Positions 1 through 64,000 of a stretch of DNA of 64,000 nt are shown here, piece after piece. The stretch lies in IMG/VR virus record IMGVR_UViG_2540341129_000004, one strand, 5' to 3'. A program made the position numbers and the translations under genes. Positions within the stretch are counted from its first letter, which is position 1; each line of letters begins with the position of its first letter. The notes beneath the pieces were generated by a model. It was not told the DNA's origin. It did no database searches and saw only the letters and a program-made list of their open reading frames with translations. Origin of the DNA: an uncultured virus (IMG/VR IMGVR_UViG_2540341129_000004). Its lineage: Duplodnaviria; Heunggongvirae; Uroviricota; Caudoviricetes.

Positions 1-547
1 CGGAAACAGCAAAAGAGCAAAGAATCATTTTTTTGAATCCGAAACGTTTATAAAACCAATAAATTGCGGGTAACACAAGGTAAAAGCTAATCTGAACAGG
101 AATTGTCCAAAGTGAATCGTTAAGGCGACCTGTGCCAATGTGATGGAATATGTCAGGGAAGTATTGAGGATATAACACAAAATTGCTAAGAAGCCATGTC
201 CAGTACTCTTTAGTAGTGAATACTGTTAATGAAAGAGCTCCTAGAATAATTAGCAGTACAGTGGAGGCAAGAGCATAGGTGTATATTGCGGGTGCGATCC
301 TGATAATTCGGCTCCAATAAAAATCAGTTACATTATTCCCTTTAAGCTTGGATCTTTCATAGGAAGTGAAAAGAAAAAATGCGCTTAGAAAAAAGAAAAT
401 TGATATGCCGGTGTGAAATATTGCTTTACTCTCTGGGGTATAACCAAAGACAGAAATGTTAAGATCTCTTGTAGCGTGACCAATCAACACACAAAGCGCA
501 GCAAAAAGCCTGACAAAAAAGAAACAATTAGAGTGTTTTACATTCAT
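1..547 (-). CDS. Acyltransferase-3 family (OafA/YrhL-like) membrane O-acyltransferase, 3' end outside the window
   Basis: Hand translation from ATG at 547: MNVKHSNCFFFVRLFAALCVLIGH...GISIFFFLSAF...FYWSRIIRIAPAIY, the R..A...V..H, FF.LS and R..RI.P motifs of AT3; SD GAAAGAGG upstream. Not in the ORF track. Confidence 0.85.
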   Translation of the reverse strand, partial: MNVKHSNCFFFVRLFAALCVLIGHATRDLNISVFGYTPESKAIFHTGISIFFFLSAFFLFTSYERSKLKGNNVTDFYWSRIIRIAPAIYTYALASTVLLIILGALSLTVFTTKEYWTWLLSNFVLYPQYFPDIFHHIGTGRLNDSLWTIPVQISFYLVLPAIYWFYKRFGFKKMILCSFAVS

Positions 548-850
548 TAAAAGAACCTCTTTCCTATACCATATGGCGAATAAGCAGTAAGGCTGCCTAT
601 AAGCAGTGATGATTATATCATAAAAATGGAAGATACGTTCTTGAAAATGAACTAAAATAAATATTTTTGTTCTCAATAAGGTATATTTGTGTGATATAGG
701 GAGGTGTAGATACTTATAAATACACGTATATATTCATAGATGCATGTATATCTAGCTATATCATGAAGAATACAGATAAATCAAGAAGTACCTGCCTGTT
801 CTTTCGCCTTTATTTCAAATATAGTATAATTTGGAAAAGGGGGAGAGGAA

Positions 851-1294
851 ATGAAAAAACTATTCTTTTTGGCTGTGATTTGCGTTGGTTCTATATTGAG
901 TTTCAACGTACCGAGTGCTGAGGCGAAGCTTACACTAGACTACAAAAATGTTAATTTCCACATGAGTGAGGATTCAGAGAGTTTTTCAATGGCAGATTAT
1001 TTTGATCGGAATTATGATCGTACGTGGCTCTTCTACAAATTCACAATCAGCAATGCTGAAGGATGTACTCTAAATATGAAAATCAGTAGGATAACTCTTG
1101 CTGGCTGGGTATTCCCACGTAGTGAAAAGCAGTTTGTAGGAAACTATGCTGACTATACTGCTACAGATCGAGTAGAGGGAGATGCAAATCGTAATCATGT
1201 GTTAGAGATTACAAAGAATCCAGACTGCGGAGATGTGTGGATTAAAGGTATATATGGATTTGAACATGAAGATTTATTTGATTGGGAAGCTTAA
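851..1294 (+). CDS. Secreted hypothetical protein
   Basis: MKK + hydrophobic core + AEA signal-peptidase site; strong SD. Confidence 0.75.
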   Translation: MKKLFFLAVICVGSILSFNVPSAEAKLTLDYKNVNFHMSEDSESFSMADYFDRNYDRTWLFYKFTISNAEGCTLNMKISRITLAGWVFPRSEKQFVGNYADYTATDRVEGDANRNHVLEITKNPDCGDVWIKGIYGFEHEDLFDWEA

Positions 1295-1300
1295 TACATA

Positions 1301-1326
1301 GTCAAGGTATATCCTTGACCTTTTTT
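1301..1326 (+). terminator. Intrinsic terminator
   Basis: GTCAAGG-tatat-CCTTGAC followed by a T run. Confidence 0.75.
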
Positions 1327-1381
1327 ATGGATATAATGATAATTTAAAGTGGTCATACATAATGAATGCGAGGTAGTAATA

Positions 1382-1585
1382 TTGATTAAATCAAATTTAA
1401 AGCCAATATTAGACGAAAGGAATATCAGTATTCGAAAGCTGTCCAATGATATTGATCATGGTTTTAACACAGTTAGGAAGCTGTATCATGACGAAATGGA
1501 GCGGTACCCAAGGGACCTGTTGGATAAAGTCTGTACATATTTAGATATTGAGCTGCATGAGCTGTTGACTTACAAAAAAGATTAA
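1382..1585 (+). CDS. XRE/Cro-type HTH regulator
   Basis: [16 protein letters not shown]...[18 protein letters not shown] pattern; TTG start after GAGG. Confidence 0.85.
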
Positions 1586-1640
1586 AACGCTTAATGTTTC
1601 CAATGTGCATTTCTTACTAAAAAATAAAGGGAGATTCAAA

Positions 1641-1856
1641 ATGATTGAATTCAAATTAAAGCAACTAGCTGAAGAAAAAGGAATAAGCGGTATAAGGGAA
1701 CTGTCGAGGGTTCTTGAACACGATTATAAAAGTGTACGTTTGATGTGGATGGGTGAAATAAAGCGAGTTCCGACAGATCTAATTGAAAAAGTGTGCTCCT
1801 ATTTTGACGTTACAATTAATGAACTAATGGAATTTAAAAAAGAAGAAAATAATTAG
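1641..1856 (+). CDS. XRE/Cro-type HTH regulator (paralog of the upstream gene)
   Basis: LKQLAEEKGISGIRELS...IEKVCSYFDVTINEL. Confidence 0.85.
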   Translation: MIEFKLKQLAEEKGISGIRELSRVLEHDYKSVRLMWMGEIKRVPTDLIEKVCSYFDVTINELMEFKKEENN

Positions 1857-1864
1857 AAAAAGTA

Positions 1865-1893
1865 TTGATCCTTTTTAGGGATCATGATATACT
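1865..1893 (+). promoter_or_regulatory. SigA-like promoter overlapped by inverted repeat TGATCC-N7-GGATCA
   Basis: TTGATC-17nt-TATACT; palindrome at 1866-1884. Confidence 0.6.
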
Positions 1894-1944
1894 GAAGTTA
1901 CAAGTTAAGGAAAATAAATACGGGAATTTAAAGGGAGATATACA

Positions 1945-2391
1945 ATGAAAACAACACTTAAAAAATTGTCTCAAAAAGAACTTCATAATCTAATAGGAAG
2001 TGCAGTTATATTAACAGAAAATCACACAACGATTTCTGGGGATAGAGTTTTAAAGAAAAAAGGATCTCAAGGGATACTGGTTGATTATCAAATGTTTTGG
2101 GGCGAGGCCACCATTCAATTTGGCAAAAGAAATTACAAAGTTAGCATGGGCATTGTTCAGCTTTTAGAGCAATCAGAAGAAATCGAACAAGAGAGTAGCG
2201 TTGTATCCAAAAAAGCAGAAACAGAAAAAGCTACTGATATAAAAGACGGGTACATTTTCACGGAGACAAAAACAATAGATCAAATTCTTGATGAACATAA
2301 TGATTATATGTCTTTGTACAGAATTTTTAATGATGATGCTTATTTAGAAAAAGCAAGACAAACGTTACAGCAACTGAAAAGCCATGAATAA
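1945..2391 (+). CDS. Hypothetical phage protein with C-terminal IDEAL-like helix
   Basis: ORF with SD; IDQILDEHNDY motif. Confidence 0.65.
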   Translation: MKTTLKKLSQKELHNLIGSAVILTENHTTISGDRVLKKKGSQGILVDYQMFWGEATIQFGKRNYKVSMGIVQLLEQSEEIEQESSVVSKKAETEKATDIKDGYIFTETKTIDQILDEHNDYMSLYRIFNDDAYLEKARQTLQQLKSHE

Positions 2392-2428
2392 ATAAAATCG
2401 TACTTTTAATCAGAAGGGAACTGACACT

Positions 2429-2761
2429 ATGATAGTGGCTCATTTAATAGGTGGAAATGAAATAGAAGGTATTAGTAACGGGGGTGTAATCATTAACGGC
2501 GAAAAGTTAGACGCGAGCTATGAGGATTTAGCTTCTGTCTGCGGGAGTATAGAATTGGGAGATTTAAATACAAGTATTACCATTCGTAGAAGTAGTGAAG
2601 ATGTACTAAGAGATTATATTAAGTTGGTGCAAGATTTTGATGCCGAACTAGGCGAAGAATTTGTAATTAACAATCATTTAACAGAAGAAGTTCGTTGTAG
2701 CACATATCAAGTTAATTTTGAAGATAAAACACTAACATTGATAATTGATACATATGAATAA
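2429..2761 (+). CDS. Hypothetical protein
   Basis: ORF with SD. Confidence 0.65.
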   Translation: MIVAHLIGGNEIEGISNGGVIINGEKLDASYEDLASVCGSIELGDLNTSITIRRSSEDVLRDYIKLVQDFDAELGEEFVINNHLTEEVRCSTYQVNFEDKTLTLIIDTYE

Positions 2762-2888
2762 AATGTTGATTGACTGAGTGATGGAGAGTTTACTACGAAA
2801 CGAACCTTGGTAAGTTTGTTGAAAGGGAATAAAATTAAGGAGGATTCTTTATAAAATCATTCTTTTAAAGAGAGAAGGACAATCGTGA

Positions 2889-4241
2889 ATGAGCACAAAG
2901 TTATATGAAAAATCTAAATACCTAAAAAAGAAACTAGCACAAAGTGATAAGATTGATGAGTCTATAAAGAGCTTTTCTTATGACATTTATGATTCGTTAG
3001 ATCATAAGCCTGATTTCAAAAACGCACCAATTGGTATTAAACCATCTTCAGGAGAAAAGATAAGTGTTGACTTCTTTGCGGAAAAAGAGCGAATAGAAAT
3101 GCTGATCGATTGGACATTAGAAATTTATCCAATAATACTCATACTTGAGAATGAATGTAAATTACCTATTGAGAGGGATGTTTCAGAGGATTTAGATGTT
3201 TTTTTAAATAATGTGTATGATAAATTTATAAATGCATTAAATAGTTTGCCTTGTGAACAAACATTTGAACTCTCAAAGGTTGAATCAATTGATAAATTGA
3301 GAAACATGATTTCAGAATCTCTGCAGCAGAGCTTAAATGGTTCAGCAGGATCAGCTTATGAAAAATTCAAAAACGGAATGGATTACTTTATAAACGAATT
3401 AGGTGATTTGAGTGGTTTGTCATTATTAGTTGAAGAAATTCGTACTTATGACACTTTGTTTAGGATGAGAAAGGGAGAAAACGAGAATCAAGTTTTTTTA
3501 AAAGAGGATATGTTTCATGTTCCGTTTGAAAAAAGAGGGAGAATAGGTTCAAATAGATTTAGTTTGCTGGGATTTCCAAGCTTATACCTAGGAAGTTCTT
3601 TGGCAGTATGTAAGGAAGAATTGTGCGAATCAACAGCGGATTTGGAAAGCATGCAAGCTTCAGCAATAAGAATTAATGATATTGAAAATGTTCAAATACT
3701 TGATATTAGTTTACCATCATCAGTGATATCTAAAAGGTTAGGATTTTTATTTGAGTCAACTTACAAAGGAAAAACAAGTTTTAATTTTAATAACTTATTT
3801 TTACTTTGGGTTGTAAGTGCAGCTTGTTCCCTAAAAGTTAAAAACCCTCATGATAAGTTTAAACCAGAATATATAATTCCACAATTTTTAACTGAGTGGG
3901 TTAAATGCAGTTCTGAATATGCAGGTATTTGTTATATGTCAACTAAGGTAAGCGCATTGACCACTGAAAACGTGGGCTTATATAAGAATTATGTTTTCCC
4001 AATCAAAGAAAGAAAAAGTAAAGGACACTGTCCTTATTTAAGCAGTTTATTTGAAGTGTCACAACCTAAGAGTTTTTATAATTCGAACGATCTGCTTGAA
4101 TGCACTTATAATAAGGTCTCGATTTACTTAGATGAATCCATAGATAAGGATACAGAAGGAAATTCAATTCCCTACGAAAACACTGATTTAGGGAGAATGG
4201 AGGCCGTATTAATTAGCTCGTTTAGGAATAGTGACATTTAA
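2889..4241 (+). CDS. RES-domain protein (putative NAD-degrading toxin/defence effector)
   Basis: FRMR, NRFSLLGFPSLYLGSS, E, EYIIPQFLTEW and GICYMS motifs typical of RES domains. Confidence 0.7.
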   Translation: MSTKLYEKSKYLKKKLAQSDKIDESIKSFSYDIYDSLDHKPDFKNAPIGIKPSSGEKISVDFFAEKERIEMLIDWTLEIYPIILILENECKLPIERDVSEDLDVFLNNVYDKFINALNSLPCEQTFELSKVESIDKLRNMISESLQQSLNGSAGSAYEKFKNGMDYFINELGDLSGLSLLVEEIRTYDTLFRMRKGENENQVFLKEDMFHVPFEKRGRIGSNRFSLLGFPSLYLGSSLAVCKEELCESTADLESMQASAIRINDIENVQILDISLPSSVISKRLGFLFESTYKGKTSFNFNNLFLLWVVSAACSLKVKNPHDKFKPEYIIPQFLTEWVKCSSEYAGICYMSTKVSALTTENVGLYKNYVFPIKERKSKGHCPYLSSLFEVSQPKSFYNSNDLLECTYNKVSIYLDESIDKDTEGNSIPYENTDLGRMEAVLISSFRNSDI

Positions 4242-4272
4242 TAAAACAACGATTTTCAGGGATGGAGGACTT

Positions 4273-4500
4273 ATGACAGCCAAAATGATAACTGTCTGGT
4301 ACAAATACGATGATAAAGGCAACGAAGTCAAACTGAATCACATTGAAGATGGATGGGTGAATGGAGAATATCCAAAGCCTTTAGATCCGTCATTCACAAA
4401 TCAAGAAGCATGGAAGAAAAGTGATTGGGAAAGGAAACATGCTTACTTGGATGAACAATATCAAGCATTGAGCGTTCCACCAGCAAATTGGATTAGATGA
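4273..4500 (+). CDS. yopB: YopB-like hypothetical protein
   Basis: 75 aa, position and size as recalled for SPbeta yopB; SD GGAGG. Confidence 0.55.
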   Translation: MTAKMITVWYKYDDKGNEVKLNHIEDGWVNGEYPKPLDPSFTNQEAWKKSDWERKHAYLDEQYQALSVPPANWIR

Positions 4501-4528
4501 TGATCTGGAGATTTGGAGGGGAGTACAC

Positions 4529-4753
4529 ATGATCAAGGTTTATACAAGAGGTCATAAGATACCAGAAAAGATTAAGTCTTGCATCTCTGAATGGAATTAT
4601 TGGTCTTGGATTGTAGTTGCCAATACTGCAAAGAGGAATAAGGATGCGAAACGACTAATAGAGAAGATTGAAGCTGAACCAGACAGGATAGCGGAATATA
4701 AAACTGAAGACGGAATTGAAGTATATGTAAGCTACATGGATCCAGTGAAATAA
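4529..4753 (+). CDS. Hypothetical protein
   Basis: ORF with SD. Confidence 0.65.
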   Translation: MIKVYTRGHKIPEKIKSCISEWNYWSWIVVANTAKRNKDAKRLIEKIEAEPDRIAEYKTEDGIEVYVSYMDPVK

Positions 4754-4767
4754 AAAAGAGCATTAAA

Positions 4768-4950
4768 CTAAATGCTCTTCTTCATACCACACCTACGACA
4801 CTCACGTAAAAACACACCACTTTTCACTGAACTCTTGAACAAAGCATAATCACAGTTGTCACAGCGGCCATATTTAACATCGGGATACTCCTTATAATCA
4901 TAAACAACAGTTACATCGTACCCGTTAGTCTCAAAATCTTTCTCTTCCAT
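4768..4950 (-). CDS. Small Zn-ribbon protein
   Basis: CDNC...CRRC; SD AGGTG; hairpin at 4755-4780. Confidence 0.7.
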   Translation of the reverse strand: MEEKDFETNGYDVTVVYDYKEYPDVKYGRCDNCDYALFKSSVKSGVFLRECRRCGMKKSI

Positions 4951-5020
4951 TAAATTTCACCTACACAAAGTATTTAACACTACTATAATACCAGACGATG
5001 TATATAAGGAGGAGTTTTAT

Positions 5021-5272
5021 TTGATTGGAATAGCATATTTCTTAATACTCTGGCTGGGTATTGGCTTTCTAACGGGATTTAAGGCCTTATTTGTTGATCA
5101 GGTTTATGATGAAGAGTTTAAGCAGGAACTGATTGACTCATTTTCACCAGGTATGGAGCAGAATATGATTGAACTGTTCTTTAAGAATAAAATAAATATC
5201 ATGGTGTTTTACATACTCATTGGGTTGCTGCCACTGGCAATGAAAATTGCTGGTCTGCTGAAGAGGCGTTAG
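5021..5272 (+). CDS. yopE: YopE-like membrane protein
   Basis: 83 aa, two hydrophobic segments, synteny. Confidence 0.55.
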   Translation: MIGIAYFLILWLGIGFLTGFKALFVDQVYDEEFKQELIDSFSPGMEQNMIELFFKNKINIMVFYILIGLLPLAMKIAGLLKRR

Positions 5273-5274
5273 CT

Positions 5275-5490
5275 ATGCCGGTTATCGATACCTTTTTTGT
5301 TATTCAATTTGAAAATGATGATTAATTCAAGTCATTTAAATTAGATGGAAGTGGTTATATAGTATCTAAGGGGCTACATGGCGCTTCTAAATTTACTACA
5401 ATGTCAGAAGCTTTAGTGATCGCAAACGAGCTGCATACAGAGTTTAAAGCCATTTCTGCCATAAGACAAATTGAAGTTATTACTAGGTGA
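5275..5490 (+). pseudogene. yopF: YopF-like gene with in-frame stop
   Basis: 71-codon frame MPVIDTFFVIQFENDD*FKSFKLDG...EVITR interrupted by TAA at 5323-5325. Confidence 0.55.
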
Positions 5491-5501
5491 GGAGTGTTCA
5501 G

Positions 5502-5633
5502 GTGTACTGGATTGAATGGATTGAGGATGGGGAGAAGAAAAGCATTGTTGCGGACGGCTGGGTTGAATGGGCCGCAATCCTGGAAGACCTTTATCAGCAA
5601 CGATTTGAATATGTTGAATGGAAGCGGCTTTGA
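5502..5633 (+). CDS. yopG: YopG-like 43-aa protein
   Basis: MYWIEWIEDGEKKSIVADGWVEWAAILEDLYQQRFEYVEWKRL; SD GAGGAG. Confidence 0.6.
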   Translation: MYWIEWIEDGEKKSIVADGWVEWAAILEDLYQQRFEYVEWKRL

Positions 5634-5709
5634 AGAAAGAGTCGTCTTTTACTAAGTGTATTGGGAAACATTTAAAGATAAAATCAAAAAATTGTTGGAG
5701 GAATTAAGT

Positions 5710-6159
5710 ATGAATAACCTAGAGGATTTACAGAGCTATTTGGAAGTAATCACAGGGAAAAATTTCATTAAATCTGCTGCATATATTGAAGCACAGGAAA
5801 CACTTCTCATTAATTATTATCAATCCTTTGAAGAAGCATTTGAATATGATTTCAATGTAAGTAAATCAGATTATGAAAACTATTTTACACAGTCAAAAAT
5901 TGAAAAATTAATTGTTGAAGAAACTGCAAGATTGCTTAGGAAGTACCCATTTGTTCAGGTTATAGCTATCGATTTAAAGTTTGGTGGAAACGATTTTAGC
6001 GCGGAGGTTTCAAGAGAAAAATTTAATTCATTAACACAAACAAAACTAGAAGAATTGTCATTAGATGATGGCACTTGGCAAGAATTCCAGAACAAGTTTA
6101 CATCAGGAGTGAAAAATGCGAATAGAATCACTCTTTTTAATGAATTTATAAAAAAATAA
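5710..6159 (+). CDS. Hypothetical protein
   Basis: ORF with SD GGAGG. Confidence 0.65.
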   Translation: MNNLEDLQSYLEVITGKNFIKSAAYIEAQETLLINYYQSFEEAFEYDFNVSKSDYENYFTQSKIEKLIVEETARLLRKYPFVQVIAIDLKFGGNDFSAEVSREKFNSLTQTKLEELSLDDGTWQEFQNKFTSGVKNANRITLFNEFIKK

Positions 6160-6178
6160 TTTTGTTGAATGGAGACAT

Positions 6179-6747
6179 ATGGATAAATACTCAAACTTCA
6201 AACTAAAGATTGCTGCAAAACCTTCTTTATTTCATGGAAGAACTGTAAGGAAAGCAGTTGGTCAATCACTTTGGTATAGAATCAGGGATCATATATTACA
6301 AAAGGATACACCTGTATGTAGCATTTGTGGATTTTCCCCTCAGCCAGACGAAATGCGGAATCTTCATCTTCACGAGATCGAGGACTATGACTTTGAAAAT
6401 ATTGTGGTTACCTTAAGTGGATTAATTTAATTTGTGCAAACTGTCACGCTTTTCATCACTTTGGTTTCACACAATTGTATTCGAGTAAGGAAATAATGGA
6501 ACGATTAATTGAACATTTTGCAAAAGTCAATGAATGCGAAATAAACGACTTTAAAGATTACAGAAGGAGTTTACTATTTAGACGCCAACCGGAAGCAGAA
6601 ACCAAGAAAACAAAAACCAATCTGTCTTTTCAAGATATCAAAGCAGGTAACTATACAGTTAGATATGCAATAATCGGAGATATACCATTCAAAGACGAAG
6701 TTATTGATAAGCTAAACAAGAAGGGTGTTTATTACCAATACAAATAA
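6179..6747 (+). pseudogene. HNH endonuclease-like gene split by a frameshift near 6420
   Basis: CSICG...LHLHE in ORF 6179-6430 continues as INLICANCHAFHHFG in the frame of ORF 6475-6747. Confidence 0.7.
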
Positions 6748-6828
6748 CTGACATGACCTCTATTAAGAGGATCATGTCTTTATAAAATACGAATTTTAAA
6801 CAGATAAGTATTCCTTAAAAAATAATTA

Positions 6829-6880
6829 GAATAAAAATAAAATAAATACTTGTAATTCTGACAACTCTAATGTATATTAT
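6829..6880 (+). promoter_or_regulatory. aimR promoter with upstream SPBRE-like box
   Basis: GAATAAAAATAAAAT followed by TTGTAA and a TATATT/TATTAT -10 region. Confidence 0.6.
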
Positions 6881-6919
6881 AAACAAGGGAACATTAGTTG
6901 GGAAGGGGTGGAGTAACCA

Positions 6920-8074
6920 ATGAATCTTAAGCAGATGATTAAGAATGAATGTGAAAAAGACAACCAGCTCGCAGCGAAACTCTCAAAAATAGCAGGGTAC
7001 GAAAAGGTTAATGGTTTTTACAAATTCATCAACACCCCAGAGAAAGAAATGGACAACTTAGGCGGTTTAATTAATATTGTTAAGAGCTTGTTTCCGGATA
7101 ATGAAGAGCAGCTTCTAAGTGACTACTTCTTATCATTGGATCCCAATAAAAAAAGCGCAAGACAGTCTGTCGAGTATGCAGATTTAAACCAATGGAATGC
7201 ATTGACTGATAAGATCGTAAGCAATCTTTGCGAATCATCTAATTCAATAAGTCGTGAATGGGGACAGGTTTATTCCCTCCATAGAAAACTGAATAATAAT
7301 AAAATTTCTATAAATGAAGCAATCCGGGAAACTGGGAAATATAGAATTAAATCTCCTGAAATGTATTCATTTTCGAATATTATGATTATGTACGAATACT
7401 TGAAAATTGGAGAATTTGGCTTAATGAAAAGTACAGCTCAGTTTCTGGAGATTGACGAACTGTCTGATGGATTTATAAAAGATTCGTACAGTGGTCGAAT
7501 TGAACTGTTAAAGGCCAATATAAGCTTAAATGATTATGAACTAGAAGAAACCCGAAAACATTGTAGCGCTGTAATTGAAGAATGCAATAATAACAGGTTG
7601 ATTGTATTTAGTTATTTAACACTTGGGAATACATACATTTTTGAAGATTATGCTAAAGCAAAACTATGCTATGAAAAAGGCTTGAACTTTGCAAAAGACA
7701 ATAGCCATCATCATTATAAATTACGACTCGCACTTTGCTTTTTAGATAATGTCTGGGCGAGAGAAAACAAATGGGTAGATTTCGAGTCTCAAGAAATACC
7801 GGATATGATTGAAGCTGCTTTTTATTTGACTAATACTAAAGAAACTAAGAAAGCAGAAGATGTTATTAAAAAAATTGAAGAACATGATGTTCTGGATGAT
7901 GATTTAGGGTTTCTTTATCACGTTAAGGGCTTGCTGTATAATGATATGTCCCATTTTCACGAGAGTATAAAGAAATTCAAAAAGTCAGGCGATAGGCTCT
8001 GTCTAAATCTACCTTTGATTGAATTGAAAAAGCGTGGATACTCAGATGAAATATTAAATTTAATTGCGCTATAG
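6920..8074 (+). CDS. aimR: Arbitrium receptor AimR (HTH + TPR, RRNPP family)
   Basis: 384 aa, N-terminal HTH (AAKLSKIAGY...GFYKF), TPR-like helices, followed directly by aimP. Confidence 0.95.
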   Translation: MNLKQMIKNECEKDNQLAAKLSKIAGYEKVNGFYKFINTPEKEMDNLGGLINIVKSLFPDNEEQLLSDYFLSLDPNKKSARQSVEYADLNQWNALTDKIVSNLCESSNSISREWGQVYSLHRKLNNNKISINEAIRETGKYRIKSPEMYSFSNIMIMYEYLKIGEFGLMKSTAQFLEIDELSDGFIKDSYSGRIELLKANISLNDYELEETRKHCSAVIEECNNNRLIVFSYLTLGNTYIFEDYAKAKLCYEKGLNFAKDNSHHHYKLRLALCFLDNVWARENKWVDFESQEIPDMIEAAFYLTNTKETKKAEDVIKKIEEHDVLDDDLGFLYHVKGLLYNDMSHFHESIKKFKKSGDRLCLNLPLIELKKRGYSDEILNLIAL

Positions 8075-8102
8075 TTTTCTTCACTTGAAAGGAGGTGAAA
8101 GA

Positions 8103-8228
8103 ATGAAGAAATTTAATTGCGCGATTGTCATTTTACTAGCTTTAACTGTAGGATTTGTAAGTGGACAACAATCAGTCCAAACTGCTAACGGAGATATCAC
8201 AGTGGCTTCAGCTAGCAGAGGAGCATAA
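8103..8228 (+). CDS. aimP: Arbitrium peptide precursor AimP, mature peptide SASRGA
   Basis: MKKFNCAIVILLALTVGFVSGQQSVQTANGDITVASASRGA: signal peptide plus C-terminal xxxRGA; SD AAAGGAGGTGA. Confidence 0.95.
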   Translation: MKKFNCAIVILLALTVGFVSGQQSVQTANGDITVASASRGA

Positions 8229-8258
8229 CACAACTAGGAATTTACATAGTCAACGGTT

Positions 8259-8290
8259 AGACGTTTGATCCAAAGGATCAGGCGTCTTTT
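8259..8290 (+). terminator. Terminator between aimP and aimX
   Basis: AGACGTTTGATCC-aaa-GGATCAGGCGTCT then a T run (13-bp stem with two G-U pairs). Confidence 0.85.
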
Positions 8291-8304
8291 CTAATTTAAA
8301 GGGG

Positions 8305-8341
8305 AAGTTCCTATATTTTATAAAACCAAATATAAGACCAT
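8305..8341 (+). promoter_or_regulatory. Putative AimR operator upstream of aimX
   Basis: AAGTTCC...AT-rich spacer...TAAGACCAT between the terminator and the aimX SD, resembling my recollection of the phi3T AimR site. Confidence 0.5.
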
Positions 8342-8353
8342 GGGGGAATTAAA

Positions 8354-8509
8354 ATGAAAAAGCATTTCGGAAAAGCACTTTCTTATGAGGAAATGGCTAA
8401 GGGATACATGGAAATGGGAGATATTAATTTAGAAATTTCCCAGGAGGATAATCATCTTGAAAATGAAGCAGAAATGATTAGATCAAAATATAAAGCAAAG
8501 GTATCCTAA
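8354..8509 (+). CDS. aimX: AimX protein (MazE-mimic, MazF-binding)
   Basis: MKKHFGKALSYEEMAKGYMEMGDINLEISQEDNHLENEAEMIRSKYKAKVS, 51 aa; GYxEMxxINxxIxxE motif shared with the B. subtilis MazE C-terminus. Confidence 0.9.
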   Translation: MKKHFGKALSYEEMAKGYMEMGDINLEISQEDNHLENEAEMIRSKYKAKVS

Positions 8510-8572
8510 TGAGGATTAAAGACAAATCAGCAGACATTTTAACACATACATAGGGGATGTGTTATTTGTCGT

Positions 8573-8622
8573 GAATAAAAATAAAATAAATTATTGCATA
8601 TTATTGTAGCAACATATATAAT
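8573..8622 (+). promoter_or_regulatory. SigA promoter of the sro operon with SPBRE-like box
   Basis: GAATAAAAATAAAAT, then TTGCAT-17nt-TATAAT. Confidence 0.75.
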
Positions 8623-8658
8623 GAAGTTACAAGATGAACGTTGTTGGGAGATGAAACA

Positions 8659-8871
8659 ATGGAAACAACCAGTGCCACTCAAAAGGAAGAGTTGAAGATT
8701 ACATCATTAAGACAATATCAATACATAAAACAACTAAAGAACTTCACACGAGTCAATCTCCACCTAGAGGATCCAGATGTGTTTACACCTAATAATGTAA
8801 CTACAATGAGAAAAAACTATAAAGAATACAACCTCATTAAAGAACAAAAAAATTCTATAAAATGTATTTAA
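8659..8871 (+). CDS. First gene of the repression operon (SroA position)
   Basis: Position after aimX; SD GGGAG. Confidence 0.6.
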   Translation: METTSATQKEELKITSLRQYQYIKQLKNFTRVNLHLEDPDVFTPNNVTTMRKNYKEYNLIKEQKNSIKCI

Positions 8872-8885
8872 GGAGTAAAAATAAA

Positions 8886-9116
8886 ATGAATAATAAATAT
8901 TATACAGAAGAAAACAAGGCTAAGGTTTGGAAAAAGCATATGATCGTTTTAAAGTTTTTAGAGCAGCCTGAGATAGCAATTGCTTATAATGAGTTCCTAC
9001 GAAGAGAAGCAACAAGTGATGAATGGGTTGGGTTCGAAGAGGAACTTTATGAGGAACTGACGGGGATGCCAATTATAAACGTCTGTAAGGACGAAAGGGT
9101 AAATGTCCTAAACTAA
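8886..9116 (+). CDS. SroB/phi3T_93-position protein
   Basis: Second small gene of the operon; SD AAGGAG; identity inferred from position. Confidence 0.55.
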   Translation: MNNKYYTEENKAKVWKKHMIVLKFLEQPEIAIAYNEFLRREATSDEWVGFEEELYEELTGMPIINVCKDERVNVLN

Positions 9117-9154
9117 ATTTTATTATAGGATAAAAATAAATTAGGTGTGATAAA

Positions 9155-9319
9155 ATGAATACAGACATTTTAATTAACGCTCTTAAAGAATACGACATGC
9201 TAAAGCAAATTGAAATCTGTAACGCTAATTTAATGCTGCTGAGTAATATTGAAGGGGAAAATGAATGGATTGTTGCATGGAAAGAATTTGATCAATACTT
9301 AATGAAAAAAATGATATGA
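9155..9319 (+). CDS. 54-aa protein (SroC position)
   Basis: MNTDILINALKEYDMLKQ...KKMI with SD AGGTG; not in the ORF track. Confidence 0.6.
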   Translation: MNTDILINALKEYDMLKQIEICNANLMLLSNIEGENEWIVAWKEFDQYLMKKMI

Positions 9320-9328
9320 GGTGTCATT

Positions 9329-10387
9329 ATGGAAGCTCAAAAGAAAGCGTCAACACTAAGGGATTATTCAATATACAATAACATAAATAGGTGGTTTGAT
9401 GAATTAGATTTAAGAAACAGGGATCGAGAAACTGGAGAAATTGAAAAGTCTAATACTAGAGCCACGTATGAAAGGCATGTAAGGGAGTTTTTCAACCACT
9501 ATGCTGCCAAGGATATTGAATATTTAACTGAGAGTGACCTGGCGATTAAGAAGAGTGACCTGTATGATTATCGAACCCATTTGGCTAAAAATAAAAGCAA
9601 CTCCAATTCAACAATTAACAATAAGATTGCCGCACTGAAAAGTATGATTAAGTACCTTGAATCTGAACATGAGTGTGATGCATCTGTATTTAATTTTAGA
9701 CCTCTTCCAACAGAAAAGAACCCAGCAGGCTCTTTTGAAGGAATATCTGAAGCTGATGAATTTGCTGAGGTAGCGTATGTTACTGAGCGTCAGAACAGAT
9801 TAATGAAAAAGATGTTTATTTTGTTTAGTGCACGTACTGGTGGGCGTAAATCAGAGGTGCTTAGAGTTGGGTGGGATGATATTACTTATTCAGAAAAGCA
9901 CCAATGCTATCTCGTCAACTTTAAAAAAACTAAGCAAAAAAAGGCTAGACCAGTTGGGATTTCCACTGCTTTTTATGAAGAGTTGTTGCTGTTAAAGCAA
10001 GAGTATGGGGAACATGAGCTTTTATTTCATAAGTTAACAGTTGATTCAATACAGGATATGTGGAATCGCGTATGTAGAGTTATGGGCATTCCCAAAGAAA
10101 GAAAGATAACTCCGCATAGTTTACGCAATACTGCAACAAACTTTTCTTACAGCGTTAATGGTGATATTAAAAAAGTGGCAGCGTTCTCTGGCCACAGTAA
10201 TATCAATACTTTAAATGACCATTATTTAGTCAATGAAAGGGATTATTCTCAAGATCCAGGGGTTTTGGTTGATCAAAAAGAAGACATGTCCTTTTTAGAT
10301 GATGTTACCTTAGAGCAATATAAAGAATTCTTTTTAAAATCAGACATGTATATACAGAGTAAACTTAAAATGTTTTTGAACAAGTGA
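9329..10387 (+). CDS. yopP: Tyrosine recombinase-family protein YopP/SroD
   Basis: TGGRKSE, K, HSLR, GH and terminal Y (DHY) catalytic set present. Confidence 0.85.
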   Translation: MEAQKKASTLRDYSIYNNINRWFDELDLRNRDRETGEIEKSNTRATYERHVREFFNHYAAKDIEYLTESDLAIKKSDLYDYRTHLAKNKSNSNSTINNKIAALKSMIKYLESEHECDASVFNFRPLPTEKNPAGSFEGISEADEFAEVAYVTERQNRLMKKMFILFSARTGGRKSEVLRVGWDDITYSEKHQCYLVNFKKTKQKKARPVGISTAFYEELLLLKQEYGEHELLFHKLTVDSIQDMWNRVCRVMGIPKERKITPHSLRNTATNFSYSVNGDIKKVAAFSGHSNINTLNDHYLVNERDYSQDPGVLVDQKEDMSFLDDVTLEQYKEFFLKSDMYIQSKLKMFLNK

Positions 10388-10463
10388 TATAAATAATCAC
10401 ATAAAAGCTTTACTTGCTTATGAAAATAATGATAAATTTAATATGATTATGTGAGGTGATAAT

Positions 10464-11813
10464 GTGTCTGAAGTTTTGTTAACAACGGATAAACTTTATA
10501 AGTTAAAAACTGAAATAGAGAAAAATCTTATTGATATTAAAAGTGATTCCAATATGGTGAAGGAATTAAAAGCCACAATGGCGGACAAATACAAGGCACT
10601 CCCTGGTTATATCCAAGAAATTTTAAATAATAATGATAACAACGTACAGCGTTTAAACGAAAAAGAAGTGTACATTGTTTCAAAAGAGATGTATTCAATT
10701 CTTGGGGCTCCAGCTTTAGATCCCTCAAATTATTTTCCAACCAGATTGGCAAAAGAGCTTGAAGGTGGGAGAGTATTCGCCGGTGAAGAAGTAGTTAAGC
10801 TACCATACAAGTTCAAAAATGTGATTAAAATTAAAGAGGATAACTATGTCACTTCCATTACTGCCAAGGAACTTAGTGAGTTATATAATAGCTCCATCCT
10901 GCAGTACAATTACAATACTCAGCGTGAAGGAAAATACATTAAGGGCAGCCTTATCCCTGTACCTAAAACAAACCCTAAATCAGTTGATGAGATCAAAGAA
11001 TTGTTTATTAAAGGCGATTTAATTGTATCAATGTTAACTTTTAACGCTCGTCTTGGAACATCTGATGGTGATGAAGAAGTTGAATATGATCCAAGCGACC
11101 AAACCCTCACTGTAACACGAGGAACCTTATTAGATGCTCTTGATGGATATCATCGAATTTCAGGTATTGTTAAGGCCATTGCTGAAGTCCCTGAATTAGA
11201 TCAACCATTCATTTTAAATGTGCTCAATTACGATGAAGAAAAGGCTAAGGTTCACTTTGCTCAAATGAATACCATAAACCCAGTTGAAAAATCCAGAATT
11301 GAAGAATTGGGACAAAAACGGTATTCTTCAACCGTTGTCGAGCAGCTGAAATTTAAAAGTGAACTTAAAAATAAAATAAGTCCACAAAGTGAAATTGGTA
11401 TCGATAGCAATTTCCTTGTAACATATTATACTTTATCAGAAGCTATAGACGATGCATTTGAGCTGAAATCTCGAAAAGATGCGTTGAAAATTGCGAAATA
11501 CTTGGTAGACTTTTTTGATAACCTTTTTTATGCCTTCCCAGACGAATTTCTTGAAGATGATTTATCGTCCATTAGAAAGCAATCATACATTAATCATAAC
11601 GTAATGTTTTACGGTTATGTTTATTTGGCCAAGAAGATGAAGGAAAACAATGTAGAACTAAACAAGCTTGAAAATATCCTTAATACGATTGACTTTAGTA
11701 AAAGCGGAAGAGTGTTTGAAGAATTAGGAAGACAAAATAATGAGAATCAACTAAAGAATATTATGAAGAAGAAACTTAAGCGAATGTTTTATGATGAAAT
11801 TGCTGTTGTTTAA
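10464..11813 (+). CDS. yopQ: YopQ/SroE, DndB/ParB-like DGxHR protein
   Basis: LDGYHR motif; synteny. Confidence 0.8.
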
Positions 11814-11833
11814 AGCCTAAAGGAGAATTTAAT

Positions 11834-12817
11834 ATGAGTGAAATATATAATGCTGAATTGAAGGAAAAGTTTTTAGAGAAATACGAAAGTGAAGCAACAA
11901 GAAACCATTATTGGCTAAGGCTAAGGGATTTCTCAGCTACAGAAAAAATACTTCAAAAAGACATATTTAATTTTTCTTTGGAAGAGCTGCGTACGTTATT
12001 TTTCGATTTGGATAGCAAATCTATAGACTCATTAAGAGGAGCACGAGCTGTAATTGGACAATACACAACCTGGGCAATGGAAAATGGCTTGGCAAACAGT
12101 AACATCAACAAAGTGTATCAGATACAGGATGGTGACTTAAAGCAGTTTATAGATAAAAACAAAAAAACACTATTCACCAATAAAGAAGTAGAAGAGTATG
12201 TTGATTTTATGATTAATTATCAGGATAAGGCCATGATACAGGCTATTTATGAAGGTATAGATGGTTATCAGCATTCAGAGTTACTGAATTTAACAGGTGA
12301 CGATTTACTCGATGATAACAAGGTAAAGCTAGTAGATGATAAACATGGTGTAAGAATAATTACTGTAAGCGATAAATGTTATGAGTTACTTAAGCGTGCT
12401 AATGACCAAAGAACATATCATCTTAGCAATGGTTCGCCAGATAGTAGCCTTAAAAACAAATTTGCCACATTAGTTAAAAGCGAAAATATTTTTAGGCTAA
12501 AATATAAGAGCTCTAATCAGAGTATGAAAGCTGACAAATTTTTAGTTCATCGTTCTTTTAGTCAGTTTCAAAAATTTTTAGAAGAACCCTTCTTTACACC
12601 TAAAAATCTTATCAATTCAGGAAAGCTCAACATGGCGTATGCGATATATAAAGAGAAGGGTGAATTAAAAGTACCTGATTATAAACAAATAACTCGACAA
12701 TATGGGTTCTTGAATGAAGACTCGGAGTTTAATTCACAAACACTGAGGAAAGTAGTGAATATGGAGAACTTAGAAAAATATTGTGTCAAGTCTGAAGTAA
12801 TTGAGACTAATTCTTAA
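11834..12817 (+). CDS. yopR: Master repressor YopR/MrpR (catalytically degenerate integrase fold)
   Basis: 327 aa integrase-like protein lacking the R and HxxR residues ([14 protein letters not shown]); synteny. Confidence 0.85.
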
Positions 12818-12840
12818 TCCCTGTTACAGGGATTAACTTT
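12814..12840 (+). terminator. Terminator after yopR
   Basis: TTAATCCCTG-tta-CAGGGATTAA followed by CTTT. Confidence 0.7.
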
Positions 12841-13037
12841 ACATAACTTTCAGAGTAAAAATAAAACAAATGTGAGTTAACTCGTGGTATTTTTAAAAAA
12901 ATATCAGGATTTTGTTCATATTTTTCAGAATTCGACAAAGTTAGACAGAGACAAATTTGTACATATGCAGTAAAATAGTTCTATACACTAAAAAGGGTAC
13001 AAGGAGGTTCGCTAGGTCAAACTCCCTAGCGATTAAG

Positions 13038-13259
13038 TCAATGTTTGATTTTCCATTCATAGAGGTCTTCAATCGAACAGTTTAGGGCAATAGCAATGAT
13101 TCTCGCTGTTTTTATATTCATAGAAGGTCTAACGCCATTAGCGTAATCACTTAACCTTTGCTTACTGATGCCTGTTAGGTTCGAAAGTTGCCCTAGGGAC
13201 ATTCCTCTACGTTCAAGGAGAATGGATATCAAACATTGTCCGATTTCAACCTCAAGCAT
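13038..13259 (-). CDS. yopS: YopS XRE-type HTH regulator
   Basis: LGQLSNLTGISKQRLSDYANG...IAIALNCSIEDLY; SD AGGAGG. Confidence 0.85.
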   Translation of the reverse strand: MLEVEIGQCLISILLERRGMSLGQLSNLTGISKQRLSDYANGVRPSMNIKTARIIAIALNCSIEDLYEWKIKH

Positions 13260-13336
13260 CGGACAACCTCCTGATATAGTATTGCTTATCATACTATATC
13301 AATTCTTTCCAAGTTTTTAAATGAAAGAAAAAAGAT

Positions 13337-13395
13337 TTGCCACTAACTAGGTAAAAGGTTATAATTAAGTCAACAAAAAAGGGAACGTAGGTTCG
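13337..13395 (+). promoter_or_regulatory. SigA promoter with downstream LexA (SOS) box
   Basis: TTGCCA-17nt-TATAAT (13337-13365); GGAAC-GTAG-GTTCG (13382-13395). Confidence 0.7.
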
Positions 13396-13424
13396 GTTAA
13401 TTACTACCAGAGAGAGGGAAACGT

Positions 13425-13724
13425 ATGTCAGAAAAGGATTATTTCATTCAAGGGGAGCTGTGCATACCTTTTTTCGGCAGAATAAAAGCCAAGAATGAAG
13501 AGGAAGCACTTTTGTTCGCATATCAATCAATTAAAAAGAAATTAAGAAATAAAACAGGGAAAATGGGGTTTCTTCAAAAAGATCAAGAAAAATATGAGGC
13601 ACTATTTGATGTAGATATCATGTGTACAGAGGATGCTGAATTAACAACCTCTTATGCCGAAGAAATAGACGATTCGTTTGAAAATGAGGATTATAAATCT
13701 TCACAATTGTTATCATCGAAGTAA
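13425..13724 (+). CDS. Hypothetical protein
   Basis: ORF with SD. Confidence 0.65.
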   Translation: MSEKDYFIQGELCIPFFGRIKAKNEEEALLFAYQSIKKKLRNKTGKMGFLQKDQEKYEALFDVDIMCTEDAELTTSYAEEIDDSFENEDYKSSQLLSSK

Positions 13725-13798
13725 AAATACATACACATCTTGTCAGTCATCATGAGACATAAAAAATTGGTGACTTTTTAGTCAGACTGGAGCATACA

Positions 13799-14044
13799 AT
13801 GGATTTTAATCTTGAAATTGACTTGAAAGACATTATGAGATCAGTTTCCATGAGTGTTGGTTCTAAGAACATCCAAAGTGGAGAGTACTACATAGACATT
13901 ATTTTTAAAAACAATGGGGATTGTTTGAGGATTAGAATGGATCATGCTTCAGTTTTAGAATTTAGAGATAAAATAAATGAAACTCTTTGGAAATTGGATG
14001 GCATGAAGACGTATATGAAGACAGCAGCTTTACAGTATGAGTAA
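13799..14044 (+). CDS. Hypothetical protein
   Basis: ORF with SD. Confidence 0.65.
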   Translation: MDFNLEIDLKDIMRSVSMSVGSKNIQSGEYYIDIIFKNNGDCLRIRMDHASVLEFRDKINETLWKLDGMKTYMKTAALQYE

Positions 14045-14068
14045 AGCTGATTTTTTTAAAATTATTTA

Positions 14069-14117
14069 GAGTAAAAATAAAATAAGTATTTACAACATAT
14101 GGTTAAGGTTATATAAT
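14069..14117 (+). promoter_or_regulatory. SigA promoter with SPBRE-like box
   Basis: GAGTAAAAATAAAAT, then TTTACA-17nt-TATAAT. Confidence 0.7.
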
Positions 14118-14152
14118 CGAATTAGAATCAGGAAAGGAGATCGCTTTAATTA

Positions 14153-14377
14153 TTGATTAATGAACCAACTAACAATCAAATAAGAACTATGGTTTTAAGG
14201 AAATATGTAAAGCTTTTAGCATCATGTGAAAGGTCTTTACGCAGCATAGAGAATAATGAAATCAGAATGGCAATTGGAGACCTGGACTTTGTTAAAGACA
14301 ATTTAGAGGAAATACAATACATACTTCGTGATGTTGTGAATCAGAATGAATATTTCAAGAGTAAAAATAAAATGTAA
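14153..14377 (+). CDS. Hypothetical protein
   Basis: ORF, SD AAAGGAG upstream. Confidence 0.6.
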   Translation: MINEPTNNQIRTMVLRKYVKLLASCERSLRSIENNEIRMAIGDLDFVKDNLEEIQYILRDVVNQNEYFKSKNKM

Positions 14378-14412
14378 GTTTTATTTAGAATTTAAATTAA
14401 GGAGGACACAGA

Positions 14413-14595
14413 TTGAATAGATTAAATGGACTGATTACAGATAAATACGGTGATGCAATGTATAGAAGTGGTTTTTGTATAACCATTGAAGAGAATTCAA
14501 ATTCTAATATGATAACGGCCGATTTCACATTGAATAAAAGTCACCTTCCGTTTTTAAAAGATATTGTAAAAGACTTAGAGGAGGGTACAGAGTGA
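14413..14595 (+). CDS. Hypothetical protein
   Basis: ORF with SD AAGGAGG. Confidence 0.6.
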   Translation: MNRLNGLITDKYGDAMYRSGFCITIEENSNSNMITADFTLNKSHLPFLKDIVKDLEEGTE

Positions 14596-14807
14596 GTGAG
14601 CCAAAATTTAAGGGATTTGTGGTCTATCGTAAACGTAAGACGGATGGAAAGTTAATACCGTTTTACAGTTTCAAATATGACGATATTGAAAGCATTACTG
14701 ACATAGAAGACGGGTGCAAAGTATCGTTCAAAAATGGCGATTCATTCGTTACGAAAGGTACGGCAGTAGAGTATAAGAAAAAGATCGGATGGGAGGGTTC
14801 GGAGTGA
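14592..14807 (+). CDS. Hypothetical protein
   Basis: Translationally coupled ORF. Confidence 0.6.
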   Translation: MSEPKFKGFVVYRKRKTDGKLIPFYSFKYDDIESITDIEDGCKVSFKNGDSFVTKGTAVEYKKKIGWEGSE

Positions 14808-14980
14808 TGAACATGAAAAGGAAGCCAGCACGTGTTTTTGATACAAGAAACAACGTCACATTTTTCACAGGGACAGAATGGGAATGTATGGAGTTTGCAT
14901 TAAAAAATTATCCTCGTGAAGAATTTCCTCATGTTTTAGTCGGTGTAAATGATGAAGATGAAGGGGAGGGTACGGAGTGA
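14807..14980 (+). CDS. Hypothetical protein
   Basis: Translationally coupled ORF. Confidence 0.55.
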   Translation: MNMKRKPARVFDTRNNVTFFTGTEWECMEFALKNYPREEFPHVLVGVNDEDEGEGTE

Positions 14981-15466
14981 CTGATATAGCACCATGTATC
15001 CAATGCGGAAAGATGACGAGTGTAGATATAACCATGTGCTGTGATGGCTACATGTGCGGATGTAAGGGGCTTCCCATTCACCCGCCCTTATGTGAAGAGT
15101 GTGAGAAGACATTTTTTAAGCACGGAATGAAGGAATTTCACTTACACAAATATCCTGTGACATCAGTTGAAGGTAATGAGTATGCCGTTAGCATTTATAA
15201 CGATAGATACTCAAAAGGTTTTGTCAAAGTATCTTTATATAAAAAGGTACGCGGTTTTTTCAGAAAAGAAAAGTTTAAGTGTCTTACAAGAGAAGGAGAT
15301 TTTGCTCCAAGTTATTTCGAAGCAAAGTGGGATTACAATTACATACAGATGGCAATCAATGAAGAAGTCATTATCTATGAAAATTCCCATACAGGAGCAA
15401 ATTAATCATGAAAATAAACAAAAGGCAGCCATAGAGAAATTTGAAGCATGGAGTGAACAAGAATAA
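14977..15466 (+). pseudogene. Cys-rich N-terminus fused to a phage protein, frameshifted near 15385
   Basis: ...MAINEEVIIYENS continues plausibly as IQEQINHENKQKAAIEKFEAW in another frame. Confidence 0.45.
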
Positions 15467-15584
15467 CCTTATAAGTTTAACCGGTTAAAAGATGCATTTT
15501 AAAGTGTTTCAAGGGGAGTGATGAAATTGGAAAAAGGATGATTTGAAAAAAGCACTTGAATACAAATTAACGGGAGGTAAAACG

Positions 15585-15842
15585 ATGAAAATTATTAACG
15601 TTTACGGAGACGGAGATTGTGCAGCGTTGTTTATTGAGGATGAGTATGGGATTGAACGTGCCTATAAAGAAGCGGTTACAAACGGCGGAAAAGTAAGCAT
15701 TGAAGGGGACGATCATCAACAGGTTTACGTTGAGGTTCTGGAATTTGGCGCTGTTGACGAAAAATTTATCGCTTATATTCGAGATAAGCAAGATGACGAC
15801 ATGGCTAAGGACAGCAACTTTTTCGTTATTGATGAGTCGTAA
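15585..15842 (+). CDS. Hypothetical protein
   Basis: ORF with SD GGGAGG. Confidence 0.65.
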   Translation: MKIINVYGDGDCAALFIEDEYGIERAYKEAVTNGGKVSIEGDDHQQVYVEVLEFGAVDEKFIAYIRDKQDDDMAKDSNFFVIDES

Positions 15843-15968
15843 TAAATCCGATAACTAAATCAACTCTGTGTAAAAGTTGCGAAGGAATGCTTGATCACAG
15901 TGTTGCGGGCAATGTCCCTTGGAGAGAGCAGTTTGGATAAAAATAAAAAATAAAAAGGTTGATAGAAT

Positions 15969-16154
15969 GTGCAAAAAATGCTTTGTGCTTGTAAAGATGA
16001 ATTAACACAACATGATTATTTAGTTGATCATAATAGATTTGAAGAAGGGTATCTATGTCTGGATTGCAGTACATTTAAACTCCTAGATGCCAATGGTGAA
16101 TTTGATGTTTTGAAGCACTATAAACTAATGAAGTTCACAGCCAGTGACAATTGA
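15969..16154 (+). CDS. Small Cys-containing protein
   Basis: CAC...CLDC. Confidence 0.5.
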   Translation: MQKMLCACKDELTQHDYLVDHNRFEEGYLCLDCSTFKLLDANGEFDVLKHYKLMKFTASDN

Positions 16155-16247
16155 TTACCTACATAAATACATAGACATTGATGAACGTACACAATTCATA
16201 AACTTTATAGAAGTAAAATTTCATTGACATAGAAAGGAAGAGATTTT

Positions 16248-16454
16248 TTGACACATTACAAGTACATTTGCAGAACTGGCTGCGGCCATACCACTATTAT
16301 TGATAAATTTTATAAGAGACAGAGAGCGTTTTGTGGAATATGCGGGACTCGTTCAACAATGGAGTACATGGGTGAGGTTGAACTTAAAGAGGATTCCTTA
16401 GAATTAAGCATTGAAAAGAGATTAAGCACTATTCAAAACAACTTGAACGATTAG
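16248..16454 (+). CDS. Small Zn-ribbon protein
   Basis: CRTGCGH...CGICG; SD AAAGGA. Confidence 0.55.
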   Translation: MTHYKYICRTGCGHTTIIDKFYKRQRAFCGICGTRSTMEYMGEVELKEDSLELSIEKRLSTIQNNLND

Positions 16455-16598
16455 CAAGCTTGAATACGGAGGACGGCGAAGAAATCTTAAAGGATAAGCT
16501 GTTTGAAATTGATCAGATTTCAACAGATATAAACGAGTGGTGTAAAACCATTTTAGGAGATATGTAAAATTGAAAATTTTAATGGAAAGAGGAGCTAT

Positions 16599-16901
16599 AT
16601 GAGAAGATATCAAACACAGGAACAAGTTGCATTAAACTTCTTGCTTTCAGAGGCCAAAGAAGAGCTTAGATTATGTGAGGAAAGAATCGAGTTTCATGCA
16701 AAACATAGAGAGTATGCTCTCATGAGGATGGAGAAAGAAATTGAGGCAAAGGCAAATGCGAAAATTGAAAAATTATCTTCGTTGCTTGAGATGGGAAGAG
16801 AGTCTTGGTCAAACTTACCTTCTCTTTTACAAATTGGAATAGTGAACACTGAGGGAGAATCTGTAATTCAAGAAGAGCGTTTTTCTGAAGAAATTGAATG
16901 A
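16599..16901 (+). CDS. Hypothetical protein
   Basis: ORF with SD GAGGAG. Confidence 0.65.
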   Translation: MRRYQTQEQVALNFLLSEAKEELRLCEERIEFHAKHREYALMRMEKEIEAKANAKIEKLSSLLEMGRESWSNLPSLLQIGIVNTEGESVIQEERFSEEIE

Positions 16902-16936
16902 AGTTGAAGTTTTAAAGAAAAAGGAGCTGTTTTAAA

Positions 16937-17173
16937 GTGAAAGATATCCGTGTGATATATGACAGAAACAAAACTTTGGAAGCGGTCGTTGTCCAGTTTG
17001 GAGATTATATGTGTGAGCTAACAGATTCACAAGTAATTGATGAAGAAAATCAAGAATTTGATGTACTTAATGATGAATATCAAGGAACTTGGAAATATGA
17101 AAATGGAGAACACTGCGAAGTCGAAATTTATGATGGTGTAGACAAGTGGGTCTGTCAAGCATTCTTACACTGA
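16937..17173 (+). CDS. Hypothetical protein
   Basis: ORF with SD AAGGAG. Confidence 0.6.
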   Translation: MKDIRVIYDRNKTLEAVVVQFGDYMCELTDSQVIDEENQEFDVLNDEYQGTWKYENGEHCEVEIYDGVDKWVCQAFLH

Positions 17174-17191
17174 ATAAAAAGGATTATTTCA

Positions 17192-17386
17192 TTGAAAGGA
17201 GGAAGGCACATAGGCTATTTAAAGCACATAATTGATACAGCTTGGTTTAACTTAGTTTGGTTTAAATGGCATCTTGGAGCGGATATAAGCATATTTGATG
17301 GCTGCGGATGGAATACATATAAATATTTAAAGGGTAAAAATAAAATAAGTGGAGGTTATAAGGGTGATAAAAAGGAATCTACTTAG
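17192..17386 (+). CDS. Hypothetical protein (SD position suggests ATA start at 17210)
   Basis: SD AAAGGAGG lies inside the called ORF, 7 nt before an in-frame ATA. Confidence 0.45.
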   Translation: MKGGRHIGYLKHIIDTAWFNLVWFKWHLGADISIFDGCGWNTYKYLKGKNKISGGYKGDKKEST

Positions 17387-17579
17387 CAACCACGTTGATG
17401 AGATTATTGGTGAATATTACGCTGGAAAAGGATATTCAGTCCATAGCATTGAACGCCAGGAAAATGGACAACTGATCGTAGTTACGGAGCGAGCAGCAGA
17501 GGAGAAACAACCGGTAAAAGTTGATATTGCTTTTGATTTTGTACATAGAAGACCACATAAGAAGAAGTATTTAGCTTAA
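17364..17579 (+). CDS. Hypothetical protein (YoqN-like position)
   Basis: GTG after GGAGG. Confidence 0.6.
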   Translation: MIKRNLLSNHVDEIIGEYYAGKGYSVHSIERQENGQLIVVTERAAEEKQPVKVDIAFDFVHRRPHKKKYLA

Positions 17580-17592
17580 AAAAGGCAAAGAG

Positions 17593-17967
17593 TCAAAGCT
17601 CTTTACCGTTAGGTGATTTCCTTAACCGATTCGCAATGTACTTCATTACGTTTACTGCAATCGACACTAATGCAATAATCAATGCTATTTCAAATAAGAG
17701 GATGTATCCAAAATTCACATTAAGCTTTTCAAAGTACTCGCTGGTAATAGAGAGGATTTTATAAATCCCTACCATAAAAACAATAAAGGAAACTCCTAAA
17801 ATTACAAGTGACTTTTTAGAATAATCTTTAGTATGTTCAAAATTATAAATCATTATTGATAAAAATAACAAACCCGTAGCAATCTTGTGGGATAGCGAAT
17901 CATCGGCCGAAAATGATTGCACTACTATACTGATGATTAATCCAGTAATACCGATTGTTTTATTCAA
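17593..17967 (-). CDS. yoqO: YoqO-like membrane protein
   Basis: 124 aa, four hydrophobic segments, antisense orientation as recalled for SPbeta. Confidence 0.65.
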   Translation of the reverse strand: MNKTIGITGLIISIVVQSFSADDSLSHKIATGLLFLSIMIYNFEHTKDYSKKSLVILGVSFIVFMVGIYKILSITSEYFEKLNVNFGYILLFEIALIIALVSIAVNVMKYIANRLRKSPNGKEL

Positions 17968-18086
17968 GGAATCACCCACTCGTATGTAAGTTAGGTATGA
18001 GTTTACCAATTAAAGGGGATTTTCTCAAGGCAATAAACATTAAAGTTAAATTAGAATCGTGATTTAAACGGAATAGGAGGAAGCAA

Positions 18087-18299
18087 ATGAGTATCTTAGA
18101 TCACCTTAAATCAAAGAATGAAAAGATTGAAGCTTTAAAGGAGGAAATGTATGAGTTGAAACATGAATTGGATGGAGCTGAAACTACCTATAACAATAAC
18201 AACGCCACTATTGTACACGTTGATTGGGAAGGTAAGGCTGTATTATTGAACATTGACGATGGAAAAGAAGAATGGGAAGAGTGGATTTCTTTTGAATAA
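18087..18299 (+). CDS. Hypothetical protein
   Basis: SD AGGAGG. Confidence 0.65.
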   Translation: MSILDHLKSKNEKIEALKEEMYELKHELDGAETTYNNNNATIVHVDWEGKAVLLNIDDGKEEWEEWISFE

Positions 18300-18317
18300 A
18301 TATAAGGAGGTGCGGAT

Positions 18318-18566
18318 GTGAAATACAAAACGAAGCCTGTTTCGGTTGAAGCTGTTAAATGGACAGGGACAATAAGGTCTTTTTTAAAAATTTCAATTTT
18401 CTGCGGTAGTAAAAGGAATGTAAAACAATATTGTGAAAAACTCTATGTTAAGACTCTTGAGGGTGATGTGATGGCATCAATTGGCGACTACATCATCAAA
18501 GACGTTGATGGAGAGTTTTACCCTTGCAGCCCAGAAATATTGAACAGATATTTTGAAGAAATTTAG
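18318..18566 (+). CDS. Conserved phage protein (KPV.VEA...TLEG...GDYII...YPC family)
   Basis: Recognisable motif of widespread small phage proteins. Confidence 0.7.
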   Translation: MKYKTKPVSVEAVKWTGTIRSFLKISIFCGSKRNVKQYCEKLYVKTLEGDVMASIGDYIIKDVDGEFYPCSPEILNRYFEEI

Positions 18567-18607
18567 TTGAAAGATAGTTTTCAAAGTGAAAATGGGGGGA
18601 AGTAACA

Positions 18608-18970
18608 ATGAAAAAATTTGAAGAAATCATTAAGCAAAAATCAGTACTCCTGAACGAATGGGAAGGAAAAGAAAAGGTTGACGTTTTGTCAGACTTTGAA
18701 GAAAAAGAAACTGATGTAAACATTCTGTTTGCCTCTTATGATGGCGACATTTGTGAAGGGCACGCTTGGGTTCTATTTGAAGAGAGAGGGAAATTGTTCG
18801 AGGTTAATGGTTCCCACTGTTCATGCCACGGTTTAGAAGATCAGTGGGAACCTGAAGAGGTTGCTCTCAATGTTTTGGAACACAGGTTGATGAATGGAAC
18901 ATTTGGAGAACCGGATTTTAAGGAAGAGCTATGTGACTTTTTGGGTGTTGAATTTAAATTAAACCGATAG
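18608..18970 (+). CDS. Conserved phage protein (GSHCSC motif)
   Basis: LFEVNGSHCSCHGLEDQW. Confidence 0.7.
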   Translation: MKKFEEIIKQKSVLLNEWEGKEKVDVLSDFEEKETDVNILFASYDGDICEGHAWVLFEERGKLFEVNGSHCSCHGLEDQWEPEEVALNVLEHRLMNGTFGEPDFKEELCDFLGVEFKLNR

Positions 18971-19023
18971 GAGATCGCTATCTAGCGCTGCAACCATAAA
19001 GATAACGATCATATAAGAGAATA

Positions 19024-19176
19024 TCAATCTCTATATTGGCGTCTTTTCTCGAAATAATCCGGATACTTATTCTGCTTTGATCTGGATTTAAATACAAACC
19101 AAATTACAGCTCCTAGTGAATAATCCATGACTTTATCAAAAATCCAAGTTATGAAAAGATCCATTAGAATTTTCAT
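19024..19176 (-). CDS. 50-aa small membrane protein
   Basis: MKILMDLFITWIFDKVMDYSLGAVIWFVFKSRSKQNKYPDYFEKRRQYRD with SD AGGAGGTGA; not in the ORF track. Confidence 0.6.
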   Translation of the reverse strand: MKILMDLFITWIFDKVMDYSLGAVIWFVFKSRSKQNKYPDYFEKRRQYRD

Positions 19177-19321
19177 TACCTTTCACCTCCTGAGACAAAA
19201 ATGTCCTATCTCTCTTAGATGGCATGTGTATGACACGCATCTATTAATAAAAGAGTGAAAAGCAATATGAAAATCAAAAAAAAGAATTGAAAAAAACATA
19301 AAAAATATAGAGGTGGAGTAA

Positions 19322-20119
19322 ATGGCAGAAACTAAGGCGAACACAAACACAAAGATTCACGTATTGACTGATGAAACACTTGGCGACATCAAGCGGGAAT
19401 ACATCGAGGTCGATCGGAAGGCGGAAGTAGGCGAGAGAATTATCCTCAGAGATGATGATGAGATAGGTACGTTTCTCGGAAGCAATTCAAGTTTTGTTTA
19501 CTTAGATTTAGGAGGCTATAGGAACGGAGTTGCTTGCGATCCAGCCTGTTGCCGTGTACTCGAACCGACCGACATCGTTCACATTGACGGTCGACGTTAC
19601 GAAATGGTCGAACGTGAGGGGGAAGTAGGCGATAAAGTTATTCATGTTTATAAAGGAGAGTCGAATGGCATTGTCCGAGTTGTTCGCAAAGTCGCCGACG
19701 ATGGAGTGGATGTTGATACATTCGAAGATGAGGGAGAATTATATAGCGGTTTTTATCATGGACATTATTACGTTCTCGTCCCACTAGATATACAAGAGAA
19801 GACCCTTGAAAATAAAAATAGTGTATACAAAGAGGTCAAAAACTACATACATAATGAATTAGGTATTTCAAGGCAAGACATACAAGAAATGATTAGTATT
19901 GCGGTTTCTAATGAAGTTCAGAAGATGTCTGAGTCAGGAAAACTGGATAGAATTGCGGGAGAGAAGATTGAATCACTTATTGAAGAAGGTTTTAGGGACG
20001 GAAGTCGATTGCTTTATGGATTTAAAGAAAGAGTATCAGAAACAGTTTCCGAAGAAGTAGGTAAACGAATTGCAAACGTTTTAAATATTAATGTGGAATT
20101 AAAGGAGGAAGGGAATTGA
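19322..20119 (+). CDS. Chimeric phage protein with two internal SH3-like repeats
   Basis: REYIEVDRKAEVGERII and RRYEMVEREGEVGDKVI; GC-richer 5' part. Confidence 0.65.
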   Translation: MAETKANTNTKIHVLTDETLGDIKREYIEVDRKAEVGERIILRDDDEIGTFLGSNSSFVYLDLGGYRNGVACDPACCRVLEPTDIVHIDGRRYEMVEREGEVGDKVIHVYKGESNGIVRVVRKVADDGVDVDTFEDEGELYSGFYHGHYYVLVPLDIQEKTLENKNSVYKEVKNYIHNELGISRQDIQEMISIAVSNEVQKMSESGKLDRIAGEKIESLIEEGFRDGSRLLYGFKERVSETVSEEVGKRIANVLNINVELKEEGN

Positions 20120-20280
20120 CCAAGAACGAACGGGAAGGTTATTTAAACAGACTTGCTGAATACGGATTAATAGAAGAAGAGAAAATGACGAATATTTTAA
20201 ATTGTTTTGTGGGCTACGATATTTGGTGATTATTATGGAATCAAAATAAAATAGTTATTTTATTTAAAAGGAGAGAACAG

Positions 20281-20646
20281 ATGAATTTTCAACGAGAGTA
20301 CTTAGGATATTGCATAAATAATACTGCTGACATGCTCTGGTTGTGGTATGACTATCACACTGAAATCTTTGACAGGTCTTTACCATACACGGTAGCAGCT
20401 CCAGATGATGAAACTACAGCAATTCCAACCCGGTTCCCATATACAAGTTGGTCTAATAATAATGCACAAAAACTGTTAAACGATATTTATTGGATCGCTA
20501 ATGCTCATGGAGTATCTGCAGAAGAAATGTTTCGAGCGAAAATGAGCGAAGTTAGAGGGAAAAGCAGTTCACAGGATCGGATTGATTTGTTTTTAAAATT
20601 AGATAAAAAAGGGCAATTTGAATTTATAAAAGATGTGAACAATTAA
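20281..20646 (+). CDS. Hypothetical protein
   Basis: SD AAAGGAG. Confidence 0.65.
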   Translation: MNFQREYLGYCINNTADMLWLWYDYHTEIFDRSLPYTVAAPDDETTAIPTRFPYTSWSNNNAQKLLNDIYWIANAHGVSAEEMFRAKMSEVRGKSSSQDRIDLFLKLDKKGQFEFIKDVNN

Positions 20647-20757
20647 ATCACTAAAGATCTTATTCAACAGCAAATAAATTTCAAACTAATTGATTCTTGT
20701 ACTAAATTTTCATTGAGATTAATTAACTTTGAGCTAAGGAATTATGTAACGGAGAGA

Positions 20758-21570
20758 TTAGACTCTCCAGGATTCGAAGGAAGGTATGCGGAGTTTACCA
20801 TGCTTAGTCTTAAATCTGTGCTTAACCTTACATAAGATCGGTTCTACAAATACATATTCATCAGTTTCATACTTTACATGTTTTATAGAGTGGAACTTAC
20901 TTCGTTCCGCATTCGGCATGAATTCCATAAAACCAGCTGCAGTACCATCAGGATAAGACAGAAGAAATTTTATATCCTCTTTGGTGTAGCCAGTGATAAG
21001 CACATCTGTGTAATCATAATTAATCACTTTCAGCCAGCTATGGGAACGTTTATTGATTTCATAAGGGGAGTTAGCTTTCTTTAGTACGATTCCTTCAAGA
21101 TGCTTTTCTTTGGCCAGATTGAAGTAAGCTAATCCGTTTCCTTGCAGGCCTTCGATCACAAAGACATTATCGTGGTCAAGATTAAGGTCTAAAAGTATGC
21201 TCTTACGTTCCGTGAGCGGCTTATTAGCGACTGAATGTCCATCAATATAAACTACATCGAATACACAGTAAACCACCTTATGAGCTGATTTCTTAGACAT
21301 AAAGCGTTCCATTACAGCTTCAAAATCAGGGGCGCCGCCTGGGGCAGCTACAATGATTTCACCGTCTAAAACAGTTCCATTGGGTATATCAAGATCCAAC
21401 AGTTCTGGGAACTTGCTTGTTACCTCATTGTTGTGACGAGTATAAAGCTTTATCTGATCATTAAACTTGGAGAGGATCAGTCTAATTCCATCAAACTTCA
21501 GCTCGGTAATATAATCATCGTCATCAAATGGTTCTTTGATTGAATGCAATAACATTGGCGATACAAACAA
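20758..21570 (-). CDS. ligB: ATP-dependent DNA ligase
   Basis: ELKFDGIR, LDGEI, FDV, EGIVLK, WLKV motifs; 270 aa. Confidence 0.93.
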   Translation of the reverse strand: MFVSPMLLHSIKEPFDDDDYITELKFDGIRLILSKFNDQIKLYTRHNNEVTSKFPELLDLDIPNGTVLDGEIIVAAPGGAPDFEAVMERFMSKKSAHKVVYCVFDVVYIDGHSVANKPLTERKSILLDLNLDHDNVFVIEGLQGNGLAYFNLAKEKHLEGIVLKKANSPYEINKRSHSWLKVINYDYTDVLITGYTKEDIKFLLSYPDGTAAGFMEFMPNAERSKFHSIKHVKYETDEYVFVEPILCKVKHRFKTKHGKLRIPSFESWRV

Positions 21571-21639
21571 AATATCACCTCCTACTTAGAACATAATAGC
21601 TAAGCGAAGGTGATATATAAAGCAGAATGACTGTGGTAC

Positions 21640-22314
21640 TTAATGGGATTCAATCAGTTCCGGTGAGTTGTTTTTAGGTGAGTTAACTAAGGATGAAACT
21701 TGATAAGCTTCCATGTCATCAGAGTCATACGGCAGCAGAAGACTTTGAAGATAATTCGGATCGGTGTTTTTGGGATTTAGCCATTCCTTTTCATTCTCAT
21801 CAGTAAGAATAACAGGCATACGATCATGTATGTCCTCCATAAGCTCATTGGGCTTTGTAGTAATGATTGTACAGGTGAATAACGAATTGCCTTCTGGTGT
21901 ATTCCACTTTTCATATAAGCCGGCAAACGCAAAGAGATTGGAGGATTTTAGCTTAATCCGCATAGGAATCTTAGTCTTCGGATCAAGACGTTTCCATTCA
22001 TAAAAACTGTCTGCAGGGATAATGCAGCGTTTGCTTACAAGCGGCTTTCTGAAGCTTGCTTTTTCAGCCAATGTTTCAGCGCGAGCATTAATCATTTTAT
22101 AGCCGATCTTTTTATCCTTAGCCCAAGGAGGAATAAGCCCCCATCTAAGCTTACCCAGGCGGTTGTTTGATCCATCATTAATAATTGTCAGGATGTTTTG
22201 TGATGGAGCGACATTATAGCTTGGATAGTATTCGTCTTCAGACAAAAATTGATCTATATTGAACTGTTCGATGATGTCGTCAAACTCAGAAAATAAAGTG
22301 AACCTGCCACACAT
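21640..22314 (-). CDS. yoqW: SRAP (YedK/HMCES) abasic-site protein
   Basis: MCGRF N-terminus, NARAET, HDRMP. Confidence 0.93.
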   Translation of the reverse strand: MCGRFTLFSEFDDIIEQFNIDQFLSEDEYYPSYNVAPSQNILTIINDGSNNRLGKLRWGLIPPWAKDKKIGYKMINARAETLAEKASFRKPLVSKRCIIPADSFYEWKRLDPKTKIPMRIKLKSSNLFAFAGLYEKWNTPEGNSLFTCTIITTKPNELMEDIHDRMPVILTDENEKEWLNPKNTDPNYLQSLLLPYDSDDMEAYQVSSLVNSPKNNSPELIESH

Positions 22315-22382
22315 GTTCAGCATCCTTTAGGGTTTTTTGAATATTGTACAGGCTTGATACACGAAAATCAAAAAGGAGGAAT

Positions 22383-22601
22383 GTGATGCAACGGCAAACA
22401 GTTGAGGTTAAAGAAGTTGAAGTGTTGATCAGAGGCATATGGACAAAGAAGAAGTTTACGGATATCCAAAAGGGACAAACATTTAAGATTGAGGAAAATG
22501 GGAAAGCCAAGAAATACATAGCAAGAACAGATCCCTATTGGGATGAGATGTACGAAGCCTACATAATTGATTTATTTGATAAAAATAAAATAAGTGCATG
22601 A
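22383..22601 (+). CDS. YoqX-like hypothetical protein
   Basis: Divergent from yoqW; SD AAAGGAGG. Confidence 0.65.
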
Positions 22602-22837
22602 GAATCAGAGAGGACAGATAGCATCGATGAAGATAAAACAGAGATTTTATAAAGATAAAAGCAAATTGATTATGGAGGTAGCAGAATGAGATACAAAGCG
22701 AAAGTGAAAGCGGTAGCCGAAATGGAAGTATGGGTACATGAAGATGCCGCGGGAAATATCGAAATAGAATACGTTGAATATGTGGATGACATAGAGGATT
22801 TTGAAAATGTTAGACCAATGGACGGGAGGTAAGGGGA

Positions 22838-23308
22838 ATGAGGGAAATTAAGTTCAGAGGAATGGGTATTAACGGTGAATGGTATTACGGCAATATATCA
22901 ATCATCAAACAAAGAATCAAGAGCATGGGCATTGATCCTGGTTCTTATATCTCTAATAAAGCTGGTGTTCCATTTGCTTACAAAGTGAGGCCGGAAACAG
23001 TTGGGCAATTCACCGGATTGAAGGATAAGAACGGCCGGGATATTTATGAAGGGGATATACTTCGTGTATGGGAAGAGAATGAACATGTTCCAAATCGTGA
23101 TAGTGGTGGCGGCATTATCGACTTTGACAAAATCGAAGGGTTTTCACAGTTAGGAGTAGTCGACTTCAAGAGTGCTTGGTTTACTTATGAAACTAAAAAA
23201 CATCAAAAAGAACGAGAAGAAGATATCTTTGCACCATTAGATTTTACTAATAACTATGAAGTCACTGGGAACATCTATGAAGATTCAGAGCTTATAAAAT
23301 CTAAATAA
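22838..23308 (+). CDS. YopX-family protein
   Basis: MREIKFRG...GQFTGLKDKNG..IYEGDI...EVTGNIYE. Confidence 0.9.
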   Translation: MREIKFRGMGINGEWYYGNISIIKQRIKSMGIDPGSYISNKAGVPFAYKVRPETVGQFTGLKDKNGRDIYEGDILRVWEENEHVPNRDSGGGIIDFDKIEGFSQLGVVDFKSAWFTYETKKHQKEREEDIFAPLDFTNNYEVTGNIYEDSELIKSK

Positions 23309-23569
23309 AAACGATATTTTACAGAAAGAGGATGAATAAAAATGTTTACTTGTTTCTGCAACGAATGTGAAAAAGTAATTGAAAAAGATGAAGTTGATTT
23401 AGTAGAAGTCCCTTGGGAAGGAGATTGGGAACACGTGCATTTAAAATGCGGTAGCATTGTGTCTTGGATTTAACTTGTATGTCTAATTTAAGGGGGTGAT
23501 AACAATGTGAGTTACCTATGTGATTTGAGTTTTAAGAATAAAACAAAAATAAAAAGGAGTGGTTATTAA

Positions 23570-24394
23570 TTGTTACGGATTAAAAACAGAATAGAGGAAT
23601 TGCTAAAAAAGACTAAAGGAGCAGAAAAGAGAGACTTTGGACGGTACACTCTAATCTGCCCACCTCACCGCGAAGTGAAGCTATTAAAGTATAACACAGT
23701 TAAGAAGACTTTTCCAATCTTGGTGACAGCTTTGGTTTCATTCCTGAATCCAGTGAGTATTTTAGCAGCGGACAAGTATCGGAACTTTGAAGAGCTTAAA
23801 GCGAATGAATCACCGTTCAATTTTAGTGTGTTCTCAAAAGAGCAAGACACTGATGTATTAATTCTTGCTCCCCATGGAGGTGGCATAGAAGGGGGGACAA
23901 GCGAGCTTGCAAAGGAATTAAGCGAAACATACTCTACATATCTTTTTGAAGCTTTAAAGACACCAGGAGCATTTGATTTACATTTAACCAGTACGAATTT
24001 TGATGAACCACAAGCACTTGAAATGTTGAAGGGACATGAGTTCACACTGTCACTTCATGGCTACGCAAGTAATGAGGAACATGTTTTAGTTGGCGGCACA
24101 GATCGGAACAAAGCTGAAGCGATAACAAGAACATTAAATAATGCCGGGTACTCTGCAGAGCTTCTTGATGAGGGGACGAGGTTATCCGGTAGCAGTCCAA
24201 ATAATGTTGCCAATAAAAATAAATCAGGAAAGAGCATTCAACTGGAATTGAGCACTGGACTGCGCAAATCAATGTTTAACACCTTTTCTCTAAAAGGACG
24301 CTCAGACACAAGAAACGAGAACTTTTATAACTTTATTGATACTCTGTCAGGGTTTCTCAATGAAAATGTTGAAGGGAAGGGTTTGACAACATGA
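23570..24394 (+). CDS. yoqZ: Poly-gamma-glutamate hydrolase (PghP family)
   Basis: APHGGGIEGGTSE, HLTSTNFDEP, SLHG, QLELS; 274 aa. Confidence 0.88.
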   Translation: MLRIKNRIEELLKKTKGAEKRDFGRYTLICPPHREVKLLKYNTVKKTFPILVTALVSFLNPVSILAADKYRNFEELKANESPFNFSVFSKEQDTDVLILAPHGGGIEGGTSELAKELSETYSTYLFEALKTPGAFDLHLTSTNFDEPQALEMLKGHEFTLSLHGYASNEEHVLVGGTDRNKAEAITRTLNNAGYSAELLDEGTRLSGSSPNNVANKNKSGKSIQLELSTGLRKSMFNTFSLKGRSDTRNENFYNFIDTLSGFLNENVEGKGLTT

Positions 24395-26136
24395 ACATGC
24401 AGCAGCCCTTATACTATTTTGTTGATGCTCTGGATTGGGGAATTGATGATAAAGGGTCAAATGCAATTGAAACAACAGAAGGATTAAACCGAGCTTTAGA
24501 ATACGCAAGCTCAAAATCATTTTATAAAGTACATATTCCAAAAGGTATCTATTTGATCGATGCTGTGAATACGACAAAGCGGTTACCTGAATTCGGTGGA
24601 GGTATCAACGTTCCTTCGAATATTGAGCTAATACTTCATCCAGAGGCTATATTTAAAGTGCAGCCAAATGATTATCAAGGTTACTCCTGTTTTTATATCG
24701 GCCAAGCAAGTAATGTTACGATTCGTGGCGGTCAAATTATTGGGGATCGACATGAGCATGATTATTCAAAAATTACCTCAATTAAGAAGACGCATGAATG
24801 GGGCTTTGGTATCCATGTTAATGGAAGTAGCAATGTGCTAATTGAAAATGTACAAGTTTCTGACTGTATTGGAGACAACATTTGGATAGCGGCTGATGGA
24901 ATGATGAACACTTCAGGAACATATACGCCTTCAAAGAATGTAACCGTTCGAAAGTGTACGCTTTTAAGAGGAAGAAGAAATAATCTGGCTACCAATGGTT
25001 GTGAAGGTCTTCTTGTCGATGACTGTGATATAGAGGAGGCTGGTGGAGGTACAATTGGGCCACAATTAGGAATTGATTTAGAGGGCTTTGGAGAAAACGG
25101 AATTAAATACGATCACCCGTATAAATTAACTGTTCGAAACTGCAGGTTTAAAAACAATGGACGTGGATCCGTTACTGCTCACACAAGCGGTAAGGTAATT
25201 ATTGAAGGAAACTACAGTGACCATGTTATTTCCTATGGATATAGCACGGATGTCAGTATCAAAAATAACAAGATCATCAATGAAAATGAAATTAAGACAT
25301 ATGGGGTTGACTCGGTAGGTGTTTCAAGTACGGAGTCTGGAAATAGAGTTCAAATTGATGGCAATACGATCAGCGGCTTTGAAGTGGGCATTTGTGTAAG
25401 AGGAAAGGGTGGCACAGTATCAAATAATACTTTTGAAAAAATAAAAGCATGCCCTATTGCAACACATCAAGCAGAGGACTTTTTAATTACGGACAACAGG
25501 ATAGAAAACAGTGATTGTGTTCAAGTCCAGGTTAGAAACTCAAATGATATTAAGGTTGTGAATACCAAAGGAAAAGGAACGAGCTCATCATATGCTGCAA
25601 AGATAATGGATTCTACCCGAATCAGTCTCGTTAATAATGAGTTTGCTAATGTATACGGTGGAATTTATTGCGAAAGGTCTCAGTCAGTTCGTTTAAAGGG
25701 AAATGACTTGTTGTTAAGTGGGAGTGGGTACGGCATCTTTTGGGATAAAGACTCTTCTGTCTCACTACATCGAAATGAAATTCATGAGCCTAGGAATGTT
25801 GCAATTAAAGGCACTCCTGAGAAATACAGTTGCCAGATTAGTGAGAATCAGATTTATTTCTGTAAATCATTGATCGCTATTCAACTGACTGGTGGCTCAG
25901 AACACATTTTAAAGGATAATGAGATAATGTTTAATCGTTCAGTAGACCAAGGATACGGCGTTTATTTGGAGAATACAGACAAGGTACGTCTCGTAAGGAA
26001 CGATGTGCGCGGAATTGGAGGCAAGTTATTATCCCACCCTTATTGCACAGATAAAGCAAAGAATACAACCTTAATCCATAACACATATGATAGTGGAACG
26101 CTGAAGACTGCAGAAGGAGATATTGTAGTCATTTAA
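24391..26136 (+). CDS. yorA: Right-handed parallel beta-helix (pectate-lyase-like) protein
   Basis: IPKGIYLI N-terminal motif and repeated beta-helix units; synteny. Confidence 0.8.
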   Translation: MNMQQPLYYFVDALDWGIDDKGSNAIETTEGLNRALEYASSKSFYKVHIPKGIYLIDAVNTTKRLPEFGGGINVPSNIELILHPEAIFKVQPNDYQGYSCFYIGQASNVTIRGGQIIGDRHEHDYSKITSIKKTHEWGFGIHVNGSSNVLIENVQVSDCIGDNIWIAADGMMNTSGTYTPSKNVTVRKCTLLRGRRNNLATNGCEGLLVDDCDIEEAGGGTIGPQLGIDLEGFGENGIKYDHPYKLTVRNCRFKNNGRGSVTAHTSGKVIIEGNYSDHVISYGYSTDVSIKNNKIINENEIKTYGVDSVGVSSTESGNRVQIDGNTISGFEVGICVRGKGGTVSNNTFEKIKACPIATHQAEDFLITDNRIENSDCVQVQVRNSNDIKVVNTKGKGTSSSYAAKIMDSTRISLVNNEFANVYGGIYCERSQSVRLKGNDLLLSGSGYGIFWDKDSSVSLHRNEIHEPRNVAIKGTPEKYSCQISENQIYFCKSLIAIQLTGGSEHILKDNEIMFNRSVDQGYGVYLENTDKVRLVRNDVRGIGGKLLSHPYCTDKAKNTTLIHNTYDSGTLKTAEGDIVVI

Positions 26137-26210
26137 GGCTACGTAAAGCTTTAATATCTTATTATTAAGAAATTTGAGATATAATAAAGATGTAATTACA
26201 AAGAAGGGGA

Positions 26211-26615
26211 TTGATAAAAATGGAAAAACGAAAAATACAAGGATTGTTAAGTTTTGAAATTGTTAAGAAAAAAGACGGCTTATTAGGTGAATTGAAATCA
26301 GCTTTAAAAGAACTATTTAAAACGTATATTGAAACCACTCCGATTAAAATTGAAAAATTAGAATTTGAAGAAAAGGATAATGAAATCAGAGTTGAATATG
26401 AGTTCACAAATGTAATCTTCCATTATAAACATCATTTTAGTGATGACAAATTCCGTGAAAGAACATCAACAGAAAATAATGCAGAGTTTGGACGAGCCAT
26501 ATTTGAATTTTATACCAAACTTCTAGTAGAGAGCTTTTTCAAAGACTATTTGAAGGTTTCAACAAGACATACAGAAATAACATTTTTTAAATTTAAAGGA
26601 TACGAAACGATTTAG
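26211..26615 (+). CDS. Hypothetical protein
   Basis: ORF followed by hairpin at 26624-26659. Confidence 0.6.
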   Translation: MIKMEKRKIQGLLSFEIVKKKDGLLGELKSALKELFKTYIETTPIKIEKLEFEEKDNEIRVEYEFTNVIFHYKHHFSDDKFRERTSTENNAEFGRAIFEFYTKLLVESFFKDYLKVSTRHTEITFFKFKGYETI

Positions 26616-26706
26616 ATAAACAAAAAGTTGACAGGGCTTAACCAGCTTTGTCAACTTTATTAGATTAAATAAAATTGTAGTTTTAACAAGATTGGGAGAT
26701 GGATAT

Positions 26707-27084
26707 ATGGCCAATATTTTAAGTAAAGAACAAGATGAAGCAATCCGGTATTTCAAGAACAAACTGAGCTTATCTGAAAAACTGTACATATCCCTAATTA
26801 ATTTTAATTTGCTTAGAGATAAACACGAAGAGTTTGGTAATAGACTATATGAGCTTTATAAGGTTGATCCCTATCTGTATATCAAAGCGCTCAAAGAAGG
26901 TTACGTGGTTGATCAGCCAATTGAATTTAATGAAGCAATTGTGCGGTTCTATGATGGTGAAGAACTTGCTGTAATTCATAAGACCACTGGGAAGAGATAT
27001 AATGTGAATATAAAAATGAAAAAGCTTCCTGACGGTTTTACGCTACAAACAATGAACATGTGGTCATGGAGTGAAGTTGTTTAA
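26707..27084 (+). CDS. YorC-like hypothetical protein
   Basis: ORF, synteny. Confidence 0.6.
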   Translation: MANILSKEQDEAIRYFKNKLSLSEKLYISLINFNLLRDKHEEFGNRLYELYKVDPYLYIKALKEGYVVDQPIEFNEAIVRFYDGEELAVIHKTTGKRYNVNIKMKKLPDGFTLQTMNMWSWSEVV

Positions 27085-27189
27085 TTTTATGAATTTTCAC
27101 TTGTTTTGATTTGTTATGTCGTAAAGTGGGTACAATTAAGGATTAGCAGGAAAAGGATATCTCATAATAATGCTAAGGAGGTGTTTAAT

Positions 27190-27357
27190 GTGTTGGTGTA
27201 TGAATATGGCAGAACGAAGCAAGAAGCTCTGTCTAACCTGTGTAGAAAAATGATCCGTGAGTACCCAGATGAAATTTTCACAACAGACTTTGCAAAAGTT
27301 TCTGATTACGGTAATGAAGGATCAGATAAGAGATACGTAGCTGAATTTCGGGTATAG
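27190..27357 (+). CDS. Hypothetical protein
   Basis: SD AAGGAGG; terminator-like hairpin at 27373-27398. Confidence 0.55.
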   Translation: MLVYEYGRTKQEALSNLCRKMIREYPDEIFTTDFAKVSDYGNEGSDKRYVAEFRV

Positions 27358-27532
27358 GATAGTTTGTTATACAGAAGCGCCTAAGCAAAGGTGCTTCTTA
27401 ACTCTCAATATCATTTTATAAAATTACACGCGTTATTGGGGGCGGAAAATAAGAAGATCAGTATTCAGAGGCAGCCTGTGCCGCAATTGATAAAGACACT
27501 CATTACAAGAGAGAACTGTTTATTATTTATTA

Positions 27533-27582
27533 GAATAAAAATAAAATAGTTATTGACCATTCCGTTTTGATGATGTAAGATT
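27533..27582 (+). promoter_or_regulatory. Replication-operon SigA promoter with SPBRE-like box
   Basis: GAATAAAAATAAAAT, then TTGACC and TAAGAT. Confidence 0.7.
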
Positions 27583-27614
27583 AAGTTATCCCAAAGAGAG
27601 AAAGGAGGAAAGAG

Positions 27615-27989
27615 ATGAAAAAGGAATTAAAGATACTGAAAGTATCTGCCGAAGCCTTACATACCTACAAAAATAATGTCAAAAGGAATTATGACATTGA
27701 CGAAGACCAAGCAAGAAGAAAATTAACCAGGAATGTAATGTTGGTAAAGGAATTTAAACCAAGAGGAATTAAAAGAGGTCTTTTTTCAAAAACATATTCA
27801 TATGGAAACTTAAAGATCACAATCCGGCATGGAACAGTAATAAGGATTGAAAATGTAAAAGGTGATCCTGAACCTTGGGACTTTCCAAAAAAGAGATACA
27901 TAGAATTAAACAAGCTACTTGGTATTAGGGATTGTAAGTTTAGTAGCAAGTCTCATTATAGGCATTTTAAGGATAAAAATAAAATATAA
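27615..27989 (+). CDS. yorE: YorE-like protein
   Basis: Size and synteny. Confidence 0.6.
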   Translation: MKKELKILKVSAEALHTYKNNVKRNYDIDEDQARRKLTRNVMLVKEFKPRGIKRGLFSKTYSYGNLKITIRHGTVIRIENVKGDPEPWDFPKKRYIELNKLLGIRDCKFSSKSHYRHFKDKNKI

Positions 27990-28016
27990 TTAAAAAGAAA
28001 GAGGTTGATTATTTAA

Positions 28017-28931
28017 ATGGAAGAAAATAAAACAGTATTACGTGAAGCATCAAATGTTGTAACTATTGAGGGGACACTTGCTGAGGTAAGACACACTGAG
28101 TGGAAAAGCGGCAAGGGGCTAAATATTGAATTAGACATTGAGGTTGCGCCAAATGAAGTACATACAGTGAAGGGCTTTTCAAAATATAAGAAAGCTGATG
28201 GGACAGATAATGCTATTGCCAAAGGTTATCAAACCATTATCAGTGATTATAAGTCCATTGCAGAACACGGGAGAGATCAAGCTGATAAAGTGAGAATTAC
28301 CCAAGGAAAGATTGGATTAAACGAATATTACTCACAAGGGATTTTAAAGGCGTATCCACAGTTAACGACTAACTTTGTAAATAGACTGGACGCCAATGAA
28401 GAATTCAATCCAAGAGCAGAATTTGATGTTGAGCTGTTTGTAAAGAATGTAATCGAAGAAAAAGTAAAAGGTGAAGAAACGGGCAGAGTTAATTTAAATG
28501 GTTATATTCCTTTATATGGTGGGAAAGTAATTCCGTTTGAATTTGTAGTCACAAAAGAAGGGTCTCATTACGTTGAAAATAATTATGAAAAAGGGTCTAC
28601 GGTTAACGTTTTTGGGAAGATTATTAACTTTAAAGAGCAAAAAGTAACGACCAAAACAGCAGCATTTGGCGAAGACAAGAAAGAAATCACTATCAATTCG
28701 AAAAGAGAGTACCTAATTACAGGTGGCAATGATCCATATGACGAGGATAGCAAGAATGCTTTTAATGCAGATGCAATTAAAAAAGCGCTGACTGAAAGAG
28801 AGATTTACCTAGATGAGCTTAAGAATGAAAGTGGCAATGAGAATAATAAAAAGTCTGGGTTTGGCGGAAGCGCTCCTAATAACAAGCCTTCAAAGCCGGT
28901 TGAAATTTCAGAGGATGACCTACCTTTTTAA
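28017..28931 (+). CDS. yorF: SSB-like protein with acidic DDLPF tail
   Basis: 304 aa; C-terminal EDDLPF SSB tail. Confidence 0.8.
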
Positions 28932-29020
28932 AGGAAAAAAATAAAATAACTAAACTAAAAAATACATAACTGGGGTGGGCTTTGACTCACCCATCAAATC
29001 ATAATTAAAGGAGAGTTTAA

Positions 29021-29992
29021 ATGACAATCGATATTTTCAATCCTCAAATTTCAGTAGTAGCACAAGGACTTGAAGGAAAAAAAATACTTGTTTACGGCAG
29101 TAACAACTTAGGAAAAACATATCAAGCTTCAAGAATGGAGAAGCCTTACTTCATCGCTTTTGAAAAAGGATTGGCAGCGAGAGATGGCATTCCGTTTTAC
29201 CCAATTAATCGATGGTCTGATTTTTCAAAAATTGTACGACAATTTGAGAAAAATGCAGAAAAAGCAAAAGAAATATATAAAACAATTGTAATTGATGGTG
29301 CAGATATTATGGCAAGATATTGCTCTAAATATATTTGTGATACATACGGTGTAAACAGACTAAAAGAAGGTAACAGTGGGTATGGATTGTGGTCTGAATA
29401 TGAAACTGAATTATGGGAACAAATTGATAAACTAATATCGCTTGATTTTACAATCGTGTTTATCACTCATGAAACTGAAGATGAAAATGGAAAGATACAG
29501 CCAAAAGGCGATAAGAGATTAATGCCAACCATTCGTGATAACTGTGAATTCACTATTTATCTTAAGTCGAATGGAGTAGATGAGAATGGCACTGTAATTA
29601 AGTCAAGCGCATACCTTGCTGAAACTGATGAATTCTTCGCTCGATCAAAATTTGACTATGTGCCAACCTTTATTGAGGAGTTTACAGCGGAAAATCTTAC
29701 AAAGGCTATTGTTGATGGGATTGTTAAACAAGGAGAAATGGAAGGCATTAAACTGGTAACTGAAGAAGAGAAAAAAGAAGTGTATTCCATTGGGGAAAAT
29801 AATTATGAAATGCTTATGGCTGAGATTAAGGAAGTCGGGATTCGCCTAAATGAAAAAGGCAAACTAGAGGAATTAAATGAAATAGTTGAAAAGCACTTAG
29901 GTAAAAATGCAAAAGTAACTGAATGCACTAAGAAACAAGTTGATGTAATGTCAGTTATTTTAGATGATCTTAAAGATCTTCTTGAGGATTAA
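29021..29992 (+). CDS. yorG: AAA-type (Sak4-like) ATPase / annealing protein
   Basis: Walker A GSNNLGKT, Walker B IVIDG, FITH. Confidence 0.8.
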   Translation: MTIDIFNPQISVVAQGLEGKKILVYGSNNLGKTYQASRMEKPYFIAFEKGLAARDGIPFYPINRWSDFSKIVRQFEKNAEKAKEIYKTIVIDGADIMARYCSKYICDTYGVNRLKEGNSGYGLWSEYETELWEQIDKLISLDFTIVFITHETEDENGKIQPKGDKRLMPTIRDNCEFTIYLKSNGVDENGTVIKSSAYLAETDEFFARSKFDYVPTFIEEFTAENLTKAIVDGIVKQGEMEGIKLVTEEEKKEVYSIGENNYEMLMAEIKEVGIRLNEKGKLEELNEIVEKHLGKNAKVTECTKKQVDVMSVILDDLKDLLED

Positions 29993-30034
29993 AAATGAGG
30001 GGGTCATCTCCCTCTCTTTATGAGAGGTGACTAA

Positions 30035-30505
30035 ATGGGGAGACAAGTCAAATGTCCATATTGTGAGACTAAATTAGATAAAGATTTGGCAATTCCTTAT
30101 AAAAAAAGATACTACCATGAACAGTGCTTCAACACGTGGAGACAAGAGGCAGACCATCGAAAAGAGTTACTTCATTACATATGCAACTTATATGGTCTTG
30201 CATCTCCAACCGGCATGATGTTAAAACAGATCAAAGAGTTTCAAGAGGATTATGGTTATAAGCTAAAAGGAATCGAGCTTGCGCTTAAGTACTTTTATGA
30301 AACACTGGAGAATCATCCAAGAGAAGGTGATGGCATTGGAATCGTCCCTTTTGTATATGACGAGGCTAAGCGACATTACATAAAACAAAAGGCAATCCAA
30401 AAATCAGCTGAAGACCCTAAGAATCACAAAAGAGAAGAAATCACGTTAATTATAAAAAAGGGATTGAGAAAGAAAAGGGGACTTGTTGACATCTCAACAT
30501 TATAG
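30035..30505 (+). CDS. yorH: Zn-finger protein, putative helicase loader
   Basis: CPYC...HEQC; located before the helicase. Confidence 0.7.
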   Translation: MGRQVKCPYCETKLDKDLAIPYKKRYYHEQCFNTWRQEADHRKELLHYICNLYGLASPTGMMLKQIKEFQEDYGYKLKGIELALKYFYETLENHPREGDGIGIVPFVYDEAKRHYIKQKAIQKSAEDPKNHKREEITLIIKKGLRKKRGLVDISTL

Positions 30506-30519
30506 GAAGGAGAGTCCAT

Positions 30520-32037
30520 TTGCTACAAGACAAAAAAGCAATTATACAAGTGTTGGGGAGCATATTAAAGGAACCCTCGCTCTTATCTGAAAGTAACGGA
30601 TACAACCTATCAAAGGCCGACTTTCCCGAAAGATTTCATTCAATTCTCTTTGCTGCAATGTGTAACTTATTTAATCAAGGCACAGAGGTTATAAATGAAG
30701 TTGAGATTGATGGATATCTAAAAAACTATGGAATTCAGTATAAAGTTTTCAATGACAATGACGGTATAAATTATATTCATACAATACAGAATTTGGCGGA
30801 AGTCGAAAACTTTGAGTTTTATTATAACCGTTTAAAAAAGTTTAGTTTAATCAGGGAAATGCATGGACTAGGGTTTGACGTCAGAGAAATATACGATCAT
30901 ACAATAATTGATCCTAGAGAGCAAGAGGCTATGCAGGAACGCTTTGATAAGAAGTCAATAGAAGAAATACTTTCACATTACGAAATGAAGATTATTGAAG
31001 TAAAAGATAAATTCAAAACAAACTCTCAAAGCAAGGGTATTCAGGCTGGAGAGGGTGTTCATCAGTTTTTAGATAGGTTAAAGCTCTCACCAGATATTGG
31101 AGTACCTTTGAACAGTGAAATTCAAACTTCGATTTTTAGGGGATCTCGAAGGAAAAAGTTCTATTTGAGATCGGGTACCACTGGAGGAGGTAAGACAAGA
31201 AACATGGTTGCAGATGCCTGCTTCTTAGGCGCAACCCAAATTTACAATATCAAAGAAAAACAATGGCAAGATAACCTTTTTAGAGAGAACGCATCTGTAA
31301 TTTCAACGGAAATGGTACCTGAGGAACTGCAAAGTATAGCAATAGCATATATCTCAGGTGTACCAGAAGAGAAAATACTTCAAAATTCCGCTACAAAGTC
31401 TGAAGAAGAAAGAATTAGAAAGGCGGCAGATATATTAGAGGAATCTCCTATTTGGTTTGAACATTTGCCGGATTTCAATATCAAAGAAATAGAAGAGACT
31501 ATTGAGAAAAACGTTAGAAAACACAATGTCGGGTATATTTATTTTGATTATATCCATTCCTCTGTAACCATTTTTTCAGAAATGAGCAGAAACAGTGGAA
31601 TAAGCTTAAGAGAAGACCAAATTTTACTGCTCATGGCTGATAAGTTAAAGGCCTTATGTAATAAATATGATGTTTTTATGATGAGTGCAACGCAGCTGAA
31701 CGGTGAATGGAAGGACGCTTGGCTAAAAGGCCTACAAATTGATGCTAATTATTTAAGAGGAAGTAAGGCTATTGCAGATAAAACTGACGTAGCGATGATT
31801 ATTCTTCCATTAAGCAAAAAAGAGAAGGAAGCTGCTTCAGACATAATGAAAAATGGCTTTGGATACAAGATGCCTAACTTTGTTGTCCATGTATTTAAGA
31901 ATCGTGGGAATAAACATGATAAGCTTAAGATTTTCACATACATAAACATGGATATCATGAGAACGGAAGATTGTTTTACCACAAATATTGATAACGAATT
32001 AATTACAGTTGAAAAATTGAATATTAAAGCAGGATAA
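30520..32037 (+). CDS. yorI: DnaB-like replicative helicase
   Basis: GTTGGGKT, STEM, FDYI, ATQLN, KNR motifs. Confidence 0.9.
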   Translation: MLQDKKAIIQVLGSILKEPSLLSESNGYNLSKADFPERFHSILFAAMCNLFNQGTEVINEVEIDGYLKNYGIQYKVFNDNDGINYIHTIQNLAEVENFEFYYNRLKKFSLIREMHGLGFDVREIYDHTIIDPREQEAMQERFDKKSIEEILSHYEMKIIEVKDKFKTNSQSKGIQAGEGVHQFLDRLKLSPDIGVPLNSEIQTSIFRGSRRKKFYLRSGTTGGGKTRNMVADACFLGATQIYNIKEKQWQDNLFRENASVISTEMVPEELQSIAIAYISGVPEEKILQNSATKSEEERIRKAADILEESPIWFEHLPDFNIKEIEETIEKNVRKHNVGYIYFDYIHSSVTIFSEMSRNSGISLREDQILLLMADKLKALCNKYDVFMMSATQLNGEWKDAWLKGLQIDANYLRGSKAIADKTDVAMIILPLSKKEKEAASDIMKNGFGYKMPNFVVHVFKNRGNKHDKLKIFTYINMDIMRTEDCFTTNIDNELITVEKLNIKAG

Positions 32038-32052
32038 GGGGTGTAGCACCCT

Positions 32053-33189
32053 TTGAAATATGATAAGAACAGGATAAAAGAAAGTCTTACGCTTGAGGAT
32101 ATACATAAAATATTAAAAGAATTGGGTAGCGAAAATAATCAATGGGATCAACAAGGAAACCCAATATACAGAACCGTTTGTCATAACGCTTCTGGTGGAA
32201 GCTACAAGCTGTATTATTACCACGAAGCAAAGCAGTTTCATTGCTATACAGAATGTGGAGACACATTCGATGTTTTTGAGCTAGTCATACGGGCAAATAG
32301 CCAAAAAGGGATCAATATACCTTTCAATCAAGCCATTGAGTATGTTGCAAGGATAGCTGGGAGAACATTTGGCTTTGGTAATAGAGAGACATTCACGAAC
32401 AATGATTTAATTGATGACTGGGAATGGATGGGGAAGTTCAAAAAGAAGAAAAAGATAGACATTGAGCTTCCCAGTTTCAATGAGACTGTTTTAGATGTGT
32501 TTATGCCTTATCCTCATCAAATGTGGTTGGAAGAGGGAATAAGCATGCAAACATTAAATGATTTTGAAATTGGCTACTATTTTAGAACCCACACAGAAGG
32601 GATAACCATTCCACATCGGGATTTAAATAATAGATTGATTGGCATACGTAGACGATCACTTATTAAAGAGGAAGTTGATGCCGGTTATAAATATATGCCT
32701 TTAAAAGTTGGGAACACCTTGTATAATCATCAGACCATGATGAATTTATATGGATTACATAAAACAAAAGATTCTATTGAAAGGTTTAAAAAAGCTTTAA
32801 TTTTTGAATCAGAAAAGTCTGTGTTAAAATGCCAGGATTTTTATGGAGAAGCAAATTTCACGTGTGCAGTCTGTTCAAACAACATTTCAAATTTTCACCA
32901 TGATATCTTACTATCTCTTGGAGTGGAAGAAGTTTTTATTGCTCTAGATAAATATAGACCACCGAAAGAACATGAGACAGAGGAGATGTATCAACGTAAA
33001 CTGCTAGAGTATCAGAAAAAAATCTTGAAGCTTGCAGCAAAATTCACGCCGTATGTTCGTGTGTATGTTTTATGGGATTTTGAAAACATGTTGGATTATA
33101 AAGACAGTCCAGCTGATAAGGGAAAAGACGTTTTAGAGGAGTTGATGAGAAGAAAAATTGAAATCAATACGAATGAAGGAGGGATTTAG
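32053..33189 (+). CDS. yorJ: DNA primase
   Basis: CH...CYTEC Zn finger, FESEKS and IALD TOPRIM motifs. Confidence 0.85.
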   Translation: MKYDKNRIKESLTLEDIHKILKELGSENNQWDQQGNPIYRTVCHNASGGSYKLYYYHEAKQFHCYTECGDTFDVFELVIRANSQKGINIPFNQAIEYVARIAGRTFGFGNRETFTNNDLIDDWEWMGKFKKKKKIDIELPSFNETVLDVFMPYPHQMWLEEGISMQTLNDFEIGYYFRTHTEGITIPHRDLNNRLIGIRRRSLIKEEVDAGYKYMPLKVGNTLYNHQTMMNLYGLHKTKDSIERFKKALIFESEKSVLKCQDFYGEANFTCAVCSNNISNFHHDILLSLGVEEVFIALDKYRPPKEHETEEMYQRKLLEYQKKILKLAAKFTPYVRVYVLWDFENMLDYKDSPADKGKDVLEELMRRKIEINTNEGGI

Positions 33190-34916
33190 TGGCTTATAAG
33201 CTCATTGGCAACAATGATTATAATTTCAATCCATTATCGACAATTTTAAAAAACAGAGGGATTGAAAATCCGAAGAGTTTTATTGATGTGAACCAGAGCT
33301 CAGTCATTCATTTTTCAAAACTCGATAACATTGATAAAGCATCTGATTGTTTAATAAAGCATTTAGAGGATAAAAATAAAATATTTGTTCAAGTGGATAG
33401 CGATGTAGATGGGTACACATCCAGTTCAATCATTATCAATTACATAAAAGCAATTTATCCGAAAGCTGACATACGATACCGGATTCATGAAGATAAAGAG
33501 CACGGCATTTTCATTGATACAATTCCTGATGATGTCGACTTAGTTTTAATTCCGGATGCTGGATCAGGTCAATTTGATGAACATGAGGAGCTAAAAAAGA
33601 ATGGCGTAGATGTAATTGTTATTGACCATCATGAATGTGAAAGAGAATCTAAACACGCTATAGTCGTCAACAATCAGCTCTCGACTGAGTATTCAAACAA
33701 AACATTAACGGGTGCTGGAATGGCATATAAGCTTTGCCAGGCCATTGATTATAAGCTAGGCAAAACCAAAGCAGAACAATTTTTAGATCTTGTTTCTATT
33801 GGTAATATAGCCGATTCAGCTGATTCAAGAAATCTAGAGACCAGGTACTTTATGAATGAAGGCTTAAGGAACATTAAGCATCCACTAATCAAAAAGCTCT
33901 TAAAAAAACAAGAGTTTTCAACCAAGGGTTGCACAAACATACAGAACACACAGTTCTTTATTAATCCATTAATTAACGCAGCTATAAGGGTCGGTAGTAG
34001 TGAAGAAAAAGATCAATTGTTGAGATCGTTTCTGTTGTCTAAAGAAAAAGTTCCATATAAGAAACGTGGACAAGATGAAATCAATCTCGTGTCAATTCAC
34101 GATGACACAGTCAGGATTTTGGGGAACCTTAAAGCTAAACAGAAACGCATTGTTGATGCAGCTACAGTGGAAATTAAAAACAGAATTGAAGAAAAGAATT
34201 TGGTAGCTAATAAAGTGCTTATAGTCTACACTGAGGGAATTTTGGATAAAAGCTTGACTGGGCTAGTAGCAAACGTACTTGCAGGTGAATATAAAAAGCC
34301 AGTTTTGCTGGCTAGAAAAAGCGATGAAGAAGAAGGGATGTTGAGCGGGTCTATTCGAGGGTATGAGACTGGCTACATCAAAGATTTTAAAAAAGAGCTA
34401 ACAGATACTGGGCTGTTTGAATTTGTTAAAGGCCATCCAAATGCAGCCGGATTTGCAATCAAGCGTGAAAACTTGATTTTGGTTAATGAAGTTCTAAATG
34501 AAAAATTTAAAGATGTAGAGACAGGTGAAGAAGTTCAAAATGTTGACTTTGAGATACCGGCTAATCAACTTAGAAAGGAATTTTTAATTAAGCTGTATAG
34601 CTATAAAGATTATTGGGGCTATAAGGTCGAAGAACCATTAGTAGCAATAACAGAACTAGAAATTGATGTTGATCAAATTGAACACATCGGGAAAAAGAAC
34701 AAGACAACAGTCAAGTTTAAACATGGAGATATTGAATACATACGCTTTAAAAGTGATACAGAGTACTTTGAGAAAATTACTCAATCAAATGGAACTTTAA
34801 TACTTAATGTTGTTGGTAAGGCAAGGGTAAATGAATATAAGGGCAGACAAACACCTCAAATTGAAATTTATGACTTGGAGGTGGTTCGCACAAAGAAAAA
34901 AGAACTTGTGTTTTAA
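33189..34916 (+). CDS. yorK: RecJ-like DHH ssDNA exonuclease
   Basis: DSDVDG, IDHH, GHPNAAG. Confidence 0.92.
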   Translation: MAYKLIGNNDYNFNPLSTILKNRGIENPKSFIDVNQSSVIHFSKLDNIDKASDCLIKHLEDKNKIFVQVDSDVDGYTSSSIIINYIKAIYPKADIRYRIHEDKEHGIFIDTIPDDVDLVLIPDAGSGQFDEHEELKKNGVDVIVIDHHECERESKHAIVVNNQLSTEYSNKTLTGAGMAYKLCQAIDYKLGKTKAEQFLDLVSIGNIADSADSRNLETRYFMNEGLRNIKHPLIKKLLKKQEFSTKGCTNIQNTQFFINPLINAAIRVGSSEEKDQLLRSFLLSKEKVPYKKRGQDEINLVSIHDDTVRILGNLKAKQKRIVDAATVEIKNRIEEKNLVANKVLIVYTEGILDKSLTGLVANVLAGEYKKPVLLARKSDEEEGMLSGSIRGYETGYIKDFKKELTDTGLFEFVKGHPNAAGFAIKRENLILVNEVLNEKFKDVETGEEVQNVDFEIPANQLRKEFLIKLYSYKDYWGYKVEEPLVAITELEIDVDQIEHIGKKNKTTVKFKHGDIEYIRFKSDTEYFEKITQSNGTLILNVVGKARVNEYKGRQTPQIEIYDLEVVRTKKKELVF

Positions 34917-34928
34917 GGGGGATGAAAA

Positions 34929-37900
34929 TTGATTGGATGTCACTGTCACACTGATAAAAGTAACATAAGACTTCTCGATTCAACAAACTCAGTTGGAGAA
35001 TTGCTTAAGACAGCGGTTCAGATGAATTATAAAGGATTAGCTATTACTGACCATGAGGTTCTTTCAGCGCATTTGGAAGCGATTAAGACTGTCAGAGAAA
35101 TGAAGAAAAAAGGGGATATGCCTGCAGATTTTAAACTCATACTTGGGAATGAAGCATATTTAGTCGATTCACTGGAAGAAGTTCGTGATAACTATAAGTC
35201 AGGACAGACAAAGTTTCCGCACTTTTTAATGTTGGCAATCGATCCTATAGGACATGAGCAGCTAAGAATACTGTCTTCACAAGCCTGGGGAAATTCATTT
35301 TACACAGGAACAATGGAAAGAGTGCCAACAGTTAAAAAGGATGTAGAAGAACTGCTTAGCAAAGATCCAGGTCACATTATCGCTACAACAGCTTGTCTCG
35401 GCTCTGAGGTGAATATCAATTTACTCAGAATCAAAGAATGCGAAGAAAGTGGAGACATTCAGTCAATCAAGCAGCACAAATTAAAAATTCATGAGTTTAT
35501 AACATGGTGTGTAAAAGTCTTTGGGAAAGATAAGTTCTTTATTGAGCTTCAGCCAGCTTTAAGTGAAGAGCAGATTTATTGTAATAAGAAACTTGCTGAT
35601 ATAGCTAGCGGCTACGGATTGAAAATGATTGTCACAACTGATGCACACTTTCTTAGACCGGAAGACAGGGCAATTCATCAAGCTTTTTTAAACGCCAAGG
35701 ATGGAGAGAGAGAAGTCGACTCTTTTTATGAAGCATGTTTTGTTCAGAATGTTGATGAAATTCATGAGAGAATGGACTACATGGACGAAGAGATCATCAA
35801 TGAGGCCATTGAAAACACATTGCTAATTGGAGAGATGATTGAAGACTATACTATTGAGCACGAACCAATTATTCCGAAAATGGCTTTACCTGAGTTTGAA
35901 TTATCCCATTTGTTCAAGCCGGCATATGAGAAATATAAATATATAAAATTAATGGCGGAATCTGATGAAGAACAGGACAGGTATTTGTTAAAGCTAATTG
36001 AAGATGGTTTTAAGGCAAAGCTAATGAAAAAGGATATGTCTAAAAAAGAATTGCACTCAATTTTAAAACGGATTGATCTAGAATTGGGTGAGCTTTGGGA
36101 AATTAGTGAGAAGCTAAAACAGGCCATGTCATCTTATTATGTTACAGTCCGGGAAATCATCAATACAATTTGGGATGATGAATGTGGAGGAGACAGCTTA
36201 GTTGGAGCAGCAAGGGGGAGCGCAGCAGGTTTCTTAGTAAATTACTTGTTAGATATTACGCAAATTAACCCAATGCAGTACAACCTTCCTCATTGGCGTC
36301 ACATACATAAATCGAGACCAGATTTGCCGGATATCGATATTGATACTGAAGGATCTAAGCGTCCAAGAATCTTAAAAGCATTAAGGGACAAGTTTGGAGA
36401 AAAAAGAGTACTGCAGATTTGTACTTTTGGAACTGAGAAATCTAAATCCGCACTTCAAACTGCTTGCAGAGGCTTAGGAATTGATAACGATATCTCTCAA
36501 TATTTAAGTGGAATGATTCCATTTGAAAGGGGAGCAAACTGGACACTCTCCGATTGTTTCTTTGGCAATGAAGAATTAGGAAGAAAGCCTATTAAGGAAT
36601 TTATTAGAGAGGTCGAGGGATATCCCAATCTGAAAGAAACCTGTCTGAAAATTGAAGGTTTAACTAACAAACGATCTTCTCATGCAGCCGGCGTCCTAAT
36701 ATTCAATGATGAATACACCAAATCAAACGCAATGATGAGGACACCAAAAGGAGCATATATCACACAGTTCAATATGGGCGACAGTGAAGCAATGGGTTCA
36801 GTTAAGTATGATCTATTGACTATTGAGGGATTAGATAAAATTCGAGTAGCCTTAGACCAGCTTATCGAAGACAATCAAATAGAGTCCCAAGGAACTTTAA
36901 AAAGAACTTATACAAAGTATTTGCATCCAGACACTTTGGAGTATAACTCTAAGAGAATATGGGAAATGGCTGGCGAAGGAGAAATAATGGATTTGTTTCA
37001 GTTTGATACAGAAGTGGGCAACCAATCCGTTGTTAAAGTTAAGCCGAAAAACTTATTGGAAACAGCTGTAACAAATTCTTTAATGAGACTGATGTCAGAA
37101 GGGGAAGAACAGCCTGTAGATACATATGTAAGATTTAAAAAAGACATCGACCACTGGTATCAAGAAATGAGAAATTACAATTTAAATTCAGAAGAAATGG
37201 ATGTACTTAAAAAACATCTATATAAACCAGAAGAAGGTCTATACGGGATCGCAGATACACAGGAATCAGTTATGATGCTATCCATGGACAAAGAAATTGC
37301 TGGGTTTAGCATTGAAGAATCTAATAAGCTAAGAAAAGGGATAGCCAAAAAAATCAAAAAAATGATTGATGCAATAAAGACAATGTTTTTTGAGAAAGGG
37401 CGAAGCTTGGGAACATCTGAAAACCTTTTAAAATATGTCTGGGAAGTACAATTTAAAAGACAATTCGGATACTCGTTCAGCAGCCTGCATACTCTTGCAT
37501 ATTCTATTATTGCTCTTCAAGAATTGAACCTTAACTATAAGTACAACCCATTGTATTGGAGCACAGCTTGTTTAACGGTCAACAGTGGTGGAATTGAGAG
37601 CGAAGAAGATCAGGCCACCAAAAAATCAGCCGCCACAAACTATGGTAAAGTGGCTGCAGCTATAGGGAATATCAGAAAAAGAGGAATTAAAGTTGATTTA
37701 CCTGATATCAATAGCGCAAATTTTGGTTTTAAAGCAGATACGGAAAGTAACTCTATTATATTTGGATTAAAAGGAATGAATGGAATCGGTGACGATGTTG
37801 TTCATCAAATAATTGCAAATAGGCCATACAGTGACTTTGACGACTTCATCGAAAGAATGTTCAGAAGTAGCATCCTAAAAAAAGGACAGGTAATCCAACT

Positions 37901-38858
37901 AATAAAAGGTGGTTGTTTTGATTCTTTTGGTGATAGACAAAAAATAATGGAATCCTTTATTAGTTTGATATCTGAGCCTAAAACTAAACTAACTTTATCG
38001 AATTTAAAAATGCTAATTGAAAACAATATTGTTCCCCAGGAATATGCTTTAGAAATTAGATTCTTCCGTTTCAAAGAATACATCAGCAAAAAGGTTTACA
38101 AGACAATGAAATCTCCAAAAGACAGGCTTTTCTTATTAGATGATATGTCTTCCGACTTTTACAATCAGCATTTCAGTGAAAGCGGAATCGTTGATATGAT
38201 TAATGGGCAACTTGTTATATCAGAAAGGTTGTTTAAAAAAGAATATGACAGTAAAATGTCCAAAATCAAAGACTGGATATCGACTGAAGAAGCCTTAAGT
38301 GGGCTTAACAATTGCTTACTTAAGAAAGAGTGGTCTAAGTATGCCGATGGATCTCTTGGTAAATGGGAGATGGATTCATTGAGTTATTACTATAACGATC
38401 ATGAACTTTCTGGTGTTAACTTTGCTAAGTATGATATTGCTGATTTTTATGAGTTGCCAGAAGAGCCAATCAAAGGGAAACCATATCAATGGCGAGGAAA
38501 AACTCTGTATGAATATGAAACGACTCGAATTATAGGAACCGTATTAGACAGGGATAAAAACAAGCACACAATCACACTCCTTACACCTACAGGGGTGGTT
38601 ACAGTTAAACAGTGGGCTGGCAGCTTTGGACATTATAATAAACAGATTTCTCGACCTGTCACTGGCGGCAAAAAAGAGGTTGTTGAGAAGTCATGGTATA
38701 CCAGAGGAACTTTGCTCATGTTCACTGGATTCAGAAGAGGCAATAACTTTATCCCTAAAGTATATAAGAACAGTATCTATAGCCACACGGTCTGTAGAAT
38801 TGATCATGTTGATAGGAAAGGGAATATCAGTCTAACAACCAAAAGAGCTGAGGTATAG
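34929..38858 (+). CDS. yorL: DNA polymerase III alpha (DnaE-type)
   Basis: PHP domain HCHT/AITDH, RGSAAG, PDIDID, SHAAGV; no intein-sized insertion. Confidence 0.95.
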   Translation: MIGCHCHTDKSNIRLLDSTNSVGELLKTAVQMNYKGLAITDHEVLSAHLEAIKTVREMKKKGDMPADFKLILGNEAYLVDSLEEVRDNYKSGQTKFPHFLMLAIDPIGHEQLRILSSQAWGNSFYTGTMERVPTVKKDVEELLSKDPGHIIATTACLGSEVNINLLRIKECEESGDIQSIKQHKLKIHEFITWCVKVFGKDKFFIELQPALSEEQIYCNKKLADIASGYGLKMIVTTDAHFLRPEDRAIHQAFLNAKDGEREVDSFYEACFVQNVDEIHERMDYMDEEIINEAIENTLLIGEMIEDYTIEHEPIIPKMALPEFELSHLFKPAYEKYKYIKLMAESDEEQDRYLLKLIEDGFKAKLMKKDMSKKELHSILKRIDLELGELWEISEKLKQAMSSYYVTVREIINTIWDDECGGDSLVGAARGSAAGFLVNYLLDITQINPMQYNLPHWRHIHKSRPDLPDIDIDTEGSKRPRILKALRDKFGEKRVLQICTFGTEKSKSALQTACRGLGIDNDISQYLSGMIPFERGANWTLSDCFFGNEELGRKPIKEFIREVEGYPNLKETCLKIEGLTNKRSSHAAGVLIFNDEYTKSNAMMRTPKGAYITQFNMGDSEAMGSVKYDLLTIEGLDKIRVALDQLIEDNQIESQGTLKRTYTKYLHPDTLEYNSKRIWEMAGEGEIMDLFQFDTEVGNQSVVKVKPKNLLETAVTNSLMRLMSEGEEQPVDTYVRFKKDIDHWYQEMRNYNLNSEEMDVLKKHLYKPEEGLYGIADTQESVMMLSMDKEIAGFSIEESNKLRKGIAKKIKKMIDAIKTMFFEKGRSLGTSENLLKYVWEVQFKRQFGYSFSSLHTLAYSIIALQELNLNYKYNPLYWSTACLTVNSGGIESEEDQATKKSAATNYGKVAAAIGNIRKRGIKVDLPDINSANFGFKADTESNSIIFGLKGMNGIGDDVVHQIIANRPYSDFDDFIERMFRSSILKKGQVIQLIKGGCFDSFGDRQKIMESFISLISEPKTKLTLSNLKMLIENNIVPQEYALEIRFFRFKEYISKKVYKTMKSPKDRLFLLDDMSSDFYNQHFSESGIVDMINGQLVISERLFKKEYDSKMSKIKDWISTEEALSGLNNCLLKKEWSKYADGSLGKWEMDSLSYYYNDHELSGVNFAKYDIADFYELPEEPIKGKPYQWRGKTLYEYETTRIIGTVLDRDKNKHTITLLTPTGVVTVKQWAGSFGHYNKQISRPVTGGKKEVVEKSWYTRGTLLMFTGFRRGNNFIPKVYKNSIYSHTVCRIDHVDRKGNISLTTKRAEV

Positions 38859-38884
38859 GAGGGAGGATTATCAATAAAAATTTT

Positions 38885-39592
38885 ATGAATAAAAATAAAA
38901 TAAAAACACACATTTCCAGATCTGTTTATGGTATGATGATTTTAATTCCCTTAACCACTTTTTCTTACATAAGTTATGAGCAGAATTTGCATAAAACAGA
39001 GGGAAATGAAGACTCAATAAAAGAATCATTTTATAAGAAGCCTAGACAGATTAGGATCCCATCAAGTGAGAATATTGTCTTACGGCTATTTAAAAAAGCT
39101 CAAACGAACAAAGAACAACAATTAAAAAGGCATACAGAGAAGATTATCTCAGCAAAACTCATTAAACCTAAGCAAAGTAAGAAAAGGCACAGGAAAGGAG
39201 GTGAGACGGTAAAGCATAAACTTTTTAAGAATAAAAATAAAATATATAAACACAAAAAAGAAAACAAGACGCCGGCAGCAAAAAAAACTATCCAGGTTAA
39301 GCTGAGTGCTTATATTGCCCACTGCCAAGAAGGATGCACAGGAACCACAAGAACAGGTGTTGATGTCACTCGATCAATCTATTACAAAGGGTATCGTGTT
39401 ATTGCAACCGATCCAAGTGTTATTCCTTTGAATTCAATTGTTGAAGTAAGAATTGGTGGAAAAACATTTAAAGCAATTGCAATTGATACTGGAGGCGCAA
39501 TAGTTGGAAATAAAGTGGACTTGCTCGTAGCAACCGAGCGTGACGCAATTAATTTTGGCAAGCAAAGTGGGACAATCTCGATTATTAGTTAG
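38885..39592 (+). CDS. yorM: Membrane-anchored 3D-domain (cell-wall lytic) protein
   Basis: SAY...IATDPSVIPLNS...AIDTGGAIVGNKVDL. Confidence 0.85.
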   Translation: MNKNKIKTHISRSVYGMMILIPLTTFSYISYEQNLHKTEGNEDSIKESFYKKPRQIRIPSSENIVLRLFKKAQTNKEQQLKRHTEKIISAKLIKPKQSKKRHRKGGETVKHKLFKNKNKIYKHKKENKTPAAKKTIQVKLSAYIAHCQEGCTGTTRTGVDVTRSIYYKGYRVIATDPSVIPLNSIVEVRIGGKTFKAIAIDTGGAIVGNKVDLLVATERDAINFGKQSGTISIIS

Positions 39593-39603
39593 GAGGCGGT
39601 TAA

Positions 39604-39807
39604 TTGCCGAAGTTTTGGTCTTATCCAGAAGGGTTAAAAGTCATCATAAATGAGAATGCAAAGAACGCTTGTCCTCATCATGTTGGACGGGAGGGGAAAA
39701 TTATTGAGTTGCTTCACTCTGCGACATATGATTACGCGGTCAGTGATGAAACAGGTGACATTACATTCTTCAAGGAGCATGAATTAAATCCAGCTAAAGG
39801 AGGTTAA
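39604..39807 (+). CDS. yorP: YorP-family protein
   Basis: MPKFWSYPEGLKV...CPHHVGREG. Confidence 0.8.
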   Translation: MPKFWSYPEGLKVIINENAKNACPHHVGREGKIIELLHSATYDYAVSDETGDITFFKEHELNPAKGG

Positions 39808-39811
39808 TTGT

Positions 39812-39970
39812 ATGTTTAAAAAGGGAGAGAAGGTGATTGCTGGTTTCACAGGAGAGATTGGTATTGTTGCACAAGTTGATAAAGGACATGAGCAATTAGA
39901 AGTTGAGTATCCAGACGGCTCATATAGAGTGATTGGCTTCAGCAATGTGAGAAGGGTGGAAGATAAATGA
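39812..39970 (+). CDS. Small SH3-like protein (YorQ position)
   Basis: MFKKGEKVIAGFTGEIG...; SD AAAGGAGG. Confidence 0.6.
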   Translation: MFKKGEKVIAGFTGEIGIVAQVDKGHEQLEVEYPDGSYRVIGFSNVRRVEDK

Positions 39971-40464
39971 CGATGATTATTTTAGAAGGCGCTGACTGCT
40001 GCTACAAATCAACAGTAGCAGATAAGCTGAGCAAAGAACTCGGATATCCGGTAATAAAGGGATCCAGCTTTGAATTGGCCAAGAGCGGTAATGAGAAGCT
40101 GTTTGAACACTTTAATAAGCTAGCCGATGAGGACAATGTAATTATTGACCGATACATATATTCAAATTTAGTTTATGCGAGGGAGTTCAAGGATTACTCA
40201 ATCTTAACGGAAGAGCAGCAAAGGGCAATTGAGGAGAAGATTAGGGGTAAAGCCAATGTGATCTACTTACATGCTGATCCGAAGGTTATTAAACAACGTT
40301 TAAGTGAACGCGGTGATGAATACATTAATGATCGTGATATTGAGCCGGTTTTAGAATTATATAGAGAGGTTATGAGCAATGCAGGATTACATACATATTC
40401 ATGGGATACAGGGCAGTGGGATAGCGATGACATTGTTGAGGATTTAATTCAATTATTTGAGTAA
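39967..40464 (+). CDS. yorR: Nucleoside monophosphate kinase-like protein
   Basis: LEGADCCYKST P-loop variant, IIDR. Confidence 0.85.
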   Translation: MTMIILEGADCCYKSTVADKLSKELGYPVIKGSSFELAKSGNEKLFEHFNKLADEDNVIIDRYIYSNLVYAREFKDYSILTEEQQRAIEEKIRGKANVIYLHADPKVIKQRLSERGDEYINDRDIEPVLELYREVMSNAGLHTYSWDTGQWDSDDIVEDLIQLFE

Positions 40465-40503
40465 AACAAACAGAGAAGGAGTGAATTAACACTCCTTAGT
40501 AAA

Positions 40504-40851
40504 CTAACGTGCTTCTACTGTAATTTTATAAATTACATAATTGTCGTTAATGTCATACGCATAAACCAATGCTGTGCCCAAAGTTGAATGAGAGGATACG
40601 ACACCACTGGAACTAATGCTTATAAGGTTGCTTCCAGATACAATTTCCCACCGGGTGTAGCCTTTTAATAGAGATACGTTAGAATTCCTAAGCATGTGAA
40701 AATCAACTGTACCAAGCGGATCACCTAGCTGCTTAACTTGATCAACTGATTTGACAGGGGTTAAAGCAGAAGCCTGTGATGTGAATGCAGGGAGTACTAG
40801 TGCTGTAAGCGATAGAGCAGAAACAATCAATCCTTTGTAAAACTTTTTCAT
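40504..40851 (-). CDS. Secreted Ig-like small protein
   Basis: Signal peptide ending ASA; SD AGGAGG; hairpin at 40476-40497. Confidence 0.7.
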   Translation of the reverse strand: MKKFYKGLIVSALSLTALVLPAFTSQASALTPVKSVDQVKQLGDPLGTVDFHMLRNSNVSLLKGYTRWEIVSGSNLISISSSGVVSSHSTLGTALVYAYDINDNYVIYKITVEAR

Positions 40852-40975
40852 AAGAATTACCTCCTAGGTTTTGATTGTGGTTACACCTCCAGTCTAGCAT
40901 GTTAAATATTTGAAATGTGTGAAGTGTTTGTGAAACTGTTTGAAATATCTCATTTATTTAGAAAAGGGTGAAAAA

Positions 40976-41245
40976 ATGGGGCTCAAAATAAAATTTAGAG
41001 ATCAAATATTAGAGTTGCGTAGAAAAATGTCATTGCAATTACATCGGTTATTAGAAGACTTGACATTTTGGACTTTCAATGAATATGAAGTTCAAAAATG
41101 TATTGATGAGTATGCATTAGAGTTAGTCGAGAAGAGAACAGGCAATAAATATAAGCTTCAAATTATAGACAAGAACAAAAATGTTTGGGGCGAATTAAAA
41201 CCTGAAGAGCCAGGTTGTATTGGGTATTTTGTACAATCTACATAA
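40976..41245 (+). CDS. Hypothetical protein
   Basis: ORF with SD. Confidence 0.6.
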   Translation: MGLKIKFRDQILELRRKMSLQLHRLLEDLTFWTFNEYEVQKCIDEYALELVEKRTGNKYKLQIIDKNKNVWGELKPEEPGCIGYFVQST

Positions 41246-41276
41246 AAGATCAATTTTATCGAAATGAGGTTGTGAA

Positions 41277-41555
41277 ATGGAAGTTAAATGGTTAGTTATT
41301 TTTAATGATTGTAAAACCGGCAGTTCTTTGAGTGAGCTTACATATAGTAAGGATGGGGAAGGAAACCACCTAAGATTAGAGTCAATGGTGCCTCGTACAG
41401 GTGACTATATTGTAGGAGGAGATCTGTCATCAGATATAAATGATAAGAGGTGCTTTATTGTGAAAAATGTCTTCTGGAATCTAGATAGGAGAGATATAGA
41501 GGTTTATCTTTATGAGGTTGACAGGACTGTTTTCCCTTTATATAAATCGCTATAA
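41277..41555 (+). CDS. Hypothetical protein
   Basis: ORF bounded by palindromic sites. Confidence 0.6.
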   Translation: MEVKWLVIFNDCKTGSSLSELTYSKDGEGNHLRLESMVPRTGDYIVGGDLSSDINDKRCFIVKNVFWNLDRRDIEVYLYEVDRTVFPLYKSL

Positions 41556-41605
41556 AATTTGTCTTTTAAAGAGTAAAAATAAAATACAAGAGGTGAATCA
41601 ATCAT

Positions 41606-41824
41606 ATGGTTAACTATCCAGAAAGTTTAAAAGAGGAAGCCGAAAAAATTAAAGATGAAGTAAGAAGCGGCAAATTAGACGAGGGGAAAATAAAAGCCAT
41701 TGCTAAGTCTGCGGTTGAGTTTTTAAGATCTCAAGAAAAGAGTCATGCTCATTGTGCAGAAGTTGCTGGAGCGATTGCTGCAAACCTAGATGAGTTCTTC
41801 AAGTCTTATCTAAAAAAGGATTAA
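41606..41824 (+). CDS. Hypothetical protein (YorV-like size)
   Basis: SD GAGGTGA. Confidence 0.6.
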   Translation: MVNYPESLKEEAEKIKDEVRSGKLDEGKIKAIAKSAVEFLRSQEKSHAHCAEVAGAIAANLDEFFKSYLKKD

Positions 41825-41861
41825 TACAACAGGATAACAAGAAAGGATAAAGGGATGTTTA

Positions 41862-42086
41862 TTGAAAAGGTACTATGTTAGATGTAAAGATCACAAAGGC
41901 GAAAACGCGTCTTTGGTAATTGAAGCAACGTCTACAGAAGAGGCTAAACGGAAGGCATTAGACATACATAAGGTAAAGACTGTTTATAACGTGAGCATTG
42001 GGGAAGGTAAGGAGACAAATTACCTTCAGAGAAGACATTCGCCGTACATAAAGAATGACAACGGGAAAGCTATAATCATATTCTAG
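41862..42086 (+). CDS. Hypothetical protein
   Basis: ORF. Confidence 0.55.
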   Translation: MKRYYVRCKDHKGENASLVIEATSTEEAKRKALDIHKVKTVYNVSIGEGKETNYLQRRHSPYIKNDNGKAIIIF

Positions 42087-42287
42087 TAGAGGAGGTTTCG
42101 GGTAATTAGGGATATTGCCAGGGATATCATTAATAATGACGTAGATGAGATTGAGGAGATACTGGATAAGCTTTGGGTTTACTTAGAGAACAATTTAAGG
42201 CCAGAGGATGACCGTATATGGAAAAGGTGTGATTCGGATATTTTGGCTGCAACAGTAAAGCTAAGAAATTTAAAAGAAACTTTTTGA

Positions 42288-42336
42288 GAATAAAAATAAA
42301 ATAGTTGTTGATTGTTCGAGAGAATGCGAGTATATT
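42288..42336 (+). promoter_or_regulatory. SigA promoter with SPBRE-like box
   Basis: GAATAAAAATAAAAT, then TTGATT-17nt-TATATT. Confidence 0.65.
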
Positions 42337-42362
42337 AGAAATATAAGAATCGAGGTGATGCA

Positions 42363-42548
42363 TTGGAGTGTGTTAAATGCAAGGATCACATTGGCAACAT
42401 CGTATATTACATAAGAATATCCGACAACAAAGAATACAGGGAATTCCCGGTACACAAAGAATGCGGAGAAGCAATCAAGAAAGAATGCATTGAGAAGTGT
42501 GAAGACATGAAATTAGAAAAGACATTGGATTACTTGCAGTTACTTTAA
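42363..42548 (+). CDS. Small Zn-finger protein
   Basis: CVKC...HKEC. Confidence 0.6.
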   Translation: MECVKCKDHIGNIVYYIRISDNKEYREFPVHKECGEAIKKECIEKCEDMKLEKTLDYLQLL

Positions 42549-42604
42549 GAATAAAAATAAAATATTCCTTTTATAGAGAATCAAATGAAATGGAGAGATG
42601 TTAA

Positions 42605-42868
42605 ATGAAACAAGAACAATGGGTAGTAGTGGTTAGACGTGATGGGGAGACAAATAAAGGCAGAGTGTACAACAACTTTGTCACAGGAGAAGATTTGATT
42701 TTTGATTCTCTGGAAGTGGCAGAAAAGTTTGCATTGAGGGTTGAGAAAGAAGGAAGAGGAATCTGGACATTAGTGGAACCGTATAGCAAGCATGTATTAA
42801 CTGAAAAAGCCTTTGATGATAGCTTTGTGGCTACAATGAAAGCTAATCGCGAATCAACTCATGAGTAG
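42605..42868 (+). CDS. Hypothetical protein
   Basis: ORF with SD. Confidence 0.6.
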   Translation: MKQEQWVVVVRRDGETNKGRVYNNFVTGEDLIFDSLEVAEKFALRVEKEGRGIWTLVEPYSKHVLTEKAFDDSFVATMKANRESTHE

Positions 42869-43162
42869 ATAAGGAGATAATGTGCGATGAATGTAATTTC
42901 ATATTTGATACTGGGTCTGATCTTGTTCGGATCAATATTCTTAGGCAATGGAATGGCATGTTTGGTTGAGAATAAGAACTTTAAAGAAGGCAAACCATTT
43001 TATCTTACGGTTTTCTTAATCGGAGGATGTTCACTCCTTCTCGGAGTTATTCTTATAGTGATATGAACAAGAGCAAGGAAAATGTTCAGAAGGAATATTC
43101 ATAATTTCCCGGGCAAGCGCAGTATACGACAAATCAAAACAAATAATGAGGAGAGAATAATC

Positions 43163-43369
43163 ATGAACAATGAAAAATGGGTAGTTGAGGTCTATGCAGG
43201 TAAAGAATTCGTTGGAAAGATGACTGGCTTAGATGGAAAGTTAGCAGTATTTAATAAAGGAGAGCAAGCAATGACTGCAGCTCAAGAACTGAAAGCAGGA
43301 GGCTCATTAGGAGTATGGTGCAAGCTTGCAAAACTGGATGGGTGTGAAAATATTGCAGCTAGTCATTAA
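43163..43369 (+). CDS. Hypothetical protein
   Basis: SD GAGGAG. Confidence 0.55.
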   Translation: MNNEKWVVEVYAGKEFVGKMTGLDGKLAVFNKGEQAMTAAQELKAGGSLGVWCKLAKLDGCENIAASH

Positions 43370-43529
43370 CATTCTTGAAATCACGGGTCTTTTGTTGATT
43401 GGAATAGTTTCACTAGATACATATGGAACTAAAAGGAGAATAAAACCTCAAATAGCTCTAGGATTATTAGTTCTAGCTGGTTTGTTATTCTTGGCAGGTT
43501 TGGTTTTACTGATTATCAACAATGTCTAA
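43344..43529 (+). CDS. Small two-TM membrane protein
   Basis: Two hydrophobic helices. Confidence 0.55.
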   Translation: MKILQLVINILEITGLLLIGIVSLDTYGTKRRIKPQIALGLLVLAGLLFLAGLVLLIINNV

Positions 43530-43887
43530 ATAAAATTCAATTTTTTTTTATAAAGAAAGGAGAAAACCATGAGAGACATTACATCCGAATTCACATTAAG
43601 AGGAGTAAACAGAAAAACTCTGAAACTCCTGGCAACTAAGAGTATTGATTATCCAGATACATGGGTAAAAGTGCAAATTGGAGATCAAATGGCAGAAGTT
43701 GAGGCCAAACAACTATTGGTGGCAATAACGGCATTTAATGAAATGTGAGAAGGGGGGTAACTGAAATGCAGGATAAATTAACGTCAACAATTCACTTTAT
43801 TGAGGTCAATCGGGATGAAATGGGTGACAAGAAATCACTAAACATGCTTTTAAAAGCCTTAAAGAAAATCATCAATGAGGAAGAAAA

Positions 43888-44208
43888 ATGAGGTTTCACA
43901 TACTTGAAGAGAAACAAATGAGGGATATCGGTTTTACAGATCACGTGAAATCAAAGTGGTACTTCATAAAAACAATCCAGCCTAACATCACCTTTAATTT
44001 AACAATACATAAAAACAGTCTAAAAGGTGAAATTGATGTTCTAAATGAAAGATGTTTGCAACCTTATGATTATCAGTACTACATGAATGCTAACACAAGA
44101 GAAAAACTTGAATTTCCACATATCATACATGATAAAGTCCAAGAAATTATGTCCTACTTAATTGAAGAGGGAATTATCTCAGATTACACATTAGGCAGTT
44201 ACATTTAA
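43888..44208 (+). CDS. Hypothetical protein
   Basis: ORF with SD. Confidence 0.6.
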   Translation: MRFHILEEKQMRDIGFTDHVKSKWYFIKTIQPNITFNLTIHKNSLKGEIDVLNERCLQPYDYQYYMNANTREKLEFPHIIHDKVQEIMSYLIEEGIISDYTLGSYI

Positions 44209-44220
44209 GGAGGTGAATAA

Positions 44221-44628
44221 GTGGTACGCCATAAAGCAACATTTGAAGGGAAGATAATCAAGAAAAGTTGGACATTAGGTCTATGTGATGCCCTTATCCC
44301 AATTGAACAGCAATGTGAATATCAGACATTTTTTGAAGGAGTCATCGACTTAGACCCAATTGAAGTCGGAGGGAAAGTGTATATCCCAGGGTTTAACGAA
44401 TATGTAGTCGTAACAGACAGGCAGCGCAACACAAAAAATGAATGGACATATCAGACTGACAAGGTAATTAAAACAATTGAAGATAAAGAGAGCCTTGAAA
44501 AAGCGATTCAAACACAAGAAGAAATACAGAAATGGAATCAACAAGTTAAAGAAAACTATGAACGCTTTAAAGAGGAAGAAGAAAAACGTAAAGCTTCTTG
44601 GTGGAAGAGGCTAATTAAAAAAGACTAA
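44221..44628 (+). CDS. YosD-like hypothetical protein
   Basis: SD AAGGAGGTGA; synteny. Confidence 0.6.
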   Translation: MVRHKATFEGKIIKKSWTLGLCDALIPIEQQCEYQTFFEGVIDLDPIEVGGKVYIPGFNEYVVVTDRQRNTKNEWTYQTDKVIKTIEDKESLEKAIQTQEEIQKWNQQVKENYERFKEEEEKRKASWWKRLIKKD

Positions 44629-44642
44629 AGGAGAGATATTTA

Positions 44643-44990
44643 TTGAATAAGGATGCAAAAGATGTTTGGAACGGTTTCTTTATCGGATCAGGTTCTCTGG
44701 TTGTAGTTGGGTTACTCATTTTTGTTGAAGCATTGACTATGTCACTAGTTGTCTATTATGGATTGAATCACGTATTAAATCCTTTGCTTATTGATACATA
44801 CAACATTCAAAATGTCCATGTCACTTTACCTCATTCATTTGTTATTGGTGTTTTACTCAACGTATTTGTCAAAGGTGTAAAACGGTCAGATCAGGAAAAA
44901 GATGAGAACATTTTAAAGAAAGCCGGTAAGTCTTTACTTCATTCAGCTTTTGCATTGATTGTTCTGTATGTCAGTACATTGTTTATTTAA
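44643..44990 (+). CDS. YosE-like membrane protein
   Basis: 115 aa, three hydrophobic segments. Confidence 0.6.
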   Translation: MNKDAKDVWNGFFIGSGSLVVVGLLIFVEALTMSLVVYYGLNHVLNPLLIDTYNIQNVHVTLPHSFVIGVLLNVFVKGVKRSDQEKDENILKKAGKSLLHSAFALIVLYVSTLFI

Positions 44991-45034
44991 CGAGGAGAAA
45001 CTTGCATGAACTTAAATACATGGAGAGTGATGTT

Positions 45035-45340
45035 ATGGAATTAACAAAGAAGATTACAACAGCTAGAGGTACATATGAAATTAAATTGTTAGTTGAAGAA
45101 GGAAAAATTTTAAGATGGAACATCCTGGAATGGGAGGTTAAGGATCTTGCTACGGGGAGTATACTGGCTGCGGGGAATGGAGTCCCTGGATTAGCCATGC
45201 AGTTAGATTTAGGGAAATTGAGTTTAATAACACAAGTTAAAAAAATTATTGAAAAAGTAGAAGCGGATGAATTGCGAAAGAAAAATAGGAAGGAAGACAT
45301 TGAAGAATTTAATGGCTGGAGCGGTGTTCTGAACGCATAA
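45035..45340 (+). CDS. Hypothetical protein
   Basis: ORF with SD. Confidence 0.6.
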   Translation: MELTKKITTARGTYEIKLLVEEGKILRWNILEWEVKDLATGSILAAGNGVPGLAMQLDLGKLSLITQVKKIIEKVEADELRKKNRKEDIEEFNGWSGVLNA

Positions 45341-45366
45341 CTGGATAAAGATTGAGGAGGATTGTA

Positions 45367-45738
45367 ATGAGAGGAATAAAGTTCCGTTCTTGGATTAAGG
45401 ACAAAAAAGAGATGATTTATGAATTTACTTTAAAGCAGCCAACGACCAGTCATTGTAAGAAAAACATCCTTATGCAGTACACGGGACTTAAGGATAAGTA
45501 CGGTCGGCATATTTATGAGGGGGACATCATCCAAACATCTTATATGAAAACTAGAGGTTGCGCTTACCGTTGTGTTTTCTCTGCAGAGTTCGGCGGATAC
45601 TTATTTGAGCCTTTTGTTATTGGAGATAAAGATGCTCCTCTAATAGGTGTCGAGGAATTTGCCCAACAGTGGGAAGATGTCAAACACGGTGAAGTTATCG
45701 GAAATATTTATGAAGATCCAGAGATTTTAAGTAATTGA
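45367..45738 (+). CDS. YopX-family protein (second copy)
   Basis: IKFRSW...MQYTGLKDK..IYEGDI...EVIGNIYE. Confidence 0.88.
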   Translation: MRGIKFRSWIKDKKEMIYEFTLKQPTTSHCKKNILMQYTGLKDKYGRHIYEGDIIQTSYMKTRGCAYRCVFSAEFGGYLFEPFVIGDKDAPLIGVEEFAQQWEDVKHGEVIGNIYEDPEILSN

Positions 45739-45775
45739 ATAAAAGTTTTATTTTAAACAGAAGAGGAGTTTTAAT

Positions 45776-46105
45776 ATGACAAACGTAAACATTACCTTTT
45801 ATACGGAAAAGGTAAATAAATATCTGGCAAATGAGTATCGATTAATAACTGAAATAACCTCAAAAGCTAAAGAAGAAAATGATGAGCTTCTTCTTTTGAG
45901 AGTTTCAGAGGCAGATGTAGAAAAGGTAAAGGACTGTCTGAATACTGGTAAACGGGTCATTCTTAAACTGAAAGAAGACAAGGATGAAAATGAGAAGTGG
46001 TTCAAACTAATTCAATTTAAAGCAGAATATTTAGCAATGTTCATTTGTAAAGCTTCATTAAATCTAGAAGAAATCTTAGGGGTGCAAATTGACATAAAAA
46101 GATGA
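45776..46105 (+). CDS. Hypothetical protein
   Basis: ORF bounded by palindromic sites. Confidence 0.6.
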   Translation: MTNVNITFYTEKVNKYLANEYRLITEITSKAKEENDELLLLRVSEADVEKVKDCLNTGKRVILKLKEDKDENEKWFKLIQFKAEYLAMFICKASLNLEEILGVQIDIKR

Positions 46106-46130
46106 TTTTAAAGGGATAAGGAGGAAGCAA

Positions 46131-46508
46131 ATGTATTTTATAACAGAACCGAATGATCTGGTTGGCAAAGAAATTGGATTTATTCATGCAAACCGATTTT
46201 GTGATAGCACTACAATCGTAACCAAAGATGGTGGAGTGTTGATAGTAAAACAGGTTTTTGATTTGGACGAAGATCAAACCAATACCATTGTATTTAATGA
46301 ATGCCGGGCAAAAAAAGAGCTATATGAGAACAGATATGCAAAACATGAACTTAATAGACTAAAAATCATTACAAAAAAGGATTGGGCTGATTATGAGCTG
46401 AAGATTAAAAAAGCAGAAGAAGCTCGTCAAATTGAATACCAGAAGAAAAAAGAAGAGCAGGAAAGATTAGAATATGAACGACTAAAACTGAAATTTGAGG
46501 GGCAATAA
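46131..46508 (+). CDS. Hypothetical protein
   Basis: SD AAGGAGG. Confidence 0.65.
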   Translation: MYFITEPNDLVGKEIGFIHANRFCDSTTIVTKDGGVLIVKQVFDLDEDQTNTIVFNECRAKKELYENRYAKHELNRLKIITKKDWADYELKIKKAEEARQIEYQKKKEEQERLEYERLKLKFEGQ

Positions 46509-46514
46509 ATTCAA

Positions 46515-46727
46515 ATGGATACATACGAAGTAGTCGGTTGCTGGTTTAGACATTATAAAGGCGGTCTGTATAAGGTTATAGGAGAGGTCATTCACACTGA
46601 AACAGAAGAAAAGCTGGTTACATATGAAGATCAATACGCTGTTCTTTGGGCAAGACCTAAAGAAATGTTCTTTGGAAAAGTGATTATTGATGGCAAAAAG
46701 ATTAAGAGATTCACAAAAATAGATTAA
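46515..46727 (+). CDS. DUF1653-family protein
   Basis: RHYKGGLY...HTET...WARPKEMF. Confidence 0.8.
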   Translation: MDTYEVVGCWFRHYKGGLYKVIGEVIHTETEEKLVTYEDQYAVLWARPKEMFFGKVIIDGKKIKRFTKID

Positions 46728-46742
46728 AAGGAGCATTAAGCT

Positions 46743-47210
46743 ATGGGAATTAAAGCAGCAGTTTTTGAAATAAAAGCAGCTTGTTACGCTCATAAAGGAT
46801 TTAATGACGAAAGTCCATCTGTTCAAGGGGCTGCGTTAGAACAACTAGGCAAGGACATCGTAAATCATTTGCTCGAAAACGGTGTTGATGATGTGAAAAT
46901 TAAAGGCGATTACGTTGAGGAATTGGAAGTTGAGAAGCCCGTTATGAAGTACTTCGAAGTGAGAGATCCCTATTATGCGTTAATTAAAGCTTATACAAAA
47001 GAAAAGGCAATGACGCTATATACAAAAGAAGTTGCTGATGATGACGGAGAATTAAGTGATGAGATGACTGAAGTTGGGTAAGTTTATGCGGCAATACGAC
47101 AAGGAAGGGCACTAGGAGAAGATAAAGAGCTTATGCCGTTTAAACAGGTTCTAGAAGAGATTTCTAATGATGAAGAAATGGTATTACTTATCGAGGGCAA
47201 TTTACTTTAA
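46743..47210 (+). pseudogene. YosH-like gene with premature stop at 47079-47081
   Basis: Frame stays open after TAA (VYAAIRQGRALGEDKELM...GNLL) to 47210. Confidence 0.5.
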
Positions 47211-47239
47211 CGGATAAAAATACAAGGAGGTGAACTCAT

Positions 47240-47485
47240 TTGGGAATAAGTCAAAGACAGGGAAAATATATCATGGAATCGATTAATGAAACAAATTCAA
47301 TTGCAGAAATAATTGGTCATGATAAAGCTGTCAGTGAAGTGTTGCTTCTATTGCAGGAAAGAGTGTTGCTTCTTCAAAGCCAATACGATTATGAAGAAGT
47401 GGAAATAAGATTAAATGAGCTCATGGAGCTGTATGAAAGCATCAATAAACTTCATAGAACAGGAAAGGATGATGAAAATGAATAA
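47240..47485 (+). CDS. Hypothetical protein
   Basis: SD AAGGAGGTGA. Confidence 0.6.
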   Translation: MGISQRQGKYIMESINETNSIAEIIGHDKAVSEVLLLLQERVLLLQSQYDYEEVEIRLNELMELYESINKLHRTGKDDENE

Positions 47486-47612
47486 AAAATACGGACTTTA
47501 TTGCATGGGAACACTTGTTAACACTTATGATGACGCTATTGAGGCTCATAATGATGCTGTATATGCTCAAGAAGAAAGCGGAGTACCGCATGAAGTAAGA
47601 GAAATTCAATAA
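47478..47612 (+). CDS. 44-aa hypothetical protein (YosI-like)
   Basis: ORF, synteny. Confidence 0.5.
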   Translation: MNKKYGLYCMGTLVNTYDDAIEAHNDAVYAQEESGVPHEVREIQ

Positions 47613-47632
47613 AAATAAGAGGAGGATATTAT

Positions 47633-47827
47633 ATGATTCAAGGGTTTTATAAAGATCAGAAACTTCACCTTCTAGAAGATCCTATGCAGCAGTACACCGT
47701 CATGAAAGTTGAAGAAAATGCAGTATGTGTTTACCGGTGGATCGATGATTATAGACACAAGATTGAAAGATTCACAGATGTTGAAGAGGCTAAAAAACTC
47801 CTTGGAGAAGGGTGGCCGAAACAATAA
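47633..47827 (+). CDS. YosJ-like hypothetical protein
   Basis: 64 aa, SD GAGGAGG. Confidence 0.6.
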   Translation: MIQGFYKDQKLHLLEDPMQQYTVMKVEENAVCVYRWIDDYRHKIERFTDVEEAKKLLGEGWPKQ

Positions 47828-47877
47828 CAAAGGAAGACACAATGAAATTTATGCAGAAACAATTGGAGGACGAATAG

Positions 47878-48078
47878 ATGTCGCAAAGTAACTATAGACC
47901 GTCAGTTCCTAGATGGGTTGGCGATATACTAGAGCTAGACAAGAAAAGAAGACAAAATCAGTACAGAGGCTCACTAACGTCAGGTCAAGAGAAGAAGGAC
48001 TGGGACGAGTGGAAGCGTAGATATTCAAGAAAATTAAAGTACGCAAGATTAAACGGATGGACGATCGAAGAAGAGTGA
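47878..48078 (+). CDS. YosK-like hypothetical protein
   Basis: 66 aa, SD GGAGG. Confidence 0.6.
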   Translation: MSQSNYRPSVPRWVGDILELDKKRRQNQYRGSLTSGQEKKDWDEWKRRYSRKLKYARLNGWTIEEE

Positions 48079-48320
48079 CAATTCCTAAGGAGGACGAATA
48101 GATACGGCTTGAATCTAGATAAAATCACAGTTTCATAGGAAGGGGAAACAAAATGAGTGCAGCAAGAAAGTGGAGAGATTTGAGAAGTAAGCTAATTGGA
48201 TATAAGGCATTCGGTAAGTTCAGTGATGTTGTTATTGACCATATTCTCAATGATATGGATGAGTTGGACGTAAGACACGAAAAAGATAAAAACAAAAAAT
48301 AGAGAAAAGGGAGTTGTGGA

Positions 48321-48677
48321 ATGGGAGCTGCTAAACAGTTATACGTGAAGCGTAGTGACTTGGTGATTTTAGATGATGCGAAAGATAATACGAAAATACA
48401 TATGCAAAATGGTGAGTCGTTTACGGTTTTTAAAGGAGAGCTTATTGCAACTGACTTAGATGGAAACCAAATGGTTATCCCGCAGAGTCAAAAGCATAAA
48501 TATATACCAGTTGATTTGGAGATGGAGGACTTATCCCCTCTTAGAGCTAAGATGGCCAAAGGCTATGCTGAGATGACTGAGATCAATTTAGAAATGTCTG
48601 AAGCTTTCCATCATGCTGAAAATGAAGCAGAAACAACCACCAACACCTTGGTTAACGGGGAATATAAAGAATATTGA
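48321..48677 (+). CDS. yosL: YosL, MazE-like C-terminal MazF inhibitor
   Basis: MAKGYAEMTEINLEMSEAFHHAENEAETT resembles the MazE C-terminus and AimX; directly upstream of nrdI. Confidence 0.85.
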   Translation: MGAAKQLYVKRSDLVILDDAKDNTKIHMQNGESFTVFKGELIATDLDGNQMVIPQSQKHKYIPVDLEMEDLSPLRAKMAKGYAEMTEINLEMSEAFHHAENEAETTTNTLVNGEYKEY

Positions 48678-49069
48678 TTATTACATATGAAAGCAAGACC
48701 GGTAATGTGAAAAGGTTTGCTCAAGCATTGCAAAGGGAGTTAAACTTCGACATCATTGAAATTACAGATGATTTAATTGTTGATGAAGAATTCATACATA
48801 TTACATATACGATAGGCTTTGGGGAAGTGCCCGAAAGGACTTTGAATTTTATTATTAAGAATAAAAATAAAATAAAAGGAGTTGCTGTGAGTGGTAACAA
48901 GATTTGGGGTGATAACTATGGTTTAGCTGGGGACAAGCTTTCAGCAATGTTCCACGTACCATTGTTATTAAAGTTTGAACTAAGTGGAACAAAACAAGAT
49001 TTGCAGAAGATTAATCGGGAGGTACAACTTATTGACAAACACAATACCAAAGTGGATCAAGCTCAATAA
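48674..49069 (+). CDS. nrdI: Class Ib RNR flavodoxin NrdI
   Basis: YESKTGNVKRF, TYTIGFG, SGNKIWG, FELSGT. Confidence 0.93.
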   Translation: MIITYESKTGNVKRFAQALQRELNFDIIEITDDLIVDEEFIHITYTIGFGEVPERTLNFIIKNKNKIKGVAVSGNKIWGDNYGLAGDKLSAMFHVPLLLKFELSGTKQDLQKINREVQLIDKHNTKVDQAQ

Positions 49070-51131
49070 TGAGATCATGATTCAGAAAGACGGTAAGTTT
49101 CAATTTGAGAAGGATAAGGAGGCTGTACACAGCTACTTTGTAGACTATATCAATCAAAACACAGTCTTTTTCCATGATTTAAAAGAGAAACTGGATTATC
49201 TGATTAAAAATGATTATTACGAAGAAGAATTCTTAAGCGAATACACATTTGAGCAGATTAAATCGATTTTTAAAATTGCTTACAGTTACAAATTCAGATT
49301 TCCATCTTTCATGAGTGCTTTTAAGTTCTACAATGACTATGCATTGAAGACAAACGACAAAACAAAGATTCTGGAAAGATATGAGGATCGTGTCTCAATT
49401 GTAGCTCTGTATTGTGCAGATGGTGATTATGAAAAGGCTATTGAGGAAGTACACGCCATGATGAGACAAGAGTATCAGCCGGCAACACCTACTTTTCTTA
49501 ATGCGGGACGTAAGCGAAGAGGCGAAATGGTGAGCTGTTTCTTACTTGAAGTAGGCGACAGTTTGAATGATATTTCACGTGCTATTGATACCTCTATGCA
49601 GCTTTCTAAGCTAGGTGGAGGAGTAGCATTGAATCTAAACAAACTAAGAGCCAAGGGTGAAGCAATTAAAGACGTAGAGAATGCAACTAAAGGTGTCGTA
49701 GGTGTTATGAAGCTATTGGATAATGCTTTTAGATATGCCGATCAAATGGGACAAAGGCAAGGGTCTGGAGCAGCTTATCTAAGTGTATTCCATCCAGATA
49801 TTACAGATTTCCTGGATACCAAAAAAATCTCAGCAGATGAAGATGTCCGAGTTAAAACACTGTCTATTGGTGTAGTGCTTCCTGATAAATTCATTGAATT
49901 GGCAAGAGAAGATAAGGATTTTTACATGTTCTATCCTCATTCAGTTTACAAAGAATATGGACAGTATCTTGATGAGATGGATATCAACAAAATGTATGAT
50001 GAGCTTGTTGAAAACCCTAGGGTTAGAAAAGCAAAAGGGAATGCTCGAAAGCTGTTAGAGCAATTGGCCATTCTAAGAAGTGAATCTGGCTATCCTTATA
50101 TCATGTTTTCTGACAATGTAAATAAGGTACATCCAAATGAACACATTTCAAAAGTGAAGTTTTCTAATTTGTGCTCTGAAGTCCTCCAAGCATCACAAGT
50201 GTCAGTCTATACAGATTACGATCAGGAAGACGAAATTGGTTTAGATATCTCATGTAATCTTGGATCCATGAACATTGTAAACGTAATGAGCAATCAATCA
50301 ATTGCCTCAACGGTCAGAATAGCAATTGACTCGCTGACAACTGTTACAAGGAAAACAAACATTGTAAATGCCCCAGCTGTTGCGAGAGCAAATACACTAA
50401 TGAGATCAATTGGCTTAGGGCAGATGAATCTCCATGGTTTTTTGGCTCAAAATAAAATCGCTTATGAAAGTGAAGAAGCTAAGGACTTTGCAAATACATA
50501 CTTTATGATGGTTAACTTCTACTCCCTGCAACGTTCAATGGAAATTGCAAAAGAAACAGGGGAGACTTACTACAAGTTTGATGGATCAACCTACAAATCA
50601 GGCGAGTATTTTGAGAAGTACGTGACAAATGATTATAGCCCTAAATATGAAAAGGTTAAAATCCTGTTTGGAGATCAACATATTCCTAACATTGAAGATT
50701 GGATGAAGCTTAAAGAGGATGTTATGAAATATGGCTTGTATCATTCATATAGACAGGCTGTGGCACCTACCGGTAGCATCTCATATGTTCAATCATCTAC
50801 TGCCGGTGTAATGCCTATTATGGAGAGAATCGAGGAACGTACATACGGAAACAGTAAGACATATTATCCGATGCCAGGTTTATCGGCTCAGAACTGGTTC
50901 TTTTTTAAGGAAGCATACGACATGGATATGTTTAAGGTAGTTGATCTCATTGCGACTATTCAGCAGCACGTCGATCAGGGGATTTCATTTACCTTGTTCT
51001 TAAAGGATACGATGACGACAAGAGACCTAAATAGAATAGATCTCTACGCTCATCATAAAGGAATTAAAACACTGTATTATGCAAGAACAAAGGATACGAC
51101 TCAAGAAGGGTGTCTTAGTTGCGTTGTTTAA
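49032..51131 (+). CDS. nrdE: Class Ib ribonucleotide reductase alpha subunit, uninterrupted
   Basis: QPATPTFLNAG, SCF, SNLCSE, APTGSIS, CLSCVV; 699 aa from TTG. Confidence 0.96.
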   Translation: MTNTIPKWIKLNNEIMIQKDGKFQFEKDKEAVHSYFVDYINQNTVFFHDLKEKLDYLIKNDYYEEEFLSEYTFEQIKSIFKIAYSYKFRFPSFMSAFKFYNDYALKTNDKTKILERYEDRVSIVALYCADGDYEKAIEEVHAMMRQEYQPATPTFLNAGRKRRGEMVSCFLLEVGDSLNDISRAIDTSMQLSKLGGGVALNLNKLRAKGEAIKDVENATKGVVGVMKLLDNAFRYADQMGQRQGSGAAYLSVFHPDITDFLDTKKISADEDVRVKTLSIGVVLPDKFIELAREDKDFYMFYPHSVYKEYGQYLDEMDINKMYDELVENPRVRKAKGNARKLLEQLAILRSESGYPYIMFSDNVNKVHPNEHISKVKFSNLCSEVLQASQVSVYTDYDQEDEIGLDISCNLGSMNIVNVMSNQSIASTVRIAIDSLTTVTRKTNIVNAPAVARANTLMRSIGLGQMNLHGFLAQNKIAYESEEAKDFANTYFMMVNFYSLQRSMEIAKETGETYYKFDGSTYKSGEYFEKYVTNDYSPKYEKVKILFGDQHIPNIEDWMKLKEDVMKYGLYHSYRQAVAPTGSISYVQSSTAGVMPIMERIEERTYGNSKTYYPMPGLSAQNWFFFKEAYDMDMFKVVDLIATIQQHVDQGISFTLFLKDTMTTRDLNRIDLYAHHKGIKTLYYARTKDTTQEGCLSCVV

Positions 51132-51453
51132 AGAATGAGTCTCGCTCTTCATCTGAAGGAGCTACTTTATAGGTGAATGTTCCATTATCATCGTTTATCT
51201 CAAATTCTGGCCAAGGTAACTTAGCGTATTCGTTTGCAATAGTGTTAGGATCTCCTTTTTTTATATATTCAAGACCAACGCGAGAACCGTTTCTAGGTTT
51301 TGGCTTAACAAGATACGACTTGGCAGACTCAAAGCAATGAATCATAAAAATAATAGATTTTTTCTCTTGGATGTTCATAGAGTCAATTTTAATTGGATAA
51401 ATAACAGTATTACCGCAAGGAGTTTCAGAAGGTAGAGCTCCAGAAATAAACAA
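51115..51453 (-). CDS. Hypothetical antisense protein inserted between nrdE and nrdF
   Basis: 112-aa ORF with SD AGAGG. Confidence 0.55.
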   Translation of the reverse strand: MFISGALPSETPCGNTVIYPIKIDSMNIQEKKSIIFMIHCFESAKSYLVKPKPRNGSRVGLEYIKKGDPNTIANEYAKLPWPEFEINDDNGTFTYKVAPSDEERDSFFKQRN

Positions 51454-51516
51454 TACAAAAACCTCTTTTCATTTTATTTATGATAATTATAGCAAATAAC
51501 AGGGGAGGAAAATCTC

Positions 51517-52512
51517 ATTAATAAAAAAATTCAGTATACAGCAGCAAACTGGTCAAAGCATGAAGATGATTTCACCCAAATGTTTTACAACCAAAACGTA
51601 AAGCAGTTTTGGCTTCCGGAAGAGATCGCATTAAACGGCGATCTTCTCACTTGGAAGTATCTTGGAACAAAGGAACAAGATACTTATATGAAAGTTTTAG
51701 CTGGGCTTACCTTATTAGACACAGAGCAGGGGAACACGGGCATGCCGATTGTGGCCGAGCACGTTGAGGGACATCAAAGAAAAGCAGTATTAAACTTTAT
51801 GGCCATGATGGAAAACGCTGTCCATGCGAAGTCTTACAGCAACATCTTTCTAACTTTGGCTCCAACCGAGCAGATCAATGAAGTCTTTGAATGGGTTAAA
51901 AACAATAAATTTCTTCAAAAGAAAGCAAGAACAATTGTTTCAATTTATGAAGAAGTTGAGAAAAACGATGAAATTTCACTGTTCAAAGCGATGGTTGCAT
52001 CTGTGTTTCTGGAGAGTTTCCTTTTCTATTCAGGGTTTTATTATCCACTTTACTTTTATGGACAAGGGAAACTAATGCAGAGCGGGGAAATTGTGAATTT
52101 AATTATCCGTGACGAGGCGCTACACGTCGTATACATCGGTTTATTAGCTCAAGAGATATATAAGAAACAAACGCCTCAGAAGCAAAAAGAACTGTATGAA
52201 TGGGCTTTATGCTTGCTACAAGAGCTTTATGAAAATGAACTGGAGTATACAGAAGATGTTTATGATCAGGTTGGTTTAGCTCCAGATGTAAAGAAATTCA
52301 TCAGATACAATGCGAATAAAGCTTTAAACAACCTGGGATTTGATCATCTGTTCGAGGAAGAAGACGTTAACCCAATTGTTATTAATGGATTGAGCACAAA
52401 GACTAAATCCCATGACTTCTTTTCAATGAAGGGCGTTGGCTATAAAAAAGCAACGGTTGAACCATTAAAGGATTCTGATTTCATTTTCGATAGCAAAGGA
52501 GTTATTTCATGA
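51517..52512 (+). CDS. nrdF: Class Ib ribonucleotide reductase beta subunit, uninterrupted (probable ATT start)
   Basis: [33 protein letters not shown]. Confidence 0.93.
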
Positions 52513-52751
52513 GACTGATTAAATTAGAACAACCGAATTGCAATCCTTGCAAAATGGTATCCAATTATTTAAACGAAGCAGGAGTCGAATATGAGACATT
52601 TGATGTAACACAGAAGCCAGAAGTGGCAGCGCAATATGAGGTAATGGGTGTACCGGTGACTATACTGCTTAATGAGCAAGGAGAGGAAGTAAAGCGGAGC
52701 ATTGGCTTTAAGCCTGATGAGCTTGATAAGTTAGTGAGGGAGGTTGTTTAA
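52509..52751 (+). CDS. yosR: Thioredoxin/NrdH-like redoxin
   Basis: CNPC, GVPV. Confidence 0.88.
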
Positions 52752-52992
52752 AATCACAGAAGAGCAAAAGTCTTTAATTAAGATTGGTGACACACTTAAG
52801 TGCCTAAAAGGGGATTGGCATTTTGAAAACAATTGTAATTACACAGTTTATGGAGATAATGCAGACAACACCGGTACACCAGTCATCTGGTGTGATGAAG
52901 TATCTCCTCATACAGTAAAGAGTTTGAATTTGGAACAGTGGGAAATCGTTCAGAAAGGATCAATAAATGAGGTTAAATATGAGAGATTATAG
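52744..52992 (+). CDS. Hypothetical protein
   Basis: Coupled ORF. Confidence 0.55.
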   Translation: MFKITEEQKSLIKIGDTLKCLKGDWHFENNCNYTVYGDNADNTGTPVIWCDEVSPHTVKSLNLEQWEIVQKGSINEVKYERL

Positions 52993-53335
52993 AATGTATA
53001 TTTTAGTTAACGAGGATATCAAAATCAGCAAAGGGAAGTTAGCTGGACAGGTTGGGCATGCAGTAATGAGCTATGTATATCACAAAGCAGTCAAGCCATT
53101 AAGTGAAGGAAGAGAAATTAAAAGCCTAGATGAATATATGAAAGAACAAAAGAAAATCATCTTAAAATGCCCCCAATACAAACTTGAAGAGTTAGAACAT
53201 GCAGGAGGATATACTGTTATTAGAGATAAAGGTTATACACAACTTGAGCCTAATACTCTGACTTGTATTAACTACGGCATTAAGACACCTGAACAGCTTC
53301 CTGAATGGGTGATAAATCTTAAACTCTACAATTAA
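52967..53335 (+). CDS. Peptidyl-tRNA hydrolase type 2 (Pth2)
   Basis: KGKLAGQVGHA, KKIILK, IRDKGYTQ..PNTLT, LKLY. Confidence 0.85.
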   Translation: MRLNMRDYRMYILVNEDIKISKGKLAGQVGHAVMSYVYHKAVKPLSEGREIKSLDEYMKEQKKIILKCPQYKLEELEHAGGYTVIRDKGYTQLEPNTLTCINYGIKTPEQLPEWVINLKLYN

Positions 53336-53387
53336 AATATTGTTGGACAAAATAAATTAAAAAAACTAAAGGAGTTAATAAAACATA

Positions 53388-53816
53388 ATGCAAATTAAAA
53401 TCAAATATTTAGATGATACACAAACAAGGATCAGCAAAATTGAGAAAGGGGATTGGATTGATCTCCGGGCGGCTGAAGATGTAGTAATCAAAAAGGACGA
53501 ATTTAAACTTATTCCGTTAGGAGTGGCAATGGAGCTGCCAGAAGGATATGAGGCCCATGTCGTCCCTCGTTCAAGCACATTTAAAAACTTCGGCATTATT
53601 CAAACAAACTCAATGGGTGTTATCGATGAGTCCTACAAGGGAGACAATGATTTCTGGTTCTTTCCGGCTTATGCATTACGGGATACAGAAATTAAAAAAG
53701 GGGAGCGTATCTGTCAGTTCAGAATCATGGAGAAGATGCCTGCAGTTGAATTGATTGAGGTAGATCATTTAGGCAACGATGATCGAGGCGGTCACGGATC
53801 GACTGGAACTAAGTAA
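53388..53816 (+). CDS. yosS: Trimeric dUTPase
   Basis: [28 protein letters not shown]. Confidence 0.95.
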
Positions 53817-54011
53817 TACAAGCCCTGGCTTTGATCATGATGTTTGTCCAGTGGAGGGTCTCAGCCAGGGTACAACTTAAAATACTCAAAAAGCTCGACA
53901 ATTATGCCCAACAAAGCGGTTGTTTCATGAAAAGGTTTTAAAAACAGGGGTGTTGATGGAATGCACATCTCTATAAAAGAAGACTTTTATAGAAAAGTGA
54001 GGTGAGATTCA

Positions 54012-54311
54012 GTGAACAATTATGTAGATAAAATTAAAGAACATCTTCATAAAATTGCTGAGCTTGAAAAAGGATTGTCATTATTCAGTGAAGATGAAGA
54101 AGAATACATAAGCTTATTAGCTAAGATTCAACATCAGTTTGATTTAATTTCAGATGAATCAATGGAAGGGTTTAAAGAATTAACTTTACATATAAGAAAT
54201 ACAGGTCAGAAAAGAATACAACGAGGAATTGACCAGCTACCTCAGACAATCAAAGAAAGTGTAAGTGAAGAAATCAAAGACATGAAGAGAGCCGGCGAGC
54301 TTTTTGATTGA
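54012..54311 (+). CDS. Coiled-coil hypothetical protein
   Basis: SD GAGGTGA. Confidence 0.6.
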   Translation: MNNYVDKIKEHLHKIAELEKGLSLFSEDEEEYISLLAKIQHQFDLISDESMEGFKELTLHIRNTGQKRIQRGIDQLPQTIKESVSEEIKDMKRAGELFD

Positions 54312-54413
54312 TGTTTGAATTTTAAACATGCCTATATAAACAGTGACAAGTATCGATTGGGTGTGAGCTTAAATACAATACATTGAATACTTTGAACAAC
54401 TGGAGGTCTTAAT

Positions 54414-54596
54414 GTGTTTAGACAATATCCAATATGGTACACACCGTCGCTGTATACTTTGAATTACTTGCCACAATTTTCACCATACATTGCTTACTTG
54501 AATAGTGCTGAACGTTGTTTTCAACAATGTATGTACCAAACTCATGGTAATGCTGAATGGTGTCATAGAAACTGCTACGGCCCAATCTATCGATAA
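54414..54596 (+). CDS. Small Tyr/Pro/Cys-rich protein
   Basis: CxxxC...CxxxC; SD GGAGG; hairpin at 54605-54633. Confidence 0.55.
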   Translation: MFRQYPIWYTPSLYTLNYLPQFSPYIAYLNSAERCFQQCMYQTHGNAEWCHRNCYGPIYR

Positions 54597-54661
54597 ACTT
54601 AAACAGAGCAGTTGGATTTAATTCCTCTGCTCTAAAAAATAAAATAAGGAGATGTATTGTA

Positions 54662-55066
54662 ATTACATACTTTACGTTAATACTTGCAGCATACTTATTT
54701 GCACTAAACATTAATGAAATTAGATTAATTACACGAGGAGAACAGAATGTATACGCTAAAATTACGCATATGCTTTCTAATTCACCGTATAAAGAACTGA
54801 AGAAAAATAAGAACTTAGTGTATGTCATTACATTGTTCAAGGGGATTTCGTTCATTATTCCCTTGGCTACTATTGGACTGATTACGCATGGTAATTTGCT
54901 AATGTTAGCTTGGACAGCCTTTGCTTTAATCTATACCGGTTTAACAATGTTTAAAATTCTTGATGTTTTGGACGGTGACTCAAACAATAAACAAAACAAG
55001 TTCGTGTACATTTTGTTTGTTTGCGGTAATATAGTTTTTTCTCTAATTTTTATTTTTCCTTTTTAG
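54662..55066 (+). CDS. Multi-pass membrane protein (probable ATT start)
   Basis: Hydrophobic frame extends upstream of ATG 54770 to the SD at 54646. Confidence 0.5.
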   Translation: MTYFTLILAAYLFALNINEIRLITRGEQNVYAKITHMLSNSPYKELKKNKNLVYVITLFKGISFIIPLATIGLITHGNLLMLAWTAFALIYTGLTMFKILDVLDGDSNNKQNKFVYILFVCGNIVFSLIFIFPF

Positions 55067-55082
55067 GTCTCTTAAGTGTTAA

Positions 55083-55730
55083 TCACCATCTAAAGCCGAA
55101 TTTTTTTGGCACTTCATAGCATTTTAGACACTGAGGTTTTACATTGTAAGCATAGTGTCTAGGATTTTTCTTATTGGTCAGAAGGGATGAGTATGGTTTA
55201 TCCTCACTGGTATGCATGCATGTCGCATAGACGTTTGCTTGATTTGTGGAATTAAATACATCATGTACAGCTTGTCTCTGAATATTGTAGTTCATTTGCT
55301 GGTGCTTTAACATTGAAGGTCTACCTCCCCAAGCACATACTACACGTTCAGAAATATCTAAGTGTTTTTCAATAAGTTTATTATTTAGATATAGAATTTT
55401 ATAATACTTTTTCCCGTAAGTGGCTTTACATTTTTCTAATAGTTCTCCCAATTTGTTGGCGTCTGAAGCATAAAAAGGGAATAAGTTAAGTACTCTGATT
55501 TCACCAGCATATTTTTTTGAAAAGAAAAATGAAATAATATTATCAATAGTTGGATCAGATTTTGTTGCTGTTGCTCTAGAAGGATTCATAAGAATAATAG
55601 TTATAATGTTTCTTAAATTGTTATTTAATTTTATTTTCAATAAAAATCTAAACGAAATATTAGCACCTAAATGAAAAACTTTGCAATGAACATTTTTAAC
55701 AAAATCATTATTGGCAAAGGGTATAGCCAA
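55083..55730 (-). CDS. DUF1643-family protein
   Basis: LMNPS.A....DPT, NLF, AWG, NPRH. Confidence 0.8.
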   Translation of the reverse strand: MAIPFANNDFVKNVHCKVFHLGANISFRFLLKIKLNNNLRNIITIILMNPSRATATKSDPTIDNIISFFFSKKYAGEIRVLNLFPFYASDANKLGELLEKCKATYGKKYYKILYLNNKLIEKHLDISERVVCAWGGRPSMLKHQQMNYNIQRQAVHDVFNSTNQANVYATCMHTSEDKPYSSLLTNKKNPRHYAYNVKPQCLKCYEVPKKFGFRW

Positions 55731-55780
55731 ATTAAATCACACCTTTTTTAGAAGTGAAAAAATTATACACTAACTGGAGG

Positions 55781-56632
55781 ATGAAAGCCATAAGCAATTT
55801 CACAGATATTATTGTAAAAGAAAATTTAAAGCGGGTTTTAACTGAAGGGAAAACTGAAGCGGGTAGTTCAGTAAGACCTAAATGGAAAGATGGACTTCCA
55901 GCTTATTCATTAAAAACCTTCGGAGTTGTTAATCAATACGATCTTCAGAAAAGTTTCCCAATTTCAACACTAAGACCCACTGCTTGGAAAAGTGGATTAA
56001 AAGAGATAATGTGGATTTATAATGACGCATCAAATGATGTTGATTTACTGGAAAGAAAATATGGAGTTAAATATTGGAGGAGTTGGGCCAATAGTGAAGG
56101 GAATTTAGGATTAGCTTATGGAAGACAAATGCAATATGAGCACAGGTATAAGGAAGGCTATTTTAAACAAATTGAAAGACTGATTTGGGATCTTAAAAAG
56201 AATCCGTATAGCAGGAGAATGATAACAAACTTGTACAATCATCAAGACTTATTTGAAATGACTCTCTATCCATGCGCATTTTTAACAATGTGGGACTATG
56301 ACGGAGAGTATCTGAATATGACATTAGTCCAACGATCTTCAGATTATCTAGTAGCTGGTAACATAAATGTCACCCAGTATGCTTTATTGCAACACATGAT
56401 TGCACAATCAGTAGGCTACAAAGTGGGAAAATTTCATCACTATATTAATAACCTTCATATTTATGATCGACATGTTAACGTTGCAAAGGAAATTGTTTCA
56501 CGGGAATCTAAAGATACTCCTAGGCTTATTATTGACGATTCAATAAGGAACTTTTACGATTTTAAACCAGAGCATTTTTCTTTGGAAGGGTATAATCCTC
56601 ATGAACAAATTACGCTTGAGGTAGCAGTATAA
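55781..56632 (+). CDS. thyA: Thymidylate synthase ThyA
   Basis: SRRM, LYPC, QRSSD, NLHIYDRH; start ATG 55781 or ATA 55790. Confidence 0.95.
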   Translation: MKAISNFTDIIVKENLKRVLTEGKTEAGSSVRPKWKDGLPAYSLKTFGVVNQYDLQKSFPISTLRPTAWKSGLKEIMWIYNDASNDVDLLERKYGVKYWRSWANSEGNLGLAYGRQMQYEHRYKEGYFKQIERLIWDLKKNPYSRRMITNLYNHQDLFEMTLYPCAFLTMWDYDGEYLNMTLVQRSSDYLVAGNINVTQYALLQHMIAQSVGYKVGKFHHYINNLHIYDRHVNVAKEIVSRESKDTPRLIIDDSIRNFYDFKPEHFSLEGYNPHEQITLEVAV

Positions 56633-57138
56633 TGCTGTCTCTTATTGCTTGCTGCGACAAATCAATGGCCATCGGGTATGAGAATAATTTGCTGTACCAT
56701 ATTCCTGAAGACATGAAACGTTTTAAAGAACTCACTACAGGAAAGCTGTGTATACAGGGAAGGCTTACATACGAATCAATCGTAAACATTACAGGAAAAC
56801 CACTTCAGAATCGAAGGAATATCATATTAACCAAAAACAAGGATTTCAAGCCTGATCACTCTTCTTTTGTTTATCATTCGGTTGCCGATGTATTAAAGCT
56901 TATACGTGGTCAATTGGATACAAATGAAGAAGTAATGGTCATTGGAGGAGGCGCTATATACGAGGCATTCTTACCACATGCTGATAAGGTTTATTTAACG
57001 ATTGTTGATTCAGTCGCTGCGAATGCAGATACATGTTTTCCAAGGTTAGCTGATGACTGGAGAGTAATTGAAAAGGATCACAGAAAAGCAGAAAACAATA
57101 CCACATTTAATTATTCATTTGTGACTTACTCAAAATAA
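56632..57138 (+). CDS. dfrA: Dihydrofolate reductase
   Basis: AIG, PEDMKRFK, GRLTYES, PLQNRRNIILT, IGGGAIY, ADTCFP. Confidence 0.93.
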   Translation: MLSLIACCDKSMAIGYENNLLYHIPEDMKRFKELTTGKLCIQGRLTYESIVNITGKPLQNRRNIILTKNKDFKPDHSSFVYHSVADVLKLIRGQLDTNEEVMVIGGGAIYEAFLPHADKVYLTIVDSVAANADTCFPRLADDWRVIEKDHRKAENNTTFNYSFVTYSK

Positions 57139-57142
57139 TTAA

Positions 57143-57220
57143 GAATAAAAATAAAATAGTTATAGACTTTTGGAAAGTTGAATGATAAGATAAAGACAAG
57201 TTAAAAGCTTGTCTTTTTTT
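57143..57220 (+). promoter_or_regulatory. SPBRE-like box, SigA promoter and adjacent terminator hairpin
   Basis: GAATAAAAATAAAAT; TAGACT-17nt-TAAGAT; AAAGACAAG...CTTGTCTTT plus T run. Confidence 0.6.
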
Positions 57221-57265
57221 ACATACTTTTAGAATAAAAATAAAATAATATATAGGAGTGACGAT

Positions 57266-57631
57266 ATGAAAACTGCAAAAGATTATCTTGTTTCCATTTC
57301 CAAACCTCTTGTTGCAATTGAGGAGACTAAACAACGACTTCAAAATGAAATTGATAACCTTTATAAAGAGCTAGGGAAAGTTGATAAAGAGCTCAATGAA
57401 TTTTATCACAAGCTAGAAGAGGCAAAATTTAATGCTTCAGAGGGATATCATCTTTCGTTAAAAGGTCAAAGGATATTGAGAAAGAGAAGAAACTTAAAAC
57501 AAGAGCTCCAATTAATGAACACACTTTTCGGGAGTTTGAACAATAACGGTTGGACTCTTGAATCACTAAAAATTGCAGAGTATAAAATTAGCAAAAAGAA
57601 AAACAAGCATTTACAGTATGAATCAGTTTAA
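57266..57631 (+). CDS. Coiled-coil phage protein
   Basis: YHKLE..KFNASEGY...LRKRR. Confidence 0.7.
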   Translation: MKTAKDYLVSISKPLVAIEETKQRLQNEIDNLYKELGKVDKELNEFYHKLEEAKFNASEGYHLSLKGQRILRKRRNLKQELQLMNTLFGSLNNNGWTLESLKIAEYKISKKKNKHLQYESV

Positions 57632-57689
57632 AGACATAATCCACATTCACATTGTGAAAACATATTTAATCTTATAGGGAGGTGATAAA

Positions 57690-58058
57690 TTGCAACAAAA
57701 AGAGCAAGAATTGCTGTCAAAGGAAGAACAGCTTGAAATTGATGTTTTAGAAAAGGAAGCAGCTTTACTCCGGCTAGAAGTGGAACAAGAAGATTTCAAT
57801 CTCCACAAAATTGGGGAGATCGGAGTACTTAAAGATTTTCTCTTATACATAAAGAAATACAGAGCAATGTTTACTGTGCAGCAAGCAGAAGAATTTAGAG
57901 ATATGGATGACCGAATGAAAGAAATTATTAAAGTGCATGATGGACAAGTAATGGTTGATGAAGAAGCTTTAGAGGGGTTCATTTGTGAAATTGAAGATCA
58001 AATTAATTTAATTGGAAGTGATGGAGATAAGAATAGTGGTGTAGATGATACACGGTAA
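57690..58058 (+). CDS. Hypothetical protein
   Basis: SD GGGAGGTGA. Confidence 0.65.
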   Translation: MQQKEQELLSKEEQLEIDVLEKEAALLRLEVEQEDFNLHKIGEIGVLKDFLLYIKKYRAMFTVQQAEEFRDMDDRMKEIIKVHDGQVMVDEEALEGFICEIEDQINLIGSDGDKNSGVDDTR

Positions 58059-58085
58059 TGCGCCCGGGTTTTTGGACGCAGAGAA

Positions 58086-58181
58086 TTAGCGTCCAAGAAG
58101 GGCGAAAATAGGTTTTCTGAATGCGAAAACAAATGCCGCTGTAAGTGCGATAACTACTTTATCTTCGGTTGATACTTTCAT
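58086..58181 (-). CDS. 31-aa hydrophobic peptide
   Basis: MKVSTEDKVVIALTAAFVFAFRKPIFALLGR with SD AAAGGAGG; not in the ORF track. Confidence 0.6.
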   Translation of the reverse strand: MKVSTEDKVVIALTAAFVFAFRKPIFALLGR

Positions 58182-58229
58182 GAATCGAACCTCCTTTCGG
58201 TAACTTAGGTATATTGTATCACATAAGTG

Positions 58230-58243
58230 CGAATGTGTGTTCG
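58230..58243. promoter_or_regulatory. LexA (SOS) box
   Basis: CGAATGTGTGTTCG, one mismatch to CGAAC-N4-GTTCG. Confidence 0.6.
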
Positions 58244-58275
58244 GTTTTTGTGAAAATTTCGGGAGGGATTACGTA

Positions 58276-58653
58276 ATGGTATGTCGTTTATGCAAGGAAC
58301 GCGGAAAAACGTGGGAAGGCTCCGATCCGGTATGCGCTTTTGAAAACGGTGTGTTTTCGCCGGACAATTGGGCGTGCGCAACGATGGGGAAACTGCGCAG
58401 ATTATCGGAGGAACTCGGACATTCCGATCGAGACGATGATTCTTGCGGATCAATAGGATACGTACCTTTAAGCGATAATTATGCGTCGGAAACTTACAAC
58501 GATTACGGAGGCTATATCATAATGATGTGGTACAAAGAGCGCGGAAAGGTTGGTAACGCACTATTTATGACCGACGAAAGCACGGTAACTTTGACGATTG
58601 AACATGCAGAGATTGCGATTAAAACGGCTGAGAGGTGGTTGCGTAATGACTGA
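58276..58653 (+). CDS. Cys-containing phage protein
   Basis: CRLC...CAF..NWAC; SD GGGAGG. Confidence 0.65.
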   Translation: MVCRLCKERGKTWEGSDPVCAFENGVFSPDNWACATMGKLRRLSEELGHSDRDDDSCGSIGYVPLSDNYASETYNDYGGYIIMMWYKERGKVGNALFMTDESTVTLTIEHAEIAIKTAERWLRND

Positions 58654-59638
58654 AACGAAAAAGTATGTACGGATTAAGAAGGCGTCTGTAGAGGGAGCCT
58701 GGTATGCGGATAAGATCGGACAGATATTCGAAGTTGTACACGAAAACTCCATTACACTGCTTACAAAGAGCGGCGGTCATCATTCCGTACTCAAAGAAGA
58801 CGCCGAAATCATCGTCACAGAAAAGCGACCAGCCAAAGTTGGCGAGCGCGTGTTACTGACTGCGCCGACTAATACAAAAGGAAAACACCGAATAGGCGAT
58901 GTATTCACCGTAAGAGAATTCGGAGAAACCGGCGTGCATGTAACTGAAGACGAATTTATGACGCTATGGCACAAAGAATACGAAGTCATCGTCAATAGTG
59001 AAGTGAAAAACGAGGATGGAACTAAGCACGAAGCCTCTGCTGAGGATTTGTGTACGGAACCAATGACTGAGGAAGTCAAACAACTACGTTGTACAGTGGC
59101 GAATTTGATTGGCGAGAATGAACGCTTGAAGGCGTCTTTTCAGGAAATCACGGAGCTCGCTGATAACTTTTACGTTGAGGATAATTCGGTTGCTAACGGT
59201 ATTTATATTATAAAACCAGATATCATGCAGTATTCAAATACGGTATATCTTATTCAAGCAATCGCAAAGGGCGTTAAAATGAAGCCGACAATCACGAAGG
59301 AACAGGCAGAGGCTATAGAAGAACTCCGATTAAGATTGAGCGATGAAGGAATATTACTATCATATACAAATGATAGCTTAACAGTTGGCGATAATAAAAG
59401 TGGTTGTTTATATAATCTTGATTTATTAACATTAGCTACTGCATTAATTAACGGTTATGAATCTGAACCGACACCTGAGGAAAAACTGCGGGACTATTAT
59501 GAACATATAAATAGATCGCGGGATGAGAGGTATGTAGCAGGGGATATTGAAGCTAAACGCCATAATGCTGGAGTATTAACCGGAATACGCAATACACTTG
59601 ACCTTCTCGGAATCGAAATCGAAGGGGTGAATGCTTGA
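58646..59638 (+). CDS. Multi-module (probably fused) phage protein
   Basis: SH3-like KRPAKVGERV module, coiled coil, C-terminal MKPTITKEQAEAIE module. Confidence 0.55.
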   Translation: MTETKKYVRIKKASVEGAWYADKIGQIFEVVHENSITLLTKSGGHHSVLKEDAEIIVTEKRPAKVGERVLLTAPTNTKGKHRIGDVFTVREFGETGVHVTEDEFMTLWHKEYEVIVNSEVKNEDGTKHEASAEDLCTEPMTEEVKQLRCTVANLIGENERLKASFQEITELADNFYVEDNSVANGIYIIKPDIMQYSNTVYLIQAIAKGVKMKPTITKEQAEAIEELRLRLSDEGILLSYTNDSLTVGDNKSGCLYNLDLLTLATALINGYESEPTPEEKLRDYYEHINRSRDERYVAGDIEAKRHNAGVLTGIRNTLDLLGIEIEGVNA

Positions 59639-59768
59639 TGAAGCGACCAGCACCGTATGAATTAAACGATTCAATAGCAGCGCTGAAGCTCGGCGTACCT
59701 GAACACCTTTATCATCACGTTTGGTGCCTTATTTACGAAATCGAAGCATTACAAGAGGAGGCCACAAG

Positions 59769-60110
59769 ATGATCGATAAATTGACGAAAGATCAACTCGA
59801 AGTAATCCGAAAGCGTTCGGAGAAGGCTACGGAAGGCCCGTGGCGAATCGGGAAGCAATCACCAAACGGATTAAATAATATCGGAACAATTGGCGGATTA
59901 CTGACTGCACAAACAACGGATGAAGAGGACGCAAATTTCATCGCAAACGCCCGCCAAGATATTCCGTCGCTACTCGATCACATTACTTTTCTAAACGAAG
60001 TAATATCGAGCTGCCGATGCGCTGAGTGTGGCGATGAATTGGGGGAAGATTGGGCAACTAACAACGGAGTAGCGTTTTGCAATTACTGTGCTGGACTTAA
60101 TTCTTTATGA
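59769..60110 (+). CDS. Ead/Ea22-like phage protein
   Basis: EKATEGPW...DANFIANARQDIPSLL; CAEC..CNYC. Confidence 0.7.
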   Translation: MIDKLTKDQLEVIRKRSEKATEGPWRIGKQSPNGLNNIGTIGGLLTAQTTDEEDANFIANARQDIPSLLDHITFLNEVISSCRCAECGDELGEDWATNNGVAFCNYCAGLNSL

Positions 60111-60139
60111 AATCTGTATTTTAAAGAGAAGGTGATACA

Positions 60140-60262
60140 GTGAAAGAGTCGTTGAAGAATGATTTTCAAGAGTTTATGAGTATTACAAAAAGCTTTCTTG
60201 CTGTTTCAGGAGCAGTCTTTTGGCTATTGATAATTTCACTTGTTTTTGCTGGAGGATATTAA
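60140..60262 (+). CDS. 40-aa single-TM peptide
   Basis: MKESLKNDFQEFMSITKSFLAVSGAVFWLLIISLVFAGGY; SD AAGGTGA. Confidence 0.5.
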   Translation: MKESLKNDFQEFMSITKSFLAVSGAVFWLLIISLVFAGGY

Positions 60263-60301
60263 AATGAGTCACTCATATGTTCACCAAAGGAGGTGAATAA
60301 A

Positions 60302-60340
60302 ATGCCAGTAGTACTTTATGGATTTGGAAGAGGAGCATAA
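60302..60340 (+). CDS. Orphan 12-aa arbitrium-like peptide MPVVLYGFGRGA
   Basis: SD AAAGGAGGTGA; last 12 nt (AGAGGAGCATAA) identical to the aimP 3' end. Confidence 0.6.
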   Translation: MPVVLYGFGRGA

Positions 60341-60364
60341 AAAGAGAGGGGACAGACCCCTCTT
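60341..60364. terminator. Hairpin between the mini-peptide and the sspC remnant (U tract on the minus strand)
   Basis: AGAGGGG-acaga-CCCCTCT preceded by an A run. Confidence 0.7.
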
Positions 60365-60366
60365 GA

Positions 60367-60423
60367 TTAATGAAATTGGCCATTCATACTTTGTTGGGCT
60401 AGGCGAACTAAACGCTTTGTAAT
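60367..60423 (-). pseudogene. sspC: 3' remnant of alpha/beta-type SASP gene
   Basis: ITKRLVRLAQQSMNGQFH-stop matches the SASP C-terminus; 5' part missing. Confidence 0.75.
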
Positions 60424-60443
60424 CATGAACAATAAACAAAGGA

Positions 60444-61388
60444 GTGAAATGTATAGGCATTATTAAAGAACAAAAGGTTGAGGTCAGCTGGAATCCTATG
60501 ACATCGAGACACTATCAAACACTAGGATATGAATTTACCTTTTGGAGGGATAAATTTCATGTGCCATATTATCATTTACCACTTACTTCTGAAAAAATGG
60601 TTTTAGTTTCTTGTGACAAAGAGAAATGCACAAATGTTAAGTCAGTTAAATATAATGAATTTAACCGGTTGTACAAAAATAAAAAATATGAATGTAAAAA
60701 ACATAGCCATTCTTATTATGAGGATAAAGCGAGGGAAAGAGGGTTTATTTTAACATCAGAATACAAAGGTGTAAAAGGTAAAGTTGATTTGATCTGTTTA
60801 AAGAATGGTCATAAATCAACAAAATTGTGGTCTCAAATTAATAATGGATCTAAATGTTTAAAATGTCATCAGGAAAGCCTGAAATTGAGCATTGATTATA
60901 TTAAAGAAGAATTCTTAAAGAAAAACTTATTGCTTTTATCAAATGAATACGCCAACGAAAAGAGCAAGTTAGCTTTTAAATGTAAGAATGGACACTATGG
61001 AGAAATTGCGTGGAACTATTTTCAACAAGGAGGGGGATGCCAGCAGTGCTATAGGAAGAGTCGTTTTAGAGAAGGTAATCCGAGGTGGAATAAGAATAAA
61101 ACTGATACTCAGAGGATAAATGACAGAAAGTATCGTGAATATTTACAGTGGAGAAAGAAAGTTCTACAGAGGGATGATTACACATGTCAAAAATGCTGGC
61201 TTAAAAAGAAAAAATATTTAACTGCTCACCATATCTATAATTATATGGAGCATAAAGATATTCGACTAGAAGTTGATAACGGGTTGACCTTGTGTGATTC
61301 TTGCCATGAACATTTTCATAATACATATGGATACACTAACAACAATTATATACAACTGTTTATGTACTTAAACAAAGAAGGGGGATAA
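60444..61388 (+). CDS. HNH homing endonuclease with Zn-ribbon repeats
   Basis: C..GH...C..C repeats; [12 protein letters not shown]...AHH...[14 protein letters not shown]. Confidence 0.88.
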
Positions 61389-61389
61389 T

Positions 61390-62217
61390 ATGAAAATCGA
61401 TTATGTTTCAGATCTTCATATTAATCACTGGATACCTTGGAACAATAACCAAATCAAATGGGAAAAGCGAACAAGGGAGATTATTAGAAGGTTAATATCG
61501 AATGGAAATGGTGAGGTATTAATAATTGCCGGTGATTTTACTGAGTGGAATCAACAGACACTGTGGGTACTTGATGAAGTAGCAAAGCAGTATGAAAAGG
61601 TTTACTTTACATATGGTAATCATGATCTTTATTTACTCAGTAAAAATCAGCAACGAAAATATTCCGATTCATTGGGAAGGGTGAATGATTTAATTCAGAA
61701 GGCTGCAGACATCAAGAATGTCACTCCATTGATAAAGTCAACAGATACATACAAAGGGAAAGTCTTTGCCGGGGATGTCATGTGGTATCTTCCAAAAGGA
61801 AATGAAGGATGGGATTTCTTCAAAGGTGTCTCTAATGATTCGAACTATATCAGCCTTAATGGATACAGCAAAGAAGATGGGGTACGAGCAATGTGGAAAG
61901 AATCAATGGACTGGTATGACACTCTTGAAAACTCTGATATTGATGTATTTGTATCTCATGTCCCACCTGTTCACAATCCCTATTCTCCGTTCGAGCCTAA
62001 TACGTGCTATATGGTTGATGTCCCGTTCATTAACGCAAAACATTGGGTTTGTGGTCATGATCATTTACAAGCTGAGTTTGACAAAGATGGAACGAGATTT
62101 CACATGAATTGTATCGGATATCCGTATGACTATGATAATTACCCTAGTGTCAATGTGATACCAGATAAGCAAGTTGATACATATAAAACGTTTGAGTTGA
62201 AGACATTTGAAATATGA
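61390..62217 (+). CDS. yotB: Calcineurin-like metallophosphoesterase
   Basis: SDLH, AGD, GNHD, SH, GHDH; 275 aa. Confidence 0.88.
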
Positions 62218-62226
62218 GGTGAATTC

Positions 62227-62448
62227 GTGAAGAAAAAATTAGATGATGTGTGGACAGTTGTATATAAAGATCATGATGAAGAACCTATGGCCTTTTCATA
62301 CTATTCCAAAACAGATGCGGAGATTGCAAAACAGACAATTGAAAAATCAAACGGTACTCAGCTAGTTAATGAAAAGGAAGAAGTCGTAGGGCATATTCAT
62401 TTAGACTGGGTCTATTTAATCCAAGGGAGGTTAATTAAAACCGACTAG
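62227..62448 (+). CDS. Hypothetical protein
   Basis: SD GAGGTGA. Confidence 0.6.
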   Translation: MKKKLDDVWTVVYKDHDEEPMAFSYYSKTDAEIAKQTIEKSNGTQLVNEKEEVVGHIHLDWVYLIQGRLIKTD

Positions 62449-62494
62449 GAGAGAGAAAATAAAATTCTAATTTTATTGAAAAGGGGAGATTAAA

Positions 62495-62854
62495 TTGAAT
62501 AAGAGAGTAAAGAAGAAGATTCGAAATAGAGTTGAATCATGGATTATTTATAAGAATCCTAATGGGTCATATAATTCATTGGGTGTAAACAAATTTGGAG
62601 AAGTACCCTCCCATGCACGCCCTTTGCATCCTGAATATGAAACATTAGGAGAGGTCTTAAATTCATTCCCTAAAGGATTTAACTTTCCTTTGGTTGAGTT
62701 GACAAAAGAAGAAGAAAACATGTTGTTCTTTGATCATCATCCTACAGAGTGCGGCTGCTGGCACACAGGAGATAGAGATACGTGGGGTATTTGGGGACAG
62801 AGGTATTTATTGAAAAAAGTATCGGATGGGTGTTGCGAATACGTCTCAAAATAA
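62495..62854 (+). CDS. Hypothetical protein
   Basis: ORF bounded by palindromic sites. Confidence 0.6.
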   Translation: MNKRVKKKIRNRVESWIIYKNPNGSYNSLGVNKFGEVPSHARPLHPEYETLGEVLNSFPKGFNFPLVELTKEEENMLFFDHHPTECGCWHTGDRDTWGIWGQRYLLKKVSDGCCEYVSK

Positions 62855-62895
62855 AATATTTATTTTCTGATTTTATCCAGAGAGGGGAAATGATA

Positions 62896-63135
62896 ATGGA
62901 TTACACAAAACTGTTAGAGGAAAAGTACCCAATTAGCATTATTCAGTATGTAAGACAGAGAGAAGGTTTAGATAAGAAAGATGTCTCCAAGGATAAAGAA
63001 ATCTTAGAAATGACGAACTCAGAAGTATTTAGAGAGGTTCTAGCATGGAATGGTTTTATTGGAGGATGGGATCACATAATTAAAGACTGGATTAAGAGCA
63101 TTTATGGAATCGATCTTGATGACTTTGAAAAGTGA
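62896..63135 (+). CDS. Hypothetical protein
   Basis: SD AGAGGGG. Confidence 0.6.
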   Translation: MDYTKLLEEKYPISIIQYVRQREGLDKKDVSKDKEILEMTNSEVFREVLAWNGFIGGWDHIIKDWIKSIYGIDLDDFEK

Positions 63136-63297
63136 AACCATGTCATATGGACAAAGTAATAAAGTTGACTATGCTTCGACTGGTGATGAAACTGATTTTG
63201 ATTGTCCTAAATACGAAGGGAATCATCTTGAAGAAATAGACAACAGCATTTAAAAGAGCAGTAAAAGGCCTCAAATTTTCACAGGGGGATTGCTATT

Positions 63298-63474
63298 ATG
63301 ATTGGAAAAGCATTATACAATAATTCATGGTTTGAAGTAGCAAATATCAACTTTGACACAGGGCATATCATAATTAAAAACGACAGTGAAAACTCGTTGG
63401 GTTTGAGAATAGGTAAAACACTAACACTTGATCTTGATTACGTCGATGATGTAAAAATTGGACTTCTGCTGTAA
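63298..63474 (+). CDS. 58-aa hypothetical protein
   Basis: SD AGGGGG; hand translation. Confidence 0.5.
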   Translation: MIGKALYNNSWFEVANINFDTGHIIIKNDSENSLGLRIGKTLTLDLDYVDDVKIGLLL

Positions 63475-63517
63475 ATGAATAAAATGTTGATTTTATCGGA
63501 AGGGAGAGAATTTAATA

Positions 63518-63679
63518 ATGAGTACCCAAAGAGGGGCAAATACACCGGAGGAATTGGCTAAATCAATTCAGAAATTAGGAAGGGAAATGCAAGAATTTAG
63601 TGAATGCAGTAATGGTATTCGTGAAATTGTTATTACTCTAGATGAAGATGATGGTTCATTTACGATTACAACAGATTAA
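63518..63679 (+). CDS. 53-aa hypothetical protein
   Basis: SD GGGAG; hand translation. Confidence 0.5.
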   Translation: MSTQRGANTPEELAKSIQKLGREMQEFSECSNGIREIVITLDEDDGSFTITTD

Positions 63680-64000
63680 AATTTGATTTCATTTAGAAAG
63701 GGGATAGGAAAACGGACGTTTTAGAAAGAGCGATTAAACGTGAGAGACAAACCAAGTGTAAACTCCTAAGAAAGTTTAGAAAAGCTAGAGATATGGCTAG
63801 CAAACATAGTAAAAGAGGGTACACATGCAATTTCCTTAGGAGGCAAATTAGATATCATGATCAGTACAGTTGGATTCAGAAATACTCAAAAAACGAACTT
63901 GCAATAAGAATATTTCAATGGTCAGAACGAGAGAGAAACATGTTCAGATAAAATTAAGAAGGGAGAGTCTTATGGAGAACGCAATGTCCTGGTTTGATAT

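Follow-up and report, generated by a model that had tools for sequence, protein, structure and literature searches.

TAAAA-N6-TTTTA palindromes with copy-specific spacers mark probable gene-module joints in SPbeta-like Bacillus phages

The window, the whole 64,000-nucleotide stretch analysed here, belongs to an SPbeta-like Bacillus phage in which a strict 16-base palindrome, TAAAA-N6-TTTTA, stands between small genes. The protein genes considered are as follows.

4768..4950, minus strand, 60-aa CxxC...CxxC protein, conserved in 9/9 genomes
6920..8074, AimR (PF22871), downstream of the site at 6783
9329..10387, plus strand, YopP-like orphan Xer-type tyrosine recombinase (PF00589, E=2.4e-14) with an N-terminal SAM-like domain
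10464..11813, plus strand, YopQ-like DndB/ParB-fold protein (PF14072 DndB, E=4.5e-16), neighbour of YopP
11834..12817, plus strand, MrpR (YopR)-like master repressor of the phi3T type (PF22823, PF22822)
13038..13259, minus strand, YopS-like Cro/C1-type HTH protein (PF13443, PF01381)

A sequence-only reading of this DNA had counted 17 exact copies of the palindrome, with about 1 expected by chance, and had proposed a comparison with shuffled DNA. We count 18, the first at 2393 and the last ending at 63495, and the enrichment stands: dinucleotide shuffles of the window averaged 0.88 copies, peaked at 4 and reached 18 in 0 of 100. When the distance between the arms was varied from 0 to 20 bases, the window held 18 pairs at N6 and 0 to 5 at each other spacing. 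All nine degenerate copies listed earlier are present as well, five with one arm mismatch and four with two. The sites are given below with their six-base spacers, called addresses here, and were compared with seven other SPbeta-like phages.

2393..2408, exact, TCGTAC; 2 nt past the stop of ORF 1945-2391, 21 nt before ATG 2429; address in 5 others
2852..2867, exact, TCATTC; 22 nt before ATG 2889; address in 3 others
4242..4257, degenerate, one arm mismatch, CAACGA; directly after the stop of ORF 2889-4241; address in 0/7 others
6783..6798, exact, TACGAA; upstream of the aimR-like gene; address unshared
14368..14383, exact, TGTAAG; spacer contains the stop codon of ORF 14153-14377; address in 5 others
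15486..15501, exact, GATGCA; address in 7/7 others
16899..16914, decayed, two arm mismatches, TTGAAG; address spacer kept, exact counterpart in SPBc2
18052..18067, decayed, two arm mismatches, TCGTGA; exact counterpart in SPbetaL2
18568..18583, decayed, two arm mismatches, TGAAA-GATAGT-TTTCA; exact GATAGT site in 6 others
20247..20262, exact, TAGTTA; 19 nt before ATG 20281; address in SPbetaL2
22634..22649, exact, CAGAGA; address in BUCT083
23306..23321, exact, ACGATA; gives the TAA stop of ORF 22838-23308; address in Goe11 and Goe12
26670..26685, exact, TTGTAG; address unshared
39018..39033, exact, GAATCA; inside the yorM-like ORF 38885-39592 (3D domain) when that ORF is read at its longest
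40941..40956, decayed, two arm mismatches, TATCTC; exact counterparts in SPR and phi3T
41243..41258, exact, GATCAA; gives the TAA of ORF 40940-41245; address in 6 others
41553..41568, exact, TTTGTC; gives the TAA of ORF 41277-41555; address in 7/7 others
42558..42573, exact, TATTCC; address in 7/7 others
43531..43546, degenerate, one arm mismatch, TTCAAT; exact counterparts in 7/7 others
45740..45755, exact, GTTTTA; 2 nt past the stop of ORF 45352-45738, 21 nt before ATG 45776; address in 7/7 others
46095..46110, exact, AGATGA; spacer contains the TGA stop of ORF 45776-46105
48120..48135, degenerate, one arm mismatch, TCACAG; address unshared
53974..53989, exact, GAAGAC; 23 nt before GTG 54012; address unshared
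60108..60123, degenerate, one arm mismatch, TGAAA-TCTGTA-TTTTA; gives the TGA stop of ORF 59721-60110; exact in SPR, SPbetaL2 and phi3T
62460..62475, exact, TTCTAA; 20 nt before TTG 62495; address in 7/7 others
62852..62867, degenerate, one arm mismatch, TATTTA; gives the TAA of ORF 62495-62854; exact in 4 others
63480..63495, exact, TGTTGA; 23 nt before ATG 63518; address in Goe12

Typically, the motif follows one gene's stop codon and precedes the ribosome-binding site of the next gene. According to the window's ORF list, 14 of the 18 exact sites end 7 to 42 nt ahead of the next start codon, mostly 19 to 23 nt, and the others (6783, 39018 and cases of the 22634 type) have longer gaps or overlap an ORF. 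The sequence-only reading had described this placement correctly, including the five sites that supply a stop codon themselves (23306, 41243, 41553, 60108, 62852), the four single genes bracketed by site pairs (2889-4241, 41277-41555, 45776-46105, 62495-62854) and the core replication block, which has zero exact copies between 26686 and 39017. The sites cluster in the early region, and the motif lies on the sense strand in plus-strand as well as minus-strand gene blocks. In the B. subtilis phages it is often longer, TCTAAA-TAAAA-N6-TTTTA-TTTAGA (11+6+11).

Recognition of the motif looks all-or-none, judging from its variants. One-mismatch versions are not enriched at N6 relative to N5/N7 (398 one-arm variants at N6 vs 490 at N5/N7, beside ~290 exact sites), nor are symmetric double variants of the arms, and no compensatory arm changes were found; the stem is invariant and the loop free. 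Decayed-arm sites in the window's phage exceed its control by ~18, which hints that the arms may be dispensable in that phage.

Eight SPbeta-like phages carry 26 to 36 sites per genome, compared with 0 to 5 for other spacings and 0 to 2 for the reversed pattern. A distant B. pseudomycoides prophage contig has 28 copies at N6. A similar frequency in host DNA had been named in advance as a finding that would refute the cassette-site idea; the whole B. pseudomycoides genome showed no chromosomal excess (105 copies vs 111 of a control pattern). More distant complete relatives contain 10, 21 and 30 sites vs 1, 9 and 7 controls, and of 50 IMG/VR loci that surround a YopP homologue, 49 have TAAAA-N6-TTTTA as their top 5-N6-5 dyad. 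Our literature search found no published description of TAAAA-N6-TTTTA joints.

The 264 sites of the eight phages fall into 81 spacer classes. That the spacer differs at almost every copy, as noticed earlier, extends to the relatives, since each of the eight genomes has every one of its spacers only once. Spacers also avoid near-identity: 9 pairs lie within one mismatch where the null gives 42.9 (0 of 500 shuffles went that low), single genomes have 0 to 2 such pairs vs 2.7 to 7.0 expected (P 0.008 to 0.094), and the independent prophage C23 has 0 vs 2.7 expected. The same genomes tolerate a 15-bp repeat in 13 to 17 identical copies. At sites with two conserved flanks, spacer identity (0.984) barely exceeds that of the flanks (0.97), suggesting no strong separate constraint on the spacer. 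The orthologues of the site at 39018 in other phages have AAGTCA or GAGTCA between conserved flanks. At 46095 the spacer AGATGA differs by one base from GGATGA, an address that other phages carry.

Shared spacers are perfectly collinear with those of SPBc2 in circular order (8 to 22 shared), and the genes beside them vary. The GATGCA address (15486) has five left-flank and five right-flank types in seven combinations, GATCAA (41243) six left and four right, and GTTTTA (45740) four left and five right; at TTTGTC (41553) the yorV-like right flank is conserved, with four types of left flank. In SPBc2, the GATCAA and TTTGTC addresses flank the methylase gene mtbP, where the window has a 92-aa ORF. 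Left and right flanks are reassorted both ways at 16 of 30 addresses, and a single combination is found at 5 of 30. With the same spacers in the same order and the neighbouring genes swapped, each copy resembles a stationary joint, with a label of its own, at which phages trade genes.

Sequence identity across a site runs from 0.96 through 1.00 in the arms and 0.97 in the spacer to 0.29, with the same course in reverse on the opposite side, and the step falls exactly on the outer edges of the 16-mer. Homology between related phages ends where the sequence-only reading had placed the limits of exchangeable modules. Among site pairs between genomes, the spacer was kept in 74 of 79 with only the left flank alike and in 118 of 140 with only the right flank alike; these 192 same-spacer pairs compare with only ~8 whose spacers differ at at least 3 positions, and another 221 pairs have the spacer, but no flank, in common (~22 by a rough random-spacer estimate), all counts resting on eight related and hence non-independent genomes. 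The alignment of SPbeta-like genomes that had been proposed as a check gave breaks at 411 of 541 motif junctions and 1467 of 3737 others. At gaps of 30 to 45 bp the break fraction is 0.72 with the motif vs 0.32 without it, about twofold; the site nearly fills the intergenic gap, so a break at its edge is in part a break at gene ends. Mosaic blocks start at a site in 98 of 833 cases and end at one in 88 of 818 (chance, 0.33%), and ~88% of all block boundaries are located away from sites. The 221 flank-unlike pairs and the 16 reassorted addresses call for crossovers inside the site. We consider it very probable that crossovers did take place at the sites and that these are genuine joints between modules.

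Several conserved proteins might act at the motif. YopP homologues occur in all eight phages, in the distant prophage C23 and in 50 IMG/VR loci. The best NCBIfam match of the window's protein is of the XerA type (75.5 bits vs a cutoff of 220), and YopP of the window's type, of phi3T and of C23 has R, K, HxxR, H and Y in place. The passages on these genes in PMC8612738 and PMC10516654 name SprA as the integrase and give YopP no assigned function. By its sequence, YopP is the best candidate enzyme for the sites, a choice that we make only tentatively: in the SPbeta type a Lys replaces the second catalytic Arg (HSFK), and YopP types are only ~32% identical to one another, yet the site arms are invariant, both of which count against it. 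Its YopQ-like neighbour is conserved in 9/9 genomes. The YopS-like protein (9/9 genomes, 43 to 79% identity, similar putative recognition helix) is an alternative candidate binder, and the 60-aa CxxC protein, 83 to 87% identical in B. subtilis phages and 58% in C23 and matched by no Pfam or NCBIfam family, is another possible one. We also considered whether the motif could be SPBRE, the MrpR operator, and rejected this: the SPBRE sequence is different, and MrpR is not the motif's binder. The ChAP-seq section of PMC10516654 places all ten SPbeta MrpR peaks at SPBRE promoters.

The mechanism originally suggested was integron-like: an integron-type integrase would capture promoter-less cassettes at attC-like sites and move them from one position to another. 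Bracketing of single genes by site pairs, all co-oriented, would agree with it, as would a few indels in which one address's left arm is fused to another's spacer (e.g., phi3T 80190 vs SPBc2 87599). However, cassettes stay at their address (192 pairs vs ~8), integron attC sites are long and structured whereas the phage sites are sequence-invariant 16-bp dyads, the phage tyrosine recombinase scores 32 bits vs 265 for the integron-integrase model cutoff, and an attI/Pc-like array head is not apparent. Address fidelity largely refutes this idea, to which we attach next to no probability; what survives of the proposed tyrosine-recombinase-type cassette system is the core-site geometry (a 6-bp centre between inverted arms, extendable to 11+6+11) and the delimitation of modules. 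A signal in polycistronic early mRNA, for processing, downstream-cistron stabilisation or termination/re-initiation coupling, would suit a sense-strand position between stop codon and ribosome-binding site in both gene-block orientations, and in the SPBc2 record the TATTCC copy, the counterpart of 42558, is marked as a stem_loop. But minimum free energies are only 0 to -4.1 kcal/mol, with z near -2 in 1 of 10 folds, the arms do not covary, and there is no Rfam family; the processing alternative raised earlier is weakened, and an RNA-level role appears very improbable. If the sites were operators only, at which a small phage HTH dimer, e.g., YopS-like, tunes or shuts off early genes, their link to mosaic boundaries would merely reflect a position between genes of the variable early region. 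The geometry resembles that of phage 434 operators, with half-site centres 11 bp apart, one helical turn; retention of a Cro/C1-type HTH protein in 9/9 genomes and the early-region clustering also fit. Yet the sites lie inside operons rather than at promoters, their junctions break twice as often as motif-less ones of equal gap size, crossovers inside the site are called for, and the over-dispersion of spacers would be left unexplained, making a purely regulatory role improbable.

Regulation and exchange could also be combined, if a regulator or architectural binding site or other expression element was selected at gene junctions and swapping is a rare by-product in which host RecA or a phage annealase acts on 16 to 28 identical bases, followed by selection for intact genes. 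Module swapping of this short-homology kind has been suggested both at the PeSL cassettes of T4-type phages and at lambdoid boundary sequences. The constant position just 5' of the ribosome-binding site suggests an expression role, most boundaries lie away from the motif, and another conserved repeat, TAAAAATAAAA, also forms some block boundaries. All switches in three phi3Ts-SPbeta hybrids made in the laboratory fall within stretches of full parental identity (29 to 87 bp or 1.4 to 18 kb), so ordinary homologous recombination suffices for them; the recombination-site analysis in the preprint on these hybrids puts 15 of 16 sites in regions of homology. T4-type phages offer a precedent, their modules being shuffled through recombination between short regulatory cassettes, according to the part of PMC2839356 that covers them. 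On the other hand, promoter or terminator features are not visible in the site, a free RNA hairpin is weak (9 of 10 folds no better than shuffles), and one-mismatch variants are unenriched, unlike those of typical operators. The motif is a boundary 2.4 to 4 times more often than TAAAAATAAAA (153 of 275 pairs vs 29 of 124), and unique, over-dispersed spacers are unexpected if 16 bp of homology is a weak substrate, as the tolerated 15-mers imply. We regard a by-product of this kind as unlikely, albeit a serious contender.

The best reading of these comparisons is that the motif is a protein-recognised DNA dyad serving as an addressed crossover joint. A dedicated site-specific exchange mechanism is the one we favour, though we rate it slightly below an even chance: the invariant arm of only 5 bp is short for a tyrosine recombinase, and the mostly off-site boundaries, the homology-based hybrids and the 's' fragment separating phi3Ts from phi3T, which has a site at neither end, count against it. 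Under such a mechanism, a paired protein would read TAAAA-N6-TTTTA on double-stranded DNA, and each copy's own 6-bp centre would be its address. Exchange would be spacer-matched and conservative, of the tyrosine-recombinase kind, possibly carried out by YopP, and analogous to cassette exchange at heterospecific lox/FRT sites. Two copies that share a centre would then cross over within the 16-mer, and the genes to one side would be exchanged with the gene order left intact.

From comparison of related genomes, the 16-mer TAAAA-N6-TTTTA, a dyad of two fixed 5-bp arms around a spacer of six free bases, reads as an addressed crossover joint, the address being its spacer class. The window holds 18 copies, whereas dinucleotide shuffles hold 0.88 on average and 4 at most, and 0 of 100 shuffles reach 18; the enrichment estimated in the sequence-only reading is thus borne out, and the nine degenerate copies it listed are all present, with one or two arm mismatches. 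A scan of spacings from N0 to N20 across the window gives 18 copies at N6, and no other spacing exceeds 5. The whole phage carries 26 dyads and seven other SPbeta-like phages (SPR, SPBc2, phi3T, Goe11, Goe12, SPbetaL2, and BUCT083) carry 30 to 36 each; across these eight phages, control spacings of 3 to 10 except 6 give 0 to 5 matches and the reversed pattern 0 to 2.

Dyads are spread across the whole genome, on both gene strands. They lie at or directly after a stop codon, usually 19 to 23 nt before the next start codon and just 5′ of the ribosome-binding site, which confirms the claimed order of stop codon, site, and Shine-Dalgarno sequence; the minus-strand late block has the identical layout once read in gene orientation. 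The left arm is often entered by unrelated ORFs, which end in ...S-K-stop. The outer flanks are partly symmetric (consensus TCTAAA-TAAAA-N6-TTTTA-(T/A)(T/A)n-AGA), in many copies the arms reach 11 bp, and phi3T has one copy that forms a perfect 11+6+11 palindrome. At the two end positions of the spacer, base preferences are reverse-complement-symmetric, and 0 of 81 spacers are self-complementary. Among the bracketed genes, the ORF at 2889-4241 (450 aa, between sites 2852 and 4242) has a weak RES-domain match (E=0.003, below cutoff) and could encode an accessory toxin-like or defence-related product.

The window, bases 62000-125999 of the 131.6-kb phage genome, is assigned to the SPbeta group of Bacillus phages. 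Its top DNA hits, 75 to 95% identical over parts of the query, are SPR, SPBc2, phi3T, the Goe and SPbetaL phages, and BUCT083. The helicase of the window has a 100% identical counterpart on a 133-kb contig (L053) of a record titled as an actinomycete, which is odd given the Bacillus-phage kin of the window. The lysogeny module is of the phi3T type, and AimR and the YopP-, YopQ-, and MrpR/YopR-like proteins are 76 to 77% identical to the phi3T versions and 31 to 39% identical to the SPbeta versions. The genes of this region that matter below are as follows.

9329..10387, plus strand, YopP-like protein
10464..11813, plus strand, YopQ-like protein
11834..12817, plus strand, MrpR/YopR-like protein
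13038..13259, minus strand, YopS-like protein

Across the eight complete phages, 264 sites fall into 81 spacer classes. Many classes are found in all eight genomes, yet each with several unrelated left and right flanks; at the GATGCA address (window 15486), the flank combinations are A-a, A-c, A-d, B-b, C-b, D-d, and E-e. Among addresses present in at least 4 genomes (n = 30), 16 show two-way reassortment of flanks, 9 one-way reassortment, and 5 a single combination.

Spacer sharing in pairs of sites from different genomes, by flank similarity
Both flanks alike: same spacer in 135/146
Left flank only alike: same spacer in 74/79
Right flank only alike: same spacer in 118/140
Neither flank alike: same spacer in 221/30,088 (rough random-spacer expectation, ~22)

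In left-only pairs, identity falls in a step, from 0.96 in the flank, 1.00 in the arms, and 0.97 in the spacer to 0.68 in the next 6 nt and then 0.29 to 0.36, and the profile of right-only pairs is its mirror image. In pairs with both flanks conserved, identity is barely higher in the spacer (0.984) than in the flanks (0.97), which counts against a dedicated mechanism. It is the same-spacer pairs with unrelated flanks, and the two-way reassortment, that call for crossovers within the 16-mer.

When whole genomes are compared, a 13-bp interval at a dyad takes in 98 of 833 block starts and 88 of 818 block ends. The expectation that gene gain and loss breakpoints fall at the motif thus holds in that block edges occur there far above chance (0.33%), but not as a general rule, as ∼88% of block boundaries are elsewhere. 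A dyad is present at 152 of 1066 same-strand gene junctions. At the level of genome pairs, homology breaks at 411 of 541 dyad junctions versus 1467 of 3737 other junctions, a comparison in which, the dyad nearly filling the intergenic gap, a break at gene ends will in part count as one at the dyad edge; the excess persists in every gap-size class. These homology breaks and the reassortment of flanks support the view that the sites delimit exchangeable genes.

Break fraction at gene junctions with and without a dyad, by gap size
30-45 bp: dyad 0.72, other 0.32
46-60 bp: dyad 0.92, other 0.50
61-100 bp: dyad 0.87, other 0.49
101-300 bp: dyad 0.73, other 0.50

A food-fermentation metagenome contig (run X6) is identical to the window over 39000-43133 except for one patch: all 37 differences and 4 small indels are within 41295-42404, between the dyads at 41243 and 42558. 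The patch looks like an import from another lineage, but it is only weakly suggestive of exchange at dyads because its right edge stops 154 bp short of site 42558. Two DNA "joints" in public runs were discarded; both fall on copies of the TAAAAATAAAA repeat and resemble assembly-graph effects.

The spacers appear to behave as addresses. No spacer is duplicated within a genome in any of the eight, and the circular order of the 8 to 22 spacers shared with SPBc2 is perfect in 7 of 7 comparisons. Pairs of spacers within a genome that differ by at most one mismatch number 9, versus 42.9 in column shuffles (0 of 500 as low), a pooled figure that overstates the evidence since the eight genomes are related; taken singly, each genome has 0 to 2 such pairs where 2.7 to 7.0 are expected (P = 0.008 to 0.094), always in the same direction. 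An independent B. pseudomycoides prophage has 0 such pairs versus 2.7 expected (P = 0.056). The eight genomes carry 13 to 17 identical copies of a 15-bp repeat, so that short repeats are not in themselves selected against for being identical.

Of the nine degenerate copies in the window, seven retain, unchanged, the spacer of an address whose site is intact elsewhere among the phages. In this phage, 33 sites with decayed arms have known address spacers, compared with 15 in the control; the other seven phages have no excess (21 to 29, control 27 to 37). Copies with one or two arm changes and an intact spacer include those at window positions 16899, 18052, 18568, and 40941. Loss of a gene was considered as the cause of decay: 18 phi3T genes are absent here and present in the other 6 phages, but none offers a clean candidate, as 0 of 18 have a homologue in the B. 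pseudomycoides prophage.

The dyad is phage-specific and old. The prophage in the B. pseudomycoides genome is a distant relative, with a helicase 41% identical to that of the window, and its contig has 28 dyads at N6 versus 0 to 7 at other spacings, 27 of the 28 in the first 75 kb. The genome as a whole has 105 dyads and 111 control-pattern matches, so the check for a similar frequency in host DNA, made in this species, finds no genome-wide excess, only one in the prophage contig. The prophage dyads likewise lie between stop codons and ribosome-binding sites but have different outer flanks. Three further distant complete relatives have 10, 21, and 30 dyads versus 1, 9, and 7 control matches, and the dyad is the top 5-N6-5 palindrome in 49 of 50 IMG/VR loci around YopP homologues. 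Selection, and not mere inheritance, therefore acts on the 5+5 arms.

Recognition of the dyad appears to be all-or-none and on DNA rather than RNA. Among nine genomes (the eight phages and the B. pseudomycoides prophage), there are ∼290 exact sites, and one-mismatch arm variants are not enriched (398 at N6 versus 490 at N5/N7). Symmetric double variants, that is, compensatory arm changes, are not enriched in the same genomes either, and the idea of pairing arms, prompted by the TGAAA...TTTCA copy at 18568, was dropped for this reason. Free-RNA hairpin energies are 0 to −4.1 kcal/mol, with 9 of 10 folds no better than those of shuffles, and an Rfam search with the dyad gave no match; a reading as RNA structure was set aside on these grounds. 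Invariant arms, a free center, fixed spacing, and symmetry are, we infer, what a dimer on double-stranded DNA would read. Separately, when a 10-kb stretch was compared with two raw RNA-seq runs ("organism C"), the sole match was ∼50 nt at 43094-43144, in the ORF at 43082-43369. The two runs thus do not contain the phage. The match has ∼3000 and ∼170 reads in them, and on either side the reads pass into unrelated sequence; two other runs have contig breaks at the same place, where an Rfam search gave nothing meaningful. It therefore looks like a short sequence common to a highly expressed locus elsewhere.

Which protein might act at the dyad? In this family, SprA-type or other integrases carry out integration (PMC8612738). 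YopP, an orphan Xer-type tyrosine recombinase, is encoded in every genome examined, and PMC8612738 and PMC10516654 describe it as a core gene expressed from the prophage. The YopP-like protein of the window has PF00589 and an N-terminal SAM-like domain, with the residues R, K, HxxR, H, and Y; among NCBIfam models a XerA type fits best, though far below cutoff. The R-K-HxxR-H-Y set is found in 3 of 4 aligned YopP types, whereas the SPbeta-type YopP has HxxK: Goe12 YopP (L012, 8868-9941) has HSFK, with Lys for the second catalytic Arg, where the homologues of the window (9329-10384), phi3T, and B. pseudomycoides show HSLR or HSFR. This substitution and an identity of only ∼32% among YopP types count against YopP as the enzyme. 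Its neighbor YopQ has a DndB/ParB-like domain. The YopS-like Cro/C1 helix-turn-helix protein and a 60-aa CxxC protein are kept in 9 of 9 genomes and are candidate binders. The HU-like YonN was rejected as a binder, since the 140 kb of the distant, motif-rich prophage contig that were examined contain no homologue.

MrpR, the master repressor, binds SPBRE and has a tyrosine-recombinase fold without recombinase activity (PMC10516654). SPBRE is, like the dyad, an intergenic repeat of this phage family, and its binder has the fold of the enzyme class suspected for the dyad. We derived SPBRE as ACAAATACAAAnAATATGTATA from the SPBc2 promoters named in PMC10516654. It lies in SPBc2 at yonP, yonT, yonX, aimR, yopV, yorE, yorM, yorZ, and yosX, overlapping the −35/−10 region. 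Identity of the two elements was rejected, as the sequences differ and, unlike the dyad, SPBRE overlaps promoters; its ∼10 SPBc2 copies overlap none of the 34 SPBc2 dyads, and this phage has none. The ChAP-seq of MrpR described in PMC10516654 gave ten peaks only, all at promoters. MrpR is an unlikely reader of the dyad because those peaks are at SPBRE only. In SPBc2 yorM (L001, 15187-15903), an SPBRE promoter and a dyad both lie inside the annotated 5′ part, a good ribosome-binding site follows the dyad, and the true start is probably downstream of it; the yorM-like ORF of the window (38885-39592) has a dyad at the equivalent position. Another repeat is (A)GAATAAAAATAAAATA, whose 11-mer core recurs in 22 exact copies along the window (e.g., 6832, 8576, 14072, 27536, 42291, 57146, and 57235), often directly upstream of −35/−10-like hexamers. 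In gene orientation it has 26 to 33 copies in phages with a phi3T-type MrpR homologue (this phage, phi3T, and BUCT083) but only 7 or 8 in the five SPbeta-type phages, which carry SPBRE instead; it may be an operator or UP-like element in the SPBRE role for the phi3T-type repressor.

Among known recombination systems, integrons do not fit, and the proposal of an integron-like system fails. The YopP-like protein scores 32 bits on the IntI-type model TIGR02249 (cutoff, 265), and its best match is Xer-type. attC sites, which are long imperfect palindromes, are defined by their structure and not by their sequence, whereas dyads are 16 bp with invariant arms and no compensatory arm changes. Cassettes also keep their address: 192 pairs with one flank alike have the same spacer, versus ∼8 with spacers differing at 3 or more positions, and order is perfectly collinear. 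The resemblance to tyrosine-recombinase core sites stands, in the inverted arms, a strict N6 within the 6- to 8-bp range, and the 11-bp arm extension; in the sequence data, exchange partners share spacers, and spacers are unique and over-dispersed within genomes, which bears only indirectly on whether centers must match between partners. Heterospecific lox and FRT sites, used with Cre and Flp in recombinase-mediated cassette exchange (RMCE), have inverted arms around a short asymmetric center, and sites with the same center pair. The dyads are similar in this architecture and apparently in this partnering, in having many mutually distinct centers per genome, and in the replacement of content between or beside matched sites with order kept; RMCE is an engineered use, whereas here the exchange would be natural and would involve ∼30 addresses per genome, and only 5 bp per arm are invariant.

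The pdif modules of Acinetobacter plasmids (PMC6449649) use host XerC/XerD at sites with two different arms and move as units between plasmids. Dyads resemble Xer/dif and pdif sites in their 11+6+11 extended form, in being multiple sites in accessory regions that flank discrete adaptive genes, and in the Xer-type recombinase family that is involved for pdif and suspected here. They differ from pdif in having symmetric arms, modules that keep to fixed addresses, and a suspected enzyme encoded by the phage. Lambdoid phages have boundary sequences. Promoter-early stem-loop (PeSL) cassettes of T4-type phages have functional promoters and terminators and copies that are alike (PMC2839356). Both are, like the dyads, short conserved intergenic elements among small nonessential genes where related phages differ, and dyads do lie at insertion, deletion, and replacement boundaries between related phages. 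Unlike PeSLs, however, the dyad has no promoter or stable hairpin (RNA folds are weak, and the 16-mer reads without a −35/−10 arrangement), and each copy has its own center.

Dedicated, spacer-matched, site-specific exchange at the dyads, with YopP as the candidate enzyme, is a serious reading to which we give nearly as much credence as doubt. Its main competitor is recombination through short homology at a dyad that is regulatory or bound by protein, in the manner of T4 PeSLs (PMC2839356), which we consider rather improbable. It gains from three laboratory phi3Ts-SPbeta hybrids, in which every parental switch is in a tract identical in both parents (29 to 87 bp, or 1.4 to 18 kb), from the hybrid-phage preprint, whose authors place 15 of 16 recombination sites in regions of homology, and from the ∼88% of block boundaries away from dyads. 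The one junction that the hybrid work gives as "non-homologous," near yosA, is close to the TATTCC address. The long identical tracts of the hybrids have 4 ends coinciding with dyads, the switches themselves not being placeable at a site, and the fragment that distinguishes phi3Ts from phi3T has a dyad at neither end. Against short homology, TAAAAATAAAA, a repeat of comparable length taken as a control, marks a boundary in only 29 of 124 informative pairs, versus 153 of 275 for the dyad.

A pure operator or RNA signal is left with what probability remains. The dyads lie inside operons, between stop codon and ribosome-binding site, and weaker one-mismatch variants are not enriched, unlike what a classical operator for a helix-turn-helix dimer would lead one to see; the weak hairpins, the lack of compensatory arm changes, and the absence of an Rfam match speak against an RNA signal. 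Under dedicated exchange, each genome would hold ∼30 heterospecific core sites with common arms and a unique 6-bp overlap "address" each. YopP, perhaps with the ParB/DndB-like YopQ, would join a site only to the same-address site of a co-resident relative, and phage and prophage would frequently trade modules, the gene order never being scrambled. That this amounts to a natural cassette-exchange system run by a phage Xer-like enzyme, a dedicated mechanism for ordered mosaicism rather than a by-product of homologous or illegitimate recombination, we propose only tentatively and think on balance unlikely. We found no published description of the dyad in the literature covered on SPbeta and phi3T, which included an SPbeta review and a comparative-genomics preprint.

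How phage genomes become mosaic while keeping gene order is a long-standing question, usually answered by random illegitimate recombination with selection or by relaxed homologous recombination. The SPbeta/phi3T model family offers a discrete, countable, individually labeled element at the points of module exchange, and since each copy is so labeled, the question becomes testable in B. subtilis 168 with ordinary genetics. If a dedicated enzyme does act, the dyads would be a natural counterpart of RMCE and a ready-made multisite engineering tool; if none does, they would still be the clearest Gram-positive example of linker-mediated modular shuffling. The reading also points to a possible role for the conserved and unexplained yopP and yopQ genes.

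Follow-up and report, generated by a model that had tools for sequence, protein, structure and literature searches.

Twelve-codon orphan minigenes of SPbeta-like phages may copy the arbitrium signals of rival phages

Very short peptide precursors without a Sec signal, in which the mature peptide is C-terminal, are familiar from ComS/XIP and SHP of streptococci, where the precursors are 17-25 aa long, adjoin the gene of their cognate receptor and are exported by PptAB; leaderless exported pheromone precursors thus exist in RRNPP systems other than arbitrium. The peptides iCF10 and iAD1 of Enterococcus plasmids are encoded by mobile elements, compete at a cytoplasmic RRNPP-type receptor and control a lifestyle switch, and they are secreted, address the element's own receptor and antagonise a signal instead of mimicking it. 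In the prophage quorum sensing described for Phaeobacter, the signal of another prophage denies competitors lytic growth through LuxI/LuxR chemistry and full signal-receptor pairs (PMC13345283), as opposed to the orphan peptide minigenes considered here. Closest to our locus is arbitrium itself, in which addition of the cognate peptide blocks prophage induction and in which a peptide that the AimR of a different phage recognises can send that phage to lysogeny or block its induction, to the gain of the emitting phage (PMC13220667, Cell 2026; 10.1101/2025.10.13.681967). In the crosstalk described in those two papers the emitter's own secreted AimP resembles that of its rival, whereas the locus reported here appears to hold extra, dedicated genes that copy other signals exactly; such genes go unmentioned in the sections of the two papers used here. 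Our literature search found no published description of such minigenes, its scope lying outside Erez 2017, Stokar-Avihail 2019 and the bioRxiv supplements, any of which could mention such ORFs.

The stretch of DNA analysed, hereafter the window, comprises 64,000 nucleotides of the 131.6-kb record of an uncultured caudovirus (IMGVR_UViG_2540341129_000004), and its relevant features are collected in Table 1. The phage carries a complete arbitrium module of its own, whose AimR has no further homologue in the record at E values up to 1 and whose aimP encodes a 41-aa product with a hydrophobic N-terminal stretch and the C-terminus SASRGA. As the initial annotation had noted, a 12-codon ORF ending in GFGRGA-stop and followed by a hairpin lies about 52 kb away from this module, and its ATG can now be placed precisely. 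It has neither the length nor the secretion signal of a canonical AimP propeptide, and no aimR adjoins it.

Table 1. Features of the window that bear on the orphan minigene and its surroundings
Feature	Position	Strand	Remarks
Own arbitrium module	6829..8228	+	SPBRE 6829-6844, aimR 6920-8074, aimP 8103-8228
Two 16-nt GAATAAAAATAAAATA repeats, read as SPBRE (MrpR/YopR operator)	57143-57158, 57232-57247	+	Head of the plus-strand run of genes whose last member is the minigene
40-aa hydrophobic small protein (phi3T_185 homologue)	60140..60262	+	Cistron 5' of the minigene
phi3T_186 homologue remnant (MSHSYVHQRR-stop)	60264..60296	+	Intact form 62 aa; in-frame 165-nt deletion; from phi3T alignment and annotation
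Small predicted hairpin (UUCACC/GGUGAA)	60280..60297	+	Partly pairs the Shine-Dalgarno sequence; in MFE and centroid structures
Shine-Dalgarno sequence AAAGGAGGTGA	60286..60296	+	5 nt 5' of the minigene ATG
Orphan arbitrium minigene (candidate)	60302..60340	+	12 codons, MPVVLYGFGRGA-stop; ATG at 60302
GFGRGA hexapeptide codons	60320..60337	+	Commonest clade-2 arbitrium signal; own signal is SASRGA
G+C-rich hairpin	60344..60364	.	Predicted intrinsic terminator of minus-strand sspC; also end of the plus-strand operon
sspC 3' remnant	60367..60420	-	Last ~17 codons, ...TKRLVRLAQQSMNGQFH-stop; remainder replaced by HNH-endonuclease ORF
ORF with HNH Pfam match	60444-61388		

We asked how far these resemblances could be expected by chance. 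The 11-mer that serves as Shine-Dalgarno (SD) sequence is, as had been claimed, identical to the one preceding aimP (8088-8098); it occurs three times in the window, where 0.07 copies are expected, and at least three copies were seen in 0 of 100 shuffles. The last 12 nt of the minigene, AGAGGAGCATAA, have their sole other exact copy in the window at the end of aimP (8217-8228), a match that is weak by itself, since with at most one mismatch at least two matches arose in 15 of 100 shuffles. The RGA-stop ending is likewise common enough: all six frames of the 131.6-kb phage hold three, where 1.2 are expected by chance, and 63 of 200 simulations gave at least two; the third of these endings (window position 9864) stands only four codons after the preceding stop and was judged a chance match. 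The full hexapeptide followed by a stop is another matter: GFGRGA-stop is expected 1.1e-4 times per phage and did not occur in 200 simulated genomes, and a factor of 26, for the number of known clade-2 peptides, still leaves the chance of a hexapeptide-stop at ~0.003 per phage. A 7-codon LGFGRGA match on a 139-kb contig, out of frame within a long ORF, was set aside as chance. GFGRGA, which had been named as a natural variant, does appear as an arbitrium peptide family in PMC6458997 (section 12), and in PMC13220667 (Table S2) it is the commonest clade-2 signal, counted for 56 of 281 AimRs (19.9%), with SASRGA second (42) and NPGRGA seventh (13).

To sample relatives without regard to the peptide, we used anchors in sspC and its terminator, which retrieved 29 SPbeta-like provirus contigs from IMG/VR. 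Eleven of these hold an intact minigene with SD and ATG, one is frame-intact with its ATG changed to ATC (L030), two have a 1-nt frameshift, 11 are decayed relics and four have unrelated DNA upstream. Among eight phage records, the GFGRGA minigene is intact in Goe14 and SPbetaL1; in SPbeta and Goe11 the copy has decayed, with the SD or the start codon lost, and phi3T and Goe12 are natural frameshift cases, the phi3T lesion being a single nucleotide. The SD is conserved in all intact relatives or replaced there by GGTGGTG or GAGGTGG. An identical ORF is present in seven IMG/VR loci and Goe14, and six further in-frame haplotypes differ from it mostly at synonymous positions. Some SPbeta-like phages, then, have conserved the combination of SD, ORF and RGA-stop. 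Its frequent loss, with relics in 11 of 29 contigs, a frameshift in the phi3T group and decayed GFGRGA copies in SPbeta and Goe11, marks the gene as dispensable. Two other searches added nothing: an SD+ATG anchor had no matches in the genome-contig collection, and a 19-nt pattern from the end of sspC gave 18 genome-contig and 35 metagenome-contig matches that we judged to be chance from their sources, the 18 titled records coming from unrelated taxa.

The in-frame haplotypes allowed a test for selection, which used seven sequences from few, non-independent lineages and a neutral synonymous fraction of 0.283. In the best case 8 synonymous changes stand against 3 non-synonymous ones and in the worst case 6 against 4, with P = 0.003 to 0.036. 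In codons 6-12 (YGFGRGA) all four changes are synonymous (P = 0.004), as are all three once the single locus retrieved with a pattern biased towards the peptide is left out (P = 0.016), and within the GFGRGA codons the three substitutions among haplotypes (GGT, GGG, GCG) are all silent, so that the hexapeptide has been held constant through nucleotide change. Retention of the peptide also goes with retention of the start codon and decay with its loss (7,1 against 1,7; one-sided Fisher 0.005, for lineages that are not independent). One locus, L030, has kept the frame although its ATG became ATC. In this small sample of non-independent lineages the pattern is the one expected of purifying selection on the peptide, and the 12-codon ORF appears to be a real gene under selection.

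The locus proved to hold more than one such gene. What is new here is a predicted family of SD-led 12-codon ORFs of the form M-x3-L-(H/Y) followed by a hexapeptide and a stop, placed last in an early operon, directly 5' of the sspC terminator; the window minigene has this architecture and position throughout. One paralogue, MVQTLH-SASRGA, is present in SPbeta, Goe11, SPbetaL1, L030 and L191, with two changes in the L030 copy, both synonymous, and a histidine-to-tyrosine change in that of L192; another, MGQVLH-NPGRGA, stands in L078 in tandem with the GFGRGA minigene. A search pattern that left the hexapeptide free (GGAGG, 4-10 nt, ATG, three codons, Leu, His/Tyr, six codons, TAA) matched four times on both strands of five whole phage genomes (648,102 bp), each time at a family gene, and a reversed-pattern control gave no match; in the window's whole phage, one of 67 short SD-led ORFs is of the family type. 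Because the paralogues at the locus carry two further natural arbitrium peptides at their C-termini, support for an arbitrium connection is stronger than the initial annotation could have known.

In the carriers compared, the minigenes do not repeat the signal of the phage that carries them. The 13 intact GFGRGA-minigene carriers use seven different cognate peptides (SASRGA, SIIRGA, SAIRGA, SPSRGA, GMPRGA, GIVRGA and GVVRGA), so that the comparison with the cognate aimP called for at the outset gave a different peptide in all 13 and GFGRGA in none; in the slot-1 carriers, cognate and orphan peptide coincide in 0 of 5. Judged by identity to the catalogued peptides, each hexapeptide of the family is one of the signals used naturally in arbitrium clade 2, and not the carrier's own. 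These genes therefore share with the AimP propeptides of the SPbeta/phi3T clade 2 identical C-terminal hexapeptides (GFGRGA, SASRGA, NPGRGA), the same type of SD and the same phage family, and differ from them in having 12 codons against ~40-46, in lacking a signal peptide and an adjacent aimR, in carrying H or Y before the hexapeptide where AimP has A, and in encoding a peptide that is never the carrier's own, with up to two different ones in tandem.

Could the minigenes be pieces of true aimP genes? The AimPs of carriers and of GFGRGA phages are 40-46 aa long, begin with MKK and have a hydrophobic stretch; true GFGRGA aimP genes, of ~40-44 codons and with the hydrophobic N-terminal stretch of other AimP propeptides, lie on proviruses of 28-95 kb, and the residue pair before their hexapeptide is V/T-A as in canonical pro-AimP, as against L-H/Y in the minigenes. 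Over the hexapeptide and stop, 5 of 21 nt differ between minigene and true gene, and the flanks differ as well, which led us to reject the idea of a remnant or recent copy; one true GFGRGA aimP locus compared with the phage collection by blastn gave only a weak match. The minigene is absent from all five proviruses with a true GFGRGA aimP. A wider version of the idea treats the ORFs as silent cassettes or as relics, that recombination left behind as aimP 3' ends in storage or decay and that might serve as donors for specificity switching; it draws on the horizontal movement reported for arbitrium modules and on the mosaic nature of the locus, where alternative cassettes follow a common junction motif and relics abound. 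We give it hardly any credence, given that orphans and true aimP genes differ in codon choice and have no common flanks (nor do the window aimP and the SPbeta orphan), that each orphan has its own strong SD and ATG with the 12-codon unit as the conserved frame, the upstream ATGs in L078 and L192 being out of frame, and that copies without a start decay.

The hairpin behind the minigene offers a different explanation. A 101-nt fold around it has a free energy of -27.6 kcal/mol (z = -3.53), equalled in none of 200 shuffles; a terminator scan assigns it to the minus strand, a stem_loop is annotated at the equivalent position of SPBc2, and in relatives, in most of which convergent sspC is the gene downstream of the minigene, the stem is conserved with changes in the loop and closing pairs. 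Read on the opposite strand, the stop codon and A-run of the minigene form the U-tract of the sspC terminator. That the minigene might be a chance by-product of this terminator had been named among the outcomes that would undo the proposal, and the idea fails, the terminator accounting for the TAA and the A-run only. More elaborately, the ORFs might have no arbitrium role and be translated leader or spacer ORFs whose ribosome acts on the hairpin, with effects on mRNA stability or on read-through into downstream genes or antisense sspC, or they might encode small peptides that address something unrelated, in which case the resemblance to arbitrium signals would be coincidental. The geometry is suggestive, for the stop codon lies 3-4 nt 5' of the hairpin, so that the 5' arm would lie under a ribosome halted at the stop, the stop and A-run also serve sspC as its U-tract, and the small upstream hairpin can pair with the SD. 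We nevertheless think this quite improbable: a role at the RNA level leaves the synonymous-only change in YGFGRGA unexplained, as it does three different ORFs with three natural arbitrium hexapeptides (chance ~0.003 for one), and the minigene survives where sspC has been destroyed, in the window phage and in L078. Conservation at the amino-acid level and identity to arbitrium signals are likewise not what is expected of attenuator leader peptides.

With regard to expression, the paired repeats at the head of the operon flank a terminator and coincide with promoter-like hexamers. The GAATAAAAATAAAATA element occurs 20 times, always on the plus strand, against 0.21 expected, and we read it as SPBRE from its position (at PaimR and upstream of yosX) rather than from a comparison of its letters with the published SPBRE. 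SPBRE lies in PaimR and PyosX, and MrpR binds it and represses both promoters (PMC10516654); in SPbeta the region upstream of yosX carries the GAATAAAAATAAAATA motif, and the minigene locus lies 740 nt downstream of this yosX SPBRE. Gene spacing suggests that the minigene is co-transcribed from the SPBRE promoter, which would probably put it with aimR-aimP among the genes of the MrpR/SPBRE class. Eleven RNA-recorded rows contain the stretch, and four of them (X2-X5) were aligned to window positions 44001-64000; X2-X4 span the entire 20 kb in contigs of up to 14.6 kb with no differences, a pattern in which transcription and DNA carry-over are inseparable, and the X5 contig begins at 60339. Because the whole phage is covered as long contigs, the RNA libraries say nothing specific about the minigene.

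On balance we lean towards the reading that the orphan minigenes of SPbeta-like phages make the signals of rivals and silence rival AimR. When MrpR/YopR is absent or inactivated, upon infection or induction, the SPBRE sites would let the operon come on together with aimR-aimP. The 12-mer, translated without a signal peptide, would then stay in the cytoplasm, and its six N-terminal residues might be cleaved off after the conserved L-H/Y, although we know of no protease for such a cut. AimR holds the hexapeptide by its free N-terminus via a conserved Glu, E300 (PMC6458997; PMC13220667 Table S4), and for this reason the unprocessed 12-mer should bind poorly. The freed hexapeptide could fill the AimR of a rival that shares the cell, whether a co-resident prophage or a co-infecting phage; as AimP-AimR biology would have it, the rival's aimX would be shut off, the rival held in or pushed to lysogeny and the cell left to the carrier alone, and release at lysis could carry the false signal to neighbouring cells. 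Two arbitrium prophages are reported in 35% of 328 genomes. In IMG genome 2799112227 a minigene carrier stands beside a provirus whose aimP is a true GFGRGA gene; such co-residence was found for one intact carrier and also for two relic carriers. A more specific form of this reading, which we advance tentatively as a little less likely than not, is that these are signal-forgery minigenes, sometimes two in tandem, that copy the peptides of the commonest rivals inside the infected or induced cell, where rival AimR would be silenced at once and without secretion, dilution or Opp uptake.

The same peptides might instead work between cells, as leaderless 12-mers that are exported or released by lysis, cut extracellularly after the aromatic residue or His and taken up via Opp by neighbouring cells, jamming rival phages at the level of the population. 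As in ComS/SHP-type pheromones, the minigene is short with a C-terminal peptide, its N-terminal half can be partly hydrophobic (MPVVLY) in the manner of leaderless RRNPP pheromones, and the conserved L-H/Y before the hexapeptide resembles a processing site; secreted non-cognate signals, moreover, raise emitter fitness (10.1101/2025.10.13.681967). This we regard as unlikely, seeing that the halves MVQTLH and MGQVLH are not very hydrophobic, that no exporter or signal is evident (the minigene lacks the adjacent receptor and dedicated exporter of ComS/SHP systems, its neighbours have no transporter family and no informative Pfam families, and the 40-aa phi3T_185 homologue has none at all), and that the carrier already secretes AimP via Sec, a route equally usable for orphan peptides. 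The initial annotation had offered a further option, that the peptide tunes the carrier's own AimR independently of secretion and uptake, here through weak crosstalk that biases its own lysis-lysogeny decision. Some AimRs do answer non-cognate peptides, that of phi3T responding to SASRGA, SIIRGA, SPSRGA and GVVRGA (10.1101/2025.10.13.681967, section 6), and related S-type receptors lie close together in the tree (PMC13220667, section 8). Yet GFGRGA supplied from outside failed to block the induction of SPbeta, phi3T, Goe11 or 13952, and exogenous SASRGA did not reduce that of SPbeta (PMC13220667, section 8), and a single GFGRGA gene distributed among seven receptor types fits poorly with the tuning of one receptor; self-tuning is accordingly a very improbable account. 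Of the interpretation first put forward, the part directed at other phages has gained from the comparative tests (conservation, synonymous change, a non-cognate peptide and more than a terminator by-product), and the part concerning the carrier's own AimR is disfavoured.

Material for experiments is at hand: SPbeta in strain 168 carries the SASRGA minigene, Goe14 and SPbetaL1 carry the GFGRGA minigene, phi3T and Goe12 provide frameshift controls, and engineered phi3T::SASRGA, AimR-aimX reporters and synthetic peptides exist already. The GFGRGA minigene may have been overlooked because both main model phages lack an intact copy, SPbeta having a decayed one and phi3T a frameshifted one. Arbitrium is the textbook example of virus-virus communication, and work of 2025-26 has found phages manipulating each other via similar signals. 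If our reading is true, accidental crosstalk becomes an evolved weapon, with dedicated genes for the exact signals of rivals, and a new layer is added to the information warfare between phages. It would also help to explain the dominance of a few peptides in clade 2, and a 12-codon gene invisible to gene callers would carry a specific function; even B. subtilis 168 would have such a forgery gene, unnoticed, in the SASRGA minigene that SPbeta brings to it.

The sequence of the window, which lies within a 131.6-kb SPbeta-like provirus record, bears out the initial annotation of an SD sequence, a 12-codon ORF ending in GFGRGA-stop and a hairpin (see table). The 101-nt hairpin region folds at -27.6 kcal/mol (z = -3.53), an energy reached by none of 200 shuffled sequences. 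The SD is the same 11 nt as that of the phage's own aimP (at 8088). The final 12 nt of the two genes are also identical, as had been claimed, though this match alone means little because RGA-stop ends occur near chance frequency: the phage has three across its six frames where 1.2 would be expected, and at least two turned up in 63 of 200 simulations. GFGRGA before a stop is expected 1.1e-4 times per phage and occurred in none of 200 simulated genomes; multiplying up gives about 0.003 for any of the 26 known clade-2 peptides. That GFGRGA is a natural variant, as the initial annotation suggested, holds true: it defines one of six major arbitrium families (PMC6458997) and is the commonest clade-2 peptide, accounting for 56 of 281 AimRs, with hosts comprising B. 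subtilis, spizizenii, inaquosorum, vallismortis, altitudinis and safensis (PMC13220667).

Features of the minigene locus and the arbitrium module in the window
Feature	Position	Strand	Remarks
aimR	6920-8074	+	phage's arbitrium module
aimP, 41 aa ending SASRGA	8103-8228	+	phage's arbitrium module
GAATAAAAATAAAATA copies, examples	6829, 8573, 27533, 38887, 42288, 48859, 57143, 57232	+	6829 precedes aimR; 57143 and 57232 precede the gene string ending with the minigene
phi3T_186 homologue remnant, 10 codons	60264-60296		in-frame 165-nt deletion; stop inside minigene SD
Minigene SD AAAGGAGGTGA	60286-60296	+	sequence read
Minigene ORF MPVVLYGFGRGA	ATG 60302; TAA 60338-60340	+	sequence read; ATG five bases past SD
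G+C-rich hairpin	60344-60364		3' of minigene
sspC remnant, last ~17 codons	60367-60420	-
HNH-endonuclease ORF, 314 aa	60444-61388		replaces rest of sspC; Pfam HNH, E = 7.5e-5

Relatives were sampled without regard to the peptide, using patterns in the end of sspC and its terminator, which yielded 29 different IMG/VR contigs. Conservation of SD, ORF and RGA-stop, proposed by the initial annotation as a check, was found in 11 of these, each with the SD, an ATG and an intact 12-codon ORF ending YGFGRGA, and also in the phages Goe14 and SPbetaL1. One further contig keeps the frame with ATG changed to ATC, two lack one T (CTTTAT to CTTAT), 11 hold decayed relics (GFGKGV, GFRKGA, GFREDL, or deletions) and four have unrelated DNA at the locus. 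Eight of 24 matching phage records were inspected; besides the two intact copies, the minigene is frameshifted in phi3T and Goe12 and decayed in SPBc2 (the SPbeta genome record), Goe11, SPbetaL8 and SPbetaL4, and none of the eight has a gene annotated there. Judging by their equal alignment figures, another eight records (H20-H27: Goe13, BUCT083, more phi3T records, derivatives and hybrids) presumably share the frameshift. In the phi3T group the 1-nt deletion opens a frame of 17 codons, MPVVLMDLEEEHKKRGE (1862-1915 in phi3T/L001; also L002, L068 and L088), which extends into the stem of the terminator, leaving the main model phage naturally null for the GFGRGA minigene.

Selection was assessed on seven in-frame haplotypes. 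Synonymous changes fall in codons 4 (GTA>GTT), 5 (CTT>TTA/TTG), 6 (TAT>TAC), 7 (GGA>GGT), 11 (GGA>GGG) and 12 (GCA>GCG), and the non-synonymous ones are V3E, V3L and L5F. The resulting ratio of 8:3, or 6:4 if the Leu codon went via Phe, gives P = 0.003 to 0.036 against a neutral synonymous fraction of 0.283, with few changes and lineages that are not independent. Within the YGFGRGA codons all four changes are synonymous (P = 0.004; small sample, non-independent lineages), as are three of three without L030, a contig retrieved with a peptide-biased pattern (P = 0.016; small sample). The peptide is kept where SD and start are kept and decays where they are lost (7,1 vs 1,7; one-sided Fisher 0.005; small numbers, lineages not independent).

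For 13 intact GFGRGA carriers (L083 left out) we located aimR and translated the aimP behind it. The cognate signals are SASRGA (window, L069, L070, L078, L081), SIIRGA (L073, L089), SAIRGA (L075), SPSRGA (L072, L085), GMPRGA (L086), GIVRGA (Goe14) and GVVRGA (SPbetaL1); with seven cognate peptides and GFGRGA in 0 of 13 carriers, the peptide is non-cognate, as first proposed. True GFGRGA aimP genes have about 40-44 codons and a hydrophobic N-terminal stretch as in other AimP propeptides. Because their codons differ (GGTTTTGGACGTGGTGCG) and they lie on other proviruses, of 28-95 kb, an origin of the minigene as a recent copy of such a gene is ruled out. IMG genome 2799112227 holds a minigene carrier together with a true-GFGRGA provirus, and two further genomes pair such a provirus with a relic-type SPbeta-like one.

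The GFGRGA gene has paralogues at the same locus. SPbeta bears a second SD-led 12-codon ORF, MVQTLHSASRGA (SPBc2 129848-129886), 75 nt upstream of its decayed GFGRGA relic, and a scan across all sampled loci recovered this SASRGA minigene in Goe11, SPbetaL1, L191 and L030, the last with two changes, both synonymous. L192 has the variant MVQTLYSASRGA, and L078 carries MGQVLHNPGRGA in tandem with the GFGRGA gene. The common plan is a strong SD followed by M-x3-L-(H/Y)-hexapeptide-stop, and conservation is of the 12-codon unit itself, since upstream ATGs in L078 and L192 are out of frame. Across the 648,102 bp of five whole phage genomes, searched on both strands, a hexapeptide-blind pattern (GGAGG, 4-10 nt, ATG, 3 codons, YTN, YAY, 6 codons, TAA) matched four times, each time at a minigene; the reversed-pattern control gave 0 matches in the same genomes, and frameshifted phi3T gave none. 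The window phage has one ORF of this plan among 67 short SD-led ORFs. GFGRGA, SASRGA and NPGRGA rank 1, 2 and 7 in Table S2 of PMC13220667. The orphan equals the own signal in 0 of 5 carriers of the paralogues with a known cognate: orphan SASRGA accompanies GMPRGA (SPbeta, L030), GIVRGA (Goe11) and GVVRGA (SPbetaL1, where both minigenes are intact), and orphan NPGRGA accompanies SASRGA (L078). At least one intact minigene is present in 14 of 30 IMG/VR contigs, L192 included. A rival reading is that these are silent cassettes; we consider it very probable that they are a genuine gene family, under selection and linked to arbitrium.

On the minus strand the minigene hairpin is the sspC terminator, whose U-tract complements the minigene TAA and A-run, and a stem_loop is annotated at the equivalent place in SPBc2. 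The HNH ORF, after which comes a yotB-like phosphoesterase, may have arrived as a homing endonuclease that inserted into a host-conversion gene; L078 has the same junction sequence after its sspC remnant. Upstream, the ORFs at 57266-60262 are all on the plus strand with small gaps, the final one encoding a 40-aa hydrophobic protein, and the phi3T_186 homologue that follows (62 aa, with a weak DUF6877 match) is here cut down to its remnant by the deletion. A junction motif, AAATCTGTATTTTAAAGAGAA (60113-60133), common to L030, L078, L091, L093 and L192, stands ahead of alternative cassettes, either the 40-aa and 62-aa genes (window, phi3T) or a SASRGA or NPGRGA minigene (SPbeta-type contexts), which suggests modular exchange at that point. 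A patch of about 156 nt (59804-59959) has 88.5% identity to phi105 ORF9 and rho14, an exchange between phages of the SPbeta-like and the phi105-like type.

The window holds 20 copies of the 16-nt element GAATAAAAATAAAATA, where 0.21 are expected; all are on the plus strand, usually just ahead of promoter-like hexamers, and they mark early transcription units. MrpR ChAP-seq peaks cover promoter regions of ten genes, including aimR and yosX, and MrpR represses both PaimR and PyosX (PMC10516654). In SPbeta the element precedes yosX and lies 740 nt before the homologous minigene locus, and from these positions we infer that GAATAAAAATAAAATA is SPBRE, the operator bound by the master repressor MrpR/YopR. 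With this element at the operon head and close-spaced ORFs on the same strand, the minigene would be the final cistron of an early operon, one probably repressed in the lysogen and of the same regulatory class as aimR-aimP. RNA-library contigs at 57139-57248 show alternative joints and loose ends, one end matching sequence upstream of aimR, consistent with recombination between intergenic repeats that carry SPBRE, or with ambiguity in assembling them.

When mature AimP binds AimR, aimX is no longer expressed and lysogeny is favoured; adding the cognate peptide prevents prophage induction (PMC13220667). A phage whose receptor reads the signal of another lysogenises early, to the emitter's gain, and polylysogeny is common, with two arbitrium prophages in 116 of 328 genomes (10.1101/2025.10.13.681967). 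We propose that the minigene is translated and would provide the signal of a rival within the cell itself, just after the carrier has entered lytic development there; the six leading residues would be removed, and the freed hexapeptide would bind the rival AimR, holding a co-resident or co-infecting rival in lysogeny or pushing it there. The absent signal peptide would make sense because the action is immediate and private; a rival route to the same purpose is export of the 12-mer or its release at lysis. Processing would be needed because a conserved Glu of AimR anchors the free N-terminus of the peptide (PMC6458997; Table S4 of PMC13220667). Pro-AimP has V/T-A before the hexapeptide whereas the minigenes have L-H/Y, and this conserved pair may mark the cut site. 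A leader-peptide or other non-arbitrium role is a further rival explanation of the minigenes as a whole. Tuning of the carrier's own AimR, the other option raised initially, is unlikely, since GFGRGA had no effect on induction of SPbeta, phi3T, Goe11 or 13952 (PMC13220667) and the same gene occurs with seven receptor types. Silencing of a rival AimR has, in our estimate, a slightly better than even chance of being how the minigenes work.

To the limit of sequence comparison, the original interpretation is supported, and the paralogues extend it. Arbitrium signalling and its manipulation through crosstalk are already known; the portions of PMC13220667, 10.1101/2025.10.13.681967 and PMC6458997 covered by a partial literature search contain no description of orphan arbitrium peptide genes. 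What would be new is that phages carry dedicated minigenes, receptor-less and signal-less, for the signals of other phages.
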